A DNA stretch of 64,000 bases. Source: a virus (lineage: Duplodnaviria; Caudoviricetes). The translations under genes and the position numbers were made by a program. Positions within the stretch are counted from its first letter, which is position 1, and the number at the start of each line of letters is the position of its first letter. The stretch is taken from the IMG/VR virus record IMGVR_UViG_3300031519_000019, positions 6,921 through 70,920 of that record. The stretch is one strand, 5' to 3'. The notes beneath the pieces were generated by a model. It did not search any database, had not been told where the DNA came from, and saw nothing but the letters and a program-made list of their open reading frames with translations. Below, one piece after another: positions 1-64,000 of this stretch.

Positions 1-2
1 TT

Positions 3-2267
3 TATGGAATAACGCCCAACAAAGGGTTAACGCCTAACGATGGTTATCAATTTACACAAAAATCTTATGGTATGTGGATGGTACCTCCAGATATCGGATC
101 AAAAGTTTTAGTAATGTTTGCAGAAGGAAATCCAAACTTTGGATATTGGATTGGTTGCATTCCTGATGATTATATGAACTTTATGGTACCTGATGGTAGA
201 GCAAGCACTGAAAAAACAACAGGCGATACACCGCCAAACTTAAAGGGTGCAAAATTACCAGTAGGTGAATATAATAAATCAACTGAAACCGGTGAATTAG
301 TTGATCCTACACTATTTGATAAACCGTATAACAAAGATTTTACAGGAACATTAGAAGTACAAGGATTAATCTTTGATGAAACTAGAGGAACAACTACAAC
401 AAGTGCTAGACGAGAAACACCTAGTATGGTGTTTGGCGTTAGTACACCTGGGCCGTTAGATAGAAGAAACACTGCTCCAAAGTTTTCCGTAGGCACTGCC
501 GATGATAAAACTGAAATTCCATATAACAGATTAGGCGGATCTAGCTTTGTAATGGACGACGGTGACGATAATCTAGTTCGAAAAACTCATGCCGAAGAAG
601 GGCCGCCGGTATATGTAAACAAAGAAGCTGCTGAAGAAGGCGGCGACATTACTATACCTCATAATGAGCTATTAAGATTTCGTACTCGCACCGGGCATCA
701 AATATTAATGCATAACAGCGAGGATTTAATTTACATTGGAAATGCCAGAGGCACTACTTGGATTGAAATGACCAGTGATGGCAAGATTGATATTCATGCT
801 CAAGATAGTGTTAGTATTATGACAGACAATGATCTTAATATTACAGCGGAACGCGATATTAATATGGAAGCAGGTCGTAACATCAATATGAAAGCATCGG
901 CGCGATACAGCAAAGGTGCACCACTAGACGGCAGCGGTTTAGAAAGTGGTCGTATACAATTTGAGGCAGTATATAATTACAATTTAAAAGTTGGCGCAGA
1001 TGCCAAAATTACAATTACTAAAAATTTACATACTGGCGTAGGCGAAAATCAAAATATTAGTACAGGTAAATTTTTACATGTTAATACGGGACAAGATAAT
1101 CGACTAACTGCTGGAGCATACACTCATATTAATAGCGGTAAAGAACATAGAGAAACTGCAACATTTATTCATATGAATGGCCCGTCGGCAGCAATAGCAA
1201 ATCAAGCAAAACTAGTAATACCCTTAGACACTGTTACACTGCCGTATATTTTTCCTGGCAGTGTAACGCCGGTTGCATATGAAAGTATATTAACAAGAGC
1301 ACCGCAACATGAACCGTGGCCGCACCATGAAAATCTAGATCCTGCTTCATTTAAGAAAGCAGAAACTGATAGAGAAGCACCTGGCGGACTACCGACAGCG
1401 GACAGAATTATTACCCCTGACACATTCTTTAAAAATAAAGGCGGCAGAGTTTCAAGTGGATATGTTTCTGGATCAGGTGGAAGTATTTCCAGTGGTTACG
1501 GCGGCAATGCACCTGGAGGAACAAGCTCAGGTACTGGTGCAATACCAAAAGACAACTATAATAGTAATTTTGAATATAGTGATGAGTTAGGTTCACTAAG
1601 TGCAAAATACGAAAGCAGAGGAAGTAGTACTGTAATTGGATGGGATAGCACCGGTGGATTTAGTTACGGTAAGTATCAACTTGCTGCAAAGGTCGGAGCA
1701 ATGGACGGATATTTAAATTTCTTAAGTAAGAAACATCCAGATGTATATGCTAAATTACAAGCAGCAGGCGGTGGCAGTGGTGCAAAAGCAGGAACAGATA
1801 CATTTAAACAGACTTGGACCGAAACAATGAGCGACCCCGAAGCTGCAGAAACTCAACACGAATATGCAGTTATAACTTATTTTATACCAGCAGCAAACAA
1901 AGTGCAAGCATCAACGGGTATAGATGTAAGAGCTATGTCTAAGACTGTCCAAGATGTACTATGGTCTACGTCTGTTCAACACGGTGCTGGCGGCGCAAAC
2001 AAAATATTCCGTAAGTCAATAGACAACACTGGGACAACAACACCAACGGATCAGGCATTAATTAATGCCGTATATAATGAAAGATCTAAAGATAACGGCA
2101 TGGGTTATTTTCCAAGTAGTTCTGCAGGTGTTAGAGCTAGTTGTGTTAAGCGATTCCAAAATGAAAAAGCAGATGCCTTTAAGAGTTTAGAAGAAGAAAT
2201 TGCAAAGTCTTCAATTGCTACACAGACTAACAGTGATACATTTGTCCCTTCACCCGGACCTCAATAA
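3..2267 (+). CDS. gp5: Baseplate hub/spike (T4 gp5/VgrG-like) with C-terminal lysozyme-like domain; 5' end lies outside the window
   Basis: Frame is open from base 3 (YGITPNKG...SYGMWMVPPDIGSKVLVMFAEG, a gp5 OB-fold motif), so the ATG at 72 is internal. RTRTGHQILMHNSEDLIYIGNARG and short beta-helix repeats follow. The C-terminal LGSLSAKYESRG...GGFSYGKYQL resembles VgrG3-type muramidase. Lies directly before gp25. Confidence 0.85.
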   Translation, partial: YGITPNKGLTPNDGYQFTQKSYGMWMVPPDIGSKVLVMFAEGNPNFGYWIGCIPDDYMNFMVPDGRASTEKTTGDTPPNLKGAKLPVGEYNKSTETGELVDPTLFDKPYNKDFTGTLEVQGLIFDETRGTTTTSARRETPSMVFGVSTPGPLDRRNTAPKFSVGTADDKTEIPYNRLGGSSFVMDDGDDNLVRKTHAEEGPPVYVNKEAAEEGGDITIPHNELLRFRTRTGHQILMHNSEDLIYIGNARGTTWIEMTSDGKIDIHAQDSVSIMTDNDLNITAERDINMEAGRNINMKASARYSKGAPLDGSGLESGRIQFEAVYNYNLKVGADAKITITKNLHTGVGENQNISTGKFLHVNTGQDNRLTAGAYTHINSGKEHRETATFIHMNGPSAAIANQAKLVIPLDTVTLPYIFPGSVTPVAYESILTRAPQHEPWPHHENLDPASFKKAETDREAPGGLPTADRIITPDTFFKNKGGRVSSGYVSGSGGSISSGYGGNAPGGTSSGTGAIPKDNYNSNFEYSDELGSLSAKYESRGSSTVIGWDSTGGFSYGKYQLAAKVGAMDGYLNFLSKKHPDVYAKLQAAGGGSGAKAGTDTFKQTWTETMSDPEAAETQHEYAVITYFIPAANKVQASTGIDVRAMSKTVQDVLWSTSVQHGAGGANKIFRKSIDNTGTTTPTDQALINAVYNERSKDNGMGYFPSSSAGVRASCVKRFQNEKADAFKSLEEEIAKSSIATQTNSDTFVPSPGPQ

Positions 2268-2272
2268 TAGGG

Positions 2273-2278
2273 TAAATA
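2273..2278 (+). promoter_or_regulatory. T4-late-like promoter box TAAATA, 4 nt before the gp25 ATG
   Basis: GGTAAATA-TAGT-ATG(2283); the same spacing recurs at other gene starts. Confidence 0.55.
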
Positions 2279-2282
2279 TAGT

Positions 2283-2720
2283 ATGAGCGAATTAGAAAAA
2301 AACTTATATAAACGTGTAACTGTTAATCCAAAAAAAATAGTTGCAAAGTCTAGTAGAGCCTATAAAGGATTTTCTACAATTAACGAAAATGCTAAAGGAT
2401 TTTCGTTATATGATTTTGATTTAATTAAACAAGATTTAATTAATTATTTTCATATTCGTCAAGGAGAAAAACTAACAGATCCTAGTTTTGGTACGATTAT
2501 ATGGGATCTGTTGTACGAGCCTTTTACAGAAGACGTACAAACTGCAATTATTGATAATGTAACAACTATCATCAACTATGATCCTAGACTAGGTGTTAAT
2601 TCTGTTGTAGTAGATGCATATGAACAGGGTATTAATGTAGAATGTTCTGTTATATTTTTACCATATAATATTTCAGAATCTTTAAAGTTTAGATTTGACC
2701 AAAGAAACGGGTTATTATAA
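2283..2720 (+). CDS. gp25: Baseplate wedge subunit gp25-like
   Basis: 145 aa; LYDFDLIKQDLINYFHIRQGEKLTDPSFGTIIWDLLYEP...IINYDPRL is the gp25/GPW pattern; lies between gp5 and gp6. Confidence 0.9.
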   Translation: MSELEKNLYKRVTVNPKKIVAKSSRAYKGFSTINENAKGFSLYDFDLIKQDLINYFHIRQGEKLTDPSFGTIIWDLLYEPFTEDVQTAIIDNVTTIINYDPRLGVNSVVVDAYEQGINVECSVIFLPYNISESLKFRFDQRNGLL

Positions 2721-2742
2721 TATACACACTTTATCATATCAG

Positions 2743-2749
2743 ATAAATA
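2743..2749 (+). promoter_or_regulatory. T4-late-like promoter box ATAAATA upstream of gp6
   Basis: Intergenic GATAAATA followed by AAGGA Shine-Dalgarno and ATG 2775. Confidence 0.55.
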
Positions 2750-2774
2750 TTATAGTAAACAAGGAATCTAAAAT

Positions 2775-5700
2775 ATGTCTTCATCTGATAGACAGTCAAG
2801 GCTTTTAGTAGCAGAAGACTGGAAAAGAATATACCAATCCTACCGCAATGCGGATTTTCAAAGCTACGACTTTGATAATCTTCGTCGCACAATGATTAAC
2901 TATTTGCGTCAAAATTACCCAGAAGATTTTAACGATTATATTGAATCAAGTGAATATCTTGCTTTAATTGATATGATTGCGTTTCTTGGACAAAACTTAT
3001 CATTCCGTATTGATTTAAATGCTAGAGAAAACTTTTTAGAAACAGCAGAACGTAGAGAAAGTATTTTACGCCTTGCACGTATGCTATCTTATAATCCTCG
3101 TAGAAATCAAGCAGCAAACGGTCTATTAAAAATTGAAACTATTAAGACAACTGAAAGTGTTTTTGATAGTACAGGTCTTAACCTTGCAAACATTGTAGTT
3201 AAGTGGAACGACTTGGCTAATTCAAATTATTTTGAACAGTATTTAAAAATATTAAATTCAACATTGCCTCTTGCAAATTCTATTGGTAATCCTTTAAAGT
3301 CTGCAACTATTTCTGACATAGTAACTCAGAAATATAGATTTAATGCAACAAATACATCTAGTGCAGTGTTTCCTTTTTCTAAAAGAATAGAAGGAGTTGC
3401 AACTGACTTTGAAGTAGTAAGTTCAGATATTCAAAATGATTCTATTGTAGAAGAACCACCACTTCCGGGTACTAGTCCTGCGTTCTTATTCCGTGATGAC
3501 GGTCAGGGCACTGCTAGCTCTAATACTGGATTCTTTATGCATTTCCGCCAAGGAACACTTGACAGTGGTAATTTTACAGTGTCTAATCCTACACCTAACC
3601 AATCTGTTGCAGTTGACGCAACAGATATTAACAATTCAGATATATGGTTGTATGAAACAGATACTAACGGCTTTGAAACAACTGCATGGACTAAAATTGA
3701 TGCAGTTGAAGGCAACAATGTAATTTACAATAGTCTATTTCAGGGATTACGTAATGTGTATGCTGTTACTACTAGAGTAGGTGATAGAATTAATTTAGTG
3801 TTTAGTGATGGTATCTTTGGTAATTTACCTGCAGGCGGATTTAAAGTATATTATAGAACTAGTTCAAATGCTTACAGTACAATTACACCAGGAGCAGTGG
3901 GTTTAGTTTCTATAGAAATTCCGTATCAAAGTAAATCTGGAAGCTTAGAAACTCTTACTATTGGGTTGCGATTAAAGTATACAGTCAGTAACGGAGCACC
4001 AAGTGAAACTGATGAAGAAATTAAACAAAATGCACCAGCGACTTATTACACACAAAATCGTTTAATCACAGGCGAAGATTATAATATTGGCCCGTTGGCA
4101 ATTAGTCAAGATATTATTAAAACTAAAAGTACTAATAGAATTTCAAGCGGAATTTCAAGATATTTTGACTTAAAAGATGTCAGCGGAAAATATAGTAATA
4201 CAAGTTTGTTTGCCGATGATGGCTTAATATATAAAGACGAGTTTCTAGAAAAAACAAGTTTTACATTTGCAACTCAAAGCGATATTGAAGGGATTCTGTA
4301 TAACACAGTTGAACCAATACTAGCAAGTGTAAACACTAGGAATTTTTATCTAGGCAAGTATCCTAAAACTATTGTTTCAGACCTTAATGCATCGTGGAAT
4401 CAATCAACTTCAGAAACTAATAAAACTACCGGACTATTTCAAGACGTAGACGATAGTGCATATGCAGTTGGCTCTTTTACAGCAAATAGTTTGCGATTAG
4501 TAGAAGCAGGCACACTGTGTAGATTTGTTGCTCCTTTAACTAGTTTAGGAGAAACTCAATATTTTAAAAGCGACGGCACATTAACAACTAATAATACGTT
4601 AATTGGAATTAGTACATATAAATGGACTAAAGTAATTGCAGTTTCAACTGATGGCACCGTAGTAAACGCTAGCGGCATTGGACCAATTATGTTTAATGAT
4701 TATATCGAAAATGGTGTAATTTTAGATCAGATTATTCCTAAACTATCTAGAACACTAATCAATGATGTTAAAACACAAATAATTGATCAAGCATTTTCTT
4801 ATAATGATTTTGCGTTAAGATATGATGCTGAACTTCGTCAATGGATAATGATTACGGCTAGCAACATTAATACTGTTAGTAATTTTGCTTTAGGTAAAGC
4901 AGGTGACGAAAGTTCTCAGAATCTTGACTCAAGTTGGACATTGTACTTTAAAACTGATGGCGAAAAATATACAATTTCTTATCGTAATCTAAGATATATA
5001 ATGGAAAGCGCAGACGAAATTAGATTCTTCTTTGATGCTGCTGACAAAATTTATAATCCGTCTACTGGGCAAATTGTTAGAGATAGAATTGATATATTAA
5101 ATATTAATAGACAAGTTGGTAAACTTATACCGTTCTCAAAAGATTTTGTTTGGACAATTACTGATGCATTTAGAGATAAAGAAGGTTATGTAGATTCTCG
5201 AAAAATTCAAATACAATTTATTGATTCTGATGATGATAGCGTAGTTGATGATCCAGAAATGTTTGAGCAACTAATTTCTCAAGATGATGTCACTATTGCC
5301 GACGAACTAAAAATTATATATCAAAAGAAATATACTACAACTGATGGTGTAGAAGATTTTAAATATTTTTCAAATCATAATAACGAAATTATATTTGTAC
5401 AAAATGAAACAGCAATTGCCCCTTATAGTTCGCGAACTGAAGGACAAATTTTTTACTTACTTGAAGAAAACATATTTAGGACTCTTAATAAGGCATTAAA
5501 CAACACATCAATTAATACAAATTATAAAGCATATACTGGCAGAGCAGGTTTAAAATTCCATTATATACATGTTGCAGACAGTAATTATAGAATTGATCCT
5601 AGTGCTAGTAATTTAATTGATACTTATGTTTTAACAAAAACCTATGATGAAAATATACGTAAATACATTAACGGAACGTTAGCAGTATCGCCTCGTCCTC

Positions 5701-6293
5701 CAAGTAACGATGAATTATTTCGTTCTTATGGATCGGCTATAAATGCTATAAAAAGTATTAGCGATGAAGTAATTTATCACCCGGTAAAGTATAAGATATT
5801 ATTTGGTAGCAAAGCAAACAAAGACCTACAAGTGAAATTTAAAATTGTAAAAAACAAATCATTAGTATTAAATGACAACGAACTTAAAGCAGACGTCGTT
5901 AGCCTAATTGATCAATTCTTTGCAATTGAAAATTGGGACTTTGGCGAGACTTTTTACTTCCAAGAGCTTAGTGCCTATATTATGAATCAACTAAGTCCAA
6001 AACTGGTAAGTATTATTATAGTTCCGCGCCAGGGCACACAGTCGTTTGGTAGTTTATTTGAAATTAAGTCTGAACCAGATGAGATTTTTTTAAGTGCAGC
6101 GCAAGTATCAGATATTGAAACTATCGACGAAATAACAGCTACAGAACTTCAAGCAAGCGGTACAGTTATTACTAGTGTATCAACTACTACCTTATCAGGC
6201 ATAACAAGTGCAGCATCTACAAGCTCTACATCTACAACAAATACCGGCGGCGGTATTTCAACTACAAATAACAGTACAGGAAGCAGCTACTAA
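2775..6293 (+). CDS. gp6: Baseplate wedge protein gp6-like (extended, 1172 aa)
   Basis: [36 protein letters not shown]...[24 protein letters not shown] and [21 protein letters not shown] are gp6/baseplate-J hallmarks. Confidence 0.88.
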
Positions 6294-9200
6294 TGGCGTA
6301 TAACAATAATCAGAATGAAAGCGCATTACCAGTTCCGGGTAATGACAAAAGAACATCTGTAGATTTTTTACCTAAGTTCTTTAGATCTGAAGCTAATAGA
6401 AAATTTTTACAATCTACGTTAGATCAAATGATTCAACCGGGCGTAGCTGAAAAATTAAACGGATATATTGGTAGAGAAACGGCAAAAGCATTTGTTCCGT
6501 CAGACAACTATATAGCCGATGTTTCCGCTGCCCGAAAAAATTATCAATTAGAACCTGCAATTGTAATTAAAGATAATGTCGATAATGTAACTTTTTATAA
6601 AGATTATAATGATTATATTAACCAATTAAAAGTGTTTGGTTCTAATACTACTGATCACAGTCGTTTAAATGGTCAAGAAACATATGCATGGAACCCAAAT
6701 ATTGATTGGGATAAATTTGTAAACTTCCGAGAATATTATTGGTTGCCTAATGGACCTATTAGTATTCCTATTAGAGGACAAAGTCGAGATATTGTTAGTA
6801 CATATTCTGTTTCAATACTTAACGAAGACGACAATAATACATATGTGTTTAATGACGGATTTGAAAAAAATCCCACATTAAAATTATACAAAGGGCAAAC
6901 ATATAGATTTAACATTTCTACAATCAACGAGCCGTTTGCTTTTGCAATATCAAGAACATTTACACCAGGTATAGAGGTCCTTGATCCAAATGTGTCAACA
7001 TTATATAATGATGGCATTACTAAATTTGATGCAGATGGAAATACAGTAACAACTGAATATATTGAATCAGGAACAATAGAATTTACTATTCCTATAAATG
7101 CTCCTGATAACCTTTATTATATTAGTAAAAATAATATTGATACTAGTGGTGTTATTAGAATATATGATGTAGAAGAAAATACATTTCTTGATGTTACTGC
7201 TGATGTTATTGGTAAAAAATATTATACAAGTTCTAACGGTGTAGAACTTAGTAATGGAATGAAAGTTATTTTTCAAGGCGATATAACTCCTGTTCAATAT
7301 GAATCTAGTCAATGGTATGTTGAAGGTGTGGGATCGGCTATTAAATTAATAAACGAACAAGATTTGGTTATTCCTGCAGCATACTCGACCGAACAGCTAG
7401 TACCTTACGATGCTGATAATTTTGACGTATTGCCGTTTGCAAATGCAAGCGCATATGCTGCTACAAAAGATTACATTGTTATTAATCGTGCAAGTCCTGA
7501 TAGAAATGCATGGAGTCGTTATAACAGATGGCACCACCGTGACGTAATATTAAAAAGTGCTGCTTATAATAACATCCCAGAAACTATTGACGAAGTCAAT
7601 CGAGCAAAGCGTCCTATTATTGAATTTGAAGCCGGGTTAAAATTAAACAATTTTGGTAGTTTTGCAAAACAAGACGTTGATCTAGTTGACACATATACAC
7701 TTGATGTATTTTCAACTATCGAAGGTCAAATTGGATATAATGTCGACGGCATTGATTTTGCCGACGGCATGCGTATATTATTTACTGCTGATACTGATAA
7801 TCTTGTTAACGGAAAAATCTATCAAGTTAACTTTATCAATGTTAACAACACTCGACAAATCAGTCTAGTAGAAGCTACTGATTCGTATCCGCAAGATTTA
7901 GAAACAGTATTAATTACTGAGGGTAAGTTTTATGCAGGAAAAAGTTTTTATTACTTTAATAATAAATGGAATCTTGCTCAAGAAAAAACTACAACTAATC
8001 AGCCACCATTGTTTGATGTATGCGATGTCAACGGAAACAGTTTTAGTAATGATACTTATTACGGTTCTACAACATTTAACGGTACTAAAGTATTTTCATA
8101 TGCCGTTGGAACTGGCACAAATGATATAGAATTAGGATTTCCTTTATCTTATAGAACAATTGAAAATTCAGGCGATATTGTTTTTAATTTTAACTTATCA
8201 AATGACACCTTTGAATACCAAGACGAAAATGATTTGTTTACACAAGAAATTAAATCAGGATATCTTAAAAAATATACAGACCTTAATACCTTAACTTATG
8301 TTAACGGATTTAGTAGCACTCCTACTAACAGTAAACAGTGGGTAATTAAACAATATTCTGCAACTAATTTACAATTAAATAATTTTAAAATAGATGTATA
8401 CGATAATGCTGGTTCGTTAAACGACTTAACCACAGTAGTATATTTAAATAATAATATTCAATTGCAATTACGAGATTACGAAATTGATCGTATCAACAAT
8501 CATGCTTATGTTAGATTTTATAATGACCTAACAGTTAATGATGTAGTTAAACTTAAAACAAATTCATCTACTATTAAAAATACAAATGGCTATTATGAAT
8601 TTCCGTATAACTTAGAACGCAATCCATTAAATGCCGATATAAGTGAATTTACATTAGGTGAAGTTATTGATCATGTAGATAGCATGATAGAAGATTTGAG
8701 AAATTTTAATGGCGTTTATCCGGGCAACGGTAACCTAAGAGATTTAGGCGAATTAGATCATTTTGGAAAACGATTTGTAAAACATAGTGGACCAATCAAT
8801 CTACCGTTATATCATGTAACTAATAAAGATTATAATATAATAAAAGCATTAAAATATTCTGAGACAGAATATGCAAGATTTAAAAGAATATTTTTAGAAA
8901 CTGCAGAAAGTTTAGGATTTGACGGCGCAACAAAACAACACGTTGATAGAATACTTCAAGAAGTAAATAGCGACAAACTAAAATCGCAACCGTTCTACTT
9001 CTCAGATATGTTGGCTTATGGTCCGTCAAATCGAATTGAGTATACTGTCCTTGACGAGAGAACAACAGCGTATGCAATTTCATCATTATTTAATCTTAAT
9101 ACATTGTCTGCTAAAAGTGTTACAGTATATTTAAATGGTGTGCAATTATCACATATTATAGACTATACATTTAATAATCAAGGTTTTGTAGAAATTGTTG

Positions 9201-12200
9201 CTAACCAAGCAGAAGGCGATATTATTGAAATTTATGAATATGAAAGTACTGACGGTAGTTTTATAGCACCAACACCAACAAAACTAGGATTATTTCCAAA
9301 GTATGTTCCTGAATTAACAATAGACGATACTTTTCAGTCAGCTGAGCCTACAAGTACCGGACCATTTAAAATCTACGGCGAGATTGCATCAGGATATACT
9401 AGTGCTGGAACTAGAGGGTGGTTCTATCCAGTTTATACTACAAAATCAGCAGCAAACCAAGCTGATATAGATAATAACGGCGCAGGAACATCTCATTCAC
9501 ATCAATTTGTAGGGTTAAGCAGAATATTGTATATGCCGTCGACTAGTGCAAATCACGGCGTAGCAGACAATGTTGAAATAGAAGCATATCCAGTAGGTAT
9601 TGCATTTGTTCGAGGACATGACGGTAGTTATGTAAGAGCGTATCTTGATTTTAGAGACGAATTATTGCTTGAATTAGAAAAAAGAATATTTAATAATATT
9701 AAAGTTGAATACTCGTCTGATCTATTAGATGTTAACGAATTTACTGGCGGCGACTTTAGAACCGGCGAATTTACTAAAACAGAAATAGATAATTCGTTAT
9801 TGAGTAATTTTACTCAATGGTTGCGATTAGTTGACAACGACTATACTACCAACTATTTCTATGATCGTAATAATGAATTTACGTTTAATTATTCTAATAT
9901 GAATACTCCTAATGATGCACTCCTACCAGGGTTCTGGAGAGGTGTGTTTATTAGAGCATATGATACAGATCGCCCGCATACCCATCCTTGGGAAATGCTA
10001 GGACTAACAATTAAGCCAACATGGTGGGACACTGTTTACGGTCCTGCACCGTATACTTCAGATAACTTAATTCTTTGGAGAGACTTAGAAGAAGGAAAAA
10101 TTGCAGAGCCAAATAAAGCAATAGTTTTTAATAAAAAGTATGCTCGCCCTGGACTATCTAATTTTATTCCGGCTGATACACAAGGCAGAATTCGCTCACC
10201 AATTTCTGCAAATTATGCAAAAAATTTCAACCTTCGACTCACTACACAGAATTTTAAGTTCGGTGATCATGCACCAGTTGAAACAGCTTGGAGACGTAGT
10301 TCTCACTATCCGTTTGCGGTATTATCGGCATTCTTATTAAACAAACCTGCTAAAGTTATGGGTTTAGGATTTGATGTTTCAAGGATTACACGTAACTTAG
10401 CCGGACAATGGGTATATACACCTACTAATCTGCCTATTGTTATTGCTGACGTACAATTGCCGAATACATATGTGTCGTTATCTAGGACGTTAACTGCAGG
10501 ATTAGTAAACTACATTTACAACTTAGTAGCTAGTAATGTACTAAGTGTATATGAAGATTACAAATCTGATTTAAGTAATTTGTCAAATCAATTAGGATTT
10601 AAAATTGGCGGATTTACCGATAAGAAAAAGTTTAATTTGATACTTGACAGTAGATCCCCTTCACAAAGTCAAGGCAGAAGTGGAATTTTTATTCCGCAAG
10701 AAAATTATGATGTATTCATAAACACAAGTAGCGCAATTGAACTTGCAATCTATAGTGGTGTTGCGATTGAAAAAACAGCAGCAGGATATATTATTAGAGG
10801 ATATAATCTAGAATCGCCGTATTTTGAATATTACCCAGTGCAGTCTGCATCTAAAAAAATTACAGTTACTATTGGCGGCATATCAGAAACTGCTACTGAA
10901 TGGCAAGAAGCAAAAATGTATTCACAAGGACAAATTCTTGAATACAATAATAAATTTTATAGAGTAAAAACAACGTTTACTAGTAACACTGCATTTGATA
11001 CTGACAATCTTGCAATATTAGCTGCACTACCAATCGTAGGCGGCAAAACAGCAGAATTTTATCGTAACTTTAATCAATCTAAGATATTAACACTTACATA
11101 CGGTTCAAAACTATCATCTAGCCAAGAAGTAGTGGACTTTTTATTAGGATATAGTGCAAGACAAGAAGATGTTGGCTTTATATTAAATAATGTTTCTAAT
11201 GATGGTTCGGTAGTAGATAACTGGGATACCGCAGCAAGAGAATTCTTGTTTTGGACTACGCAGGGCTGGGCTAGCGGAACAGTTATTACACTAAGTCCAG
11301 GTGCTTCAAAACTTGAATTTGAAAAAGATTATACAGTTGTAGACGATTTAACTGATAAATTTTATAATTATAGTATATTAAAAGCCGACGGTCAGCCACT
11401 ATCTGCTGAATTTAATAGCTTATTAAGAAAAAATAATAGTTTTGGAATAGAAACAAATAATACAGATGACGGTTTGTTTCACATAGCGTTTCCGTTAGTA
11501 CAAAAAGAACACGTAGTGTTACTTGACAATACTACAATATTTAACGATGTCATTTATCAACCTGCGACTGGTTATAGACAAGAGCGTATTAAGGTTAGCG
11601 GATATAGAGCAGATGGATGGAACGGCAGTTTAGATATTCCTGGATTTGTGTTTGATGATGCAAAGTATTCAAATTGGAGTCAGTGGAAAGATTATACAAT
11701 TGGTGATTTGGTAAAGTATAAGCAGTACTACTATGTTGCAATTGAAAATATTCCAGGTGCTTTGAATTTTAATACAAACGTTTGGTCTAGATTAAATGAA
11801 AAACCAGTTCCTGAATTAATTACTAACTTTGATTATAGAATTAATCAATTTACTGATTTTTACGATTTAGATAGTGATGGTTTTGATAGTGAACAACAAA
11901 AAATTGCTCAACATTTAATCGGATATCAGAAGCGCAATTACTTACAAAATATTATACCTGACGACATAAGCCAGTTTAAATTTTATAGAGGGTTTATTGC
12001 TGACAAAGGTACAATGAATGCGCTTACTAAATTGTTTGATGCATTAGGTGATGCTAACATTGACAATTTAGAATTTTACGAAGAATGGGCAGTTCAGATC
12101 GGCCGTTACGGTGCAACCGATGATATCCAACAAGTAGAATATAATATAAAACAAAGTGATATACTAGAGTCACCGCAGGCAGTTGAATTGGTTAATTTTC

Positions 12201-15200
12201 TACCAACATCAAACTTTGATAAAATTTATAGAATATTGCCTCACCAAGTATATGATAGTTATTCAGATTACGATCATAAGCCGTTCCCGACAACCGTAGT
12301 TACTAACGAATATATTAAATCTACAGGATACGTTAATGAAGATGATGTTACATTTGTTGCAAGCAATATCACTGAGTTATCGGCGGCTGATGTTAATAAT
12401 ATATCACTAGGCGATTATATATGGGTATCAAATTCTACTAGTGAAACTTGGACAGTTTATCAATTGGTCTCTGCTGACGTTAATGTAATAACATCAACAG
12501 TACTGCGCAATCAGTATGCAACCAATGGGCTTCCATTAGTTGAACTTACACTTGATAAATGGGCAAGTGATATTTTAAATGTTGATGACATTGTTGGTAT
12601 TAAGTATGCACAAACTTTTAATGCATCCGGCATGTATCAAATTGACAGTATTGATCTTAACAAAATTAACGTTAAAGTAAGTTCTACAAATAATATATTA
12701 GACTTTGACACTCAAAAATTTACGTTAGTAAAGTTACGAATTGTAAGGATTGATTCATTAACCGAGTTAAATTCTACAATACAACAAACACTATATGGTA
12801 ATCAACGAATTTGGGTAGACAATTATTTAGACGACTGGAAAGTATTAGAAAATAATGCAGTTTATGAAAATAGACAAACTATAACAAATCCGTCTTTGTA
12901 TGATAGCACCTTACAAGAATTTAGTAAATCATTAGCAGTGACTACAGATAACAACAATGTATTTGTATCTGCTCCTGGTGCAGGAAATGGAGTTGTTTCA
13001 TACTTTAGAAGAACTAAAGAAAATTGGAATCTTCAATTAGATCAAGAAATAAGTTTAGATAATGAATTTGTAAACGAATGGTTGCCAGATACATTTTACG
13101 TAATTAATTCTAAAATAGTTGTTATATCAGGCGGCATAACACGATATTATGTAGCTATTATTGCGCATACAAGCAGCGCAACTTTTAGTGCCGTCGGCTG
13201 GACCGAAGTAGTAAATCCAAGTATATATTTAGACTCGTATAATTCTAAATTTGGTGAAAGTATTGATGTATCGCCTGATGGCGAATATCTAGCAATTGGC
13301 ATTCCAAACGCAAGCAATGTGTTAACAAAGTATCTGGATAACTTTGATCCAGATACTACGTATGAAAAAAATCAAATAGTAAAGTATCGTGAAAGTTTTT
13401 GGAAAGCAAACAGACAGATTATTCCACAAATTGGATCGCAACCATTTTCGACATTTGACACATACATTAATATTGCTAACTCAACAGATGCTGATAGCAC
13501 AAGTTTAGTATTATTAGTTGCAGGTGATCCTGGATTAGAAAATAATACAGTAGACCACTTATTAGTACGTGCGCCAAGTGATATGTATTTAGGTACTAAG
13601 TCGGGCGATACTATTAATCTATATTGGAACAGGCGTAGTTACGCATATCCTACATTAGATAACTATCTTCCGTTTGATAATATTATTCCAGAAATTACAG
13701 CGGACTGGTTAAGTCAAGATCATGAAATTATAGAAAAAATTGATCATGTGTTTTATATTGATACATTTGTAACATTGCCAGTAGTTGGTAATATTGTTAC
13801 CACTGATACTGGCAGTGCAACTGTTACATATGTTGGAATCCGTAGAGATAGTGCAGTAATTTACTTAAAAGACTCTGCTGGTATTTTTAATATTACAGGC
13901 GAATTGTTTATTGATTCTATAGATTTTGTAGGTTTTTATTCTGAAGAAGCAACATATAATACGACTACAAGCGTAAATGGTTTTTGGTACATTAATACTG
14001 GATTTGAGTATTCAAACAACGGTTCTTATTATGACGTAGGGCGAGGTCTAGTATATGCTGATGTTAAATTACAGTCTTCTATTAGAAACACTAATCAGTA
14101 TTATAATATTCAAACTACTGTAGCTAATATTGGATCGTATGTTAATAATAAAAATCAAGTTAGTTTCATAACTCAACTTTCATATTACGGCGACCCCGCT
14201 GGCGTAGAAGCACCCCAGCCGAGTAATTTATGGGTAGTTCGTGCTGGCAAAGATTACACAGCTAGTAGTATTAATATTGATGATAGTATTGAATTTAGAT
14301 TATATAATCTAGATAACCGTGAAATTAATCTAATACCAACAGGATTATCCTATGATATATTAAACAAGGCTCAAACAGTTGTTGATATATGGGACGGTTA
14401 TATTGATTTTGAATATACTCGATTTGACTTTGCTGGTAATGTATTTGAACCAATAATTGGTGACATATTAGAAGATGTACAAACGCCGCGCGACGGCGGC
14501 GGCGGGTTAGCAATTACCAGTACATCGACAAGTCGTGCAGAAGTAGTATTTTACCAAAGAAACTTTAATACAGTAAGAGTTTATGTTAAAATTGTTTCAG
14601 GTACATGGACTAAACTCAATAATATAGGCCGAGTTGAAGTTAGAAGACTTGCAAATATATCCGAACGCGGCGCAACTGATGTTAATCGTGTAATTGGCAC
14701 AATTAATGATTTTGATAATAATGTTGTAGTTGGCACAGCATTAGTTGGCAAATTAATTGTATTTGAAGCAGCAAATAACTTTGATGTTCTTGGAACATGG
14801 AATACAATACCGGCAATAGTCGATGAGGAATATTGGTTCTTCAATGAAAATATTGAACAAGGCATTGCTCGTGCAGCAAATCCTCCATACAGTCTAAACA
14901 AAGATTATACTCAAGTATACAACATTTCAGTAGACGAATTTGGTACACCGGGACCAGATAATGAAGGCGCAGTAGCAATATTTAGAAGAACAAGATCTGG
15001 ATCATATAGACTACAAAATATATTTGTTTCGGAATATAGAACTGAAAATAGACATTTTGGCTCAATTGTTAAAATAACACAATCTAATAATTATTATACA
15101 TTATTAGTAAGTAGTACAGGCAATGGTAGCAGAGAGCATCCCGGATCTATTGAAATATTTAGACACGGTACAAAGCCAACAGACGCATTTAAAGGCGACT

Positions 15201-18200
15201 ACAAAAATGTTCCTTATGCTATAGGCGATATTGTAGTTTACCAAGATGAGTATTACCGTGCTAATAAAGATGTTTCTGCGGTTGATGACTTTATCCGTGA
15301 TCCTATTTATTGGACTAAGATCAGCTGGCAGTACGGTAAAGATAAAAATTATAGAGGCAACTTTGATAATTCTTATAGATATGCACAAGACAGTATTGTA
15401 GTATATGAAAATAAGTTATATCGCGCAAACACTAACATTGCAGCAGGAGCAGCGTTTACTACAGCTAGTTGGACAGAAATTGACAGCGGTGTTGATTATT
15501 TAGGATATTTGCCTAATTTAACAGCAAATAAATTTTACAACGAAGAAGTATACGATCCTATAACAAACATATTACAATTTAGTAAAAGTTTCGATATAAG
15601 TGCTGATGCTCAGGTATTAGTGGTTACTAGTGAACAAGTGCAGGCCGACAGCACATCTAATGTAAACTTAGTAATATATCGTGCAATTGAAGATAAATTT
15701 GTAGTTTCTCAAGTTATACCCGCACCTACAAATGTAGACGGTTGGGGCGACAATGTTAGCATGAATCCTGCTGGAACTCAAATTGCCGTTAGTGCAGCAT
15801 TAGACGACACTAACAAAATTGATCAAGGTGTTGTTTATGTTTATACGCAAGTTAACGGACAATTCGATACAGAAGCAGTACAATCGCTAACCCCGCCAAA
15901 CAATGAAGAATCAGAAAAGTTTGGATATAGTATAAGTTTTGGAAATGACAATCTTGTAATATCAAGTTTAAACGGCGATCAAAAAATTCCAACTACTTTT
16001 GATATTTCTACAGGTACAGAAACTACATTTGATAATAAGTTTACAAACTTTAAGAATATCAAACTTGATAAAGGTATTGTATATGTATACGAAACTGTTG
16101 AAAATAAATTAATTTATTCTGAACAGTTTAGATATCCATTAACTCAAACAACATTTGGCGAAGCAATTTTTACTAATGATAATCATGTATATGTTGGCAT
16201 GCCAAATCAAATTGACGGCGATACAAAAGGAGCAGTAGTTGACTTCCGTAAAGTTAAAGGAACATTTGCATGGAATACAATCAGAGAAAGTATTAAACCA
16301 GTTGATATAAGCAAGATGCGCGGCGCATTCTTATATAATAAACGCGATAACGAAATTATTAGTTATATAGATTATATCGATCCTATACAAGGAAAAATTG
16401 CAGGACCTGCAGAACAAGAAATTAATTTTAAAACAGGATTTGATCCTGCAACATATAATACAGGACTAACCTCTGACTATTCAGTTGATACTACTAGATA
16501 CTGGGGATCTGAACATGTAGGTAAAGTGTGGTGGAATATACGCACTGCTAAGTTTTTATATCCGTATCAAGGATCAACATCCTTCCAAAAAAATAATTGG
16601 AGTAAACTTGCAACCGGAGCATCTATCGATGTATACGAATGGGTACAGAGCGCATACTTGCCAAGCACGTGGGATAGTTTAGCAGACACTGCTAATGGGA
16701 TAACTCAAGGCATTAGTGGAACTAGCTTATATAGTGATGCAAGATTTACTACACAGCTTACGTACGACAACATAAGTCAGCAATTTATTTCTACATATTA
16801 CTTTTGGGTAAAAAATAAACTTACTATTCCAAACAATAGAAATTTAAGTGTATATGATATTGCTAATTTAATTGCTGATCCAAGGGCGCAAGGTTATAGA
16901 TATTTGAGCTTATTAGGAAATGATAAATTTGTTATTAATAATTGTGAAAAATTAATTACTAATGATGATATTGTGTTGAACATTAAATTTTCAACTGGTC
17001 CTAAGGAAGCGCAAAACTTACATACCCAATACCAACTGTTAAGTGACGGCGTAGTGTCAAGCGTTCCTAATGCAGATATTGAACGTAAATGGTTTGATAG
17101 TTTAATTGGGGTTGATACTAATAATAGAGCAGTACCTGATAAAAATATTCCGGTCAAGAATCGTTATGGTGTTCAAAATCGTCCACGTCAGGGCATGTTT
17201 GTAAATAGATATGAAGCACTTAAACAATATATTGAGCGAGTAAACATAGTACTTAAAAAAGTATTATTGGTTGACGAAAATGATATTAGTTTGTTAATGA
17301 GAAAAGAACCTTTACCGACTATGATTAATGGCGACTACGATATTGTTACTGATAGCGCCGACGATCTTCAATACGTTAGTACAAGTAAAATTACTCAAGC
17401 AATATTAACACCAGTAATTATTAACGGAAAAATAACAAGAATAATAATTGAAAACGCAGGTCGTGGATATAAAGTTCCACCGAGTTATGTAATTAATGGC
17501 GTAGGAACAGATGCGGAATTTGAAACTACAATCAATAATTTAGGTCAAATAACTGGAATAACAATTATTAACCGAGGCAACGGGTACAACGAAAACACAA
17601 CAATTAATGTAAGACGCTTCACTGTGTTAGTTGAAGCTGACGCCACTGTATTTGGCAAGTGGGCATTGTATTCTTGGAATACTAATACTCAAACATGGTT
17701 TAGAAAAAGTATTCAAGATTACGATGTATCTGCATACTGGGACTATATTGATTGGTATGCAACGGGATATAATCAATTTTCAAGTATTAGTTACACGGTT
17801 TCAGAATCTTACCAATTATTTGCGATTGAAGATTCGTTAAACGATATTATAAAAATTGAAAATATTGGATCCGGTGGATGGTTATTGTTACAAAAAATTG
17901 ACAATCAAGATACTGAAGATTACACAATTAACTATAAAACTATAGGCCGTCAAAACGGAACTATACAATTTAAAGATACATTGTATGACTATAGTAAAAA
18001 TACTGTCGGGTTTGATAACAGAAGTTTTGATAGTTTCTTTTATGACAATAATCCTTCTACAGAATTAAGAATTATTCTTGAAGCAATTAGAGACAGTATT
18101 TTTGTTGTTGATTTAGCAGTTGAATACAATCAATTATTTCTTGCATCTATAAGATATATATTATCAGAGCAACCTGCAGTTGATTGGGTATTTAAAACTA

Positions 18201-21200
18201 GTTTTATTAAATCTAAACATAATCTAGGCGAATTAAAAAGAGATATTACATTTAATAATGATAATTTAACAAGCTATGAAGAATATATTGATGAAGTTAA
18301 ACCATATTCTACAAAAATACGCGAATTTATAAGTAGTTACACTTCTACGGAAAATACTAGTAGCAGTACTACAGACTTTGATTTAGCACCCGAGTATGAT
18401 AGAATATCTAAATCAATTGTTGCAAGTAAAGCTAGATTGATTGATGGCGTTATATTTGGCGCACCAAATAGTACAGCAGTTTATCCTAGAAAACATTGGT
18501 TAGATAATGTAGGTTATAAAGTAACTAGTATTAAAGTTGGCAATGTAGGTAGCGGTTATACAACAGCACCAACAGTGACCCTTGTAGGTGGCGGTGGCGC
18601 TGGGGCAACTGCAAAAGCATATTTGGGATATGGCACAGTTACTGGTATAGAAGTAATTGACTCTGGCAGCGGATACACATCTGCACCAACAGTAGTAATA
18701 CAAGGTTCTCAAACTAATAATAGTATTGCTGCAACAGCGTCCGCTATATTAGGTAGCGGGTTAGTACGTTCGTCTACTATTAAAATTAAATTTGATAGAA
18801 TAACTGGATCATATACTTTTGAAAATCTTGCTGAATCTGAGTCCTTTACTGGAACTGGTGCTGAATTGCGCTTTTTCTTAGAATGGCCAATGGATTTAAA
18901 TATTAAAAAGGTTAAAGTATATGTTAATAATGAAGAACAACTTCGTAGTAAATACACTTTTGAAAATATCAAAAATACTGATAAAACTTATACTAGAGAA
19001 CAAGGCAAGATATTATTTACAACACCGCCTGCTCTCAATGCAGTAATTAGAGTAGATTACTATAAGCCTTTGAGTATGTTAAGTGCAGAAGACAGAATAC
19101 AATTTGCATATAATCCTCTAAGTGGAATGTTTGGCAAAGACTTAGCACAATTAATGACAGGCGTTGACTACGGCGGCGTTGAAGTACGCAGTCTAGATTT
19201 TGCAGGCACTAGCGGCTGGGATAGTCAAGGATGGTATACTGATACATGGGATACATTTGACAATAGTTTTGAAGATGAAATTTTTACAGCAGACGGCTCG
19301 ACTATATTTGTAGAAGTATCAAGACCTTTAGAATTAGGTGTTGTTTACACTCTCTACAAAAACGGTGTAAGAATTGATGATCCTAACTTCACTACTGGCA
19401 CCCCTACAAATATAAATGCTATTGTAAACAGTATTACAGGCGACGGTACTACTACTATTATTGATCTAGACGAATTGGGAATTCGGATGTTAGATGGTGA
19501 TGTGTTAATTGTTCGTAAAATTACTAGCGACGGTAGTATTATACCTGATCCAGATAGTTATGATACTGCGTTATCAGGCGGCGATTTAGCATATTCAACT
19601 GCAAAAGGTATCAATGCAGAAGAAATTATTGTAGATGGTGACGGATTTGTAACTGCTACAACAAGTGGAGGTCCAGAGGAACTTGTTCCGGGACAAGTTC
19701 TTGATACTCTAGATATTAAAGTTTATACTAGAGACAGCAACGGCCAAGGCTTAATTTATAGTCAAAGTTACATAATGGATGCTACAGTATCAACTTACAA
19801 CTTAGGTGTTGTTCCTAGTACTGGCTCTGCAATATTTGTTAAAGTAGATAATATTTTACTTAATGATACTGAATATTCAATTGATTGGGCAAATAACACT
19901 GTTGCAATAACTACACCAGTTGACGGTGCTGAGCTTAATATCATGTCACAGGCAATTGGCACTGCAAATATTACCGATTACGGTAGACTAGTTGCAATAG
20001 AAGGTCAAACAGAATACCAAACACTAGTCCGCTGGATAGAAGGTAGCAGTATATTCTTAACAGTTAATGGCATCACTACTTCGGTTGTAATTTTTGAAAA
20101 TAATAGTAAGACGTCTATTAGATTCGAAACACCACTAGGTGCTGGAGATATTATCAATTATACATTATTTGATAATACTTCGCAAGTAAATTACAGCCAA
20201 GTTACAAAGGATACATTTACAACAAATGGTATTTTAGATAAGTTTGTATTACAAAATGCACCTTTCTATTCTATTCCTAACGAGCATAACATTATTGTAA
20301 AATTAGGAAATAGTATTTTAAATGCTGGATACAACATACAATATGTTATACCTGCAAATAATCAAAGAGAATATCAATTAGAATCATTCCAACATCCAGT
20401 AGGCTCGCTTGACACTACTGATGTTAAATTATTCTTAAACGGAGTTGAACTATCGGCACCAGTACAATGGCGTTTTGATATTGCTAATAGTAACGTTGTA
20501 TTGTCAACTGAATACGGTGTCCCAGGCGACTTAATAGAAATATTTGTTATTACCGATGGTGATTATAGAATAGACAATAATACAATTACTCTAGACTCTG
20601 TACCAATGGCGGGACAAACATTGGAAGTATATCAATATTCAAATCATGATATATTGCAAATTGAACGTATAAATTATGATGTAGTTGCAAGAGATACTAT
20701 TATTCCAGAGGACGTTAATTATATTACATACAGTAGATTAACTGTTGGCGAAATTACATTACGTACACCTGCAATTGATGCTCAATATGTTTGGGTTATT
20801 GTTAATGGCGAATTATTAACACCTAGTGTTGATTATTATGTAACTAACGATAGACAACGAGTTCAATTAGTAAATCGTCCTGCACTTAATGATGTAATTG
20901 ACATATTACACTTTACAGCTTCTGCTAATGTTGCTAGATTTGCTTATAGACAATTTAAGGATATGTTGAATAGAACACATTTTAAACGTTTAGATATTGC
21001 TACTACTTCACTTGCACAGCCATTAAACTATTACGATTTAAGAATTGAATTAGTTGATGGTAGTGAATTAGCAGAACCTAATAAAGGTCGTAACTTGCCA
21101 GGTATTATTTTTATTGACGGAGAGCGTATTGAATATCTAGTAAAAGATAATAATACATTGCGTCAACTACGTAGAGGAACATTAGGAACTGGCATTAAGA

Positions 21201-21667
21201 CAGTGTATGAAACTAGCACTAATGTATATGATCAAAATATTAGTAAGACAATTCCATATAAAGATAGAACACTTGTACAGAATTGGGAAAAAGATGAAGT
21301 TAACGGATTAACAAATACATTTACAACAAAATTTAAAATAGGCTCAGTGGACGAAATTGAGGTATTTACTGCTGGAACACGTATGCGTAAAACACAAATA
21401 TCAACATTTAATCCTACAATTGCACTTGATAGTCCTGAAGGTGACGAAGTTGTTGCTAGTGAATTTACGCTAATTAATACATTCGACGAATTTGGTGAAA
21501 TAGAAAGTAGTAGTGTGGTGCTAAATAGCCCTCCTTTAGCTGAAACTAAAGTAACAGTTGTGAAAAAAGTGGGCCAAGTATGGACAGAAGAAGGTACAAC
21601 GTTGGGTGACACAAGAAATTCAATTGCACAATTCTTACGTGCAGGAACATCTGCGCTACCTGAATAA
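6293..21667 (+). CDS. Giant (5124 aa) baseplate/virion structural protein, gp7-position, with propeller-like, CBM-like and GxGY repeats
   Basis: Single uninterrupted ORF coupled to the gp6 stop (TAATG). Contains FG(E/Y)S(I)xxS propeller-like repeats, W/F-x4-Y-x2-G/N-x2-VxY repeats and GSGYTxAPTV repeats typical of large myovirus virion proteins. Confidence 0.75.
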
Positions 21668-21670
21668 ATA
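21664..21670 (+). promoter_or_regulatory. T4-late-like promoter box ATAAATA overlapping the stop of the giant gene
   Basis: GAATAAATA followed by AGGA and ATG 21688. Confidence 0.45.
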
Positions 21671-21687
21671 CAGTATAGGAAATTTAA

Positions 21688-22290
21688 ATGAGCGATAACA
21701 TGCAAGATACAAACGGAGTACTAGTTCAAGGGCATATTAAAATATTTGACCCTGAAACTCAAAAAGTTTACATTGACAAGCGCAATGCAATTCATTATGA
21801 AAATATGAGTGTTGCACTTGCAGAAAGCTTGAGTAACGCAGGACGAGGTTTTATTTACGAAATGAGTTTTGGTAACGGGGGAACAAGCGTTGACCCTACT
21901 GGAATAATTACGTACTTAACGCCTAATAGCACAGGTACAAATGCAAGTTTGTATAATCAAACATATACTAAAGTTGTTGACGATCGAAGTGTTAATAATA
22001 TTGATCCTACTCGAAACAAATTAGAAACACGACATGTAAGCGGAACTAACTATACTGATATTATTGTTAGTTGCTTATTAGATTATGGTGAACCAAACGG
22101 CCAAGATGCATTTGATACTGCTGGTTCAGCAGATTCTTTATATGTTTTTGATGAATTAGGACTTCGCAGTTATTCCCCCGACGGCACTGGTAGATTAATT
22201 ACGCATGTTATTTTTCACCCAGTGCAAAAAAGTTTGAATAGATTAATTCAAATTGATTACACTGTCCGTGTACAAAGTTTAGCAGGTTAA
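21688..22290 (+). CDS. Conserved virion protein, probable baseplate/fibre-attachment subunit
   Basis: 200 aa between baseplate and fibre genes; EMSFGNGGT...LYNQTY...FDELGL loosely resembles tail-fibre N-terminal/collar attachment domains. Confidence 0.5.
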   Translation: MSDNMQDTNGVLVQGHIKIFDPETQKVYIDKRNAIHYENMSVALAESLSNAGRGFIYEMSFGNGGTSVDPTGIITYLTPNSTGTNASLYNQTYTKVVDDRSVNNIDPTRNKLETRHVSGTNYTDIIVSCLLDYGEPNGQDAFDTAGSADSLYVFDELGLRSYSPDGTGRLITHVIFHPVQKSLNRLIQIDYTVRVQSLAG

Positions 22291-22300
22291 GGATTATATA

Positions 22301-24361
22301 ATGGCATACGAAATTAGATATACCGATACTGTTAACAAAGGGTCAATTGTTATCGAAGATGGCACACTTAACAGTGAAACAAGTTTAAGTTTACCAGGAC
22401 GATTTACAACAGCATACGGTCAAGCAGTAAGTGAAAACTTCTTACATTTATTAGAAAATTTTGCAAATGATGCAGCGCCAAGTCGTCCTGTAGAAGGACA
22501 AATATGGTATGATACTTCTGCAAATGTTAATCAATTAAAAGTATATGATGGCACAAATTGGGTAGCAGCCGGCGGCCTAAAAAAAGCTAGTTCGGAACCA
22601 GCAGTTGCAAATAGTTTAGCAGGCGATTTGTGGGTAAACACTGATAGTCAACAGCTTTATTTGTTTACTGGATCTGCATGGATATTAGTAGGTCCTAGTT
22701 TTTCCGACGGTTTGCTCACTGGAGCGCAGGCACAAAATATTGTCGGAATAAACGATGTTAGTTATAATGTGCTTGCTATTAAAGTTGAAGATGAGCCGGT
22801 GGCAATTGTTAGCAGTCAAGCATTTGTTCCCAAAACTGCAATTAAGGGGTTTAGGACAGGCATTAATCCCGGATTTAATATTAGTAACGAAGCATTAGTT
22901 GGTGTACAAGCACTAAAATATTATGGCACTGCTGAAAAAGCGGAAGCGCTAGTAGTAGCAGGTACTACGGTTGCTGCTACTAACTTCTTAAGAGGCAATG
23001 CTAGCTCAACTACTAACTTTGACTTAAATATTAAAAACAACGAAGGTGTTACAATTGGCACTGGTGGCCAGCTAACAATTGGTGTCGACGGCGAAGCAGG
23101 ATTAATTCAGCACAACACTAGTGGTGCAAACATTGATATTAGATTGCGTAACGGTACATTAACTCCAACTGTAGTAAGAATAGATTCGCAAGGGTTAGTT
23201 GGTATTAATAATAGTGCTCCGGAAGAGGCGCTTGATGTTAGTGGCAATATAAGAGTTGTTCCGAGATCAGGAGAACCTGATTCTGGATATTTACAAATTT
23301 CTAGTACAATTGATAGTACAGATTTAAGTATTGGTAGTTTTGTTACTTCCGGTGGCGCCGCAATAGCTAAAAACATAATTGTTGGTGGCGACATTAATAT
23401 GATTGGTGAAGGATCGATTATTTCTGCTAATATTCTACCTGATTCAAACTCAACTAGGGCCTTAGGTAGCGCATCATTAAAATATAATCAAATTTATGCA
23501 ACTACTTTTTATGGAAACATACAAGGCAACGTAAGCGGCACGGTTAGTGGTAGAGCAGGTTCGGCAGATCGATTAGCAAGTGCTACAACGTTTGCATTGA
23601 GTGGCGATGTAGAACCTAATAGTTTTGCGTTTGACGGACAAACAGGCGGTAGTACTAAGACATTTAATGTATCAATTGCTAATAGCTTTATATCTAATAA
23701 AACTGTAACATATGATGCTGGCAATGCAGATGAATTATTATTAAACGTAACAACTGGCACAACCGGCGTTTACAGAATTACAAAACGTAATTTCTTAAAA
23801 ACTATTCCGTTAGTGCCGGCAGGCTCTATTATGCCGTTCGGCGGGTCTGATGCACCTGCTGGCTGGTTAATATGTGATGGTAGCGAAGTTAAACGTTCAG
23901 ACTTTACTGAATTATATAATGTTATTAGATTTAATTTTAGAGATCCTGCGTTATTGTCAGATAACGGCGTTAATTATTTTGCATTACCCGACATGAGAGG
24001 TAGATTTCCATTAGGTCTTGATAACCTTGGCGGTCCAAGTGCTAATCGAGTTACTAATGCTGCGGCAGATGCAATTGGCGGCAACTTAGGTGCAGAAACT
24101 ACTACTATTGGCATTGATAATTTACCTGAACACGAGCACGACTTAGAAGGCAATACAGGAAATCAATATTATGGAATTAGAGTAGCTGCTGGCGAAGCAG
24201 AAGATGCTGGAGCAATTACACTTTCGATTGAACCAGGACTAGGCGGTACACAAGGACTTGCACAAAGCGGTGGGGTAAAAACAACAAGTTCATTAGGTAA
24301 TGCACTTAATGTAATGAATCCATACTTAGCATTAAATTATATAATTTACACTGGACAATAA
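22301..24361 (+). CDS. Tail fibre protein with C-terminal phage tail-collar domain
   Basis: C-terminal PAGSIMPFGGSDAPAGWLICDGSEVKRSDFTELYNVI...LPDMRGRFPLG...MNPYLALNYII is the gp12-type collar motif; N-terminus is shared with the next two genes. Confidence 0.85.
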   Translation: MAYEIRYTDTVNKGSIVIEDGTLNSETSLSLPGRFTTAYGQAVSENFLHLLENFANDAAPSRPVEGQIWYDTSANVNQLKVYDGTNWVAAGGLKKASSEPAVANSLAGDLWVNTDSQQLYLFTGSAWILVGPSFSDGLLTGAQAQNIVGINDVSYNVLAIKVEDEPVAIVSSQAFVPKTAIKGFRTGINPGFNISNEALVGVQALKYYGTAEKAEALVVAGTTVAATNFLRGNASSTTNFDLNIKNNEGVTIGTGGQLTIGVDGEAGLIQHNTSGANIDIRLRNGTLTPTVVRIDSQGLVGINNSAPEEALDVSGNIRVVPRSGEPDSGYLQISSTIDSTDLSIGSFVTSGGAAIAKNIIVGGDINMIGEGSIISANILPDSNSTRALGSASLKYNQIYATTFYGNIQGNVSGTVSGRAGSADRLASATTFALSGDVEPNSFAFDGQTGGSTKTFNVSIANSFISNKTVTYDAGNADELLLNVTTGTTGVYRITKRNFLKTIPLVPAGSIMPFGGSDAPAGWLICDGSEVKRSDFTELYNVIRFNFRDPALLSDNGVNYFALPDMRGRFPLGLDNLGGPSANRVTNAAADAIGGNLGAETTTIGIDNLPEHEHDLEGNTGNQYYGIRVAAGEAEDAGAITLSIEPGLGGTQGLAQSGGVKTTSSLGNALNVMNPYLALNYIIYTGQ

Positions 24362-24364
24362 AAC

Positions 24365-26278
24365 ATGAGTTATCAACTAAACAAGACAGACGGAACACTG
24401 CTAACAGATTTAATCGACGGGCAAATTGATAATAGTAGCACTAACCTTGTGTTAGTTGGTAGAAATTATTCAGGGTACGGTGAATATTTTAATGAGAATT
24501 TTATTAAATTATTAGAAAGTTTTGCAAATACTGCTGCTCCTAGCAATCCGTTAACTGGCCAAGTTTGGTGGGACGTGACCGACCAGCGATTAAAAGTATA
24601 TGACGGTAACGTTTGGAAAGCAAGTGGCGGCCCGTTTGTACAATCAAGTCGTCCTCAAATGGTAGCAGGTGACTTATGGATTGATAATCTAAATAACCAA
24701 TTGTATGCGTTTGACGGTGCAGATACTATTCTAATTGGTCCGCAATATACAGCAACTCAAGGTAAAAGCGGATTTGAAATTGGAAGTTTGTTAGATTTAC
24801 AAAGCCGTTCAAGAACTGTGGCATATTTGTACATTGGCGGAATTCTGTCAGGAATATTTAGTAATATAGAATTTACACCAATATACGCTCAACGGATTAC
24901 TGGATTAATTACAGCAACAAATCCTAATGGAACAATATTTGAGGGTTTTAATATTATAAACAAAGATACATTTAAGTATCTTGGTATTGCAACTGGCGCA
25001 AATGCTCTTGTAACTGGAACAGGTGCTATTAGAACAGCTGACCAGTTTTTGCCATCAGACTCAAACGGTATTACAGTTGGTACACTAACTGTACAAAACT
25101 CAGGTGGTTTAACAATTGGTCTATCACAAAATAACGTACAAAAAGTTGTAGGACCTCGTTTTTATATTGAGAACCAACTTACTGATCATGACTTATCTTT
25201 ACGGGTCAAGTCAAGTGCTTACGGTTCTGTTACCGTAGATGGTATCTATATTGATGCAAGTGCAGGTAAGGTTGGTATTTTTACAACTAACAGATTGCCA
25301 GAATACACATTAGATGTGAACGGCGATCTAAGAATTACCGGAAATTTACTAGTCGAAGGTGCAACTACAAGTATCGATGTTGCAACGTTACGAGTAGAAG
25401 ATAAAAATATTGAAATTGCTAAAACAGCAGCAGGCGCAACTCTTACTGGTCTAAATGCAGATAATGCTGGCCTAATATTAGACACATCTGATTCTGGGCA
25501 AAAATTATGGACTTGGAAACAAATACCAAACGCATGGACATCTAATGTTCATACAAACATTAGTGATACTACTAAATCTTTTATGATAGGCGGCGTAGTA
25601 AAGTTATCTAACACTACCTTAGAAGAAACTGTTATTAATAGTAATTTAGAAAATCTTGGTACACTTACAGAGTTACAAGTTGATGAAATTAACGTCAACA
25701 GTAAAACTATTAGTTCAACTAATGATTTAAGAATAGTATCTAACGCCGGTATATCAATTACCGGAAATGGCGACATAAATGTTACTGACAATCAAAAGAT
25801 TACTGGTGTTAAAACAGCTAATAGTGCAAGGGCAGTAATAGTTAATCCGTCATTAACTGAAGACACTGATGATACAGTAGCAACAAAGGGCTATGTAGAT
25901 AGTGAAATATCAACTGAGCCAATAGTTTTTAGCATGGATATCACAGGACTTGGAGCTGGGTCGACACTACAGTCATCAGTTGCTTCTTATCTTAACGATT
26001 TATATCCGCCAGCATTAGCAAACAATACAAAAATTGCACGTATTCACGCTACCTCGTATGCAGGCGCAACTGTGTCGGGTGTAAACGTAGAAGCAATTAA
26101 AAATCTAAGTGTTATTGCAGTAGACTCTAACGGAACACAAAACGAATCAGTAGTTCAAGATATTGCATTTGATGCCGGAGGCGCATCGGGGTTAGTACAA
26201 CTTACACCTTTGCGCTCATTAATGACATACAAATCTTCGGGCACTACTTGGGTATACCAATCAACCGTAGCATATTAA
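24365..26278 (+). CDS. Tail fibre/baseplate-associated fibre protein (paralog 2)
   Basis: N-terminus LVGRNYSGYGEYFNENFIKLLESFANTAAPSNPLTGQVWWD is paralogous to 22301 and 26318; KVGIFTTNRLPEYTLDVNGDLRI is a fibre repeat. Confidence 0.75.
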   Translation: MSYQLNKTDGTLLTDLIDGQIDNSSTNLVLVGRNYSGYGEYFNENFIKLLESFANTAAPSNPLTGQVWWDVTDQRLKVYDGNVWKASGGPFVQSSRPQMVAGDLWIDNLNNQLYAFDGADTILIGPQYTATQGKSGFEIGSLLDLQSRSRTVAYLYIGGILSGIFSNIEFTPIYAQRITGLITATNPNGTIFEGFNIINKDTFKYLGIATGANALVTGTGAIRTADQFLPSDSNGITVGTLTVQNSGGLTIGLSQNNVQKVVGPRFYIENQLTDHDLSLRVKSSAYGSVTVDGIYIDASAGKVGIFTTNRLPEYTLDVNGDLRITGNLLVEGATTSIDVATLRVEDKNIEIAKTAAGATLTGLNADNAGLILDTSDSGQKLWTWKQIPNAWTSNVHTNISDTTKSFMIGGVVKLSNTTLEETVINSNLENLGTLTELQVDEINVNSKTISSTNDLRIVSNAGISITGNGDINVTDNQKITGVKTANSARAVIVNPSLTEDTDDTVATKGYVDSEISTEPIVFSMDITGLGAGSTLQSSVASYLNDLYPPALANNTKIARIHATSYAGATVSGVNVEAIKNLSVIAVDSNGTQNESVVQDIAFDAGGASGLVQLTPLRSLMTYKSSGTTWVYQSTVAY

Positions 26279-26283
26279 AAACG

Positions 26284-26290
26284 ATAAATA
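26284..26290 (+). promoter_or_regulatory. T4-late-like promoter box ATAAATA
   Basis: Intergenic GATAAATA followed by AGGGG and ATG 26318. Confidence 0.55.
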
Positions 26291-26317
26291 ATACAAAGTA
26301 TTAGGGGTTAAACTAAC

Positions 26318-27793
26318 ATGGCATATCAAATAGATAGATATAATAACACATTGTTAACAGTTGTCGAAGACGGAACTGTTGACCAAACTACTGATTTAAA
26401 ATTTATTGGTAAAAATTATGCCGGTTACGGCGAAATACAAAACGAAAACTTTTTATACTTATTAGAAAATTTTGCTGGTGCTAATACTCCAGCAAGGCCA
26501 CTAAGTGGCCAAGTATGGTTTGACACAGCAAGCAGTAAATTAAAATTTTATGATGGTACAAAATGGCGTACTACTGGCGGCTCTGAGATTGGCATAACAC
26601 AACCGACAGGTTTAGCAACTGGTGACTTTTGGTGGGATAGCGGCAACGATCAACTTTATGTATATAACGGCACAAGCTTTATACTAATTGGCCCACAAAA
26701 TGCGGGCGAAGGCGTAACGCAAATGCAAAGTATCGAAGTGCTTGATGAATTGGGTGGCATTAGAGGCGTAATCGGCTCAGTTATTGAAGACATAGTTGTA
26801 ACGGTTACTAGTCCTTATGAATTTACATTAAACGCATCAACACCAATACTTGGATTTGATAGGATTAAAAAGGGCATTACCCTTGTTGATACTAAATTAG
26901 TAACAAACGGCGTAACATCAACTAACCACTATTTTTGGGGAACTGCATCTAACTCGTTAAAATTAGGCGGCAGAGATGCTTCAGAATATGTTTTAACAGC
27001 TGAAGGTGAAAATACAGTTTTTAATTCAACAGTAGAATTTCCCGACGCAGGCATACAAATTGGTGATTCTCTAGACTTACAATTGTTTATAGAAAATGGA
27101 ACAGAAGCAGTTATACAATGTGTAACAGGCAATAGTAGTATTATTAAACTCAAAGCAACTAACAATGTAGGTGATATAACACACGTTGCAAATGTTAGCG
27201 CCACTGGTATTATTCCGGCAGTTGATAACACAGTTGGACTAGGATCAGCAAGTTTGCGCTGGTCAAATGTTTATGCAGCAAATTTTACAGGACTATCTGA
27301 AAAGGCAAGTGCGTTAGTAGTTGGTGGAACTAATAGAGCAGGCGATGTTAGCGCATCTTATAATTCCGTAGCAGTTCGTGATGCAACTGGTAACATTGCT
27401 GCAAACCTATTCCAAGGGGTTGCAACACAAGCACGTTATGCTGACTTAGCAGAAAAATATTCAACAGCAGAAGAATTAGCTGCTGGAACAGCAGTAGCAG
27501 TATGTACATGCGAAGATCACGAAGTAGAGCCTGCAACTGCAAGCAATCATTGCATAGGAGTTGTTTCAACGCAGCCTGCTATTATGATGAATAGCGATGC
27601 TGAGGGACAATATATAGCACTTAAAGGTCGAGTCCCGGTAAGAGTTAAAGGTGCTGTTAAAAAAGGCCAAGCAGTATATGCACTGGCAGATGGTGTATGT
27701 ACAACATTAGCAACTTCTGCACTAGTTGGTATTGCACTAGAATCAAATGTAGACGACGATGAAAAACTAGTTGAATGCGTACTTAAAGTTTAA
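26318..27793 (+). CDS. Tail fibre protein (paralog 3) with C-terminal intramolecular-chaperone-like domain
   Basis: Shared N-terminus FIGKNYAGYGEIQNENFLYLLENFA. The C-terminal ARYADLAEKY...IGVVSTQPAIMMN...IALKGRVPVRVKGAVKKG resembles autocleaving chaperone domains of fibres/spikes. Confidence 0.75.
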   Translation: MAYQIDRYNNTLLTVVEDGTVDQTTDLKFIGKNYAGYGEIQNENFLYLLENFAGANTPARPLSGQVWFDTASSKLKFYDGTKWRTTGGSEIGITQPTGLATGDFWWDSGNDQLYVYNGTSFILIGPQNAGEGVTQMQSIEVLDELGGIRGVIGSVIEDIVVTVTSPYEFTLNASTPILGFDRIKKGITLVDTKLVTNGVTSTNHYFWGTASNSLKLGGRDASEYVLTAEGENTVFNSTVEFPDAGIQIGDSLDLQLFIENGTEAVIQCVTGNSSIIKLKATNNVGDITHVANVSATGIIPAVDNTVGLGSASLRWSNVYAANFTGLSEKASALVVGGTNRAGDVSASYNSVAVRDATGNIAANLFQGVATQARYADLAEKYSTAEELAAGTAVAVCTCEDHEVEPATASNHCIGVVSTQPAIMMNSDAEGQYIALKGRVPVRVKGAVKKGQAVYALADGVCTTLATSALVGIALESNVDDDEKLVECVLKV

Positions 27794-27802
27794 GGATAAC
27801 TA

Positions 27803-28732
27803 ATGGCTGATATTACCGCAACTCGAATAAACAATTTACATGAAAAAATTAAACTTATTCTAGGAGTTGGAGCAGGACAAAACGGATACGGACAAACACT
27901 TGTAAGTGCGCCGGTAAACAATCTAGGCGATATTGCAACTGCCGAAGATTTAAATAATATTTACGCAGATATTATAAAAGCTAGAATACACCAAGTTGGC
28001 GTTGGCGATTCAAGTATTGCAGAAGTAATACAAAATTTAAACACAATTGCATTAAACACTAGTACGTATGTTAACGATGCAGGCACCTCATCTGTAGACC
28101 CAGACGGTACTAAAAAAGGTATTGTTGATTTTGAAAATTTGATGACCAGTATTGAAGTTGATAAATTTTTATTACATCCAACCCAAGCAGAATTAGAACC
28201 TGGAATTGAAAGTGTAAGAACTGCTACATGGAATGGGTTAATTAGACACCAAGTAATTGTAAATTTTGCCGACGCAAATGCAAGAAGATATTTCTTTAAT
28301 ACCGGCGGCGAAATTAGAATAAGCACCAATAATACTAGTGCATCTACACCAAAAGGATTAGATTGGGCAGAAGTGTGTTCTCAAGTAGGAACAGTTGCAT
28401 TTAATTATACTTCTACTACTAGTACAACCGGTGGCGCACAAGCAATTGGTAATTACGATTTATCAGTTACTGACCAAACAGTATATCAAAAAATAGGCGG
28501 CGGTACATATAGTGCAATATATGCTGGCAACATTTATACAATTAAAGCTAGGTCTGATTCGGCTAATACTATTACGTTTACAATTGAATTTAACGATGTT
28601 GTAACTGACAATAATGTTGATAACAATGTCGACGGAAGACTGTCAAGTAACATACAACATTATCGTGCAAGTGAAGTTGGCGGTGTTACTGTAGATCAAC
28701 CTACTTATTCTAATCAAATTACGCTTGCATAA
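27803..28732 (+). CDS. Virion structural protein, paralog of 28796
   Basis: GYGQ near N-terminus, IIKARIHQVG and RRYFFNTGGEIRIS match motifs in the next gene; located in the tail module. Confidence 0.6.
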   Translation: MADITATRINNLHEKIKLILGVGAGQNGYGQTLVSAPVNNLGDIATAEDLNNIYADIIKARIHQVGVGDSSIAEVIQNLNTIALNTSTYVNDAGTSSVDPDGTKKGIVDFENLMTSIEVDKFLLHPTQAELEPGIESVRTATWNGLIRHQVIVNFADANARRYFFNTGGEIRISTNNTSASTPKGLDWAEVCSQVGTVAFNYTSTTSTTGGAQAIGNYDLSVTDQTVYQKIGGGTYSAIYAGNIYTIKARSDSANTITFTIEFNDVVTDNNVDNNVDGRLSSNIQHYRASEVGGVTVDQPTYSNQITLA

Positions 28733-28742
28733 GTAAGTTCAA

Positions 28743-28769
28743 TTTGTCTATTTAAACCAAATAGACAAA
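28743..28769. repeat. Perfect 11-bp inverted repeat (hairpin) abutting a late-promoter box
   Basis: TTTGTCTATTT-AAACC-AAATAGACAAA, 1 nt before ATAAATA at 28771. Confidence 0.8.
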
Positions 28770-28770
28770 C

Positions 28771-28777
28771 ATAAATA
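28771..28777 (+). promoter_or_regulatory. T4-late-like promoter box ATAAATA
   Basis: Intergenic, 18 nt upstream of ATG 28796. Confidence 0.55.
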
Positions 28778-28795
28778 CTGAATAAAGAGAGCGCA

Positions 28796-29794
28796 ATGGC
28801 CACAACTACAACAATACTAGCAAGTAGATATAATACGTTAAGGACTTTAACTAATAAAGTTTTTGGCGCATCTACTTCTGGCACCCCAAATTATGGTTAT
28901 GGACAAGCGTTTTCTACGTCAGCAGTAACAGGTTCTCGTACTAACGGCACTAATGCTAATAAAATTAGTGCCCAAGACTACGAAAATTTATATATTGATT
29001 TGATAAGAACTCGAGCCCATCAAGTTGGAGCAGTTGCAATAGATCCGTTTGTTATCGGCGACTATGAAACAAATCTTAATGACACCGATGTAGTTGAATT
29101 AGCGTACATAGCTGCACTAGAATCACTAGCTGCACAAATCGAAACTAATAGATTTTTGATTGACCCGGCACAACTTAATGTAGTTAATTTAGTTAGTTCT
29201 ACAGGCTCAGCTATTTCTAGTTCACGCTTAAATAGCGTAGGCGGACCATGGAATGGAACAATTTCACATATTTTTACTGCAACCTTTGCTTCGGCAATAC
29301 AGCGTCAAGAATTTTTTAATGCAGGCGGTGAAATTCGATTAAGTTCTAGCGTAGCATACGTAGGTAGCCAAGCTAAAACAGTAGATTGGCAAAATATTTT
29401 ATCAGCTATGGGTAGTATTAGTTTTAAAGCCAATGCTACGGCTAGTAATGTAGTAGGACAAGGAACTAACTACCCTATAGGAAATTATCAGCTATCTAGT
29501 ACATATCAACGTGTATATTCTAGAACAGGTGGCGCCACATATGCAAGAAATGATTATCAAGTAGACGTTTTATCTCTCAATGCTACAACAATACAATTTA
29601 AAATATCATTTGTTGACGGTCAACCTAATGATGTTACATACGGTATAGACGAAACAGTCTTTGGTGATTTTACAAGCAGGGCACAAGTTGCTCAACCCGA
29701 CGGCACTGTGTTAATTAACGGTACCGAATATGATACTGTTGTTATACCTACACTATCACTACCTGTTGGATCAACATCTAGAATTTTATCTTAG
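28796..29794 (+). CDS. Virion structural protein, paralog of 27803
   Basis: GYGQ, LIRTRAHQVG and RQEFFNAGGEIRLS motifs are shared with 27803. Confidence 0.6.
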   Translation: MATTTTILASRYNTLRTLTNKVFGASTSGTPNYGYGQAFSTSAVTGSRTNGTNANKISAQDYENLYIDLIRTRAHQVGAVAIDPFVIGDYETNLNDTDVVELAYIAALESLAAQIETNRFLIDPAQLNVVNLVSSTGSAISSSRLNSVGGPWNGTISHIFTATFASAIQRQEFFNAGGEIRLSSSVAYVGSQAKTVDWQNILSAMGSISFKANATASNVVGQGTNYPIGNYQLSSTYQRVYSRTGGATYARNDYQVDVLSLNATTIQFKISFVDGQPNDVTYGIDETVFGDFTSRAQVAQPDGTVLINGTEYDTVVIPTLSLPVGSTSRILS

Positions 29795-29805
29795 TCAATT
29801 ACCGG

Positions 29806-29834
29806 TTGACAATTTTTAAAATTTGTTATATACT
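29806..29834 (+). promoter_or_regulatory. sigma70-type promoter TTGACA-N17-TATACT heading the enzyme island
   Basis: TTGACA at 29806-29811, TATACT at 29829-29834, AGGAG at 29850-29854, ATG 29861. Confidence 0.8.
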
Positions 29835-29860
29835 ATTATATAATATAGTAGGAGTAGTAT

Positions 29861-30220
29861 ATGGATCAACGTCTAAAAGCCGCATTAGATTTTTCAAATT
29901 ATGCAGTCACTCTTAATAATCAAAAACGTCTATTAAGAGAACAATTTAATGAAGCTAATGTATATTATTATAACGGAGCACAGTTTACTCTTTCGCGAGA
30001 ATTAATAAATTTTTGTCAAAGCTTAGTTTTACTAAATTGCACATCGACAATATTAATTGACGATAATCATAATCCTATCGGCATTGACGATTTGCCCACG
30101 TTTTCGTCTAATATATACACTGTGTATATAGAAGCAGCAACGACATATCTTAATTTATATAATGAATTAAAGAAATCTAGATCAGTTGAAAAATTAATAA
30201 ATTATGCCGTTGACAAGTAA
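29861..30220 (+). CDS. Hypothetical protein (119 aa)
   Basis: Good Shine-Dalgarno and promoter, overlaps the next gene; no recognisable motif. Confidence 0.7.
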   Translation: MDQRLKAALDFSNYAVTLNNQKRLLREQFNEANVYYYNGAQFTLSRELINFCQSLVLLNCTSTILIDDNHNPIGIDDLPTFSSNIYTVYIEAATTYLNLYNELKKSRSVEKLINYAVDK

Positions 30221-31067
30221 AGGTGCAATACTAATTGCAAAAAATAACAAACATGTAGATTATGTTAAGCAGGCAGTGTTTGCAGCCAACCGCATTAAAA
30301 CATATTTAAACATACCTACAACTATCATTACTGATAGTAAAAATTATTTGTTGAATAATTTTGATTCAACTGTATTTGATCATATTATTCCATTAAAGTA
30401 TGAAGCCGAAACAGGCAACGAACGTTTATTTTTTGATGGCGCAAATACAAATAAAACAGCAAATTTTAAAAATTCTGGCCGCGCCAAGGTATATGATGTA
30501 TCGCCTTATGATGAAACTTTATTATTAGATACCGATTACATTATATCAAACAATATTTTAAAAAATTGTTTTACTTCGGCAAATGATTTTTTAATTTATA
30601 AAGATGCAAGCGATCTTGCTCAAGTGCGTAACGAACAAGAATTCAAGTATATAAGCGACACCGGTGTTGAGTTTTACTGGGCAACGGCAGTATTTTTTAG
30701 AAAAACGCCTACTAATAAAATATATTTTAACTTAGTGGATCATATTGAACAAGAATGGACACATTATCGACGAGTTTATCAAATTGAATCGTCAATGTTT
30801 AGGAATGACTATGCATTTAGTATTGCTATCCATATAATGAACGGGTTTCAACAGGGTAACTTTGCAAACGCAATGCCTGGAAAAATGTGGTACACTACTG
30901 ATAAAGATATATTAATATCTATTGTTAAGGATAGTATGACATTTATGGTTGAAAAAGAAAAAAGTTTTGGAAATTATACTGCAATAACTTCTAACAACCA
31001 AACAGTTCATGTTATGAATAAATTTAGTTTAGGCAGGGTTATTGACAAAGGATTCAAAAATGACTAA
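30204..31067 (+). CDS. GT-A fold glycosyltransferase-like protein
   Basis: SPYDETLLLDTDY (DxD after a hydrophobic strand); paralog of 31042. Confidence 0.7.
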   Translation: MPLTSKGAILIAKNNKHVDYVKQAVFAANRIKTYLNIPTTIITDSKNYLLNNFDSTVFDHIIPLKYEAETGNERLFFDGANTNKTANFKNSGRAKVYDVSPYDETLLLDTDYIISNNILKNCFTSANDFLIYKDASDLAQVRNEQEFKYISDTGVEFYWATAVFFRKTPTNKIYFNLVDHIEQEWTHYRRVYQIESSMFRNDYAFSIAIHIMNGFQQGNFANAMPGKMWYTTDKDILISIVKDSMTFMVEKEKSFGNYTAITSNNQTVHVMNKFSLGRVIDKGFKND

Positions 31068-31887
31068 CGGGTATGTAATGCTTGCACAAAATAGTCAAGA
31101 TGATTACGTAATGCAAGCATGTTTGTGTGCAATGAGCTTACATGCGTCAAATGATGATCCAAAAATAACATTAATTACTAATGATAGTGTTCCTTTTAAG
31201 TATAGGACACTATTCGATAATATTATTCCAATTCCAGGTAACGATTTAGCAGATGATTCTGACTGGAAGATAGAAAATCGTTGGAAAATTTATAATGCAA
31301 GCCCGTACGATAAAACAATTGTCTTAGATACTGATATGATTGTTCTCGAAAACTTATTATCTCGATGGAAAATTTTAGAAAATTATAAAATATTTTTTAC
31401 AAGTGCAGTTTTAAATTATCGAGGAATGTTGTCGGATAATAGTTATTATAGACGCACATTTATCAATAATAACTTACCTAATTTGTATAGCGGATTTCAT
31501 TATTTTGAAAAATCTAATACTGCTGACAGGTTCTATAAATGGCTAGAAAATGTAGTTACTAACTGGGAAGTATTTTATGAAGACTTTTTAAATATTAATT
31601 CTAGACCCAATCGCCCTAGTATAGATGTTTGTGCAGCAATTGCTGCATTAACTACTGACATTCATATTACTAATTCAACACCTATGTTTGTACATATGAA
31701 AATGAATAGCCAAGGATGGACTAAACCTGTAACAAGTTGGCAAAAACATGTAGGATGCTATGTGTCGGCTAACGGAAGTATAAAAATTGGTAACTATCAT
31801 CAAAATGGAATTTTACATTATACTGAAAAAGATTTATTAACTAATACTAATATTATATCAATTTATGAGGATATAGTAAATGTCTGA
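31042..31887 (+). CDS. GT-A fold glycosyltransferase-like protein
   Basis: NRWKIYNASPYDKTIVLDTDM (DxD), NLYSGFHYF, PMFVHMK. Confidence 0.7.
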   Translation: MTKDSKMTNGYVMLAQNSQDDYVMQACLCAMSLHASNDDPKITLITNDSVPFKYRTLFDNIIPIPGNDLADDSDWKIENRWKIYNASPYDKTIVLDTDMIVLENLLSRWKILENYKIFFTSAVLNYRGMLSDNSYYRRTFINNNLPNLYSGFHYFEKSNTADRFYKWLENVVTNWEVFYEDFLNINSRPNRPSIDVCAAIAALTTDIHITNSTPMFVHMKMNSQGWTKPVTSWQKHVGCYVSANGSIKIGNYHQNGILHYTEKDLLTNTNIISIYEDIVNV

Positions 31888-32476
31888 ACTACTTAATTTA
31901 TTTAAAAAATTATCAGAAAATAAAATTGAAACAGCCTTAAAGTCTTATGTATACTATAATAGTGCCACTGGTAAGGTTTATAAAGTTAGTAATCGAAAAA
32001 TTTCAGACTCTGAGTACAGTATATTAGAAGTTTCATTTAACGATACTGAAGACTTATTGTCCGGCAAAAAACGCACCGACGATTATATTGTAGTTCCTAG
32101 CGAAACAACATCTTTGCCTGTTTTAAAATTATTAAACAGTTTAATTTTAACAAGTGATGTAGAACATCGATGCTATAAATTACCAGTTAAATTAGGTCAT
32201 TCCAATGTTAATATTATAAAAAACTTAAAAACACAATCGTGGGATTTACAGTTAGACGCTCAGACTGCACTAATATGCTCTGCAGAAAATTCAAAAAATA
32301 CATTATATTTTAGTATAACAAAAAAAGATGATCCAAACATACTTTATAGATCTATTGAATTTTTTAACAATACCACTTCAATACCATTCGCTTATGACTT
32401 TGAATATATGGATGAAACTGTAAGTATATATAGTTCAAAATATTTTAATACGTATAGCTACGAGGTTATAAAATGA
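31880..32476 (+). CDS. Hypothetical protein (198 aa)
   Basis: Overlap-coupled to both neighbours; no motif recognised. Confidence 0.65.
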   Translation: MSELLNLFKKLSENKIETALKSYVYYNSATGKVYKVSNRKISDSEYSILEVSFNDTEDLLSGKKRTDDYIVVPSETTSLPVLKLLNSLILTSDVEHRCYKLPVKLGHSNVNIIKNLKTQSWDLQLDAQTALICSAENSKNTLYFSITKKDDPNILYRSIEFFNNTTSIPFAYDFEYMDETVSIYSSKYFNTYSYEVIK

Positions 32477-34077
32477 TACAAAAGTTTAAAGTAATTGATT
32501 GCGACATCATTTATCTAAGTTACGATGAGCCTAATGCAGAAAAAAATTATGCAGACTTACTTACTAAGGTACCGTGGGCTAAACGTGTACATGGTGTAGA
32601 AGGCAGCGATGCTGCGCACAAAGCATGTGCAAGATTAAGTGAAACTGATCAATTTATTACTGTTGACGGTGATAATATAATTGATCAAAAGTTTCTTGAT
32701 CTTGAGATTGAATTTCAAGAGCATGTTGAGTTGCAAACAAGTGTAATTAGTTGGTCTGCAAAAAATTCTATTAATGATCTTATGTACGGTAACGGTGGCA
32801 TTAAGTGCTGGCCTAAGCAACATGTTTTAAACATGCGCACACATGAAAATGCAGATCCAAATAATATAGCAGCACAAGTAGACTTTTGTTGGGATTTGAA
32901 TTATATACAGCAAAATACTGCATTTTCTACTATACATAATAATGCTACACCTCACCAAGCCTGGAGAGCCGGCTTTAGAGAAGGCGTTAAAATGTGTCTT
33001 AATCAAGGTGAAAAACCTTCTATAGAACAGTTTATTAACGGCCACAAACGCAATTTACAAAGACTGTATATTTGGTTAATGGTTGGTGCTGATGTAAAAA
33101 ATGGCGACTGGGCTATATTAGGTGCTAGAGCAGGATTGTATAAAACAATGTGTACAGATTGGGACTTTGTAAATGTAAGAGATTTTGAATATCTTAATAG
33201 TTTATGGAATGAAGAATTTGTAGATTTTGAAGGTCATAATGTATACGACGAAATTGTCAAATACGGTTCTAAATTAAAACAAGAATTAACTCTACCAATA
33301 TCTGTAAATCCGTTTGATAGTCAACAAAGCGCTTTCTTTAAAAGCATATATGTTCAGCCTCTTCGAACTACTGACTTGACTAATATTGTTACTAAAAGCA
33401 ATTACGATATGGTACTTATTTCATACCAGGAACCTAATGCAGACGCAAATTATGAAAAACTAAAAAAGAAATTTCCTAGAATCCAGCGAGTTAATGGTGT
33501 TAAAGGAATACATGCAGCACACAAAGCCGCAGCGGAATTATGCAACACACCGATGATGTGGGTAATTGATGCTGATGCTGATGTAGTAGATAATTTTAAA
33601 TTTGATTACAACGTTAATGATCACGATCAAGATTGTGTGTTTGTATGGCACAGTAAAAATCCTATTAACGACTTAGAATACGGGTATGGAGGAATTAAAC
33701 TTTTCCCAACTAAGTTAACTCAAAATATGGATATGTCTAAACCTGACATGACTACAAGTATCAGTACTAAGTTTAAAAAGATGGAAGAAGTATCGTGCGT
33801 AACTCGATTTAATACAGATGAATTTAGTACTTGGCGCAGTGCATTTAGAGAATGTTGTAAACTGTCTAGCAAAATAATTGACAGACAAAAATCAAATGAA
33901 ACTGATGCAAGATTAGCAGCATGGTGCAGCAACATAGGCAGAGATCGCCCGTTTGGAGACTATGCTATCAGCGGTGCTAGGGCCGGCCGTAAATACGGTA
34001 TAGATAATCAAGGCAATATTGACGCACTAAAAAAGATTAATGACTTTGAATGGTTAAAGGAAAAATTTAATGAGTAA
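32473..34077 (+). CDS. Tandem two-domain glycosyltransferase-like (GT-A) protein
   Basis: Internal duplication: IYLSYDEPNAEKNY...RVHGVEGSDAAHKACA...TVDGDN...AWRAGFREGVK versus VLISYQEPNADANY...RVNGVKGIHAAHKAAA...VIDADA...TWRSAFRECCK; DxD in both halves. Confidence 0.65.
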   Translation: MIQKFKVIDCDIIYLSYDEPNAEKNYADLLTKVPWAKRVHGVEGSDAAHKACARLSETDQFITVDGDNIIDQKFLDLEIEFQEHVELQTSVISWSAKNSINDLMYGNGGIKCWPKQHVLNMRTHENADPNNIAAQVDFCWDLNYIQQNTAFSTIHNNATPHQAWRAGFREGVKMCLNQGEKPSIEQFINGHKRNLQRLYIWLMVGADVKNGDWAILGARAGLYKTMCTDWDFVNVRDFEYLNSLWNEEFVDFEGHNVYDEIVKYGSKLKQELTLPISVNPFDSQQSAFFKSIYVQPLRTTDLTNIVTKSNYDMVLISYQEPNADANYEKLKKKFPRIQRVNGVKGIHAAHKAAAELCNTPMMWVIDADADVVDNFKFDYNVNDHDQDCVFVWHSKNPINDLEYGYGGIKLFPTKLTQNMDMSKPDMTTSISTKFKKMEEVSCVTRFNTDEFSTWRSAFRECCKLSSKIIDRQKSNETDARLAAWCSNIGRDRPFGDYAISGARAGRKYGIDNQGNIDALKKINDFEWLKEKFNE

Positions 34078-34903
34078 TGAAAGTACTTTAAGCTGGGTAA
34101 GAGGTCTATCAGAATATTTAAGATTTGTTGATGATAAGGAAGCAAAAAAGTTTATTGATTTTTTAGAACAAGCTATGTATGCAGATTCGCCAGTAATTGA
34201 TGATACTAATCAAGCAGGAATGATTGAATTTATAAGTGTATTAAGAAAGTTTACACCAAACCCAATTTTTGATATATTTCATAAGTATTACAGATTAGGT
34301 AATAACCCATTATTGCTACAAGATGCATTTAGTAGAGGACAGGTATTAAGTAAAATCTGGTTAGCTGAAGAATTATTAAAAATTAAAAATAATTTTGAAA
34401 TGATTCATGTACATGCAGGATGGTTTGGACAGCTACGTCTTTACCTTGATGCAGTAAATATCTCTTATAATAAAATGAGAATTTTTGATATTGATCCAGC
34501 TGCACTAGAAGTGAGCGACAAAATTTTTAATAATGATAAAATTAAAGACTTTGAAGTAAAATCTGCAAGTTTAGATATTACAAATCCTACTTGGTTATTT
34601 AGAACAGGATGCGAATATAATATAACTGCTACATCTAAAGAAAAAACAATACCTGATCTTGTAGTTAATACTAGTGCAGAACACTTTAACGAAGATTGGT
34701 ATACTAAATTTAGTATTAGAACCCAAAGCAGTGATCCTCTTTTTGTAATTCAAACAAACAATTTATTTGATGTAGAAGAACACATAAACTGTGTACATAG
34801 TATAAATGAAATGTTAATTAAATTTCCAATGACACGGATCGAATATGCCGGCGAAAAAGAACTATTTGGTTATAAACGATTTATGTTAATAGGACGCCCA
34901 TGA
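34070..34903 (+). CDS. Class I SAM-dependent methyltransferase-like protein
   Basis: IHVHAGWFG (motif I-like), RIFDIDP (acidic end of strand 2), LVVNTSAEH. Confidence 0.65.
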   Translation: MSNESTLSWVRGLSEYLRFVDDKEAKKFIDFLEQAMYADSPVIDDTNQAGMIEFISVLRKFTPNPIFDIFHKYYRLGNNPLLLQDAFSRGQVLSKIWLAEELLKIKNNFEMIHVHAGWFGQLRLYLDAVNISYNKMRIFDIDPAALEVSDKIFNNDKIKDFEVKSASLDITNPTWLFRTGCEYNITATSKEKTIPDLVVNTSAEHFNEDWYTKFSIRTQSSDPLFVIQTNNLFDVEEHINCVHSINEMLIKFPMTRIEYAGEKELFGYKRFMLIGRP

Positions 34904-35121
34904 ATATAGATAATTTAACACTCAGACAGCTCCAGACTGAAAGTGCCCGTGCGCTAAGTACTATAGACGCAACAAATAATAACATATGGCAGTTTAACAA
35001 GCAAGCACATCATAATAGCCAAAATTGGTATACAGCAGTTATTAAATGGTATATAGAACAGTATGGCGACTTACCAAGTAAAGTTGGCCCAGGTAAGGAC
35101 GTAAAATTAATATTGGAATGA
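34900..35121 (+). CDS. Small hypothetical protein (73 aa)
   Basis: ATGA overlaps on both sides (translational coupling). Confidence 0.7.
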   Translation: MNIDNLTLRQLQTESARALSTIDATNNNIWQFNKQAHHNSQNWYTAVIKWYIEQYGDLPSKVGPGKDVKLILE

Positions 35122-36068
35122 CAATGAACATAATTAAAATTTTAAAAGAAAATAAAAAATCTATAATTGAGCAATCAGTAGAATGGATTAAAAAATCTTA
35201 TCCTAATCGTACTACTGAATTTGAAAAGTGCTATAGAGATATTGGTTATGTGTATGATGCATGGATATATGATTTAGAAAATACTAATACTGCTAGAACA
35301 AAGAATATTACCAGTAGATTTTGGAACAGAGGAAAGTCTCAGTTAAGAACAACTGATGTTGAAGTAAAAACTTATAAAATAATTAATACTTTGATAAACG
35401 AAATTTGTCCGTCTGTTGAAGTTGATAGCTTAATATCTATTACAATAAACAATATTTTAAATGAACCAATTTATGAATTAGGGTCTTTCGAATATCTCGC
35501 AAATAATAGAATCAATACATATAATTGGACAGATCAAATACCTGAACAGCATTTAATAGATGATATTGTAAGAGGCATACACAATTATGTGCCGAGTAAA
35601 CAGCGTCGAGTTAGATACGATTTACGTATTATTCCTACACATACACTGCCTGAGTTACAACAAAAGATGTATAAAGGCACTGAAGCAGATCTAGGTAATC
35701 CAAAATCAAGATATAATCCTCAAGTACTTGCACCTTATGTTCTTGCCTTTGGCATTAGAGGAACTCCGCAAGACGGAGTTGATAAAAATTACTATCTCTA
35801 TGAAGCAGGGGTTGAAATAGGGCTTGCAGCAATGTATGTTAGTCTTGCTGCTCCTGCTGTTGGATTGGCTGTTGGATTTTGCGCTTGTATACAAAATGAT
35901 AACGACATGGTTGAGGATATTGGCATACATCCTCAATTATATTTAGGAATTGGTTATAAATCTGAGGCTCTTACATATCATTGCCCGGTATATAACGCCG
36001 AAGCTCACATACCAGATAGCAATGATTATAAAAAACCTCCTATAGAAGAATACATAAAATATGTATAA
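35118..36068 (+). CDS. Nitroreductase-family (FMN) domain fused to an N-terminal helical domain
   Basis: WTDQIPEQHLIDDIV...PSKQ...APYVLAF...EIGLAAMYVSLAAPAVGLAVGFCAC is the nitroreductase pattern; N-terminal KCYRDIGY. Confidence 0.7.
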   Translation: MTMNIIKILKENKKSIIEQSVEWIKKSYPNRTTEFEKCYRDIGYVYDAWIYDLENTNTARTKNITSRFWNRGKSQLRTTDVEVKTYKIINTLINEICPSVEVDSLISITINNILNEPIYELGSFEYLANNRINTYNWTDQIPEQHLIDDIVRGIHNYVPSKQRRVRYDLRIIPTHTLPELQQKMYKGTEADLGNPKSRYNPQVLAPYVLAFGIRGTPQDGVDKNYYLYEAGVEIGLAAMYVSLAAPAVGLAVGFCACIQNDNDMVEDIGIHPQLYLGIGYKSEALTYHCPVYNAEAHIPDSNDYKKPPIEEYIKYV

Positions 36069-37128
36069 GTATGAAGATATAAAAGCAATTCATCTTGAAG
36101 TAACTCAAAATTGTCAAGCCAGTTGTCCTATGTGCGACCGCAATATGAATGGCAAAGGCATAAACCCTCATATTAACTTAGATGAACTTTCATTAGAAGA
36201 TTGCAAAAAAATATTCTTGCCAGAGTTTATTGCACAACTTAACACAATGTATATGTGCGGAAACTTAGGTGATCCTATTGTTGCTCGTGATACCTTAGAA
36301 ATATTCAAGTACTTCCGTGAACACAATACTAACATGTGGCTGAGCATGAATACAAATGCAGGAGCAAAGAATGAACAATGGTGGAAAGAACTTGCAGAAG
36401 TTTTTGGAAGAATGGGCGCAGTTATTTTTAGTGTTGACGGCCTCCGTGACACTAACCATATCTATCGTCAAGGCGTTGTATGGGACAATGTAGAGCGTAA
36501 CATGAAGGCGTTTATTAGTGCAGGCGGTAGAGCTCGTTGGGACTTTTTAATATTTGAACACAACCAACATCAAGTTGAAGAAGCAGAAACACTTGCTAAT
36601 GCGTGGGGCTGCGAAAAGTTTATGAAGAAAAAGACAGGCCGCTTTATTACGCAAGATTCAAAGAAAAAAGAATCGCACCAAGCAGTTGACAAAAAAGGAA
36701 AGGTAGCAGCAGAATTAAAAAAACCTGATATTAAATATCAAAATAATGCATTAAAGACTCAAGAAAAAGTAGAAAAGAAATATAATAGTATGGATGCATA
36801 CTATGATAGCGCTCCTATTATTTGTAAAGTAAAGAAAGACAATAGCTTGTTCATTACAGCAGAAGGTCTAGCATTGCCTTGTTGTTGGACAGCCGGACGC
36901 ATGTACAAATGGTGGCATAAAGATCCTAAGGTAGAACAAATATGGGATTTTATCCCTAATAAAGATGCATTAGATGCACGTAACGGATTAGCAGCAGTAT
37001 TTAACACAGGTATATTTGATAGTATACAAAGCAGTTGGAGTAAGCCTAGTTGCGCAGACGGCAAACTAAAAGTATGTGCGATGAAATGCGGCGCCGAATT
37101 TGATCCATTTGCAGAGCAGTTTAAGTAA
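36061..37128 (+). CDS. Radical SAM protein with C-terminal twitch/SPASM Cys cluster
   Basis: CQASCPMC; CGNLGDP; C-terminal C...ITAEGLALPCC...C...CAMKC. Confidence 0.88.
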   Translation: MYKYEDIKAIHLEVTQNCQASCPMCDRNMNGKGINPHINLDELSLEDCKKIFLPEFIAQLNTMYMCGNLGDPIVARDTLEIFKYFREHNTNMWLSMNTNAGAKNEQWWKELAEVFGRMGAVIFSVDGLRDTNHIYRQGVVWDNVERNMKAFISAGGRARWDFLIFEHNQHQVEEAETLANAWGCEKFMKKKTGRFITQDSKKKESHQAVDKKGKVAAELKKPDIKYQNNALKTQEKVEKKYNSMDAYYDSAPIICKVKKDNSLFITAEGLALPCCWTAGRMYKWWHKDPKVEQIWDFIPNKDALDARNGLAAVFNTGIFDSIQSSWSKPSCADGKLKVCAMKCGAEFDPFAEQFK

Positions 37129-37136
37129 ATGACAGT

Positions 37137-38054
37137 ATGCCATCATTACTAATAGAAGATAAATTATCAAAAAAACCTCAAATTCCAAAAAAACTTAATA
37201 AGTTTTTAAGGAATCATTATCTCTATTTCTTTCCTGAATACCCGTTAGTTAATCTAAGTCATATACCTAGCGCAGATGAAGATTATTTATCTGATAATAA
37301 ACTTAGAAATTATTATGTCAATTTAGATTATAAAATGATAGAGCATAGAGATCATCCCAAACGAATAGTAGGAGAGATGTGCAATTTATCAAATTTTTTA
37401 ATTACTAGTATGGATCAAACCGGCATTTCTTCTCCCTTAAATTTGTTTGATAGTAACAGTATACATCCTGGAAATAAAAGACTATTATGTGCAAGATATC
37501 TAAATTTAAAATATGTCCCAGTAGTATGGCAAAGTTTTATATATATTCCTGGTCTAAAACGCATAACAACTTTAGAAGATATCTATAATATATACGGAAC
37601 AAATATAAGTATTAATCTTGCGCCTAAATCATATGGACCTGCTAGATTAGAAGTATCGTGGCACGGCGAAACACATCGTAGAGATCATAACGGATATGAT
37701 GATTGGTATACTACAAGTAGACTTCGTACTGAGTTTAATGTATTAGACTATCTATTAACACACGGATTAGAAATTGTTAACTCTACAATTGAAAAAGAAA
37801 TTACAAATACACAATATCCTATAAAATATACAAAAGCAAGAAAAAATAAAATATCTATTGAAATATTAGACAATTCCTTAATGGATGAAAACTTAGACTT
37901 TTGGGAATTGTATTTTCACATTGATCCTACTGTTGCTTCAAAGTTATGTAAAACAAAAAGAATTAGAATTATAAATGACTATGCTACAGGTAATATATTA
38001 ACAGAATGCAATCTATACAACACGCTAATAAGAAGGAAGTATCATTTTGATTAA
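37137..38054 (+). CDS. Hypothetical protein with possible ParB/sulfiredoxin-like motif
   Basis: IHPGNKRLLCARYLNLKYVPVV resembles the DGxxR...LG...VPV ParB/Srx signature. Confidence 0.4.
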   Translation: MPSLLIEDKLSKKPQIPKKLNKFLRNHYLYFFPEYPLVNLSHIPSADEDYLSDNKLRNYYVNLDYKMIEHRDHPKRIVGEMCNLSNFLITSMDQTGISSPLNLFDSNSIHPGNKRLLCARYLNLKYVPVVWQSFIYIPGLKRITTLEDIYNIYGTNISINLAPKSYGPARLEVSWHGETHRRDHNGYDDWYTTSRLRTEFNVLDYLLTHGLEIVNSTIEKEITNTQYPIKYTKARKNKISIEILDNSLMDENLDFWELYFHIDPTVASKLCKTKRIRIINDYATGNILTECNLYNTLIRRKYHFD

Positions 38055-38601
38055 CACTAATTTTATACCTACTAAAGTTGATGGACAATATTGTGTTTAT
38101 TATTTTAATAATTTAATAGAACAATCTGCATTTGAAGAATTAAAAAACGCTACAACAAATTACCCTTTTAATTTTATTAACGGAAAAAGAACAGATGCAG
38201 TAGAAAGAATATGGCTACATCAAACTAACAATAATAGTTTAAAACAACTAGCGGCTTCTTTTGACTCACTAGAAATAAAACAGTTATTCAGCAGATTTGT
38301 TGATACCGATTTAACTGATATGTATACAAGAATTGAATTGTGTAATGACATAAAAGGTAGTTGGTTAGAAGATCATGTTGATGACCCTGCTAAAAAGTTT
38401 ACACTGCAATTTTATCTAACTAATATAAAAAATAGTACTATACACAACGGAAAATCAAGAGACGCTGTTGAAAACAATGGCTGGTTTTTTTTGAATACTG
38501 GAACTGAATACCACAGCTTGTCGCCATTAACAGCAGCAAGATCGAGTATTATAGTAAATTATGTAGATGATTTATGGTGCGACAAAACAGTATTAGTATA
38601 A
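38047..38601 (+). CDS. Fe(II)/2-oxoglutarate-dependent oxygenase (TTG start)
   Basis: LEDHVD...FTLQFYL...EYHS...RSSIIVNY (HxD...H...R); AAGGAAG precedes the TTG. Confidence 0.7.
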   Translation: MINTNFIPTKVDGQYCVYYFNNLIEQSAFEELKNATTNYPFNFINGKRTDAVERIWLHQTNNNSLKQLAASFDSLEIKQLFSRFVDTDLTDMYTRIELCNDIKGSWLEDHVDDPAKKFTLQFYLTNIKNSTIHNGKSRDAVENNGWFFLNTGTEYHSLSPLTAARSSIIVNYVDDLWCDKTVLV

Positions 38602-38642
38602 AATAACGGCACCGAATCTAACCCAATTATAACAAACTGGAA

Positions 38643-38649
38643 ATAAGTA
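38643..38649 (+). promoter_or_regulatory. Late-like box variant ATAAGTA, 5 nt before ATG 38655
   Basis: ATAAGTA-ATAGT-ATG. Confidence 0.45.
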
Positions 38650-38654
38650 ATAGT

Positions 38655-40064
38655 ATGACAGAGAAAAAAGCACCAAGCGAAACATTTTGCCTCCTTCCGT
38701 GGGTACATTTAAGTACAAGACCTGACGGAAGCATGCGAGTATGCTGTACTGCAAATGCAAGCAGTGTCGGCGCAACTAATGATAAAGAACACGGCGGACA
38801 AGTTGGTATTCTTAAAACAGATGACGGCAAGCCCAATAACTTAAACGTAAGTGACTTTGAAACAGCATGGAACAGCACATACATGAAAAATGTGCGTAAG
38901 CAAATGCTTGCCGGAGAAAAACCTCCTAGTTGTTTGAAGTGCTACAGAGAAGAAGCAGCAGGACATAATAGCAAACGTATGTGGGAAACTGCATATTGGA
39001 GTCAACGTACAGATGTTGATAAACTAATTGCTGATACTGCTGAAGATGGTAGTGTGCCACCGCAACTAGCATACATTGACTTGCGCTTTGGCACAAAGTG
39101 TCAGCTTGCGTGTGTTATGTGCAGTCCGCATGATAGTAGTGGTTGGATTAAAGATTATAAAGCAATCTTTCCTGATGTTAAAAACGAGTCACTTAAAGAA
39201 ACAATGCAGTGGCAAGACAAAGGCAGTACTAACGGCAGTAGCTACAACTGGCATAAACAAAATCCTACATTTTGGAAACAGTTTTATGAGCAAATGCCTA
39301 GTATGCAACAAATTTACTTTGCCGGCGGCGAAAGTCTTATTATCGAAGAGCATTACGAAATACTTGAACACGCTATTAAAATGGGTTATGCAAAAGACTT
39401 AGAGTTACGTTATAACTCAAATGGTGTAGAATGGCGCGAAGATTTGTTTGAGTTGTGGAAAGAATTTAAGCTAGTACGATTCCACTACTCGATTGACAGT
39501 ATCGAACAGATGAATGAATATATTCGTTATCCAAGTAAATGGACACGTCAAACAGAAGTATTTCATATATTAGATAAGAAAACAAGTAATAACGTTGAAG
39601 TTACTGTAGCTTGTGCGGTACAAGCTCTAAATATATATTACATACCTGATCTTATCAAATGGAAACTTACACAAGGATTTAAAAAAATCAACATGTGGCC
39701 ATTTGGTGCCGGCGGCGTAAACTATCATTTTGTTTATCATCCACCGCATCTTAATGTTAAAGTATTGCCAGCTTGGTTTAAAGCCGAAGTGCGTAAAAAG
39801 TACGAAGAGTTTTATCCATGGTGGGAAGCTAATTGGGAACTCGGTGTCCCGAGTTGGCACAAAGGAAAGGTTGATTATGATAAATGGCGCAGTGCTAGTT
39901 ATGGTATTAGTAGACTAGAAGGCATGTTACAGTTTATGGAATCAGAAGACTGGAGTCAACGCTTACCTGAGATGAAAGAGTTTTTAAGTCTTTGTGATAA
40001 ACAGCGAGGAATGTTGTTTGAAGATACATTCCCAGAAATGAAGGATATATTTAATGTTAGCTAA
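38655..40064 (+). CDS. Radical SAM protein with N-terminal twitch-type Cys cluster
   Basis: N-terminal FCLLPW...GSMRVCC...CLKC, then DLRFGTKCQLACVMC and FAGGESL. Confidence 0.9.
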   Translation: MTEKKAPSETFCLLPWVHLSTRPDGSMRVCCTANASSVGATNDKEHGGQVGILKTDDGKPNNLNVSDFETAWNSTYMKNVRKQMLAGEKPPSCLKCYREEAAGHNSKRMWETAYWSQRTDVDKLIADTAEDGSVPPQLAYIDLRFGTKCQLACVMCSPHDSSGWIKDYKAIFPDVKNESLKETMQWQDKGSTNGSSYNWHKQNPTFWKQFYEQMPSMQQIYFAGGESLIIEEHYEILEHAIKMGYAKDLELRYNSNGVEWREDLFELWKEFKLVRFHYSIDSIEQMNEYIRYPSKWTRQTEVFHILDKKTSNNVEVTVACAVQALNIYYIPDLIKWKLTQGFKKINMWPFGAGGVNYHFVYHPPHLNVKVLPAWFKAEVRKKYEEFYPWWEANWELGVPSWHKGKVDYDKWRSASYGISRLEGMLQFMESEDWSQRLPEMKEFLSLCDKQRGMLFEDTFPEMKDIFNVS

Positions 40065-40932
40065 GATTAACAGAGCAGAAGACATTGCAAATCATAAAAC
40101 TTATAGACTAGATTACGAACACTGGTTAGCAAATTTAAAAGACCCAACTGTACAACAAAATATAGCAGCAAACTTTCAAAAAGCAGAAGTATTTAATGAA
40201 GCATTTACTGAAGAAGAAATTAGTTGGATGTATGGATATGCATTTAGTCGTTGCGATACAGTAAGACATAATGATAACGGTACAATGTTTATAAGCGGCA
40301 ACCTACAGGGAGTATATGAAAAATTTGCTGATCGCATAAATGAAATGGTACCGGGTGCAGAAAACTCACCTGTTGTTGGCGGCAATTTCTTTATTACTCC
40401 TAGTCAGTATGGATTACATAATGATAGTACTAGAGAATCGGATTGGAAAAATAGTTTAACTAAGACTTCTATAGATCACGAAGGCCGCAAGTGGGCGCCT
40501 TGGAGAAATATCATTATTCCGTTATTTACTGCGCCTAACAATATAGAAAGTCATGCTGTATTTTTTAACCAGCGCCATGTTGATTTTGCTCACGTGTATC
40601 ATCACGGTAAAAAACCAGAACAAACTGTTGCTACAACATATCCTATTGTTGATAATCATGTTGACATTGATTTTTATTTGTTAGATGGCACAATACAAGA
40701 TAAAAAATTAAATCTTGTAAAATATAACAAAGAACACTACGATGAATATTTGTATTATACACCTTATAGACGCTTAACAGGATTAACGCCTGAACTAACT
40801 TGCGAGTGGAAACCTCGTGCTCCTATTGTGTTTGATGCTGTGCAATTGCATGCAACAAATAAAGGTCGTCCAGATAATCATTGGACAACTAAAATGGGAT
40901 TGTTACTAACGTTTCTTAGAGAGATAAAATGA
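40054..40932 (+). CDS. Fe(II)/2OG-type oxygenase-like protein
   Basis: GLHND...NIIIPL...IVFDAVQLHAT...KMGLLLTF (HxD...H). Confidence 0.55.
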   Translation: MLAKINRAEDIANHKTYRLDYEHWLANLKDPTVQQNIAANFQKAEVFNEAFTEEEISWMYGYAFSRCDTVRHNDNGTMFISGNLQGVYEKFADRINEMVPGAENSPVVGGNFFITPSQYGLHNDSTRESDWKNSLTKTSIDHEGRKWAPWRNIIIPLFTAPNNIESHAVFFNQRHVDFAHVYHHGKKPEQTVATTYPIVDNHVDIDFYLLDGTIQDKKLNLVKYNKEHYDEYLYYTPYRRLTGLTPELTCEWKPRAPIVFDAVQLHATNKGRPDNHWTTKMGLLLTFLREIK

Positions 40933-42209
40933 ATTTAGATACCGTTTGTCCTGCTGTATGGGATCACCTATGCGTAAACACAATGGGGAAAAATCGTTTA
41001 TGCTGTAATGCTGTTACACAAGACAAAGATAAATTTATTGGCAATCTTGACCAGCACTGGAATGTTCTTAGAGACAATGTTAAAAAAGAAATGTTGGCTG
41101 GCAATCGTCCAGACATTTGCAAAAGTTGTTGGAAAAAAGAAGAATCTGGCATATCTAGTTTACGAGATCAATTTATTGAAAATTATAAAAATCAAGGTAT
41201 CTGGGATAAATTTGTAGATGACATTCCTACAACAAAAAAATATCCAGTAGAACTTGACCTTAAATTAGGAAATTACTGTAATCTAAGTTGTAGGATGTGC
41301 AGTAGCTATAGTAGCAGCGGCGTTGCAAATGAATTCCAAAAAATCCTTAAAGATACTGGTGTTGATTTAGGACTAGACGAGTACGAAAAAAACTTTGTTC
41401 AAAACAAATGGTATCTCCAAGAAGAGTTTGTAGATTCGATAAAAGACATGATTGCAAACGGTCTGCGCCATTTAAAATTTACAGGCGGCGAACCATTAAT
41501 GGTTCCCAGCGTAAAAAAACTAATTGACTACTGTGTTGATAATGATTATGCTAAGAACATTGATTTAATCATAATAACAAATGTAACACTAATAGACGAC
41601 GAATGGATTAAACGATTTAAGGCATTTAAGTTTGTAAACATTATTTGTAGTATAGACGGCATAGGCAATACTTTCGAATATATAAGACATCCTGCAAATT
41701 GGAATGATGTAAACAGTAAGTTACAAAAACTATCTGATGTACAGACTGCGCAGTTGGTAACTTCGATTACGTTTACATTACAAATATATAATATTCTTGA
41801 AATTAGGAATATGGTGGAACTATCTAAAAAATATAACTTTCATATAACTTCTATTCCTTTAGATACGCCTGAATATCTAGATGTACGTAACGCTCCACAG
41901 ACTCTTAAAAATGCTGCATTAGAAATGATAGCAGATTTAGAAAATGAATTAAATCCAAAGATTACGCCTCGAACAGAAGATAACTGTCTATGTTTTCATG
42001 ATTTAAAACCTAAAGACGTTCCGTGTGCTAGAACGTGCCCAATTGTACTTACTAATGTATTAGTCAAATTTGTTAATAATGTTAAAAAGAAAATTAATCA
42101 ACCCCAACAGCAAGACAATAGTAAGAAATTTTTAGAAATAACTAAATTAAAAGACACGTATAAAAAACAAAGTTTTGATACAATGGAGATAGCAAAGTAC
42201 TATGATTAA
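40929..42209 (+). CDS. Radical SAM protein with N-terminal twitch cluster and extra C-terminal Cys-rich insert
   Basis: VCPAVW...RLCC...CKSC; DLKLGNYCNLSCRMC; FTGGEPL. Confidence 0.9.
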   Translation: MNLDTVCPAVWDHLCVNTMGKNRLCCNAVTQDKDKFIGNLDQHWNVLRDNVKKEMLAGNRPDICKSCWKKEESGISSLRDQFIENYKNQGIWDKFVDDIPTTKKYPVELDLKLGNYCNLSCRMCSSYSSSGVANEFQKILKDTGVDLGLDEYEKNFVQNKWYLQEEFVDSIKDMIANGLRHLKFTGGEPLMVPSVKKLIDYCVDNDYAKNIDLIIITNVTLIDDEWIKRFKAFKFVNIICSIDGIGNTFEYIRHPANWNDVNSKLQKLSDVQTAQLVTSITFTLQIYNILEIRNMVELSKKYNFHITSIPLDTPEYLDVRNAPQTLKNAALEMIADLENELNPKITPRTEDNCLCFHDLKPKDVPCARTCPIVLTNVLVKFVNNVKKKINQPQQQDNSKKFLEITKLKDTYKKQSFDTMEIAKYYD

Positions 42210-43356
42210 ATGTTTTGCAACTACTAATAGTGTAATGATAGATCCGTTAGGACAAGTTAAACCTTGTTGCAAATATGATGGTTTCTTTGGTCATATCGAC
42301 GAATACGATAGTATTGATGATATACTTAAGAGTAAACACTACATTAGATTACAAATAGCTCACTCTGTTGGAAATTTTACAAGAGGATGTTGGAGATGTA
42401 AAGAATCAGAGGATCGAGGATATAAAAGTCGTCGACAATATTATGACGATCAATATACCGATACTGACTTCTTATTAGACATTAGTCCGGGAACATATTG
42501 TAATTTAAAATGTCGCATGTGTAATCCTTGTAATAGTACTAAATGGTTTTCAGATTGGGACGCATTAAGAAAAATGGGAATAATAAATTCAAAACCTACT
42601 AGCTCTTTAAATGTGTACAACATGCCAGAAGATGATGTTGACAAAATTATTAATTTTTTAGATACCACGTCTTATGAGATTGCAATAGAGTTTAAAGGCG
42701 GTGAGCCGTTAATGAATCCTAAAACTCAAACGCTGTTTGAAAAAATGGCAAATTGCAAAAGCAGTAATCGAATATCTATAATGTTAATTACTAATGGAAC
42801 ATATAAGGTTGATTGGTTGGCAAATATTGCTGATAAATTTAAACGCCTTCATATCGGTATTAGTGCAGATGGTATTGGTAAGGTATACGAGTATATACGA
42901 GGTGATAAAACCTATAATTGGAAAAGATTCTTAGAATCAATCGAATCTTATAAAAGTATTCCTAATACTACCTTATCATTTAATTATGTAGTGCAAAATA
43001 CAAACATTCATCAGATGGCTGACTTCGCAGATGCAGTAGCACCTTATAGTGTGGGGTGGATATTATTAAATAACCCAATGTGCTTATCTACTACTGTTAT
43101 TCCTCTTAGTGCAAGAGCTGATATTATAAAAAAACTACAGCCGCTGCTCAATACAACTCCGAAAGATCGAGAACAATTTAATACCTTAATGAGTATAATG
43201 AACGAATTAACTAGCAATGTTGATATGGATAAGGAAATGTATAAAAAGTTTATTGAATATTCGGCAGCATTGGATAAACTTCGCAATCAAAGTTTATTAG
43301 ATGTAGCTCCTCACTTAATTACAGAAGAAGGCAAAAGAATATATGACTCAATCTAA
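42202..43356 (+). CDS. Radical SAM protein with N-terminal twitch cluster
   Basis: KC...GQVKPCC...CWRC; GTYCNLKCRMC; FKGGEPL. Confidence 0.9.
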   Translation: MIKCFATTNSVMIDPLGQVKPCCKYDGFFGHIDEYDSIDDILKSKHYIRLQIAHSVGNFTRGCWRCKESEDRGYKSRRQYYDDQYTDTDFLLDISPGTYCNLKCRMCNPCNSTKWFSDWDALRKMGIINSKPTSSLNVYNMPEDDVDKIINFLDTTSYEIAIEFKGGEPLMNPKTQTLFEKMANCKSSNRISIMLITNGTYKVDWLANIADKFKRLHIGISADGIGKVYEYIRGDKTYNWKRFLESIESYKSIPNTTLSFNYVVQNTNIHQMADFADAVAPYSVGWILLNNPMCLSTTVIPLSARADIIKKLQPLLNTTPKDREQFNTLMSIMNELTSNVDMDKEMYKKFIEYSAALDKLRNQSLLDVAPHLITEEGKRIYDSI

Positions 43357-44497
43357 AACATTCTGTGCATTACCGTGGATGCATCTTGCTACTAATGCAA
43401 GCGGCAATCTTCGAGTGTGCTGTAACAGTACTCCGGGTAAAAACTTTATTACTAAAAAAGACGGCACCCCTTACAAGCTACAAAAAGATGACTTACAAGA
43501 AGCATGGAATAGTGAAGTATATACTACTATTCGTAAGCAGTTACTTGCTGGCGAACGTCCTGAAATGTGTACACGTTGTTTTAGAGAAGAAGATGTTGGC
43601 ATTAAAAGTGCTAGACAAAGTTGGAACAACAAGTGGGAAGAAGATAAAGAGTATACAATAGATGCACCTTTTGACATTAAATATGTTGACTTACGGTTAG
43701 GCAACTTGTGTAATTTAAAATGTCGTATGTGCAATCCGTATGCAAGTAACATGTGGGTTAAAGAATGGAACCTAGTTGAAACTGCACTAAGTGAAAGTGA
43801 ATACAAGCGTCTTAGTAGTATGAACTGGCCTGAGCATGAAAAGACTTGGGAAAACTTGTTTAGTATTGCACACACAGTAGATGAAATATACCTAACAGGC
43901 GGCGAACCTACAGTTATTAAAGAACAACAAAAATTGTTAGATTACTTTATCGACAACGGTACTGCAAAAGACATACGTTTAAAATACAATACTAATTTAG
44001 TTAAAGTACAACCTTGGCTACTTGAACGCTGGACTCATTTTAAACGAGTGCAACTTAATTGCTCAATAGATGCTACTGGTGCATTAGATCATTATATTCG
44101 ACATCCGAGTAAATGGGATACGATTGTAAAGAATTTTGAAACTATTAGACAGCTTCCTAATGCAGGAATTGAAATACACTGCACAGTACAAATGTACAAT
44201 ATATTAAGACTGCCTGAACTAATAGACTGGGCTACACCTTATGGACATAGAATATATTTTAACATTCTTAATCATCCTGAAGAATTAAATATTAGAGTGT
44301 TGCCCAAACATCTAAAAGATCAAGCTGCAAAACAATTACAACCGTATTTGCATTTAGATAAGGTGCAAGGTATTATTGATTATATGTATGCCGAAGATTG
44401 GAACAATAAATATAGTAAGTTTATGAAATACACAATTGCACTAGATGCAAGCAGAGGTGAAAACTTATTTGATCTAATACCGGAGTTTAATCAATGA
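43343..44497 (+). CDS. Radical SAM protein with N-terminal twitch cluster
   Basis: FCALPW...GNLRVCC...CTRC; DLRLGNLCNLKCRMC; LTGGEPT. Confidence 0.9.
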   Translation: MTQSKTFCALPWMHLATNASGNLRVCCNSTPGKNFITKKDGTPYKLQKDDLQEAWNSEVYTTIRKQLLAGERPEMCTRCFREEDVGIKSARQSWNNKWEEDKEYTIDAPFDIKYVDLRLGNLCNLKCRMCNPYASNMWVKEWNLVETALSESEYKRLSSMNWPEHEKTWENLFSIAHTVDEIYLTGGEPTVIKEQQKLLDYFIDNGTAKDIRLKYNTNLVKVQPWLLERWTHFKRVQLNCSIDATGALDHYIRHPSKWDTIVKNFETIRQLPNAGIEIHCTVQMYNILRLPELIDWATPYGHRIYFNILNHPEELNIRVLPKHLKDQAAKQLQPYLHLDKVQGIIDYMYAEDWNNKYSKFMKYTIALDASRGENLFDLIPEFNQ

Positions 44498-45129
44498 AAA
44501 TAGGAGTATTTGGCGATAGTTATGCAGAGCATACGGCAGCTAATCCTGCACATTTAGAATGGTGGCAGTATGTACAACAATGTCCTAATATAGAAATAGA
44601 CACCTACGGATTTGGCGGATCTAGCTTATACTATACGTGGAAACAATTTCATATTCACCAACACAAGTATGACAAAGTTATTGTTTGTTTTACTATGCCT
44701 AACAGACTTTGGTTGCCACATTTGCCAAAACATTGGCAATCGGAACATGTTCATTCTCTAGATGCTTTAAAACACAGAACTTTTAAAAGTACGTCTGCTG
44801 CTAGAATTATGAAGAATGCATTAACATCATATTACAAGTATATTGTTAATTTAGAAGAACAACAAGATATTTGGAAGCTTCAAATTGCAGATATAAAGCG
44901 CACAAGACCCGATGGACTATATCTTGCTTGTTTTCCAGATGACGAAATTATTTCAGATTATATGCCGCTTTTTGAAATATCTAAACTAGATGGCGATTTA
45001 ATGGGTACTCAGCGAGATACTCGAGCAAATCATTTTAACGATAAAAACTGTAGGATATTTGCAAAAAAAATAGAAACTTGGATACACACAAATCAGTTTA
45101 GTTTAGATATAGAAGATTTTAGTAAATGA
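44494..45129 (+). CDS. SGNH/GDSL-like hydrolase or acyltransferase
   Basis: MKIGVFGDSY (block I), YGFGGSS (block II), C-terminal NH. Confidence 0.65.
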   Translation: MKIGVFGDSYAEHTAANPAHLEWWQYVQQCPNIEIDTYGFGGSSLYYTWKQFHIHQHKYDKVIVCFTMPNRLWLPHLPKHWQSEHVHSLDALKHRTFKSTSAARIMKNALTSYYKYIVNLEEQQDIWKLQIADIKRTRPDGLYLACFPDDEIISDYMPLFEISKLDGDLMGTQRDTRANHFNDKNCRIFAKKIETWIHTNQFSLDIEDFSK

Positions 45130-45782
45130 AAATTGGATTTTTTGGATGCAGTCATGTCGGCGGATTTTATCCAACTTATTATAATTTAGCTGAAGAAGTT
45201 GCAGCAAAGTGTCCTCAACACGAAATACATGATTACAGCTTCGGCGGCCATAGTCAACAAATGATAATTTACTTATTTGAAAAATTTAAACAAGAACACG
45301 ACTTTAATATAGTAAAAATAACTAGTCCGGGAAGACTTAGTTTTTTTAATAACTTTGACTTTGCTAAAAACAGAAAATTTAAGACTTCTAATTTTAATAC
45401 ATGGTCTAACCTTAGTTACTACGGAAAGAATGTTGTTAGGATGAATTATTCAAGTTGCCCTCTTTCCGTAGCAGAGCCTAAATATAGTTTAAAATCTATA
45501 AAAAAATTACATAAAATGTATTATTCTCATATAAGTTACGAACTAGCAAATATTGAGTCGTTGGCTATTACAAAATATCTTCAATCATCGGCAGATTTTG
45601 TGTATGCACACCGGGCATTTCAAAAAGAAGCAATGCCTAATGATATTTTATGTACTGAAAAGTTTTTGTTACCTAACTATCAATCTTATGTAATAGATGA
45701 AGGGTATCATCTAGGTCTAGAAGGCACAAAAGCAGAAGCCGAATGGCTTATAAATAATATAAAGGAATTAAAACATGCCTAA
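45126..45782 (+). CDS. SGNH/GDSL-like protein
   Basis: MKIGFFGCSH, YSFGGHS, TSPGR, DEGYHLG; paralog of 46859. Confidence 0.6.
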   Translation: MKIGFFGCSHVGGFYPTYYNLAEEVAAKCPQHEIHDYSFGGHSQQMIIYLFEKFKQEHDFNIVKITSPGRLSFFNNFDFAKNRKFKTSNFNTWSNLSYYGKNVVRMNYSSCPLSVAEPKYSLKSIKKLHKMYYSHISYELANIESLAITKYLQSSADFVYAHRAFQKEAMPNDILCTEKFLLPNYQSYVIDEGYHLGLEGTKAEAEWLINNIKELKHA

Positions 45783-46848
45783 GTGTGCTTTACTTGATAC
45801 ACATGTTTGTGCAGTACTGCCAGGAAATTACAAGCCTTGCTGTCAGTTTGAACAATACCGCACAACTAATGTTAAACTTTCAGAAATGTCTCATAAGGAA
45901 TATACACAAACTCCTGAGTTTCAAAAAATTAAAAGCGACATGGAAACAGGCTGGCACAAAGGATGCGAAAAGTGTAGACTCGACGAAACACAGAATAGTA
46001 TTCAAAGCCTTAGGCAAATATCAAACGAAAACTTTAAAAGTGATCTAGGCATTCAATTTGTTGAAATAAGTCTGAGCAACAATTGCAATTTATCTTGTAA
46101 AATGTGCAACACAGACAGTAGTAGTAAGTGGAGTAATTTATATAAAACCAATCCTGATCTACAACATTATTTTAGGGATAACAATCAAGAAATATCAATA
46201 GAACGAGTGTTCAACGGCTTAGACCTTTCAAATTTAAAAGTTATAAAATATTTAGGTGGTGAACCTTTTATTACACCGCAGACCAAAGAGTTATTTAATT
46301 TTTTAGAAGACCAAAATATTATAAACAATGTTCAACTTACTACAAATACTAACTGCACTTTTTTCCCTCACAAATGGATAAAACAATTATTAAAGTTTAA
46401 AAGTGTTCGTATAGGACTAAGTCTTGATGGATTTAAAAAGTCTTGCGAATATTCGAGAACTGGTAGTAATTGGGATGAATTAACTAAAAATGTAAAATAC
46501 TGGGCAATGATGCAAAAACGTCATCCTAAATTTAATATTCGATTCAGTACAACGGTAAACGCACTAACAGTGCATGATTACACTAATTTTATTAATTATG
46601 CAAACGAAGTGGGATTAGGATATACACCTTATGTAGTACATGCTCCGGCATATTTAAAACTAGAAGCATTACCTCCTGAGTATGTTGACAGCATAAAAGA
46701 TGAAAATAACAAGCAATTTTTAGACAATGTTGTGTATGATCCAGAACTTTTTGAAAAGTTTAAAAAGTTTATTGAAATAACTGACAGCGCACAAAATATA
46801 AATATTCGAGACTATCTTCCAGAGTTAGCACAATACATTGACAAATAG
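45775..46848 (+). CDS. Radical SAM protein with N-terminal twitch cluster
   Basis: KC...YKPCC...CEKC; EISLSNNCNLSCKMC; YLGGEPF. Confidence 0.9.
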   Translation: MPKCALLDTHVCAVLPGNYKPCCQFEQYRTTNVKLSEMSHKEYTQTPEFQKIKSDMETGWHKGCEKCRLDETQNSIQSLRQISNENFKSDLGIQFVEISLSNNCNLSCKMCNTDSSSKWSNLYKTNPDLQHYFRDNNQEISIERVFNGLDLSNLKVIKYLGGEPFITPQTKELFNFLEDQNIINNVQLTTNTNCTFFPHKWIKQLLKFKSVRIGLSLDGFKKSCEYSRTGSNWDELTKNVKYWAMMQKRHPKFNIRFSTTVNALTVHDYTNFINYANEVGLGYTPYVVHAPAYLKLEALPPEYVDSIKDENNKQFLDNVVYDPELFEKFKKFIEITDSAQNINIRDYLPELAQYIDK

Positions 46849-46858
46849 GATTTTATAA

Positions 46859-47479
46859 ATGAAAATAGGTGTATACGGTTGTAGTTGGTGCTCAGGAGTT
46901 TACCCAGATTTTATTGGATGGCCAAAGAATTTAGCTAAAATGCTGCCAGAACATGAAATAAATGATTACAGTCTAGGCGGACTTAGTATAGAAGCAATAC
47001 TCTATTGGTTTGAACAATTTAAAGATCATAATGATATAAACATTGTAAAATTAACAACTCCTTATAGACTAACAATTATATCCGAAGATGCTGAAGTTAA
47101 ACGAACTCAAGTAACTGAAAATTATTCTACATGGGATAAAAATTTTACAGAGACAATGATTAGAATTCATCCTAACTCACCGCCTCAAGGTGCTGGTAAA
47201 TTACATAGGATTTACTACAAGTACTATAATCAAACAGTTGGTTTGATAACAGCGCATGCAATTGCAGAATACTTAAAAAATCATAAAGATGTACATATGA
47301 TATTTAAACATCAATCATATGATAAACACCATCCAGACATTAGTATAGCTACACAAAATTTTATACCAAGTTTTAAATCTTATATTATAGATGATGGACA
47401 ACATTTGTCGTATGAAGGCGCCCAAATTGAAGCAGAATACATAAAAAATTATCTAATTAATAATCAACTAATAACTTGA
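46859..47479 (+). CDS. SGNH/GDSL-like protein
   Basis: MKIGVYGCSW, YSLGGLS, TTPYR, DDGQHLS (DxxH). Confidence 0.6.
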   Translation: MKIGVYGCSWCSGVYPDFIGWPKNLAKMLPEHEINDYSLGGLSIEAILYWFEQFKDHNDINIVKLTTPYRLTIISEDAEVKRTQVTENYSTWDKNFTETMIRIHPNSPPQGAGKLHRIYYKYYNQTVGLITAHAIAEYLKNHKDVHMIFKHQSYDKHHPDISIATQNFIPSFKSYIIDDGQHLSYEGAQIEAEYIKNYLINNQLIT

Positions 47480-47503
47480 CAGATACATATAAGGTGTTAT
47501 AAT
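47476..47503 (+). promoter_or_regulatory. sigma70-type promoter TTGACA-N16-TATAAT with extended -10 (TGn), leaderless
   Basis: TTGACA 47476-47481, TG at 47495-47496, TATAAT 47498-47503, ATG only 5 nt downstream. Confidence 0.8.
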
Positions 47504-47508
47504 AAAGT

Positions 47509-48624
47509 ATGAATGAAGACTTAAAGTGGAGCAACTACGATTTTACAAAGATTCCTTTTGATGACATTGTCAGTGTTGGACAAAGGACACTTCTATATCG
47601 CGACTTATTTACTGTGTCTTGGCTGCTTGGCCGCTTTTGCAACTATAAGTGCAGCTATTGTTGGCCATATGCCCGTAGTGATAGAAAAGACCATAGGCCG
47701 ACTGAATTGTGTCTTCATACAATCGACGAAATAAAGAGGCAGGCACGTGATAACGGGTTTAATAGCTTTCATTTTAGTTTATCTGGTGGTGAGCCTACTT
47801 TTCACCCTGGTTACTTGGACATTCTCAAACATCTTGCTAATGATGTTGGTAATACTAATTATACATCTGTTCACATGACATCAAACTGCTCACGCAACAT
47901 GGCGTGGTTTGAAGAGTATGTAGAAGCAGTTAAGCCATTCCACCGTGCCAGTATTACAGCAAGTTTGCACACAGAGCATCTTAACACTACTGAGAAGATG
48001 CAGGACTTTGCTGACAAGCTAATTTTCTGTCAAGAGCATGATGTACAAGTTACGATCAATATGGTTATGGTACCCGACTGGTTTGAACGTGATTGGGAGA
48101 ACGCATTGTTCTTTCACGAGCAGGGCATAAACGTAACGCTAAAGCCTCAAAGCGACCCTACAGCTAGTCGAGTAGTAGATGGGTATACAGCAGACAACCT
48201 AAAGCGTTTACACAACGGTATGCCGCAACGTGCGTACACAGAAAGCAAGCGCAAGTGGGCGGACCGTCCCAAACCAACATTTCAAGTACCTAAAGACATC
48301 ATGGGTAAGAATGATGCTAGTGTACCTTGGCACATGCAAGTAGAGTTTAAAGATTCGACTGGTAAAAAATGGTATATGGATCAAGCTGAACGGTTTAATG
48401 CTTTTAATTTTAATAATTTTAAAGGCTGGAGTTGTAATGCCGGATATTCTGGAATTATTATTCGAGAGCCTGACGGTAGTGTTAAGCGATCCTATTCCTG
48501 TCATGATGTGCCGCTTGGAAATATAGAAACAGGGTTTAAACTCTTTGATGCTCCTATGCCTTGTATAACAGACAGTTGTGTAAGTAGCGCAGACAGTAAA
48601 ATTCCAAAGAGAAAAAATGCGTAG
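47509..48624 (+). CDS. Radical SAM protein with C-terminal twitch-like Cys cluster
   Basis: VSWLLGRFCNYKCSYC; SLSGGEPTFHP; C-terminal WSCNAG...PDGSVKRSYSC...PMPCITDSC. Confidence 0.88.
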   Translation: MNEDLKWSNYDFTKIPFDDIVSVGQRTLLYRDLFTVSWLLGRFCNYKCSYCWPYARSDRKDHRPTELCLHTIDEIKRQARDNGFNSFHFSLSGGEPTFHPGYLDILKHLANDVGNTNYTSVHMTSNCSRNMAWFEEYVEAVKPFHRASITASLHTEHLNTTEKMQDFADKLIFCQEHDVQVTINMVMVPDWFERDWENALFFHEQGINVTLKPQSDPTASRVVDGYTADNLKRLHNGMPQRAYTESKRKWADRPKPTFQVPKDIMGKNDASVPWHMQVEFKDSTGKKWYMDQAERFNAFNFNNFKGWSCNAGYSGIIIREPDGSVKRSYSCHDVPLGNIETGFKLFDAPMPCITDSCVSSADSKIPKRKNA

Positions 48625-49309
48625 TAATGAGCAAATAGCAGCTATTAAAAAAACACATTCTCCTCCAGTTCAAATACTTAACACACTGGATACTAACAAG
48701 ATTGAGTTTTTATTAAATTACTATCACAGTCAAGACAAAATAGAAAAGAACACCGGTCCAAAAGTAGTTTACGTACAAGAAGGAACTGGTGTAATTGACG
48801 ACATACTAATTCCTTTGCGTAAACAATTTGGTAATTTTAAAGTTCGGGCTTGTCATTTTTTTGATGTAGATAATCCTCACATACTGCACATAGATGATAG
48901 TTACGATTATCCCACCACCTACAAAGCATTTACTATTCCGTTATGGGTAGAAAACGGTGACTGTAATAAAATTAAACTAGTTATGTTTGATCAGTACTAC
49001 TATGGCGGTCCTGTAAAGTTTTTTAAAGATGAAGTATTTGATAAAGAAGTTATTTTTTACAATAAGCATCTTTATGAATATACTGATGTTGAAAATTTAG
49101 TTGATACAGGTATTCCTAAAAATGTAAAAACTAAAATGCTTGGACATTTAAAATCTAAATGGCTTGAAGGACTTAGTGTACATTGTTGTTTTCCTTGGAC
49201 TATTGGATCGATAATAGCATTTGATAGTTTAAGAATACACTGTTCTAGCAACTTCAAGAACGCTGGAATAAAAAGAAAAATTGGACTAAGTATTTTTACG
49301 GAGATTTAA
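48617..49309 (+). CDS. Fe(II)/2OG-type oxygenase-like protein
   Basis: ILHIDD...AFTIPL...IIAFDSLRIHCS...KIGLSIF; same architecture as 40054. Confidence 0.55.
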   Translation: MRSNEQIAAIKKTHSPPVQILNTLDTNKIEFLLNYYHSQDKIEKNTGPKVVYVQEGTGVIDDILIPLRKQFGNFKVRACHFFDVDNPHILHIDDSYDYPTTYKAFTIPLWVENGDCNKIKLVMFDQYYYGGPVKFFKDEVFDKEVIFYNKHLYEYTDVENLVDTGIPKNVKTKMLGHLKSKWLEGLSVHCCFPWTIGSIIAFDSLRIHCSSNFKNAGIKRKIGLSIFTEI

Positions 49310-49310
49310 A

Positions 49311-50045
49311 ATGGATAACAGTCATATCGTTACTGCTGAAGAACAAGCAAAACTAAAAGTAAACTATACTCAATTATACAATGATGGGGTTATTACAAAC
49401 CCTAAAATTATAGATATTGCCTGTGAATTGCAGCTAGATGCAATCGGCGATTTTGTTCCACTAAAGTTTAAAGTTGATCTAAGCGAATTTAGGAAAGAGA
49501 TTAAACAGTATGACGATATGTGGATACCGTATTTGCATAGAGAAGGATTGCTAAATGATAGACAAGGTTTAAATTTAGTAGGACTTCCTGGTGACACACC
49601 TACAGATAGTTTAAGCATGCCTGAAGCAATGAGACGAACAGGTCGCGCATTGTCTGAACTTGACTTTGATACTCCTACACAATTGTACAAAGACCTTCCT
49701 AGTTTACAGCATATTGTGGACTATTTTCCTAAGTTAGGCCGTTGTAGTTTAGTTAAACTAAACACAGGAGCATGGTTTCCGAAACATCGAGACGGTATAT
49801 TACTGCAAAGAAGAACATTTAGAATAGTTGTATTTTTAACTAACACAAATCATACAGCATATGAATGGGAACACAACCATCGTATTAGACAGATAGACGA
49901 AGGTCGTGCATATTACATTGATACACGTAAAACACATCGTACACATAGTTTTACACAAGATAGTATACATTTGGTAATGAATATTCCAAAAACTTACGAC
50001 AATGTATTACGGATATTAGATGTGTTAGACGCTGGCGAAAGTTAA
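49311..50045 (+). CDS. Aspartyl/asparaginyl beta-hydroxylase-family Fe(II)/2OG oxygenase
   Basis: GRCSLVKLNTGAWFPKHRD...FRIVV...GRAYYIDTRKTH...SIHLVMNI. Confidence 0.7.
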   Translation: MDNSHIVTAEEQAKLKVNYTQLYNDGVITNPKIIDIACELQLDAIGDFVPLKFKVDLSEFRKEIKQYDDMWIPYLHREGLLNDRQGLNLVGLPGDTPTDSLSMPEAMRRTGRALSELDFDTPTQLYKDLPSLQHIVDYFPKLGRCSLVKLNTGAWFPKHRDGILLQRRTFRIVVFLTNTNHTAYEWEHNHRIRQIDEGRAYYIDTRKTHRTHSFTQDSIHLVMNIPKTYDNVLRILDVLDAGES

Positions 50046-50046
50046 T

Positions 50047-50631
50047 ATGCACTTAGAAACATTTAATCATCAAACAATTACAGATAAGCAAAATAGCGAC
50101 CTAATGAAACTTTGTGATTTTGCAAGCACGTTAGACGATCCTGCTGCAAAAAATTACGAAACTTCTAATTGGTCTTCTAAAAACAACACACTATTATATG
50201 TATTTTATACTAAAAATCGATTTGACATATTTAATATGTTATATGACGGCAATGAACCAATAGCAATGGCAGGTGCATATGTATATAATGGTATTCCTAT
50301 TATTGGAGTAAGAACATTTACGCATCCTAATTACAGAGGTGGCGGATATTGGAGTCAAGCACGTTATATACTCCCTGCTCAAATTAAATACTATGACGAA
50401 TTAGGTTATAAAAAAGTCTGGTTAACGTTTAATCAATATAATCATAAACTTGTAAACTTCTTGAAGCGGATGAGTGAAGGCAAAGCAAGTCATTTTGGCG
50501 CAGGAAAGAACAGCCCTAAAAATTTATATAAAGACTTAAAATGGTATGACGAATTAGTATCTATACAATATACTGATCAGATAGTAGCCGAGTTAGACAT
50601 TGAATCATACAATGCTACACACTCTTCATAA
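50047..50631 (+). CDS. GNAT-like acyltransferase
   Basis: PIAMAGA...RTFTHPNYRGGGY (acyl-CoA-binding motif A-like). Confidence 0.6.
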   Translation: MHLETFNHQTITDKQNSDLMKLCDFASTLDDPAAKNYETSNWSSKNNTLLYVFYTKNRFDIFNMLYDGNEPIAMAGAYVYNGIPIIGVRTFTHPNYRGGGYWSQARYILPAQIKYYDELGYKKVWLTFNQYNHKLVNFLKRMSEGKASHFGAGKNSPKNLYKDLKWYDELVSIQYTDQIVAELDIESYNATHSS

Positions 50632-51185
50632 TTTTTACCAATTAGTGTGATATATGCAAATAAAGTTTTACCTTGTCCTGATGCTGCATGCGGTACGCCA
50701 GTATTTAATAAAACAGGTTGATATAGTTTGTGTTCTATAAACTCGATCCAGGTTTCACAAGATGTATATTTAGATAGAGAACTATCATTTACATGACTGT
50801 TTCTAAAACAATCAATTGAATCCTGCTCATCTAAGTCGGGCCAAAATGTCATCCTATTTTTTAGATTTCCTTCTATAGGAAATGCAAGATTGCAATACCG
50901 TTGATGACTTTTTGACTTTCTATAATTAGTGTCTGTATGTATTTGACTTATATTTTCAGACTGTATTATAGAAAAGAAAAAATTGTCAAGTTTAAAATAT
51001 TTGTTTACGACAGTGTCTATTAGTTCTTTAGTTTTGCCTTCAAACGATCTCATTGGCAGTCGTAGTCGATCATAGATATACTCTCTGCCATTAAGTCTAT
51101 GATCATCAGAATTATAAAGATTTATCTCTGAAACTTCTTTAGCAAAGTTTGAGAATTGAGGATAAATTTTATAATACTTGTTCAT
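50577..51185 (-). CDS. Fe(II)/2OG-type oxygenase
   Basis: SQIHTD...CNLAFPI...PVLLNTGVPHAA. Confidence 0.6.
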   Translation of the reverse strand: MNKYYKIYPQFSNFAKEVSEINLYNSDDHRLNGREYIYDRLRLPMRSFEGKTKELIDTVVNKYFKLDNFFFSIIQSENISQIHTDTNYRKSKSHQRYCNLAFPIEGNLKNRMTFWPDLDEQDSIDCFRNSHVNDSSLSKYTSCETWIEFIEHKLYQPVLLNTGVPHAASGQGKTLFAYITLIGKNYEECVALYDSMSNSATI

Positions 51186-51189
51186 ACTT

Positions 51190-51195
51190 TATTTA
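51190..51195 (-). promoter_or_regulatory. Late-like box TAAATA, 4 nt before ATG 51185
   Basis: Minus strand reads TTAAATA-AAGT-ATG. Confidence 0.5.
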
Positions 51196-51227
51196 ACCGA
51201 GAGTGCCTACTGCAAATGATGATACCG

Positions 51228-51241
51228 ATAAATATATTTAT
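51228..51241. promoter_or_regulatory. Perfect 14-bp palindrome ATAAATATATTTAT giving an ATAAATA box on each strand
   Basis: Self-complementary; sits between divergent genes; the + box is 5 nt before ATG 51240. Confidence 0.55.
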
Positions 51242-51992
51242 GAAAGACATATTTAGAGCAAATACATTATATTTTCCATACATTCAAGCAATTGCAACAG
51301 CAATGATTGCGTATATGGTATTTTTTGCCCCATCTGCAGAATGGTGGTTACTTAGTTTGGCTGTATATTTCTTAACAGGTTGTTTAGGAATTACAATTAC
51401 GTTCCATAGATACTTAACGCACAACAGTTTTAAGTTTCGTTATAAATGGATGGAGTATTTGTTTACTTTTTTTGGAGCAATCGGTGGCACTGGAAGCAGT
51501 ATTGGATGGGTTGCAGTACACAATCAACATCATAAACACAGCGATAAAGACGGTGATCCGCACGGTCCTCACTTAGGATTATGGAATGTACTAATACCCA
51601 AATATGATTTTGAAATGAACAAATGGGCAGTGCGTAGATTAATTACAGACAAGTTCCATTTGGTGTTGCACAACTATTATTACTTGATATTATTAATATG
51701 GTGTGGAGCATTGTTTGTATTAGGCGGAGCCAATGTGCTAATATTTGGCGGAATTATTCCTATGGGAATACAAATATGGGCCAGTGTATTAAGCAATTAC
51801 GGTAACCATATGTGGGGTTACCGTAACTATGCAACAAAAGAAGACAGTCGCAACACATGGTGGTTAGCAGCAATTACATGGGGCGAAGGTTGGCACAACA
51901 ATCATCATGCTAAACCTGGACAGTGGAACTTTCAACACAAGTGGTGGGAACTAGACCCAAGTGCTTGGGTAATTAAACTGGTTAAAATTTAA
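51240..51992 (+). CDS. Membrane acyl-lipid/acyl-CoA (delta-9-type) fatty acid desaturase
   Basis: His boxes HRYLTH, HNQHH and GEGWHNNHH, then DPS; hydrophobic helices. Start moved from 51156 (which overlaps the divergent gene) to ATG 51240. Confidence 0.88.
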   Translation: MKDIFRANTLYFPYIQAIATAMIAYMVFFAPSAEWWLLSLAVYFLTGCLGITITFHRYLTHNSFKFRYKWMEYLFTFFGAIGGTGSSIGWVAVHNQHHKHSDKDGDPHGPHLGLWNVLIPKYDFEMNKWAVRRLITDKFHLVLHNYYYLILLIWCGALFVLGGANVLIFGGIIPMGIQIWASVLSNYGNHMWGYRNYATKEDSRNTWWLAAITWGEGWHNNHHAKPGQWNFQHKWWELDPSAWVIKLVKI

Positions 51993-51993
51993 T

Positions 51994-53460
51994 ATGTATC
52001 ATGCAGTAATATTTACAGGGTTAAACTACGGCGAAATCTCTTATTATCGGCCGATTGGCGCATACCGTATTAGAACAGAATTAGAAAGTCGAGGATATAA
52101 TGTAAAAGTTATTGAACACTTTCATCATTTAACAAATGAACATATTGAACAAGCATTAGACAAATATGTTAGTAGTAAAACACTATGGGTTGGATTTAGT
52201 ACTACTTTTATTAATACATCAACGCTTCTTTTAGATAGATCAGATTTTTTTACCAAACTAAAGCAAAAATATAATGTGCCTTTTGTAATTGGCGGATCAA
52301 AGGCAATAGTAGATACTCTTCCTTGGTCTGACGTTTTAATTACTGGTTACGCTGACGATGCTGTAATAGCTATAACCGATCATTTTGCTGGCAAAGGATC
52401 TGCGCCTAAATGGGTTGATTACAAAGGTAAAAAACTTATCAATAGTAATCATTCTTATGATAGAAAAGATTTATCAAACATTGGCGTTATATGGAAGCCA
52501 GAAGATCATATAACATCATATGAAACTATGCCAATGGAAATTGCCCGTGGGTGTATTTTTAATTGTGCTTTTTGTAATTTTCCATTAAACAACAAAAAGA
52601 AATTTGACTATATTAGAGTCAAAGAAGACATGACCAACGAGTTCCTACGTAATTATGAGGAATTTGGCACAACTAGTTATAGCTTTATGGATGACACATA
52701 CAATGATAGTATGTTAAAACTAGAACTTATGCACGAAGTAATAAACGGATTACCGTTTAAGATCAAATTTGACACATACATTAAACCTGAATTACTAGTA
52801 CGCTGGCCTGAACAAATCGATTTGTTAGTTGAATCAGGTCTCCGAGGAGCAAGTCTAGGTCTTGAAAGCTTAAATAATCAATCTCGACAAGCTGTGCAAA
52901 AAGGTGCCGACGGCGAAAAAGTATTAGATGCAATATCAAATTTAAAATCTAAAAGCAATGGCTCTGTAAAAATACAAACTAATTTAATTGTAGGATTACC
53001 TCACGAAACTTCTGAAAGTTTATGGCAAACCCACAGTACTGTGGTTAATAATCCAGATATTGATTGGTGGAACTGGTATGCATTACAAATCCATTCAAAA
53101 GATCGTCATGAGTATCATTCTCCAATTGATAGAGATCCAGCAAAATACGGATACGAAATAATTGAAGAACCAAAACTAATAAAAAATAATATGGTTGACG
53201 ATAATCAATGGATAGTACCGTGGAGAAACGAACATATGGATTCTCAAGGAGCCCAAGACATGGCAAACTTATTACGCCGTCTTGATAAACCTTTGATTAA
53301 AATTGCTGGATGGTCATGCGGAGCATATGCTAGTCTTGGTGTAGACATTGATAAACATTACGAAGAGCATGACGGCATAATAACCTTGTTACCATTGGAC
53401 GATCTTAAGAATAAAAAAATTCAAATAATAGACAATTATATTCAAAAAGAAATAACATAA
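51994..53460 (+). CDS. Radical SAM protein with B12-binding-like N-terminal domain (class B methylase architecture)
   Basis: PIGAYRIRTELESRGYNVKVIE...VGFST...FVIGG...; EIARGCIFNCAFC; FMDDTY; SLGLESLN; NLIVGLPHET. Confidence 0.82.
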   Translation: MYHAVIFTGLNYGEISYYRPIGAYRIRTELESRGYNVKVIEHFHHLTNEHIEQALDKYVSSKTLWVGFSTTFINTSTLLLDRSDFFTKLKQKYNVPFVIGGSKAIVDTLPWSDVLITGYADDAVIAITDHFAGKGSAPKWVDYKGKKLINSNHSYDRKDLSNIGVIWKPEDHITSYETMPMEIARGCIFNCAFCNFPLNNKKKFDYIRVKEDMTNEFLRNYEEFGTTSYSFMDDTYNDSMLKLELMHEVINGLPFKIKFDTYIKPELLVRWPEQIDLLVESGLRGASLGLESLNNQSRQAVQKGADGEKVLDAISNLKSKSNGSVKIQTNLIVGLPHETSESLWQTHSTVVNNPDIDWWNWYALQIHSKDRHEYHSPIDRDPAKYGYEIIEEPKLIKNNMVDDNQWIVPWRNEHMDSQGAQDMANLLRRLDKPLIKIAGWSCGAYASLGVDIDKHYEEHDGIITLLPLDDLKNKKIQIIDNYIQKEIT

Positions 53461-54044
53461 TCTTTATATTTTTCTAAACTTCTTTTTAATATTATGCGGT
53501 GTTTTTCTATATCTAATGTCCCGGATATAGTCATTATAATTTTTCTATCTGGTTCTGTAGGTAAATCAGACGCATGTAGTGCATCGTAATTATTAATAAC
53601 AAACCATTTTGTTAGATGATTAGGATGTTTAATATAAATTTTATCTTCAATGTGTTTTTCTTTTTGAAAGTACATTAACGGTTTATCATATACCATAAAC
53701 GCTTTATACGAATTGGGCTGATCTTGGCTATCAATAACCGGTTGTGACGTTTTATCTCGATGTAGTTGACAATAAATTTTTTGTTCTAAGAAATTTACAT
53801 ATGTAACATCTGTAAACGGTAAATGATTATATAAGATATCTTGAAAATTTGGTATTATTTTTAAAAAGTCTTGATTCCACCCTCGATCTTTGTGATATGC
53901 AAAACTTATCAACCACGGTGCAATAAAATTATCTGCGTGGCCGCCTCTATCACGCTTACGATTGGCGTTGTGCCATTTTATAAATTTATCTATATCAACA
54001 TCCATTGCAGGTAAGTCGGCAGGAGTATAAAGTGCTAATACCAT
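53442..54044 (-). CDS. Fe(II)/2OG-type oxygenase-like protein
   Basis: QLHRD...FVINNYDALHAS...KIIMTISG. Confidence 0.55.
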   Translation of the reverse strand: MVLALYTPADLPAMDVDIDKFIKWHNANRKRDRGGHADNFIAPWLISFAYHKDRGWNQDFLKIIPNFQDILYNHLPFTDVTYVNFLEQKIYCQLHRDKTSQPVIDSQDQPNSYKAFMVYDKPLMYFQKEKHIEDKIYIKHPNHLTKWFVINNYDALHASDLPTEPDRKIIMTISGTLDIEKHRIILKRSLEKYKDYVISF

Positions 54045-54799
54045 ATTTGATAGTCCTTATGCAAATGGGTACTTTTTTCTAGAAGTTTAAATAATTTGTC
54101 TTTATCATATTCGCCCATTATTGTGCAAGTTATTCGACTACCAGTTGGAGTAGAGTTTTTATCTACGCCATGCCAAGCTCTACTACTGTTTAACATCCAA
54201 GCACATTGTTCTTTTGGAAACTTAGCGTATAACTTTTCGTTTCTGCAATAATCTAAGTAATTTCTTTTTTTTGCTAAGGGAATGCCGTCACTGTCTTCCA
54301 TAGTACGTATTTGTTTGTCGTTTATTTCTTTTGTCCTGCTAAAATACAATGCATCTTTGTTTTTATTTTTAAGATAAAATCTCATTCCCCATAGTTCGTC
54401 AGGGTCAGTATGTGGTTCGACAGTAGCTCCGCCTATCTGATTTAAAAAACTAATACTTTTTGCTTGTTTAAATGGAAAGAGCTCTAGATATTCTACTAGT
54501 TCAGGAAAACGTTTATCAAAGTCGCATATCCACGGCTTATCGGTATTATACGTAGTATACCATTTAGCCCAACTAACGTGCCAACAATACCCGCCATATA
54601 GTTTTGTACTATTGATACGGTTTTGATTATGTTCAAGCATATATGATTTTTGATCACTATGCCATGAAACAAACTCGTCCATGCTGATTTCTGGAGGATC
54701 AGGTAGTGCTAACGGTGAAAATATTAAGTTACGCCAGTCTATCATTTTTTGCCAAAAACTCTTATTTGTATTCTTGGAGCGAAAATTTCTGTAGTGCAA
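54035..54799 (-). CDS. Fe(II)/2OG-type oxygenase
   Basis: VEPHTD...WMLNSSRAWHGV...RITCTIMG. True start is probably the later ATG (MIDWRN), since the listed start overlaps the upstream gene by 58 nt. Confidence 0.62.
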   Translation of the reverse strand: MHYRNFRSKNTNKSFWQKMIDWRNLIFSPLALPDPPEISMDEFVSWHSDQKSYMLEHNQNRINSTKLYGGYCWHVSWAKWYTTYNTDKPWICDFDKRFPELVEYLELFPFKQAKSISFLNQIGGATVEPHTDPDELWGMRFYLKNKNKDALYFSRTKEINDKQIRTMEDSDGIPLAKKRNYLDYCRNEKLYAKFPKEQCAWMLNSSRAWHGVDKNSTPTGSRITCTIMGEYDKDKLFKLLEKSTHLHKDYQIWY

Positions 54800-55413
54800 T
54801 GCGGCAACGCATCGTTAAAGTGCCATGCTTTATGTTTGCTTTCGTCTACAGTTTCTAGCCCTGTTGGAGATTTAAATTGTAAATTACCTCCTCCGTCAGA
54901 CACGTTTAGTGTAATACTTACGCCTCCGTTTTGATAATATTTTAAATTATCTTTTATTCCTGAATCTACATGTACAATTCCTTTACTAGGAGGTGTTTGG
55001 CCTACTAATCGCACACAACTTACATAAGACAAATTTAGACCATCAACAACATCAATTAGATATTGCGGAGTATCAGATTTCCATTTCCAAGAAGTATCAT
55101 ACACTTGCCAGATAGGCCTTCTTCCTTCTGGAGTATCTACAAAACTTTGATTGTTTGTTTCGGGTATATTAGGCAAGTGTGTAAAGTTGTAAGTAACAAA
55201 TGTATTAAATTTACCTTCAATTTTAGTTCCGTTATCGTCATAGTGTACAACATCGTTGTATTCGTCAAAGAATCCATCTTGGTCATATTTACTACGACCG
55301 TTGTTGTAAATAACAGTAGCAAGGAAACTTTTATCAAAGATATTCATTTTAGTCAATTCGTCAAATAAATGACGTTGATCAAAATTATACTCAATAGGTT
55401 CAAAATGTTTCAT
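54742..55413 (-). CDS. Fe(II)/2OG-type oxygenase
   Basis: VRLVGQ...IVHVD...ITLNV...WHFNDALPHCT...RIQIRVFG. Confidence 0.62.
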   Translation of the reverse strand: MKHFEPIEYNFDQRHLFDELTKMNIFDKSFLATVIYNNGRSKYDQDGFFDEYNDVVHYDDNGTKIEGKFNTFVTYNFTHLPNIPETNNQSFVDTPEGRRPIWQVYDTSWKWKSDTPQYLIDVVDGLNLSYVSCVRLVGQTPPSKGIVHVDSGIKDNLKYYQNGGVSITLNVSDGGGNLQFKSPTGLETVDESKHKAWHFNDALPHCTTEIFAPRIQIRVFGKK

Positions 55414-55417
55414 ACAG

Positions 55418-55424
55418 TATTTAT
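55418..55424 (-). promoter_or_regulatory. Late-like box ATAAATA, 4 nt before ATG 55413
   Basis: Minus strand reads ATAAATA-CTGT-ATG; adjoins the GGAGAG RBS of the divergent + gene. Confidence 0.55.
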
Positions 55425-55433
55425 GGAGAGAAT

Positions 55434-56300
55434 ATGTTACCGCTAACCTATAGTGATTATTTTACTACTTCAGGACACGGAGATAATTGGAAAGTGCATC
55501 TTAAATCATGTACTCAAGAGCCTAACTCGTTTCACAACGAGTGTATTCGTGCTGCTAAAATACTTTATGAATCTGCATCTAGTCCAATAGTGTTGTTGTT
55601 CAGCGGCGGCTTAGATAGTGAGTATATGATTAACATTTTTAAAAAAGCTGGCATAGATTTTAAAGTTGCAATTATAAGTTATGGTGCTTATAATACACAC
55701 GACACCGCATATGCCTTTGAATATTGTAACGCACACAATTTATCACCGATAATAATTGATGTTGATATAGATAAATTTATAACTAGCGGTAAAATAATCG
55801 AAATAGCAACAACAGCCAAATGTTGTGCTTATCAAATACCTAGCATTATGTATGGTATTAGTAAAATAGACGGCACTGTTATAATGGCTAATGGCGAACC
55901 GTATATTAAAAACTTTGACGGAGACTGGCGCTGGGAAGAAACTGAAAGAGTTAATAGCTATATGAACTGGTTTAGAGATCAGCGATTAGAAGGTACTCCT
56001 GATTTTTTAAGATACACTCCAGAAATGACAGCTGGGTTTTTAAAGGAACCACGGGTTATACAATTAGTTAATAACCAATTACCTGGAAAACTCAGCACTC
56101 GTACTAGCAAATATATGATATACAGTAAAGATTTTACATTTAAAGAACGTCCAAAATTTACAGGATGGGAACAAATAGAAAAAACTTCGCTAATGAATAA
56201 CGAAGTTTTTTTAGAAATTAATAATTTAAAGAAACATTACAACGGAGTGTTTGAATTACAATATGCTGATTTATGCCAGCATTTGTCTGTCAAATGTTAA
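55434..56300 (+). CDS. PP-loop (adenine nucleotide alpha-hydrolase) enzyme, asparagine-synthetase-like catalytic domain
   Basis: IVLLFSGGLDSE (SGGxDS PP-loop), later VIMANGEP; no glutaminase domain. Confidence 0.7.
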   Translation: MLPLTYSDYFTTSGHGDNWKVHLKSCTQEPNSFHNECIRAAKILYESASSPIVLLFSGGLDSEYMINIFKKAGIDFKVAIISYGAYNTHDTAYAFEYCNAHNLSPIIIDVDIDKFITSGKIIEIATTAKCCAYQIPSIMYGISKIDGTVIMANGEPYIKNFDGDWRWEETERVNSYMNWFRDQRLEGTPDFLRYTPEMTAGFLKEPRVIQLVNNQLPGKLSTRTSKYMIYSKDFTFKERPKFTGWEQIEKTSLMNNEVFLEINNLKKHYNGVFELQYADLCQHLSVKC

Positions 56301-56642
56301 TTCTTTATTTGCAGCAGCAAAACTAGCAAAGTTTTGGAATGTTATTTCTTCGTCTGTAAATGATCCACCGAACTCGTCAAGGTGTTCTCCTACATTTGAA
56401 TTAAACTTGTCAAGGGATTCTTGACCATCAAGAATCCAAACTATTTCAACTCCGAGATTGTCATTTATAATTTCACCATGCATAAGCCAAATGTCGCCTT
56501 TCTCTATCATGTCATCAACGCCGTCAAGAATAAGTAGCGTTACTGCCGGATCAGCATTACCTAATACTGAAATAAGATGAGCATTTTCTTCTGGTCGTGC
56601 AACACCGTCAACGTTTAATAAAGTATATGTTAGTTTTTTCAT
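56271..56642 (-). CDS. Small acidic hypothetical protein (123 aa) with its own late box and strong RBS
   Basis: ATAAATA at 56667-56661, then AAGGAG 7 nt before the ATG; D/E-rich. Confidence 0.7.
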   Translation of the reverse strand: MKKLTYTLLNVDGVARPEENAHLISVLGNADPAVTLLILDGVDDMIEKGDIWLMHGEIINDNLGVEIVWILDGQESLDKFNSNVGEHLDEFGGSFTDEEITFQNFASFAAANKELTFDRQMLA

Positions 56643-56660
56643 ATCATGTCTCCTTAAAAT

Positions 56661-56676
56661 TATTTATCAATAAGTA
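56661..56676. promoter_or_regulatory. Back-to-back divergent late-like boxes (ATAAATA on -, ATAAGTA on +)
   Basis: TATTTAT-CA-ATAAGTA-TTAGT-ATG(56682). Confidence 0.55.
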
Positions 56677-56681
56677 TTAGT

Positions 56682-57254
56682 ATGGAAAATTATTTTTTAT
56701 TACCAGACTTAAAATACGATAATGAACGCATTGAATTAGAAAATTATGTTAATTCATATACTAATTGGTCGTTTCTAGGTGTTGGTCGATTTAAAATCTA
56801 TATAGGATTTCCTGAAAGACATGCTATAAATCCTATAGCTTCTAAGTTTAAAAATCCAAAGACTCTATTTAAAAAAATAGAAATGAATCTAGTTAAGGCA
56901 AACGGCATTGTTGCTCCCCATACAGACTGTGATAGATTTGCTACTTTGAATATACCTATTATGGGAGATTTTAAAAATAGCACCTTAGATTTTTATACTA
57001 AGAATACAGACGGAGAAGAAGTACCTGGACTAGATGGAAATATCAATGCTGTGTATAAGCCTAAGCACTATGTACAAGAAGATCTAATAGATCAGATATC
57101 TTATACGGTTCCGGTATGCTTTAATACCCAAACTGTTCACGGTGTTACAAATTGTACTAAACAAGATAGATATATTTTAACTTTAAGTTTTAAAGAAGAG
57201 TTTACTTACAATAAAATAAAAGATATGTACGAATACGGAGATTTATTAGTGTAA
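56682..57254 (+). CDS. Fe(II)/2OG-type oxygenase
   Basis: VAPHTD...ATLNIPI...VCFNTQTVHGV...RYILTLSF. Confidence 0.7.
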   Translation: MENYFLLPDLKYDNERIELENYVNSYTNWSFLGVGRFKIYIGFPERHAINPIASKFKNPKTLFKKIEMNLVKANGIVAPHTDCDRFATLNIPIMGDFKNSTLDFYTKNTDGEEVPGLDGNINAVYKPKHYVQEDLIDQISYTVPVCFNTQTVHGVTNCTKQDRYILTLSFKEEFTYNKIKDMYEYGDLLV

Positions 57255-57958
57255 TGTTTTCAGAAAAACTATTTAAAAACGTATTTGATCCAACTGCAAT
57301 CAAACAAGTTGCAGAAAATTTAAAAACAATTGACAATAAAGAAACATTTATATACGAACAAGACCAAACCACAGTAAGAAGTATATTTGCTCCTCATTGG
57401 TTTGATAATACGTTAAAAGAGTTTGTCAATAACAATCCTATGATAGATATAGTTAAAGATATCTTAGAAACAGATGTTTATACTCATCAAGTGCATTTTA
57501 ATTATAAATCTGCAAACATAGGAGGCGAGTATGCATGGCATAGTGATTACACTTTTTGGCAAGCACACGACGGTATGCCGGATCCTAATGCATTAAGTTT
57601 ATTATTCTTGTTAGACGATATGACATTAGAAAACGGCCCCCTAGAAGTATTACCGGGCAGTGAAAATTTTCTTGTTGAAAAGAAGACTAAAACTTGGACT
57701 ATTAAGCATGATGCTAACGAAAAAGACGGTATGATAACCGAAAATATGGTGTCTATGACTGGATTACAGCGTCATACAGTACTGGGCGAAGCAGGGGATG
57801 TGTATGTGATGCATGCTAATATGTGGCACACTAGCGGGCGTAATACAAGCTCTAAAGACAGGAATGTGTTGTTTATATGCTACAATTCTGTTGATAATAA
57901 GACTACAAAAACAGATAGACCCAATTACATAACACTAAGAAACTTTAGTCCAGTTTAG
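57254..57958 (+). CDS. PhyH-family Fe(II)/2OG dioxygenase, ectoine-hydroxylase (EctD)-like
   Basis: RSIFAPH, HQVHFNYK, AWHSDYTFWQAHDGMP, NGPLEVLPGS, HANMWHTS..N.S..DRNVLFICYNSVDN. Confidence 0.85.
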   Translation: MFSEKLFKNVFDPTAIKQVAENLKTIDNKETFIYEQDQTTVRSIFAPHWFDNTLKEFVNNNPMIDIVKDILETDVYTHQVHFNYKSANIGGEYAWHSDYTFWQAHDGMPDPNALSLLFLLDDMTLENGPLEVLPGSENFLVEKKTKTWTIKHDANEKDGMITENMVSMTGLQRHTVLGEAGDVYVMHANMWHTSGRNTSSKDRNVLFICYNSVDNKTTKTDRPNYITLRNFSPV

Positions 57959-59090
57959 TTGTTATTATATTGCTTGCTATTGTTTGCCATTTATCATGGG
58001 CTTCGGTTAGTGTAGCACCTGATGTAACGCAAAATCCTTTAGACACCATCAGCATATCCATGCGTGTCAAATAAGACTGTTGTGCAGGCAATGTCAATTC
58101 ATCAGCAAGTGTAGCATCGCCTCTAAACTCTACTTTATGTTTGCCCTTTGCTATATCAAAATACTTATAAACTACGCACTTATCTAGTTGTACTTTTGTT
58201 TTATCTTTGTATAGTAAACTATCTACAATAAGTTTGTTATAGTTGATGCCTGCACTGTGTTTAATTAACACTTGCGCACTTACACTTAGTCTAGGACTAA
58301 AATCTACCAAATAAAATTGTCCATCTCTACTACTTATAAAGTCAGCCATCCATGCACAGTTAGTTAGTTCTAAGCCGTTACTTAACTTTTCTATTTGTTC
58401 TTTTATAGGATCTGTATTTTTGTAATAACTGTTAAGTAAGAATCCAGTTTCTGCTCTGTATGGTAGTTCACTTGATTCGATAGTATATACACAATCAAAT
58501 AATATATCACCATCTACAATTCTGCCAGCACAACTAATAGTAGGACCGTCTATAAAATCTTGGAAGATATAATGCTTGCCTAGGTCGTTATACTGTATAT
58601 CTTCTCCAGAAGCAAAAAAGAAATATTCACTGTAGTCATTTAATACTTTAACTCCAATACTTCCTGTACCGTTTACTGGTTTAGCAATAATAGGATAAGT
58701 TACTTGTTTAATATCGTCATACGTGTTTGGAACTGTTACTCCTACACTTTTTGCAAAGGCAGTATACGCTTGCTTACTAGATAATATGTTGCATTGTTTA
58801 TCAGTGAATCCTAACTTTTTATACAAGTAAGGAAACATCATATCGTTGTATAAAGGAAAAATTAAATCTATATTTTTTTCTTCTATATAGGCTAAGATTA
58901 CTTTTGCTAAATCGCCTCTTTCTCTTTCAAATATATCAACATTATCTATTAAATTATCGTGTAACGGAATGACAGTATTTTTTGCGAACTCGTTACCTAA
59001 TGCTCTCCAAGAATATAGATTATGTTCTTTTAGTTCTTCTACAGCATATCTTAGATTGCTAGTTTGATAATTTAATAAAATATTAACCAT
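57945..59090 (-). CDS. ATP-grasp ligase (L-amino-acid ligase/carboxylate-amine ligase-like)
   Basis: YPIIAKPVNGTGSIGV, YIFQDFIDGP, FYLVDFSPR. Confidence 0.8.
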   Translation of the reverse strand: MVNILLNYQTSNLRYAVEELKEHNLYSWRALGNEFAKNTVIPLHDNLIDNVDIFERERGDLAKVILAYIEEKNIDLIFPLYNDMMFPYLYKKLGFTDKQCNILSSKQAYTAFAKSVGVTVPNTYDDIKQVTYPIIAKPVNGTGSIGVKVLNDYSEYFFFASGEDIQYNDLGKHYIFQDFIDGPTISCAGRIVDGDILFDCVYTIESSELPYRAETGFLLNSYYKNTDPIKEQIEKLSNGLELTNCAWMADFISSRDGQFYLVDFSPRLSVSAQVLIKHSAGINYNKLIVDSLLYKDKTKVQLDKCVVYKYFDIAKGKHKVEFRGDATLADELTLPAQQSYLTRMDMLMVSKGFCVTSGATLTEAHDKWQTIASNIITTKLD

Positions 59091-59677
59091 TACGTATATC
59101 TAATATTATCATCTTTTAAATTGTTTATATCAAAACCGTGTTGCCTAAAAGGTACAGCAAATCGCAATACTGCATCTTTTTCTAACGGACCTTTTAATAT
59201 AAAGTCGTATAACGGAATGTTAGTTACAGTGCCTGCTGGAACAACAACAATGTCCATTATGTTATATTTTGCAAATGCATCTGAATAGTGTGTAGCAAAC
59301 CCCTCACCTGGCCAAGTAATATGTTTTTTAAGACGCCCTGCGTGTACCCACCACCAGCCCCATACGCCTATTTTTTCGTGAGTTTTAATAACAAAATCTA
59401 ATAGATCAAAAGTAACTTGTTTGCCTACTTTAATTCCTATTTTTCTAGATAGTTGTGTGTCTAAATACATCCAACCTACACCTGTTACTGGAGTTTTATT
59501 AGATGCTAATACTTGTATAAATTTGCCATCGTTATCAACTGCTGCAAAAATTCTACGATTTTCAGAGATAAAAGAAATATTATTCCACGAGCTATCTAAC
59601 TTTCGAGCAGAAAGTTGTTCAATAATAAATTCATCAAATTGTTGCTTATGCGATTGATCGAGTTCAATTATTTGCAT
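59090..59677 (-). CDS. Hypothetical protein, possibly GNAT fold
   Basis: MQIIELDQSH...RRIFAAVDNDGKFI pattern typical of GNAT N-termini; no clear CoA motif; overlap-coupled to panD and the ATP-grasp gene. Confidence 0.4.
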   Translation of the reverse strand: MQIIELDQSHKQQFDEFIIEQLSARKLDSSWNNISFISENRRIFAAVDNDGKFIQVLASNKTPVTGVGWMYLDTQLSRKIGIKVGKQVTFDLLDFVIKTHEKIGVWGWWWVHAGRLKKHITWPGEGFATHYSDAFAKYNIMDIVVVPAGTVTNIPLYDFILKGPLEKDAVLRFAVPFRQHGFDINNLKDDNIRYT

Positions 59678-60018
59678 GGGTAACCTAGTATATCCTTAAT
59701 TTCGTTGTCTTTGTTACAAAATATAACTTTTGCTCCGCCAAACGATTCTGTAGCATGATATGTAATTACAACACATTTATCACCAATTTCTCCTAGGCGT
59801 GCTCCTCCACCGTTTAATTCAAACGATCCTTTTGGCCCAGGTACTGCATACGTAGTCCATCTAGTACCTGTGTTAAGGTTTACTACATCAAGTTTTTGGT
59901 AAGGTTCGATGCCGCTAACTTCTAGTAAGTTAGAGCAGATTGTAACACTACCGTGATAGTCAATTGACTTGGCAGTGACATTTATATTATGAAGTTTTGC
60001 GTGTATATATTCTTTCAT
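59668..60018 (-). CDS. panD: Aspartate 1-decarboxylase (pyruvoyl-dependent)
   Basis: AKLH (catalytic Lys), YHG/SVT (Gly-Ser autocleavage site), RWTTY (catalytic Tyr), LNGGGAR, GDKCVVITY; 116 aa. Confidence 0.9.
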   Translation of the reverse strand: MKEYIHAKLHNINVTAKSIDYHGSVTICSNLLEVSGIEPYQKLDVVNLNTGTRWTTYAVPGPKGSFELNGGGARLGEIGDKCVVITYHATESFGGAKVIFCNKDNEIKDILGYPCK

Positions 60019-60024
60019 AGTATT

Positions 60025-60052
60025 ATTATACTACAAAAGAATAAATTGTCAA
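60025..60052 (-). promoter_or_regulatory. sigma70-type promoter TTGACA-N16-TATAAT for the panD operon, leaderless
   Basis: Minus strand reads TTGACA-atttattcttttgtag-TATAAT-aatact-ATG(60018). Confidence 0.8.
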
Positions 60053-60056
60053 CCAA

Positions 60057-61208
60057 TTAGTTTAAGTCTACCCAAGCAGCGCCAGTATACCCTTGGAACT
60101 TAGTATTTGTTGTATTAAATACTATCATACCTGCTACTGGAGAAGTAATTGCTGCATCTCTTGCTGTATTGTCTGCATATGTTACTAAAGTAGCTGCACC
60201 TGTAAATACAGTTTCACCTGTATTTTTTACAGTAAGTTTAACTTCGTTAGTGCCGTCTGACTTAGATGTAAGTATTTCAACATTTGATGGAATGTAAGCT
60301 GCTTGCGGCGCACCAGAAGCAGTAATTCTTATACCACCTGCGCTACGATAATCTGATCCATTAAAACCGGCAGTAATGAATGTACCGATTGCATCACCGC
60401 TTTGTACTGCTGTAGGCACAGTTTTAGATCCTCTTGATCTAAGAATACCTATACTACCACCAGGGCCAGTATCTGTATTATGTATTTGTGCTAGTGCTAC
60501 CTCTGCCGGATTTGTAGATGAATTGAATAGTGTAAATGTTCTTTCAACTGGATCGAGCGGCGCACCTACTTGAGCATTACTAGTTATTAACACTGTACCA
60601 GCTGAATCTTCGGTTGAAATAATAAAGAAATTACCATCACCGTTTGTACGCAAGAACATAGTATTGTCACTAGATAGAGATGTTAGTTTAATATTACCCG
60701 CTTCGACACTCGGTGCGTTTACAGGTCCTCGAATTTCCCCAGTTGTACCGTCTACAAGTAGACTGCTATCGTCTGCAAATACACTACCTCTTACATCACC
60801 TACAACTGGTCCAATATGTGTTCCGAACGAATCACCATTTAAATTAGCAGTTACTTGTAATGCATCAGTGTCAACCATAATTGACGAATCGTAGCCAATA
60901 ATATTAATTTGATAATTTGAACCTTCTACTACACCGTCGCCTGTTCCTGATGTAGCAGGTGTACTTGGTATCCATTTTAGTGTAGCAGTGTCGTATGCAA
61001 GTACTTGGCCATTTATAGCACCTGCAACGTTTATGTCATCTAATCCTGCTAAATCTGGACTACCTGCACCTTCTACAAGTCGTCCACCAACGGTAGTACC
61101 ATCACCTATATACAGTTTCTTTGTGTCGGTGGTATATATTAATTCGCCCTGTACTGGCGTTATAAGTAGACGTTCTGCATCTGTTCCGCGTCTTAGACGT
61201 AAAGCCAT
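60057..61208 (-). CDS. Fibre-like virion/decoration protein with Mtd/hyaluronidase-type N-terminal anchor
   Basis: MALRLRRGTDAERLLITPVQGELIYTTDTKKLYIGDG N-terminus; LAGLDDINV...NGQVLAYD repeat; C-terminal ARDAAITSPVAGMIVFNTTNTKFQGYTGAAWVDL. Confidence 0.72.
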   Translation of the reverse strand: MALRLRRGTDAERLLITPVQGELIYTTDTKKLYIGDGTTVGGRLVEGAGSPDLAGLDDINVAGAINGQVLAYDTATLKWIPSTPATSGTGDGVVEGSNYQINIIGYDSSIMVDTDALQVTANLNGDSFGTHIGPVVGDVRGSVFADDSSLLVDGTTGEIRGPVNAPSVEAGNIKLTSLSSDNTMFLRTNGDGNFFIISTEDSAGTVLITSNAQVGAPLDPVERTFTLFNSSTNPAEVALAQIHNTDTGPGGSIGILRSRGSKTVPTAVQSGDAIGTFITAGFNGSDYRSAGGIRITASGAPQAAYIPSNVEILTSKSDGTNEVKLTVKNTGETVFTGAATLVTYADNTARDAAITSPVAGMIVFNTTNTKFQGYTGAAWVDLN

Positions 61209-61213
61209 AGTTT

Positions 61214-61272
61214 AACTCCTGAGATATCTTGTTATAAGTATTTATGCCTAATCAAAGATAACCTCAGGAGTT
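61214..61272 (-). promoter_or_regulatory. Hairpin sequestering the AGGAG RBS of gene 61208, with ATAAATA late box (61245-61239) in the loop
   Basis: Arms AACTCCTGAG-GT-TATCTT and AAGATA-T-CTCAGGAGTT; 10 + 6 bp paired. Confidence 0.75.
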
Positions 61273-61591
61273 ACTTGCGTTTTTTCATAAAAGAACGTGT
61301 TCTAGACTTAACATCTGCAATAACTTTACGAGTATTCAGTCTAAAATCAACATTTACAATATCTTCGTCGTATTCTTCAAAAAATGCATCAAGGGTATCT
61401 TCTAATGTTTCAGTTAATCCGTCAGCTGACATTTTAGTTTGATCTAAGTCAATTTCCCAGATTTTTCCATCCTTAAAGTGTACCTGCAACGATTCTAAAT
61501 ATTCTACAGGTACTGCTTTAATTTCTAAATCTTTAAAAACTTCAGGCCATAATCGAATTACTTCAGGGGGCAATTTTTTACTTTTAGGCAC
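61271..61591 (-). CDS. Hypothetical protein (106 aa, acidic)
   Basis: Overlap-coupled ORF in the - strand operon. Confidence 0.7.
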   Translation of the reverse strand: MPKSKKLPPEVIRLWPEVFKDLEIKAVPVEYLESLQVHFKDGKIWEIDLDQTKMSADGLTETLEDTLDAFFEEYDEDIVNVDFRLNTRKVIADVKSRTRSFMKKRK

Positions 61592-62129
61592 CTGTAGCAG
61601 TCTTCTTAACTGCTACTTTTTTAGTCAATCGATCTGCATCACTACGATATTTTGCAGCAATCATTTCATCAGTTAAAATACCATCAACTGGTGCTACTGG
61701 TTCGACAACTTGGGCAGGTTGTGTAGATTGTTTAGGTTGTGCTCTGCCTTTAATAGCAAGATCGCCTATGGTAATACCTTGTTGACCTGCAATTACTTCA
61801 TTTAACTGACTAAGCAAAATAGTAGTGTTAGTATTTGGAATCATCTCAACTAAGTTTGTAGCCATTTTAACCATTTTACCAGTAGTATGGAAACGTGCTA
61901 ACATATTAGATCCATCTGACAACGATGTACGCATCATTGCATCTGCAAGTTCATTGGCCTCTTGACCAGCTGGTGATTCAACAAGTTTGATTAATGAATC
62001 ATGATCGGCTGCATCTAAATTTTCAGTAGTAACAACGATGCAGTTTTCTGGTTCACCGGGTACTACTCTATATGCTACAACTACTCTGCGTTTATTATTA
62101 ACTAAACGTCCTACATGTTTTAATGACAT
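61584..62129 (-). CDS. Hypothetical protein (181 aa)
   Basis: GGAGC RBS region, overlap-coupled, phage-like codon usage. Confidence 0.7.
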   Translation of the reverse strand: MSLKHVGRLVNNKRRVVVAYRVVPGEPENCIVVTTENLDAADHDSLIKLVESPAGQEANELADAMMRTSLSDGSNMLARFHTTGKMVKMATNLVEMIPNTNTTILLSQLNEVIAGQQGITIGDLAIKGRAQPKQSTQPAQVVEPVAPVDGILTDEMIAAKYRSDADRLTKKVAVKKTATGA

Positions 62130-62130
62130 G

Positions 62131-62355
62131 TTATGCTCCTTTTGGTGGATTTGTATTTTGTGCTGCTACTGCGCTTAAAAATGCTTCAAGTTTTGAATAA
62201 GTTTGACCAACAGTCATCATCTCATTAGGCTTAAATGCACCGCGTTGACTTGCAACATCAATAATGCTCTTAATTGATTGTAAATCTTGTACAGTAAGAT
62301 CAGGCCCTGAAGTTTGTTCTACTGATTCTTGTACTGCTTCTTTTTTGTCGCTCAT
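62131..62355 (-). CDS. Small hypothetical protein (74 aa)
   Basis: AAGGAGA RBS; IIDVASQRGAFKPNEM...YSKLEAFL helical motif. Confidence 0.7.
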   Translation of the reverse strand: MSDKKEAVQESVEQTSGPDLTVQDLQSIKSIIDVASQRGAFKPNEMMTVGQTYSKLEAFLSAVAAQNTNPPKGA

Positions 62356-62391
62356 AAATTTCTCCTTGTATATTATATATGCGAATATTGA

Positions 62392-62673
62392 TTAGTTATA
62401 CTTTAAATGTGGACAAGCTAACATAAAGTAACTCATGTCTCGATTTTCTTCAAATCCTACAGTAATTACTTGTATCAATTTATTTTCTGAATCTATACTA
62501 ACATTTTTACCAATATAAAACCTGTGCCGCAAATTTGCTTCAATCCATTTAACAAGACTTTGTTCAAGGTTATATTTTATCGGTATATTAACATATTCAA
62601 AGTGAGGCGGCGCCGACTTGACTTGCCTTACTTTAAATACGTTTAATGGGTTCGGAATTCCTTTTTTAATCAT
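62392..62673 (-). CDS. Hypothetical protein (93 aa)
   Basis: ATGA overlap with the upstream vWA gene. Confidence 0.65.
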   Translation of the reverse strand: MIKKGIPNPLNVFKVRQVKSAPPHFEYVNIPIKYNLEQSLVKWIEANLRHRFYIGKNVSIDSENKLIQVITVGFEENRDMSYFMLACPHLKYN

Positions 62674-63977
62674 TTACTTTCTTCATAATGGGCAGTTATT
62701 CCAAACGGCGCTTCTAAGTTTTTATTAGAGTGGCTATGGATAATAAACACAGTGTCGCAATAGTCTGCATCTCCCCAACTACTCCAAGGGTATCCATCTG
62801 TAAACATAATAAACTTCTTAGGCTGGATATCATTGTACTTCATGTACGACCAGTTAGCATCAAAGTCAGTGCCGCCACCGCCTTGGATGTCGTAGTCTAA
62901 TAAATCATCTCCACCGTCTGCACTAAAGTCTTGTTCGTTATATACCTTAGTATCAAAGCACCACAATTTAATATTGTAGTCTTTGTACTCGTCCATAATA
63001 CCTTTGATTTCACTCAGGAAATCTTTTGCCTGATCGTCACCAATTGACCCGCTCATATCAAGTGCAATACAAATATCAATCGTTTCGTCAAAGTCCATAC
63101 CTGGCAAAATAGCACCGCTCATTTGTCCTTTGCGGCTTGGACGACTAAACGTGTAATCATTACGAATAGTGCTCTGGATTTGCTGACGCAACAATTCACG
63201 CCAGTTCATTTTAGGCTCAGTAAGCTCTTTGATCATACGCTGGACCTCGCCAGGAGTATTACCTGCACCTGCTGACTGTGCAGCCGACAACATACTTTCT
63301 TTGATCTCGTCTTTGATTTGTTTTAGTTCTTCGTCAGTAAATTTAGGCTTGCTTTTGCTAGTACCGTGTCCGTTACTATCCTTGCCTTCTCCGTTAGTAC
63401 CGTCACCGTCTTCGCTATCACCGTCAAGGTGCTCGTCTAGCATTTCGCCTAGTTGTTTTAAATACTCTTCACCGTTCTTTTCAGCATCTTTAAACAGTTC
63501 GTCGTATACTTCTTCACTAGTCCAGCTATCGTATTTAAAATCTTGGTAGCAGTCTACAATCTTAGGCTTATGGCCGATGCGATCACGTACAAGTAAATTA
63601 TTTACAATGTAATCAGCGGCAATGTTATATAGTCGAGGATTGCGTTCTTCACGTCGCCCCAAGTGATCAAATACACAATGCAGAACTTCATGTGCAACGA
63701 CGAACTCAATTTCTTTATTATCCATTGCATTAAAAAATTGAGTATTGTAATATAAGTTGCGTCCGTCTACAGCGGCAGTAGGCAACCAATCATCTGCTGC
63801 CAAAATGCGCAAACGTGTAGCCATGTTACCAAAGAACGGGTGACGCAACAGTAGACCTACTCGTGCAACAATAATACGATCATACACTTCGACTCGCATT
63901 TCTTCTAATTGTTCTGGAGTAATATCTGGGTTAGGTTGCCAGTTTTTAAGTTTACTTGCAGTTTTTTTAGTAGACAT
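62670..63977 (-). CDS. Putative metallopeptidase (HExxH) + vWA-domain protein
   Basis: TAAVDG...FVVAHEVLHC...YNIAADYIVN; C-terminal IALDMSGSI (MIDAS DxSxS), GGGGTDF, FIMFTDGY. Confidence 0.82.
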   Translation of the reverse strand: MSTKKTASKLKNWQPNPDITPEQLEEMRVEVYDRIIVARVGLLLRHPFFGNMATRLRILAADDWLPTAAVDGRNLYYNTQFFNAMDNKEIEFVVAHEVLHCVFDHLGRREERNPRLYNIAADYIVNNLLVRDRIGHKPKIVDCYQDFKYDSWTSEEVYDELFKDAEKNGEEYLKQLGEMLDEHLDGDSEDGDGTNGEGKDSNGHGTSKSKPKFTDEELKQIKDEIKESMLSAAQSAGAGNTPGEVQRMIKELTEPKMNWRELLRQQIQSTIRNDYTFSRPSRKGQMSGAILPGMDFDETIDICIALDMSGSIGDDQAKDFLSEIKGIMDEYKDYNIKLWCFDTKVYNEQDFSADGGDDLLDYDIQGGGGTDFDANWSYMKYNDIQPKKFIMFTDGYPWSSWGDADYCDTVFIIHSHSNKNLEAPFGITAHYEESK

Positions 63978-64000
63978 TTGCTCACCTTTTTGTTAACTTA

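Follow-up and report, generated by a model that had tools for sequence, protein, structure and literature searches.

The window, a stretch of 64,000 nucleotides, derives from an uncultured marine jumbo myovirus of the Rak2/Atu_ph07 type, the genome of which is about 19% complete. Its tail-fibre region encloses a 30-kb block of enzyme genes (positions 29861-60018) that is tiled by 37 ORFs (g01-g37), most of them coupled by overlaps, with the coupling extending over long runs. On the left flank (22301-29794, + strand; PHROG tail-fibre matches) lie three genes for tail fibres and two more that are fibre-related; a fibre protein there shares its N-terminal domain with RsoM2USA_355, and a receptor-binding-type protein with an Mtd_N domain (60057-61208, - strand; Pfam, 41.7 bits) forms the right flank. 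The original prediction of about 36 contiguous genes for modifying enzymes directly behind the tail-fibre module is confirmed, as is the statement that no NRPS/PKS, sugar-nucleotide, transporter or DNA-transferase family is recognisable, none of these being matched in family and profile searches of the island ORFs. Genes g22-g37, the rightmost third of the block, lie on mixed strands and could be separate cargo.

We identified four GT-A-type domains in the three GT-A genes that had been predicted, namely in g02, g03 and the two halves of g05. The paralogs g02 and g03 (30204-31887, +) are GT8-like: their joint profile matches glycogenin (GT8; E 5e-5), D109 and D111 of the DxD motif are invariant, and the homologs in a cultured phage are RsoM2USA_353 and RsoM2USA_352. 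The third gene, g05 (32473-34077, +), encodes two tandem GT-A-fold domains, the C-terminal one (g05C) being a universally conserved core gene and the N-terminal one its paralog. The AF2 model of g05C (pLDDT 92.7) has a GT-A/nucleotide-diphospho-sugar transferase fold, with a Foldseek match to GT-A enzymes (E 4e-5) and a VIA comparison at Z 11.3 (rmsd 2.7, 135 aligned), and the tandem pair may represent a new GT-A family. The claim that the island has no scaffold synthase overlooked these four domains, which are able to lay down a sugar scaffold; g02, g03 and g05 can be the missing synthase.

Several smaller genes surround the glycosyltransferases. The first gene of the ancestral cassette, g01 (29861-30220, +; 119 aa), is 36% identical to the RsoM2USA_354 region, and its synteny is kept in loci L094-L100. 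Family and profile searches gave no match for g01, g04 (31880-32476, +), g07 (34900-35121, +), g10 (37137-38054, +) or g32 (56271-56642, -). The only small conserved ORF, g07, encodes a 73-aa core protein with a median identity of 77% across 28 loci and has neither Cys residues nor repeats. The core gene g06 (34070-34903, +; 50 locus ORFs) is the candidate for the predicted methyltransferase: Methyltransf_31 occurs in 21% of the members of its ESM look-alike cluster, whereas Pfam and PDB profile searches were empty, so that this assignment stands as a language-model lead.

All eight predicted radical SAM genes were matched by Pfam Radical_SAM (starts at 36061, 38655, 40929, 42202, 43343, 45775, 47509 and 51994). 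Five of them belong to NCBIfam NF033640 (cut-off, 170 bits), with an N-terminal twitch (N_Twi) domain: the core gene g12 (38655-40064, +; 419 bits), with orthologs in all 80 loci; the paralogs g14, g15 and g16 (40929-44497, +; 284, 218 and 401 bits), among which g16 is core and g15 is an indel between strains, missing from L009 and from a metatranscriptome contig with the joint 42200>43342; and g19 (45775-46848, +; 216.6 bits). Another core gene, g09 (36061-37128, +; Pfam, 32.4 bits), present in 66 loci, is devoid of the N-terminal twitch domain and matches NF033640 in the core region only. Conservation within the island is highest in g21 (47509-48624, +; Pfam, 55.6 bits), with a median identity of 86% across 54 loci and no match in cultured phages. 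The class-B (B12-type) enzyme g27 (51994-53460, +; Pfam, 59.9 bits) has PhpK-type and lipid B12/rSAM families as its top NCBIfam matches, all under their cut-offs. We know of no characterised member of NF033640 and of no reaction assigned to it. The best match of the N-terminal domain of its profile is to the twitch domain of the carbohydrate-type radical SAM dehydrogenase BtrN (E 9e-8), and the nearest solved relatives of the radical SAM core include SkfB, anSME and CteB, with BlsE also among the matches.

About ten Fe/2OG-type oxygenases had been predicted, and the island indeed holds about ten candidates with an HxD..H motif, of which one is assigned by Pfam, one by fold and eight by the conserved motif, their family matches being sub-threshold. 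The Pfam assignment is the PhyH dioxygenase g34 (at 57254; 96.6 bits), which lies with the candidate g33 (H80-x-D82..H153) at 56682-57958 (+). For g13 (40054-40932, +; model pLDDT 86), the top Foldseek matches (E 4e-5) are exclusively Fe/2OG oxygenases, including MINA53, NO66, prolyl 4-hydroxylases and KanJ, and H122-x-D124..H266 is invariant. The other motif-based candidates are g11 (38047-38601, +; H110-x-D112..H156), g22 and g23 (48617-50045, +; H91-x-D93..H208 and H159-x-D161..H209; PhyH profile against g23, E 0.0045), the weaker g25 (50577-51185, -; motif in two sequences), and g28, g29 and g30 (53442-55413, -), the first two of which are paralogous (Asp_Arg_Hydrox match of g29, E 0.09).

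Additionally, the predicted nitroreductase was recovered in g08 (35118-36068, +; profile against PDB nitroreductases, E 2e-7), which also has an N-terminal helical segment weakly matching phycocyanin alpha (E 0.04). Three SGNH/GDSL-like paralogs, g17 and g18 (44494-45782, +) and g20 (46859-47479, +), also bear out the prediction: their joint profile matches the GDSL protein 4rw0 (E 0.0015), and G-x-S, G and D..H are invariant. Several GNAT acetyltransferases had been proposed; g24 (50047-50631, +) is one by Pfam (23.5 bits; cut-off, 20.7), and g36, otherwise without assignment, is an unverified candidate. The predicted desaturase, PP-loop enzyme, ATP-grasp and PanD were all found. The desaturase g26 (51156-51992, +; Pfam FA_desaturase, the membrane fatty-acid-desaturase family, 67.8 bits), with four TM-like segments and extra copies in L090 and L092, is the sole membrane protein of the island, all other enzymes of which have no TM segments. 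The PP-loop ATP pyrophosphatase g31 (55434-56300, +) carries SGGLDS (SGGxDS) at residues 57-62 and scores 21.5 bits against Pfam QueC, slightly under the 22-bit cut-off. Finally, g35-g37 (57945-60018, -; Pfam), with synteny kept in L090-L093, comprise the ATP-grasp g35 (at 57945), g36 and PanD g37 (at 59668), which shows Lys9, Gly-Ser and Tyr; these genes would form a module making and ligating beta-alanine.

The island is bracketed by inward-facing sigma70-like promoters, as proposed, one before g01 (29806-29834, +; 11/12 positions, inside the 29795-29860 gap) and one before g37 (60025-60052, -; a perfect 12/12). Both recur in relatives, the former as a perfect consensus at the equivalent position in L097-L099 and the latter in L090-L092. 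Beyond this pair, a third site, again perfect (12/12 positions plus TG), precedes g21 (47476-47503, +) and is kept directly upstream of that gene in L013, L014, L018, L024, L031, L037 and L046. Two perfect consensus matches were observed in the window against 0.2 expected.

Mapping across relatives showed a syntenic, non-random tailoring block within the tail-fibre region. Close relatives keep the synteny, and the core block of g05C, g06, g07 and radical SAM genes recurs in about 80 IMG/VR loci; wide conservation is limited to g05C, g06, g07, g09, g12, g16 and g21, and close relatives, even near-identical strains, differ in gene content. The cultured Ralstonia phage RsoM2USA carries a minimal cassette behind its fibre genes (two GT8, GT-A, N_Twi radical SAM, GT-A and g06). 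Islands of this kind have been described, contrary to what had been supposed. The "host recognition cluster" reported for pelagi- and cyanomyophages is a hypervariable island in the fibre region that combines glycosyltransferases with radical SAM cassettes (PMC7029224), clusters for modifying sugars and amino acids, with 2OG oxygenases among their genes, are published for jumbo cyanophages (PMC7824862), and a T4-like genome contains 12 radical SAM genes (PMC5332604). These accounts do not include the chemistry, and the view that no phage pathway of this composition has been characterised holds, no member being known from biochemical work.

Among 301 Bacteroidota genomes searched, NF033640 was above the family cut-off in three, one of which (G001, the centre genome, a MAG) has its matches on phage-like contigs. 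We examined three chromosomal Bacteroidota loci, including L117, the two NF033640 copies of which are slightly below the cut-off. In all three, N_Twi radical SAM genes cluster with GDSL, methyltransferase, PhyH and B12-type radical SAM genes, and two of the three also contain a polysaccharide deacetylase, a carbamoyltransferase and glycosyltransferases of the GT2, GT11-like and GT-C types. In the remaining locus, L115, a secreted S74/T9SS fibre-like protein is encoded next to two radical SAM genes, a methyltransferase gene, a WelO5-like gene and five PhyH genes, and none of the genes within 20 kb encodes a glycosyltransferase.

Because the family set recurs in three Bacteroidota chromosomes, we read the island, with a probability of roughly 0.55, as one that builds and then chemically edits an unusual sugar decoration. 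This proposal builds on what is observed directly, that is, the families, folds, synteny, conserved promoters and recurrence of the family set in bacterial glycan-type loci. The soluble, cytoplasmic GT-A enzymes, two GT8-like and the tandem pair of the putative new family, would draw on host nucleotide sugars to glycosylate an acceptor, and the residues laid down would subsequently be edited. Seven related twitch-type and one B12-type radical SAM enzymes might abstract hydrogen, which could lead to oxidation, epimerisation, deoxygenation or C-methylation; hydroxylation might fall to the roughly ten Fe/2OG oxygenases; acyl and methyl groups could be attached or taken off by SGNH-like, GNAT and methyltransferase-like enzymes; and amide decorations, for instance a beta-alanyl amide, could come from PanD acting together with the ATP-grasp and from the PP-loop enzyme. 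A C. jejuni ATP-grasp that amidates capsule glucuronate has been characterised (PMC11800379). The acceptor could be the virion proteins encoded by the adjoining fibre genes or, with about equal weight, a nascent host envelope glycan modified on the cytoplasmic face and exported by host machinery. The interpretation offered in the original prediction is partly supported: among its substrates, the virion and host envelope glycans gain the most support, the family set being clustered with glycosyltransferases in Bacteroidota, whereas a ribosomal peptide is disfavoured, with no precursor, RRE, protease or exporter found. Published readings of similar phage islands also favour surface glycans (PMC7029224, PMC7824862).

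Several observations count against the glycan reading. We recognised neither a gene for sugar-nucleotide synthesis nor an initiating phosphoglycosyltransferase, a flippase or a polymerase in the island; eight of ten oxygenase calls are motif-only, about seven ORFs are unassigned, L115 has no glycosyltransferase within 20 kb, the fibre proteins contain no Ser/Thr-rich or collagen-like tracts, g22-g37 have mixed strands, and NF033640 has no known reaction. Furthermore, Twitch/SPASM radical SAM enzymes act more often on peptides. The enzymes might instead modify side chains directly, on fibre proteins or on an unrecognised RiPP-like or proteusin-like ribosomal peptide, with radical SAM enzymes forming crosslinks, epimers and methyls, 2OG enzymes hydroxylating residues and glycosyltransferases adding sugars. 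The relatedness to SkfB, anSME and CteB, the protein hydroxylases among the g13 matches and the gene content of L115 beside its fibre-like protein are in line with this, as is the mixture of B12-type and other radical SAM, 2OG and methyltransferase genes, which recalls polytheonamide-type clusters. We nevertheless consider it unlikely: neither a precursor-like gene nor an RRE, leader protease or exporter came to light, the small ORF g07 is devoid of Cys residues and repeats, glycan enzymes abound at two of the three Bacteroidota loci, and BtrN is the best twitch match.

Still less probable is a sugar-derived small molecule, aminoglycoside-like or nucleoside-like, that would aid the infected cell or poison competitors. 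Pathways for aminoglycoside and nucleoside antibiotics contain twitch-related radical SAM enzymes (BtrN, BlsE), 2OG enzymes, ATP-grasp ligases and decarboxylases, and KanJ, BlsE and BtrN are among our matches. A metabolite is also one reading proposed by Iyer et al. for the cyanophage clusters (PMC7824862). However, a cyclitol or nucleoside scaffold enzyme, an aminotransferase, a resistance gene and an exporter are all absent from the island, and content varies among near-identical strains, which is unusual in a fixed pathway.

We give equally little credence to the absence of any single pathway, whereby a fibre-region hot spot would have gathered unrelated auxiliary genes for differing host substrates (the desaturase and B12-type radical SAM for lipids, PanD with the ATP-grasp, the oxygenases). 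The variable content of close relatives, the right third with its mixed strands and own promoters and the short list of widely conserved genes would fit; the recurrence of the identical family combination in unrelated bacterial chromosomes and the long overlap-coupled runs argue against it. Phage DNA hypermodification, by base glycosylation or side-chain chemistry, is highly improbable: its known pathways do employ glycosyltransferases, radical SAM, PP-loop/QueC-type and 2OG enzymes, and g31 is QueC-like, but DpdA/TGT, a base hydroxymethylase, a kinase and a DNA glycosyltransferase were unmatched in the window, which belongs to a genome only about 19% covered, and the BFVD matches of g05C are viral glycosyltransferases of the ordinary type.

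The source contig (70.9 kb) is 19% complete according to CheckV, implying a genome of ~370 kb. The left 30 kb of the window encode a gp5-like hub, gp25-like and gp6-like wedge proteins, a 5124-aa ORF, and fibre genes (three tail-fibre and two fibre-related genes left of the island), and the gp6-like protein shares 35% identity with its counterparts in SCTP-2, Atu_ph07, Serratia BF and related jumbo myoviruses. The island comprises 37 ORFs (g01 to g37 in map order) at positions 29861-60018, most of them overlap-coupled, and to its right a gene for an Mtd_N-domain protein lies on the minus strand. With fibre genes on the left and the Mtd_N protein on the right, the island therefore sits within the host-recognition part of the structural region. 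The fibre proteins contain neither collagen-like runs nor marked Ser/Thr tracts. A megablast search of the cultured-phage collection returned no DNA match for 45 kb.

Eight island genes match the radical SAM domain PF04055 at 32-60 bits (Pfam gathering score, 29.5) and contain the CX3CX2C motif. Five of these are members of NF033640, the N_Twi_rSAM family of twitch domain-containing radical SAM proteins, by the curated NCBI cut-off of 170 bits, with full-model scores of 419 (g12), 401 (g16), 284 (g14), 218 (g15) and ~217 (g19); g09 and g21 match the core of this model alone, at 43 bits, and are non-members, and the eighth gene, g27, encodes a B12-type class B enzyme (NCBIfam). In NF033640 members, a four-Cys N-terminal domain precedes CX3CX2C, and C8, C26, C76 and C79 as well as C123, C127 and C130 are invariant across 32 sequences. 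At the N-terminus, the sequences match Pfam SPASM, and the family profile aligns (E 9e-8) to the twitch domain of BtrN, a radical SAM enzyme with a carbohydrate-like substrate; the radical SAM core falls within the SPASM/twitch group. Unlike in BtrN, the auxiliary domain is located before the core and not after it, and the overall similarity is low. We found no characterised NF033640 member in the literature. The family entry, which covers g12, g14, g15, g16 and g19, is a catalogue record only, whereas here the genes form arrays, with five copies in the window and, in relatives, a variable array of paralogs between core genes (median 4.5, maximum 9 per 21-kb locus). One of the five, g15, is a strain-level indel, being missing from the otherwise 100% identical phage contig L009 and from one metatranscriptome contig (joint 42200 to 43342).

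One glycosyltransferase candidate is encoded by g05, a tandem duplication, the C-terminal half of which (g05C) is a stand-alone, universally conserved gene in most relatives. The predicted model of g05C (pLDDT 92.7) adopts a GT-A/nucleotide-diphospho-sugar transferase fold, with Foldseek matches to WrtF, SunS and RmlT (E 4e-5) and a VIA Z of 11.3 to B4GALNT1. Because IspD-type nucleotidyltransferases score nearly as high against this model (Z 10.7), its assignment as a transferase depends on the DxD motif, in which D57 and D59 are invariant. The viral structural neighbours of g05C are glycosyltransferases, including one of Che8 and a PBCV-1 capsid-glycan enzyme. The profile of g02/g03 matches glycogenin-1 (GT8; E 5e-5), but over ~95 residues only and with no Pfam match.

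Among the putative Fe/2OG oxygenases, g34 is a PhyH protein by Pfam (96.6 bits), and g13, the sole candidate with a structure model (pLDDT 86), has Fe/2OG oxygenases as all of its top PDB matches (E 4e-5, prob 1.0, TM 0.3-0.4). The folds of g05C and g13 come from structure prediction alone; PDB profile searches with g05, g13 and g06 gave no match. The HxD/E...H triad is conserved across homologs of g11, g13, g22, g23, g25, g28, g29, g30, g33 and g34, with just 2-6 sequences in some of the alignments. For the eight motif-only candidates, the best Pfam matches are sub-threshold (Asp_Arg_Hydrox, E 0.09-0.24), and local hhalign comparisons with PhyH yield E 0.0045-0.16 over short stretches. In the near-identical strain L119, the orthologs of g23 and the desaturase gene are separated by additional genes, one of which is a 226-aa ORF (L119:11672-12352, minus strand) that passes Pfam Asp_Arg_Hydrox.

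In addition to PhyH, firm Pfam calls were obtained for the fatty-acid desaturase (g26), GNAT, ATP-grasp (g35) and PanD (g37), and the PP-loop gene (g31) falls just under the QueC cut-off while containing an SGGLDS motif. The SGNH-like proteins g17, g18 and g20 have no Pfam match; residues G7, S9, G42, D175 and H180 (SGNH blocks I, II and V) are invariant in 19 sequences, with no block III Asn identified, and their profile matches the PDB GDSL protein 4rw0 over blocks I-II (E 0.0015). The g08 profile matches nitroreductases (E 2e-7). The N-terminus of this nitroreductase fusion (window 35118-35270) is a helical segment that carries a conserved K-C-x-R-D motif and aligns weakly (E 0.04-1) to the phycocyanin alpha chromophore region. 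The desaturase is the only island protein with membrane helices; one or two extra desaturase paralogs lie between the PanD and ATP-grasp genes in some relatives (L090:7050-8600, L092:7852). For ~22 ORFs, nothing useful emerged from Pfam (E <= 10) or PHROGs, and when the unmatched families were compared by local hhalign with references for PhyH, WelO5, methyltransferases and GNAT, only short, weak alignments resulted.

The enzyme inventory of the original prediction is thus essentially right. Pfam confirms all eight radical SAM genes, the GT-A call is borne out for g05 by the fold and DxD of g05C, the g02/g03 pair having the short glycogenin match, and the SGNH-like genes are borne out by their conserved G-x-S, G and D..H blocks and the GDSL match. 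The count of about ten Fe/2OG oxygenases holds by fold for g13 and by Pfam for g34, with the other eight called from motifs, and about seven ORFs carry no assignment. The proposed methyltransferase, g06, is a lead only: it derives from an ESM look-alike cluster in which 21% of the members carry Methyltransf_31, and Pfam and PDB profile searches returned no match for it.

The simplest reading of this gene content is an island that builds and edits a glycan, to which we assign a probability of roughly 55%. The GT-A enzymes would lay down a sugar scaffold, which would then be edited by the radical SAM enzymes, the oxygenases and the enzymes that form amides or act on acyl and methyl groups; if so, the scaffold comes from GT-A enzymes of the island itself, contrary to the original suggestion that a scaffold synthase is lacking. 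The PanD and ATP-grasp genes might form a unit parallel to the amidation of capsule glucuronate in C. jejuni, where the responsible ATP-grasp enzyme has been characterised (PMC11800379).

Related islands are numerous in environmental data. With g16 as query, 179 stretches were retrieved from IMG/VR, the longest of their contigs measuring 457 kb, and 2850 proteins from metagenomes at E <= 1e-10. Synteny is maintained in close relatives in two blocks, one running from the fibre genes to g13 and the other from the Mtd-side genes to g26, with single genes gained or lost. Across 80 loci, the conserved core consists of g05C, g06, g07, g09, g12, g16 and g21, the last with a median identity of 86%. 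The g16 scan of genome contigs returned only MAG contigs (L101-L105), which carry whole radical SAM arrays and are binned in five phyla (Crocinitomicaceae, Gammaproteobacteria, Acidimicrobiaceae, Verrucomicrobiales and Chloroflexota); they are probably mis-binned phage DNA, and the bins therefore give no host.

Among cultured phages, tblastn with g21, g34 and g13 detected no BLAST-level homologs, and the Ralstonia jumbo phage RsoM2USA (MG752970) is the only one found with the cassette. Its ORF354 to ORF347 correspond to g01, g02, g03, an unknown gene, the N-terminal half of g05, an NF033640-type radical SAM gene, g05C and g06. This homologous minimal cassette (28-46% identity) lies directly behind fibre-type, structural or virion genes, and differs from the island in having a single radical SAM gene and lacking the oxygenase, SGNH and PanD parts. 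ORF347-354 are annotated as hypothetical, and none is among the reported virion proteins (PMC8504454).

In cellular genomes, NF033640 genes above the cut-off were detected in 3 of the 301 Bacteroidota genomes searched, with a fourth just under it; one of the three positives is the centre MAG G001, in which the genes reside on phage-like contigs. We compared three chromosomal loci. L115 encodes five PhyH proteins, a WelO5-like oxygenase, a methyltransferase, two NF033640-type radical SAM enzymes, a GDSL protein, two B12-type radical SAM enzymes and a secreted S74/T9SS fibre-like protein. L116 encodes a GDSL protein, four radical SAM enzymes, a methyltransferase-GT2 fusion and a GT-C (Alg9/ArnT-like) transferase, and L117 a PhyH protein, a B12-type radical SAM enzyme, a methyltransferase, a polysaccharide deacetylase, a GT11-like protein, two radical SAM enzymes, three GDSL proteins and a carbamoyltransferase. 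Judging from this shared family content, the same set travels together in cells, and in two of the three loci its neighbours are enzymes of the kind that commonly assemble and decorate surface glycans.

Both of the sigma70-like promoters proposed to bracket the island exist, and perfect TTGACA-N16-18-TATAAT sites number 2 in the window against 0.2 expected; a third sigma70 site, itself a perfect match, lies directly before g21. In many relatives, the orthologs of g21, g37 and g01 are likewise immediately preceded by such sites. The island promoters are very probably real. Across the whole window, the T4 late-promoter octamer TATAAATA is far rarer than expected (2 copies, both within the island at 45749 and 46797, against 17), which rules it out as a general promoter here. 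Shorter ATAAATA boxes precede many start codons by 10-36 nt in structural and island genes alike, so that timing cannot be inferred from them. Short contigs from metatranscriptome libraries of three marine studies are 99-100% identical to many island genes; they show that the phage, or RNA from it, was present where the samples were taken, which is not proof of transcription, and they cannot rank the genes.

For the acceptor of a glycan built and edited by the island, we give about equal weight to two candidates. Virion proteins are favoured by the location of the island among fibre genes in two distant lineages, by the lack of a flippase, polymerase or membrane transferase in the island, and by precedents for virus-encoded virion glycosylation. 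In Che8-type and chlorovirus capsid glycosylation, soluble virus-encoded GT-A enzymes likewise adjoin structural genes, but these systems consist of a few glycosyltransferases and methyltransferases and lack arrays of radical SAM enzymes or oxygenases. The host envelope is favoured by the Bacteroidota chromosomal loci with the same families, by the consensus sigma70 promoters, and by the published reading of similar islands. More tentatively, the NF033640 arrays might carry out undescribed carbohydrate radical chemistry on an oligosaccharide attached to the tail fibres by the GT-A enzymes, yielding a hypermodified virion glycan. If true, this would add a new class to the post-translational decorations known from viruses, one with which abundant ocean phages tune their recognition of hosts.

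Islands of this kind, put forward by the original prediction as a candidate undescribed system, are already known at the descriptive level (PMC7029224, PMC7824862). In pelagimyophages and cyanomyophages, the host recognition cluster (HRC; Zaragoza-Solas et al. 2020, PMC7029224) contains glycosyltransferases and radical SAM cassettes; it is similarly a large hypervariable island in the structural region, amid tail-fibre genes, and its cassettes come and go between close relatives, as here. In contrast, the HRC phages are T4-like, with genomes of 140-200 kb and the cluster between VrlC and gp14 (PMC7029224), whereas the present carrier has a Rak2/Atu_ph07/SCTP-2-type baseplate (35% identity) and an estimated genome of ~370 kb. 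That study read the island, without a test, as converting the host O-chain, and did not analyse the radical SAM family or the oxygenases (PMC7029224). An environmental genome of T4-like type has also been reported to contain 12 radical SAM genes (PMC5332604). In jumbo cyanophages such as S-SSM6a, Iyer et al. 2021 (PMC7824862) described clusters of 8-12 tailoring genes for the modification of sugars and amino acids, which resemble the island in including 2OG oxygenases, methyltransferases and related enzymes but are centred on carbamoyltransferases and a halogenase, with no radical SAM array described. Particular to the present island are the Rak2-like jumbo carrier, the heavy oxygenase load, the beta-alanine module and the link to Bacteroidota loci.

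Direct modification of a protein or peptide is unlikely; for its RiPP version, no precursor, recognition element, leader protease or exporter was detected with Pfam, NCBIfam and PHROGs, in which small precursors are easily missed. For the S-SSM6a-type clusters, the published prediction is either decoration of capsular polysaccharide or synthesis of a metabolite (PMC7824862). A sugar-derived metabolite as the product of the present island appears improbable, as does a collection of unrelated cargo with no single pathway. Modification of the phage DNA is very improbable; in agreement with the original prediction, no DNA-acting transferase (DpdA/TGT, base hydroxymethylase or DNA glycosyltransferase) was matched in the 64-kb window, with four fifths of the genome missing. 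A lipid-directed role, the whole basis of which would be the single desaturase, was rejected.

Such islands are widespread and occupy ~8% of a jumbo phage genome. NF033640 is a large radical SAM family, and identification of the product would functionally assign hundreds of genes now labelled 'hypothetical' in phages and bacteria and could uncover new radical sugar chemistry. It would also decide between two roles for marine phages, the decoration of their own particles and the re-dressing of their hosts, a question relevant to host range and to superinfection in the ocean. RsoM2USA offers a culturable entry point.

The flanks of the island contain two further genes of note. The 5124-aa protein is encoded as a single ORF on the plus strand (window 6293-21667) between the baseplate wedge and fibre genes, and the corresponding region of RsoM2USA, ORF361, encodes a structural protein of >288 kDa (PMC8504454). 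The second gene, at window 62670-63977 on the minus strand, lies downstream of that for the Mtd_N protein. Its product is a putative metallopeptidase of the DUF2201 type (153 bits) that includes a VWA-like domain, and this gene and the small genes up to the Mtd_N protein are kept together in four related phage contigs (L090-L093).

Follow-up and report, generated by a model that had tools for sequence, protein, structure and literature searches.

Five radical SAM genes lie between positions 38,655 and 46,848 of the 64,000-nucleotide stretch of DNA analyzed here (the window), which comes from a giant uncultured marine T4-like phage. In the explanation that we favor, at somewhat better than even confidence, they are five old members of family NF033640 that form part of a shared tailoring module and carry out radical C-H chemistry on a non-peptide substrate. 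The evidence for family membership, for the nature of the N-terminal domain, and for the age of the genes is given below, followed by the candidate substrates.

Family and domain assignment

On sequence scores, the five reading frames (Table 1) are assigned to the catalogued family NCBIfam NF033640 (N_Twi_rSAM, twitch domain-containing radical SAM protein). Against a curated cutoff of 170 bits, the scores were 419.3 (38655), 284.3 (40929), 218.0 (42202), 401.1 (43343), and 216.6 bits (45775), and in all five the alignment ran from model positions 1-5 to 389-398 of a 398-position model. The same membership was obtained on the genome record. PF04055 was above its cutoff in 5/5 proteins, and G186-G187-E188 was invariant in the family. 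The sequence-only reading had treated the twitch-first architecture as undescribed, which it is not, because NCBI already curates it as NF033640; RadicalSAM.org had also noted N-terminal Cys domains within the SPASM/twitch megacluster (PMC9477430). Its statement that no function is known for the architecture in phages held: a literature search found no published function, in phages or elsewhere, and no published assay of any NF033640 member. The search likewise returned nothing on radical SAM enzymes in Bdellovibrio or on twitch domains with carbohydrates or epimerases. No solved structure of a member was found, the PDB matches covering the radical SAM core only.

The family comprises 2,267 clusters at 50% identity with E below 1e-30 and is highly prevalent among giant phages of marine and fresh waters. 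The 43343 type alone has more than 120 metagenome clusters at 70-96% identity, and natural fusions exist in which one polypeptide carries two complete N_Twi modules. Megablast of the region against cultured phages gave no match, and protein matches in cultured phages were only 20-26% identical (Vibrio phages, with five places in K566, and Ralstonia phage RsoM2USA).

Table 1. Positions of the N_Twi genes and of neighboring genes in the window
Feature	Position	Strand	Length (aa)	Details
Two-domain protein, two copies of DxD-motif family	32473..34077	+		40-45% identical to single-domain genes in L007-L011
Module partner	34070..34903	+		~30% identical to genes in L008-L011; conserved in phage loci
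Radical SAM with C-terminal CC-twitch-like domain	36061..37128	+	355	PF04055; conserved module gene
N_Twi radical SAM paralog 1	38655..40064	+	469	Twitch Cys 12/30/31/93/96 (nt 38688-38942); CxxxCxxC triad 149/153/156 (nt 39099-39122)
Candidate Fe(II)/2OG-oxygenase-like protein	40054..40932	+	292	H122-x-D124…H266 invariant in 13 homologues
N_Twi radical SAM paralog 2	40929..42209	+	426	Twitch Cys 7/25/26/64/67 (nt 40947-41129); CxxxCxxC triad 117/121/124 (nt 41277-41300)
N_Twi radical SAM paralog 3	42202..43356	+	384	Twitch Cys 4/22/23/63/66 (nt 42211-42399); CxxxCxxC triad 100/104/107 (nt 42499-42522)
N_Twi radical SAM paralog 4	43343..44497	+	384	Twitch Cys 8/26/27/76/79 (nt 43364-43579); CxxxCxxC triad 123/127/130 (nt 43709-43732)
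SGNH/GDSL-like small protein, N-terminal FGDS	44494..45129	+	211	Paralog of 45126 and 46859 proteins
SGNH/GDSL-like small protein, N-terminal FGCS	45126..45782	+	218	36% identical to 46859 protein
N_Twi radical SAM paralog 5	45775..46848	+	357	Twitch Cys 4/22/23/64/67 (nt 45784-45975); CxxxCxxC triad 104/108/111 (nt 46084-46107)
Third SGNH/GDSL-like paralog	46859..47479	+	206	Paralogy and family profile
Radical SAM with four C-terminal Cys	47509..48624	+	371	PF04055; conserved module gene

The motif claimed for the five proteins, C-x(15-20)-CC…CxxC ahead of CxxxCxxC, was present in 5/5 reading frames, with a first spacing of exactly x17 in all and a Gly four residues ahead of the CC doublet. 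Identity between pairs of the five was 19-35%, and the five N-terminal Cys and the Cys of CxxxCxxC were invariant among them and in 29 diverse family members. Across 93 members, three of the motif Cys were invariant and the other two at least 90% conserved; the complete motif occurred in the same order in 222 of 246 homologues of single-domain length. A lack of Cys conservation in homologues, named beforehand as a result that would speak against the reading, was checked for, and the N-terminal Cys are conserved. In addition, Pfam SPASM (PF13186) matched 3/5 N termini above its cutoff (residues 4-66 in the 42202 protein), and the pattern is therefore not a chance one.

The N-terminal domain is identified by profiles and models as a true twitch domain, as had been proposed. 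Such domains, as defined on BtrN and MoaA, consist of a beta-hairpin plus a helix and have three or four Cys for one auxiliary [4Fe-4S] cluster. Its profile gave a single significant match in the PDB, BtrN residues 166-237 (E = 5e-5), in which family C8, C26, C76, and C79 were aligned to BtrN C169, C187, C232, and C235. For a model of the domain alone (pLDDT 90.7), both Foldseek (TMq 0.61; 1.7 Å over 73 columns against the substrate-bound form) and VIA-align (Z 5.0, 83/101 residues; next match, Z 2.4) likewise ranked BtrN first, with the fold match covering BtrN 162-249. The domain occupies residues 1 to ~100, ahead of the core and not C-terminal to it; SPASM and twitch domains have been described as C-terminal extensions (PMC9012708; PMC9477430). 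When the features of a full SPASM domain (seven or eight conserved Cys, CxxCx5Cx3C among them) were sought, only the five conserved N-terminal Cys were found and no CxxCx5Cx3C. Thus, one auxiliary cluster is predicted, not two as in SPASM enzymes. For the core, residues 111-352 of the AF2 model of the 43343 protein (pLDDT 96.6) matched anSME (Z 13.7), viperin (13.4), BlsE (13.2), and SkfB (13.0).

Ancient paralogs in a shared module

In the tree, each of the five proteins grouped with a different Bdellovibrionota clade, and monophyly of the five was rejected (AU test, p-AU = 2e-45; the constraint cost 315 lnL units). The idea of a family expanded in the phage has to be given up, since each paralog has its own bacterial sister clade; the tree instead indicates that the five are ancient paralogs and not an expansion within the phage lineage. 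The 38655 protein was 59-61% identical to Bdellovibrionota proteins in L007-L011 (clade support, 100), and the 43343 protein was 49-50% identical to L002/L003 proteins. The 42202 protein formed a clade with L002_3117 and with proteins of L031, L026, and L003 (support, 99), recovered with L002_3117, L031, and L003 in a second tree that omits L026 (support, 97). The 40929 protein paired with L002_1804 (support, 95-98; the branches of both are long), and the 45775 protein, also on a long branch, grouped with L008_16977, L024, and L033 proteins (support, 80).

Predatory bacteria and phage relatives numbering in the hundreds have the module in common with this phage; it was located on Bdellovibrionota chromosomes and on 80 contigs of giant phages. 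Its conserved parts are the DxD protein, the 34070-type partner, the radical SAM protein whose CC-twitch is C-terminal, the N_Twi proteins of the 38655 and 43343 types, and the 4-Cys radical SAM protein. Homologues of 32473, 34070, 36061, 38655, 40054, 43343, 47509, and 49311 occur together in bacterial loci at 29-68% identity. The number of N_Twi genes ranges from 1 to 9 per phage locus (80 loci), the paralogs beyond the conserved genes being variable, and multiple copies (2-7) occur in 32 of the 73 bacterial loci.

Two further radical SAM genes flank the five, and in both the comparable Cys cluster is C-terminal, as the sequence-only reading had stated. In the 36061 protein it reads C-x18-CC…C-x3-C and is invariant in its own family (C, P-CC, and C-x3-C); in the 47509 protein it consists of four conserved Cys. 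The 36061 protein was 45-47% identical to Bdellovibrionota neighbors of N_Twi genes, and a gene of its type directly precedes a 38655-type gene in many loci. Its Cys domain aligned with the N_Twi twitch profile in hhalign (probability, 69.5%; E = 4e-5); the profile of that domain gave nothing significant in the PDB, and BtrN was not reached. The 47509 protein was 66-68% identical to Bdellovibrionota genes adjoining N_Twi genes, with homologues at 62-94% identity in most phage loci.

The other genes of the island are less readily classified. The DxD family of 32473, in which D84-x-D86 is invariant and which is present in most phage loci, had no Pfam, PHROG, or PDB sequence match. The 34070 protein, earlier called a methyltransferase, matched no family. 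The 40054 protein was 44% identical to the product of a gene beside N_Twi genes in Bdellovibrionales locus L002; it had no Pfam, NCBIfam, or PHROG match, its profile found nothing significant in the PDB, and Atlas searches with it and the 45126 protein returned viral hypothetical clusters only. G7, S9, and H195 were invariant in the SGNH-like family profile, whose N-terminal 55 residues matched the GDSL lipolytic protein 4rw0 (E = 5e-4). Nothing was found in Pfam, NCBIfam, or PHROGs for 32473, 34070, 37137, 38047, 40054, 44494, 45126, and 48617, and no family model matched 30204, 31042, 31880, or 49311. Because these flanking and interleaved genes lack matches, no family model confirms the "glycosyltransferase block" once suggested for the window; no window gene matched a glycosyltransferase family, the DxD motif being the only hint.

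Outside Bdellovibrionota, the neighbors of single-copy homologues were heterogeneous (PTA_PTB, ABC transporter, PhyH, ketoacyl synthase, and GDSL), and the 25 commonest neighbor families included no glycosyltransferase. A UbiA-GT4-GDSL fusion was seen in a flavobacterial locus. In Vibrio phage K566, the radical SAM cluster is followed, ~8 kb downstream, by a PagP gene.

Proposed chemistry and candidate substrates

In the favored explanation, a standard radical SAM core (CxxxCxxC cluster and GGE SAM-binding motif) is preceded by a BtrN-type twitch, four Cys of which are predicted to provide all ligands of a single auxiliary [4Fe-4S] cluster; the fifth invariant Cys adjoins one of these four. 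The genes are translationally coupled and belong to a conserved tailoring module common to giant T4-like phages and Bdellovibrionota. The 5'-deoxyadenosyl radical would abstract a hydrogen, each paralog attacking its own position or residue on a single non-peptide substrate. The resulting substrate radical could give up an electron to the auxiliary cluster, leading to dehydrogenation as in BtrN and anSME, or could receive a hydrogen from the extra Cys, leading to epimerization. Such hydrogen return from a Cys gives epimerization in NeoN and in peptide epimerases. Additional decorations would come from the oxygenase-like, SGNH-like, and DxD proteins encoded nearby. Action of the paralogs at several positions of one substrate is a proposal that fits their conserved co-occurrence and the tandem fusions.

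A sugar or glycan is our best guess for the substrate, although we put it somewhat short of an even chance. It is suggested by the GT2, GT4, and carbamoyltransferase genes that recur in array-bearing bacterial loci and by the SGNH-like genes interleaved in the phage array. It is unlikely that the array matures a protein, whether of the virion (for example, the upstream-encoded tail fibers) or of the bacterial surface, by introducing crosslinks or epimerized or oxidized residues, with the oxygenase-like and DxD proteins hydroxylating and glycosylating the target. The island does lie directly behind baseplate and tail-fiber genes, the best core structural matches include the protein and peptide modifiers anSME, SkfB, SuiB, and CteB, and oxygenases of the Asp/Asn beta-hydroxylase type are found repeatedly in the bacterial loci. 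The same view draws on a giant Aeromonas phage in which eight radical SAM genes are reported inside a structural gene cluster (PMC12390700). However, the twitch is closest to that of BtrN, a small-molecule enzyme, and no PqqD/RRE family was among the Pfam or NCBIfam matches of the five. Furthermore, the one gap inspected inside the L077 array (840 bp) held no plausible precursor peptide or conserved small ORF, and bacterial arrays such as L077 are surrounded by housekeeping genes, where no protein suggests itself as the substrate.

Tailoring of lipid A or another host envelope lipid, with radicals acting on C-H bonds of acyl or isoprenoid chains, is quite improbable as well. The array would then work alongside SGNH-type acyl hydrolases and two enzymes encoded 4-5 kb downstream. 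One is a fatty-acid desaturase (PF00487, 1.7e-18) and the other a B12 radical SAM protein (6e-18 with the lipid-type model TIGR04072, far below its cutoff); many related phage loci contain homologues of both. Among the neighbors of single-copy bacterial homologues, PhyH, ketoacyl synthase, PTA_PTB, and GDSL lipase point the same way, as do the flavobacterial fusion and the PagP gene mentioned above. Against a lipid, the likeness to the lipid radical SAM enzymes Tes and GDGT-MAS is generic core similarity only, no acyl-carrier or lipid-binding domain is present, and the bacterial loci with arrays repeatedly contain glycosyltransferases and a carbamoyltransferase. Several close homologues bear the JGI name "molybdenum cofactor biosynthesis enzyme MoaA," but TIGR02666 gave 19-47 bits against a cutoff of 284, and the genes are conserved although so unlike MoaA. 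Nor do the genes look like decaying, functionless duplicates: none of the five frames is interrupted, each retains every residue that is invariant in the family, and the 43343 and 38655 types persist at 50-100% identity across dozens of phage contigs, which indicates purifying selection. Ordinary MoaA-like enzymes or decay are thus hardly credible. DNA hypermodification was dropped because the module also sits in bacterial chromosomes among housekeeping genes and no DNA-modification gene was matched among the neighbors in either setting.

Returning to a non-peptide substrate, a bolder version, possible but doubtful, is that giant phages and the predatory bacteria with the same module use combinatorially variable N_Twi sets to alter C-H bonds in a glycan of the envelope or virion, or in some other non-peptide polymer, after its assembly. 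The family would then have arisen by circular permutation of the C-terminal-twitch enzyme that is still found in the module. If true, radical editing of glycans after assembly would form a new class, in which paralog swapping diversifies surface structure much like O-antigen loci. In general, the identity of the substrate would explain ~20 kb of radical and oxygenase chemistry beside the tail fibers of these phages. The conserved core module, the clear orthologue groups, the two-module fusions, and the cultured Vibrio phages with a similar cluster offer experimental handles.

Comparison with known enzymes

The five proteins and NF033640 as a whole have the invariant C-x17-CC…CxxC, CxxxCxxC, and GGE in common, with no family-level difference; here the family is represented by five old paralogs within a phage module. 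In the 36061 type the core is related, since NF033640 can be aligned over residues 5-244 (E = 2e-11) and blastp connects it with the 45775 protein (E = 9e-12); the G-x4-CC hairpin is the same. The Cys domain of this type follows the core and closes with C-x3-C, whereas that of the N_Twi family is N-terminal and ends in C-x2-C. Tentatively, the two may be circular permutants of each other.

As reported previously, the auxiliary cluster of BtrN has four Cys ligands and is thought to be the electron acceptor in a two-electron sugar oxidation (PMC9012708). BtrN (2-deoxy-scyllo-inosamine dehydrogenase, PDB 4M7S/4M7T) and the N_Twi family are members of one branch of the radical SAM superfamily, SPASM/twitch, and their twitch domains are homologous, with the four ligand Cys aligned and the same x17 spacing. 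In BtrN, however, the twitch is C-terminal to the core, whereas in the N_Twi family it is N-terminal. Phe188 of BtrN stands at the site of the fifth invariant N_Twi Cys, the second of the CC doublet. Unlike BtrN, the N_Twi family has a C-terminal helical extension of ~70 residues, and full-length N_Twi models reach a TM of only about 0.4 or less against BtrN-like cores. The SPASM enzymes anSME, SuiB, CteB, and PqqE are the best core matches (Z 12-13.7); compared with them, the N_Twi family has the domain order inverted, and no RRE was matched in the five. The family thus inverts the textbook domain order of SPASM/twitch enzymes and therefore provides a natural test of whether the role of an auxiliary cluster depends on its attachment point.

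Architecture and family membership of the five enzymes

The radical SAM array comprises eight closely packed genes, the majority of which overlap. Five of them encode radical SAM enzymes of 357-469 aa; the remaining three are 40054 and the two small paralogs 44494 and 45126, with a third small paralog at 46859. Each of the five enzymes carries an N-terminal C-x17-CC…C-x2-C motif (five Cys), with a Gly four residues ahead of the CC, and the CxxxCxxC triad follows 33-52 residues after this set. This confirms the sequence-only reading, which had placed a Cys cluster ahead of CxxxCxxC in all five and at the C-terminus in 36061 and 47509, where the extra Cys are indeed C-terminal. The conservation in homologues on which that reading depended was likewise borne out: the N-terminal Cys are invariant among the five paralogs and in 29 diverse relatives, and the same ordered motif was present in 222 of 246 homologues of single-domain length. 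PF04055 matched all five enzymes, and the Pfam SPASM model fell on the N-terminus of three. The architecture is real and unusual, and the enzymes are intact and conserved.

All five scored above the cut-off of NCBIfam NF033640, "N_Twi_rSAM, twitch domain-containing radical SAM protein" (216-419 bits against 170), with the whole model covered. Curators had therefore already recorded this architecture, and the five proteins are new members of a catalogued family rather than a new kind. RadicalSAM.org had pointed out in 2021 that the extra Cys of some SPASM/twitch megacluster members lie N-terminal to the barrel and that these members lack structures (PMC9477430). A literature search found no paper naming or assaying the N_Twi_rSAM family, and no solved structure of it was found. 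The JGI name "MoaA" for close homologues is wrong by NCBIfam's own cut-off for MoaA, 284 bits, against which the five score 19-47 bits.

This is a large family: 2,267 clusters (50% identity) match at E values under 1e-30. Bdellovibrionota and Bacteroidota account for most of it; it also occurs in Pseudomonadota, Bacillota, Acidobacteriota, and other phyla. Multicopy arrays are normal, with 2-7 copies in 32 of 73 bacterial loci. Two radical SAM triads were present in 18 of the 150 best representatives, all long proteins (790-1,413 aa), 11 of which also had two complete twitch motifs. Two complete N_Twi modules in tandem occur naturally in polypeptides of roughly 800-1,400 aa, including the homologues P0121, P0124, and P0134.

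Old paralogs in a conserved module

The five paralogs share only 19-35% pairwise identity. In a family tree of 130 members, each fell into a separate clade with Bdellovibrionota proteins, and constraining the five to monophyly cost 315 log-likelihood units (p-AU 2e-45). The earlier proposal of an expanded family is thus statistically rejected as a local expansion: the five are old paralogs, each with its own Bdellovibrionota sister group, and not a phage expansion. This rejection, together with the orthologue groups that the phage has in common with Bdellovibrionota chromosomes, is newly contributed here.

Features of the radical SAM island and its surroundings (genes are named by start coordinate; L numbers denote Bdellovibrionota loci of homologues)
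Position	Feature	Identity to bacterial neighbour(s)	Sister group (support)
6293-21667	Single 5,124-aa ORF		
32473-34077	Two-domain DxD protein	40-45%	
34070	Fold not assigned	about 30%	
36061-37128	Radical SAM, C-terminal CC-twitch	45-47%	
38655-46848	Eight-gene array, + strand		
38655	N_Twi		L007-L011 proteins, 59-61% identity (100)
40054-40932	Oxygenase-like protein, 292 aa	44%	
40929	N_Twi		L002_1804 (95, long branches)
42202	N_Twi		L002_3117 and others (99)
43343	N_Twi		L002, L003, L004 proteins (99)
44494-45129	Small paralog		
45126-45782	Small paralog		
45775	N_Twi		L008_16977 and others (80)
46859-47479	Small paralog		
47476-47503	Sigma-70 consensus match		
47509	Radical SAM, C-terminal 4 Cys	66-68%	
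49311	Fold not assigned	about 30%	

The island proteins were compared by Blast with the bacterial N_Twi loci, in which homologues of 47509, 36061, 32473, 40054, 34070, and 49311 adjoin N_Twi genes. These loci are truly chromosomal, because the contigs reach 3 Mb and EF-G, Mfd, and PhoH lie in the flanks. Across 80 related viral contigs (up to 457 kb), the conserved genes keep the constant order 32473, 34070, 36061, 38655 … 43343 … 47509, and further N_Twi paralogs between and around them differ by lineage, so that a locus has 1-9 N_Twi genes. The combination of conserved genes with a changing complement of N_Twi paralogs is newly described here. Co-occurrence and natural fusions indicate that N_Twi enzymes work in sets, and the five enzymes probably do so within a tailoring module.

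The partner genes have features of their own. The 32473 protein is a tandem pair of DxD-family copies, the single-domain form of which occurs in Bdellovibrionota; the DxD is invariant, and no relative was found among Pfam, PHROG, or PDB sequences. In phages, the 32473 type is almost always accompanied by the 34070, 36061, and 38655 types. The 40054 protein carries an invariant H-x-D…H resembling the Fe(II)/2OG oxygenase triad; family searches gave no match, and its orthologue lies between N_Twi genes of a Bdellovibrionales contig. In the three small SGNH/GDSL-like paralogs, which are interspersed among the radical SAM genes, an N-terminal G-x-S is invariant, as is a His near the C-terminus, and their profile matched the GDSL lipolytic protein 4rw0 (E 5e-4), with the Asp of the GDS motif replaced by Cys in two of the three.

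Several related loci were also observed. The window belongs to a T4-like myovirus, with a gp5-like hub/lysozyme, a gp6-like wedge protein, and tail fibres directly upstream of the island; the estimated completeness of the record, 19%, implies a genome size near 370 kb. The 5,124-aa ORF is upstream of the island, with the baseplate wedge gene on one side and the fibre genes on the other. The 29-nt gap ahead of the 47509 gene contains a perfect (12/12) match to the sigma-70 consensus (TTGACA, 16 nt, TATAAT, with TG preceding). With just 5 nt separating the end of its -10 box from the ATG, transcription from it would begin within the gene or yield a leaderless transcript; the match may be due to chance, because the region overall has no excess of promoter-like sites. 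The 1.89-Mb Bdellovibrionales chromosome OZ220490.1 has two separate arrays, L077 and L020, with 5 and 7 N_Twi genes; some of these genes are very recent duplicates (tree branches 0.2-0.3). Housekeeping genes flank the L077 array, which terminates in a 47509-type radical SAM gene and asparagine synthase. In the cultured 255-kb Vibrio phage K566 (OZ196521.1), a cluster of "radical SAM" and hypothetical genes at about 161.5-170.3 kb contains five weak query matches (24% identity), and the annotated radical SAM genes are followed, about 8 kb downstream, by a PagP-like gene. This phage could serve as a tractable experimental model.

Possible chemistry and substrate

A fully Cys-ligated auxiliary cluster could act as an electron sink for dehydrogenation, as in BtrN and anSME. 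Alternatively, the extra invariant Cys beside a ligand might give back a hydrogen atom, leading to epimerisation. In NeoN and the peptide epimerases, a Cys returns the hydrogen.

As for the substrate, we loosely favour a nonpeptide, sugar-type molecule, because the auxiliary domain is most closely related to that of BtrN, because BlsE and viperin are among the best core matches, because no RRE domain was found among the Pfam/NCBIfam matches of the five enzymes and one gap, inside the L077 array, showed no precursor ORF, and because GT2, GT4, and carbamoyltransferase genes recur in array-bearing bacterial loci and SGNH/GDSL-like genes are interleaved in the window. Modification of a protein is suggested by the neighbouring tail-fibre genes and by Asp/Asn-hydroxylase-type oxygenases in the bacterial loci, but we consider it unlikely. 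A lipid target would fit the desaturase and the B12 radical SAM protein resembling lipid enzymes that the island carries, and seems to us about as unlikely.

The "glycan" reading has thinner support than it might seem to at first. No window gene matched glycosyltransferase models, and the sole hint of such an enzyme is the DxD of the 32473 family. Single-copy homologues outside Bdellovibrionota most often had neighbours of the families PTA_PTB, ABC transporter, PhyH, ketoacyl synthase, and GDSL, and glycosyltransferase was absent from the 25 most frequent.

Relation of the N-terminal domain to BtrN

A profile built from the N-terminal ~100 residues of 33 family members was searched against the whole PDB, and the single significant match was the C-terminal twitch of BtrN (residues 166-237, E 5e-5). 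Family residues C8, C26, C76, and C79 aligned with BtrN C169, C187, C232, and C235, which we take to be the auxiliary-cluster ligands of the 2013 structure paper. The isolated domain was modelled with a pLDDT of 90.7, and BtrN was again the top match in Foldseek (TMq 0.61; 1.7 A over 73 columns against the substrate-bound form) and VIA-align (Z 5.0, 83 of 101 residues; next match Z 2.4), where the SPASM domains of ChlB and SuiB ranked after it at Z about 2. Profile and model together identify a true twitch domain, closest to that of BtrN. Five conserved Cys, not seven or eight, predict one auxiliary cluster and thus a twitch rather than a full SPASM domain. In the full-length model of 43343 (pLDDT 96.6), the core (residues 111-352) matched anSME, viperin, BlsE, and SkfB at Z 13.0-13.7; no solved protein matched the whole chain (TM at most 0.40).

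The G-x4-CC hairpin of the N_Twi twitch recurs in the 36061 enzyme, where it is C-terminal, and among the non-N_Twi proteins of the window the core of this enzyme is the closest relative. By hhalign, its Cys domain matched the N_Twi twitch profile (69.5%, E 4e-5); its own profile does not reach BtrN. This hints weakly that the N_Twi family may be a circular permutant of the adjacent 36061-type enzyme.

The residue-level homology to BtrN is a contribution of the present analysis. The BtrN auxiliary cluster has four Cys ligands and is thought to accept an electron in the two-electron oxidation of an aminocyclitol (PMC9012708). BtrN has Phe188 where the N_Twi family has the second Cys of the doublet, and its twitch domain is C-terminal to the core, whereas that of the N_Twi family is N-terminal.

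Follow-up and report, generated by a model that had tools for sequence, protein, structure and literature searches.

What does a giant marine phage make with an aspartate decarboxylase of its own? PanD has so far been an enzyme of the pantothenate pathway. The window studied here, a stretch of 64,000 nucleotides from an uncultivated giant marine phage, carries an operon on its minus strand in which panD is followed by an ORF for a predicted GNAT-fold protein and by an ATP-grasp gene; a PanD clade thus appears to be wired to amide-forming and acyl-transfer enzymes. According to the original prediction, this set of genes does not serve CoA synthesis but yields a beta-alanyl conjugate, with the middle gene acting either as a PanZ-like activator or as a transferase. 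The analysis gives about an even chance to the reading that this is an early operon of a marine jumbo myovirus, leaderless and read by the host RNA polymerase, which makes a small beta-alanyl amide compound.

Operon layout and promoter

The operon comprises the following features:

57945..59090, minus strand: ATP-grasp ligase gene (381 aa)
59090..59677, minus strand: ORF for the predicted GNAT-fold protein (195 aa)
59668..60018, minus strand: panD (116 aa)
60025..60052, minus strand: sigma70-type promoter, TTGACA-N16-TATAAT (12/12 match)

The arrangement first described, three overlap-coupled genes behind TTGACA-N16-TATAAT, was confirmed, with an overlap of 10 nt between panD and the 195-aa ORF, and of 1 nt (TAATG) between this ORF and the ATP-grasp gene. 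The promoter is the sole 12/12 site in the surrounding 7 kb (55-62 kb), where the runner-up matches at 10/12 positions and weaker promoter-like sites are about as frequent as in shuffled sequence (36 versus 31.6 expected). The panD ATG lies 6 nt after the -10 box, with an in-frame TAA two codons upstream. This leaves no room for a Shine-Dalgarno site upstream of panD, so the mRNA would be leaderless or nearly so. The same TTGACA...TATAAT-N6-ATG layout is kept in four of the five relatives aligned. Copies of the T4-type late box TATAAATA are scarcer in the window than expected (2 versus 17). All three genes are under purifying selection: dN/dS is lowest in PanD (0.09), and amounts to 0.25-0.49 in the middle ORF and 0.25-0.30 in the ATP-grasp gene.

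The aspartate decarboxylase

The 116-aa protein is, judging from its sequence, a pyruvoyl-dependent aspartate 1-decarboxylase. It matches the Pfam family Asp_decarbox (PF02261) with 97.5 bits (cut-off 25; 6e-28), over profile positions 4-114 of 115. Alignment to solved PDB PanDs locates both the Gly-Ser self-cleavage site and the catalytic set: K8, H10, Y21, G23-S24, R53, T56, Y57, and N69, which align, respectively, to K9, H11, Y22, G24-S25, R54, T57, Y58, and N72 of the E. coli enzyme. The Lys, Gly-Ser, and Tyr positions had already been noted as kept; the full set proves invariant in seven phage PanDs, and the enzyme, complete in its catalytic residues, is predicted to be active. The alignment with E. 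coli PanD (126 residues) ends at residue 91 of the latter, and the E. coli-type C-terminal tail (residues 118-126) has no alignable counterpart in the phage protein.

This PanD belongs to a clade of 114-118 aa proteins seen only in metagenome assemblies, and phage-like in every context examined. At E<=1e-10, 128 clusters were retrieved, all from metagenome assemblies, with 47-94% identity among the 120 listed. Within the phage collection, the protein is 51% identical to gp87 of phage Jace, and at most 36% identical to cellular-type PanDs.

The absence of panB and panC, first noted for the window, extends to the whole 70.9-kb record (19% complete) and to five relatives of up to 146 kb, all incomplete. 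Sub-threshold PanC matches correspond to cytidylyltransferase-like genes adjoining a phosphomannomutase gene. Since completeness ranges from 7 to 39% across the genomes examined, all of them fragments, panB or panC might be encoded in the missing portions. In every context examined, PanD is accompanied by an enzyme for carboxyl activation and by a GNAT-type protein, and in none by pantothenate genes.

The ATP-grasp ligase

The 381-aa protein is predicted to be a three-domain, dipeptide-type ATP-grasp enzyme of the L-amino-acid-ligase type. It matches Pfam ATP-grasp_3 with 30.5 bits (cut-off 23.2; 4.6e-7), and its sequence also retrieves the structure 3VOT at 9e-6. With the AF2 model of the ligase (pLDDT 89), Foldseek returned 3VOT (TM 0.81), YwfE/BacD (0.76), and RizA (0.67) as full-length matches; these occupy ranks 1-5 and 7, 3VOT standing ahead of PurT/PurK and the biotin carboxylases. 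The ATP-grasp assignment made at the outset thereby gains a subtype. All 29 homologues share K137, D250, D263, and R267, which cover the ATP-binding Lys, the metal-binding acidic residues, and the catalytic Arg; K137 aligns with the Lys of the 3VOT KPVNG motif, and D263 and R267 with the Glu and Arg of IEVGAR. We infer beta-alanine as a substrate from gene linkage only. Neither the operon DNA nor the ATP-grasp protein matched any of 50,697 isolate phage records, and a pattern scan of 185,579 species genomes confirmed no cellular homologue of the ligase.

The GNAT-fold protein

The 195-aa protein has no match in Pfam or PHROG. Its AF2 model (pLDDT 86, pTM 0.84) gave 230 Foldseek matches at E<=1e-3, and 229 PDB chains align to it at Z>=8, the listed top matches all being GNAT-type; the best reaches Z 13.6, with an rmsd of 3.0 over 148 residues. 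A GNAT fold is thus confidently predicted for 59090-59677, in line with the GNAT-like label that the middle gene had first received. The acyl-CoA motif A (Q/R-x-x-G-x-G/A, after strand 4) has no conserved column in the family: the corresponding positions read R-K-I-G-I-K in the window clade, and are occupied by unrelated sequence in other clades. Profile comparison by hhalign with the window's own canonical GNAT gave a probability of 0.04.

Cellular homologues were sought exhaustively with HMMER among 1.84 billion representatives, of which only ten matched. Seven are of about the query length and one is a 55-aa fragment, all apparently of the same family; in the remaining two, both long proteins, the match is broken into many short pieces. 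A search of the ESM Atlas added only further viral clusters. The protein belongs to a lineage-specific, fast-evolving family, with 17-69% identity among relatives, versus 60-81% for PanD. Its subtypes do not correlate cleanly with the type of cassette, minimal or extended.

Conservation and modularity across relatives

Co-occurrence of the triplet in phage genomes, which the original prediction had put forward as a check, was assessed in 12 distinct loci of marine jumbo phages that span the region; 11 of them have all three genes, always in a single order. Among the relatives, one stems from a Tara Oceans assembly, and other metagenome assemblies supplied the rest. The twelfth locus (L019) has PanD and the ligase, and no detectable gene for the GNAT-fold protein; PanD and the ligase therefore co-occur in every complete locus. 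In L019, two opposite-strand genes separate them, which means that PanD and the ligase are not always on one transcript.

The GNAT-fold gene is translationally coupled to the ligase gene, with which it shares 1-26 nt in nine of the 11 loci. Its distance to PanD ranges from -10 to +4043 nt (11 loci), and in most relatives other genes, occupying 3-4 kb, lie between PanD and the GNAT-fold/ligase pair. In the comparison with one relative (L004), a block of 86% DNA identity begins exactly at the ligase ATG, which points to a recombination breakpoint exactly at the junction between the GNAT-fold and ligase genes. Sister phages have TauD, desaturase, and radical SAM genes inserted between PanD and the ligase: membrane desaturase-like genes lie inside most sister operons, and integral-membrane di-iron enzymes with three His boxes are encoded in the operons sampled (L004 and L019). 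Such a swappable middle module suggests diversification under selection.

Neighbouring genes

Two plus-strand genes near the operon may take part in the same chemistry:

55434..56300, plus strand: 288-aa protein resembling PP-loop ATP pyrophosphatases, bearing an SGGLDS motif (weak QueC and argG-related matches)
57254..57958, plus strand: PhyH/EctD-like Fe(II)/2OG hydroxylase (PhyH, 3e-27)

The hydroxylase and ATP-grasp genes are convergent, their 3' ends overlapping by 14 nt, and the hydroxylase gene occupies the same position in the relatives examined. Its product scores 121 bits against the ectoine hydroxylase model, under the cut-off of 336, and is a possible tailoring enzyme. The PP-loop protein is a conserved neighbour of the operon with an invariant SGG-D (10 orthologues), for which a PDB profile search gave only a weak match, to NAD synthetase 3P52; it is possibly a second carboxylate-activating enzyme. 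No neighbour received an equivalog-level name from NCBIfam, all matches being far under the cut-off. A 123-aa acidic neighbour was considered as a LysW-like carrier or scaffold and rejected, given a mean column identity of 34%, a variable C-terminus, and no conserved terminal acceptor. An Mtd_N fibre gene directly precedes the operon in every relative examined. A large island of oxygenase and radical SAM genes surrounds the operon.

Proposed pathway and alternatives

A complete PanD, a GNAT fold, a ligase of the L-amino-acid-ligase type, conservation of the set, and the lack of panB and panC together favour a beta-alanyl amide product over CoA synthesis. PanD would process itself at Gly23-Ser24 and, as its residues suggest, decarboxylate L-aspartate to beta-alanine. 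The ligase would then activate a carboxylate, most simply that of beta-alanine, as an acyl phosphate, and couple it to an amine, the substrates being those suggested by gene linkage; the reaction logic of carnosine synthase parallels such a ligation of beta-alanine to an amine. The GNAT-fold protein would act with the ligase, either by N-acylating one of the partners or by presenting or choosing the acceptor. PanD and the ligase are the constant ends of the cassette, and recombination can exchange the stretch between them: here it holds the GNAT-fold gene alone, and in sister phages it also includes TauD hydroxylases, desaturase-like enzymes of the membrane di-iron kind, and a radical SAM enzyme. 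Different phages would, as a consequence, make differently tailored products.

Two observations sit uneasily with a small soluble product. The membrane desaturase-like genes fit better with a lipophilic or membrane-bound acceptor than with a soluble dipeptide, and a small-molecule enzyme whose substrate is fixed would not usually diverge as rapidly as the GNAT-fold protein does. In one alternative, beta-alanine is transferred to a macromolecule or membrane lipid, the GNAT-fold protein choosing the host or phage acceptor (envelope lipid, glycan, protein, or DNA). That protein is indeed the fastest-evolving part of the cassette (dN/dS up to 0.49), integral-membrane di-iron enzymes are encoded in L004 and L019, the operon directly follows a fibre gene, and a siphovirus PanD adjoins a ParB_N gene and an ABC-ATPase-GNAT fusion, the latter predicted to modify a DNA base by acylation (PMC7824862), and ParB homologues of phages being activators of DNA-base dioxygenases (PMC13229309). 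However, the enzymes most similar to the ligase in structure all link free amino acids, unlike the RimK/LysX or graspetide ligases that modify proteins or peptides; the search for an acceptor ending in a conserved residue yielded no candidate (the acidic neighbour being poorly conserved); and a DNA-binding or ParB partner is absent from the window cassette. We consider this transfer unlikely, though well short of negligible. Its modular form, in which PanD supplies beta-alanine and the ATP-grasp enzyme activates it, both as constant recombination 'bookends', while the hypervariable GNAT-fold protein and optional oxygenases specify the acceptor on host or phage (membrane lipid, envelope glycan, protein, or DNA), is to be held unlikely.

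PanD could also be a stand-alone auxiliary metabolic gene which, during infection, raises the beta-alanine available to the host for making pantothenate and CoA, the GNAT-fold/ATP-grasp pair being merely co-transcribed and acting on other substrates. PanD is complete, looks like an ordinary enzyme, is the most constrained of the three, lies kilobases away from the pair in most relatives, with opposite-strand genes between in L019, and early sigma70-type expression would suit host reprogramming. This is nonetheless rather improbable, as the ligase accompanies PanD in every complete locus and the contexts examined always combine carboxyl activation with a GNAT-type protein. The least probable account, one we regard as very doubtful, makes the middle protein a PanZ/PanM-like factor that triggers PanD self-cleavage, with an independent ligase. 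The GNAT fold and the 10-nt overlap with PanD in the window agree with it, as does the presence of PanZ (4CRY_B) among the structural matches (Z 12.3, rmsd 2.7, 121 of 127 residues, 18% identity); PanZ ranks 18th, about 17 other GNATs scoring up to Z 13.6. The gene is tied to the ligase and not to PanD, from which it is up to 4 kb away in sister phages, making an activator role unlikely; PanZ relies on the acyl-CoA loop to sense acetyl-CoA, and in the phage family this loop is not conserved. PanZ binds the C-terminal tail of E. coli PanD, residues 118-126, for which the phage PanD lacks a counterpart; PanM occurs only in Gammaproteobacteria, and self-cleavage in most PanDs needs no helper (PMC4537548). 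The original prediction is partly supported: a beta-alanyl conjugate, as an amide product, is favoured, and the PanZ-like activator is unsupported.

If the beta-alanyl amide reading is true, widespread marine jumbo phages produce, early in infection, a beta-alanyl metabolite or modification of their own. The product, once found, would add a virus-encoded small-molecule or modification pathway, and could partly explain the surrounding oxygenase and radical SAM island. Literature searches covering phage PanD, an ATP-grasp cassette, and a beta-alanine aminolipid turned up no paper on this cassette.

Comparison with known systems

The phage PanD shares all catalytic and self-cleavage residues with bacterial PanDs (E. 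coli 1PPY, Campylobacter 3PLX, and Francisella 3OUG), but differs from those of the pantothenate pathway in lacking both a panB/panC partner and the E. coli-type tail. Likewise, the ligase resembles L-amino-acid ligases (BL00235 of Bacillus licheniformis, i.e., 3VOT; YwfE/BacD; RizA) in its fold, ATP-binding Lys, and Asp/Arg positions, whereas its sequence identity to them is about 14% and its gene is paired with that of a GNAT-fold protein in a PanD-headed operon.

Two-step amide pathways combining a GNAT and an ATP-grasp enzyme are known: Ngg/AsnO produces N-acetylglutaminylglutamine amide, and NAT8L/RIMKL produces N-acetylaspartylglutamate. The pairing is alike here, and an SGGLDS PP-loop ATPase is likewise a conserved neighbour. 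The phage GNAT-fold protein, however, has no conserved acetyl-CoA motif, and the phage PP-loop protein lacks a glutamine amidotransferase domain.

A parallel in phages is a siphovirus cassette, found in Rhodococcus phage Jace (gp85-88) and in metagenome contigs, which encodes ParB_N, an ABC-ATPase-GNAT fusion, PanD, and a CoA-transferase-III-like protein. DNA-base acylation has been predicted for the ATPase-GNAT fusion (PMC7824862), and phage ParB homologues activate DNA-base dioxygenases (PMC13229309). The siphovirus ATPase-GNAT shows no detectable homology to the GNAT-fold protein of the jumbo phages. The phage types differ, the ParB partner has no equivalent in the window cassette, and activation relies on a CoA-transferase-like protein in the siphovirus and on an ATP-grasp enzyme in the jumbo phage. 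The PanDs, in contrast, are homologous (51% identity), both cassettes are devoid of pantothenate genes, and both follow a common logic of beta-alanine supply, carboxyl activation, and GNAT-type transfer. Should the modular beta-alanylation be true, the two cassettes would together mark out beta-alanine as a modifying group in a role specific to phages.

Organization of the operon and its phage

The cassette comprises three minus-strand genes under a single promoter (positions in the window):

60052-60025, minus strand: promoter TTGACA-N16-TATAAT, in the 38-nt gap between the upstream Mtd_N fibre gene and the operon
60018-59668, minus strand: panD, 116 aa
59677-59090, minus strand: GNAT-fold ORF, 195 aa
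59090-57945, minus strand: ATP-grasp ligase gene, 381 aa

The overlap-coupled, promoter-led arrangement claimed in the original prediction holds: panD overlaps the 195-aa ORF by 10 nt, the latter overlaps the ligase gene by 1 nt, and the promoter is the only 12/12 match within the 7 kb scanned, where weaker promoter-like sites were no more frequent than in shuffled sequences. As the panD ATG lies 6 nt past the end of the -10 box, with an in-frame stop two codons upstream, the mRNA must have no leader or almost none. Of five aligned sister loci, four share this promoter-to-ATG layout. The operon has the GC content of its surroundings, and purifying selection acts on each of its genes.

The 70.9-kb IMG/VR record, of which the window covers 64 kb, has a CheckV completeness of 19%. 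Its phage is an uncultivated marine jumbo phage, with T4-like baseplate genes and a gp6-like protein nearest (35% identity) to those of 350-490-kb myoviruses (e.g., Salicola SCTP-2, Atu_ph07, and Serratia BF); its relatives all derive from metagenome assemblies, one of them a Tara Oceans assembly. Immediately following the baseplate wedge genes, a single 5124-aa ORF (6293-21667) presumably encodes a giant structural protein. Copies of the T4 late-promoter octamer TATAAATA are far scarcer across the whole window than shuffles predict (2 versus 17 expected). In two relatives (G002, L029:403-2626; G005, L030:328-3085), family B DNA polymerase fragments, in L029 with a weak match to an intein-splicing domain, adjoin genes for a phosphomannomutase and a 136-aa cytidylyltransferase-like protein. 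This suggests that the lineage has sugar-nucleotide metabolism and a polymerase that is split or carries an intein.

An EctD-like PhyH hydroxylase gene is convergent with the ligase gene, and two conserved genes in the vicinity encode a PP-loop ATPase bearing an SGGLDS motif and a small acidic protein; the latter was rejected as a LysW-type carrier, its sequence being too variable. Elsewhere, a large enzyme island (38655-53460) lies between tail-fibre genes. It holds eight or more radical SAM genes, of which three have a SPASM match at the N-terminus, as well as:

50047-50631: GNAT
51156-51992: three-His-box desaturase
51994-53460: B12-type radical SAM

The three proteins

PanD matches Pfam Asp_decarbox at 97.5 bits. 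Alignment to solved PanDs bears out the earlier claim that the catalytic positions are kept: the Gly-Ser cleavage site and the Lys, His, Arg, Thr-Tyr, and Asn positions are intact, and invariant in seven phage PanDs. Its identity to Rhodococcus phage Jace gp87 is 51%, but at most 36% to the cellular-type PanDs of the phage collection. The homologue search gave 128 PanD clusters (E ≤ 1e-10), every one from metagenome assemblies; identity to the window protein is 47-94% for the 120 listed.

The 381-aa protein is an ATP-grasp enzyme, with K137, D250, D263, and R267 invariant in 29 homologues. Among solved proteins, those closest to it by sequence are BL00235, an L-amino-acid ligase, and D-Ala-D-Ala ligase. 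Its structure model (pLDDT 89) is matched over the full length by L-amino-acid ligases (TM 0.81 for BL00235, PDB 3VOT; 0.76 for YwfE/BacD; 0.67 for RizA), which outrank PurT/PurK and biotin carboxylases.

For the 195-aa protein, no Pfam or PHROG family, no detectable sequence-level link to canonical GNATs, and only 10 matches among 1.84 billion representatives were found. Its AlphaFold model, built on a 16-sequence alignment (pLDDT 86, pTM 0.84), nevertheless adopts the GNAT fold first suggested for it, with 230 Foldseek matches to GNAT acyltransferases at E ≤ 1e-3 and 229 chains at Z ≥ 8 (top Z 13.6). Across its family, the motif of the acyl-CoA pyrophosphate loop, which follows strand 4, is not conserved.

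Conservation and recombination

Profiles of the three proteins were searched against 35 loci. The triplet co-occurs, as the original prediction implied: 11 of the 12 distinct loci spanning the region carry all three genes in the order PanD, GNAT-fold gene, ligase, and the twelfth (L019) has PanD and ligase with no detectable GNAT-fold gene. Four contigs hold minimal cassettes like that of the window. In most other loci, insertions separate PanD from the GNAT-fold gene: a pair of TauD dioxygenases, a 305-aa radical SAM protein, and either one or two desaturase-like membrane di-iron enzymes, which in the sampled cases have transmembrane segments and three His boxes. The GNAT-fold and ligase genes overlap in 9 of 11 loci, and the distance from GNAT-fold gene to PanD varies from -10 to +4043 nt. 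Rates contrast sharply, with identities between cassettes of 60-81% for PanD, 37-90% for the ligase, and 17-69% for the GNAT-fold protein. In comparison with the related locus L004, DNA identity of 86% extends over 56657-59090 (L004:6001-8440), and this block begins precisely at the start codon of the ligase gene (59090). The adjacent GNAT-fold gene finds no counterpart at the DNA level, and PanD together with its promoter shows 77% identity. The GNAT-fold/ligase junction is thus marked as a recombination breakpoint. On these patterns of conservation, spacing, rate, and DNA identity, PanD and ligase behave as the conserved ends, and the stretch between them as an exchangeable module.

Extra optional inserts occur at L018:5993-6745, L011:8308-9063, and L027:3325-4071, among them a weakly sulfotransferase-like 250-aa gene 3' of the ligase and an unassigned gene of 248-251 aa that separates the GNAT-fold gene from the ligase gene.

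Possible functions of the cassette

The most likely reading, to which we give about half of our confidence, is a small-molecule pathway around beta-alanine. PanD would make beta-alanine, the ligase would form an amide with it, the GNAT-fold partner would acylate a substrate or select the acceptor, and the sister phages would tailor the product oxidatively. That the acceptor is instead a macromolecule or a lipid is rather doubtful, with the hypervariability of the GNAT-fold protein, the occurrence of membrane enzymes in the operons of sister phages, and the parallel with a siphovirus PanD cassette (below) in its favor. We consider it unlikely that PanD is a stand-alone CoA-boosting gene. Extending the earlier observation on the window, neither panC nor panB was found in the full record or in five relatives of 48-146 kb, and, as far as can be seen, the cassette does not serve CoA synthesis, although this absence is not decisive because all records searched are fragments. 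Sub-threshold PanC matches were rejected, being the 136-aa cytidylyltransferase-like genes beside phosphomannomutase. The PanZ-like activator role originally proposed for the middle protein has very little probability left, given the linkage of its gene, the absence of the PanD tail, and the lack of conservation in the CoA loop.

A literature search found no paper describing the jumbo-phage cassette. The points newly added here are the GNAT-fold/ligase junction breakpoint, the three-gene rate contrast, the argument against a PanZ-like role, and the literature link between ATPase-GNAT fusions and ParB for the siphovirus cassette.

Comparison with a second PanD cassette

In Jace and three metagenome siphovirus contigs, PanD is flanked by an ABC/P-loop ATPase-GNAT fusion on one side and a CoA-transferase-III-like protein on the other:

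L014:3347-6112: Jace, gp85-88
L033:5293-8055: siphovirus contig
L032:5902-8046: siphovirus contig
L034:5909-8049: siphovirus contig

A ParB_N gene is directly upstream in Jace and L033; the L033 cassette also lies near ArdA, Prim-Pol, and terminase genes. The ATPase-GNAT fusion was predicted by Iyer and colleagues to acylate a DNA base (PMC7824862), and activation of DNA-base dioxygenases by ParB homologues of phages was later demonstrated (PMC13229309). The siphovirus cassette may perform a beta-alanine-derived acyl modification of DNA. No homology was found between the GNATs of the two cassettes, but both follow one logic: a source of beta-alanine, a step that activates the carboxyl group, and a GNAT-type transferase.
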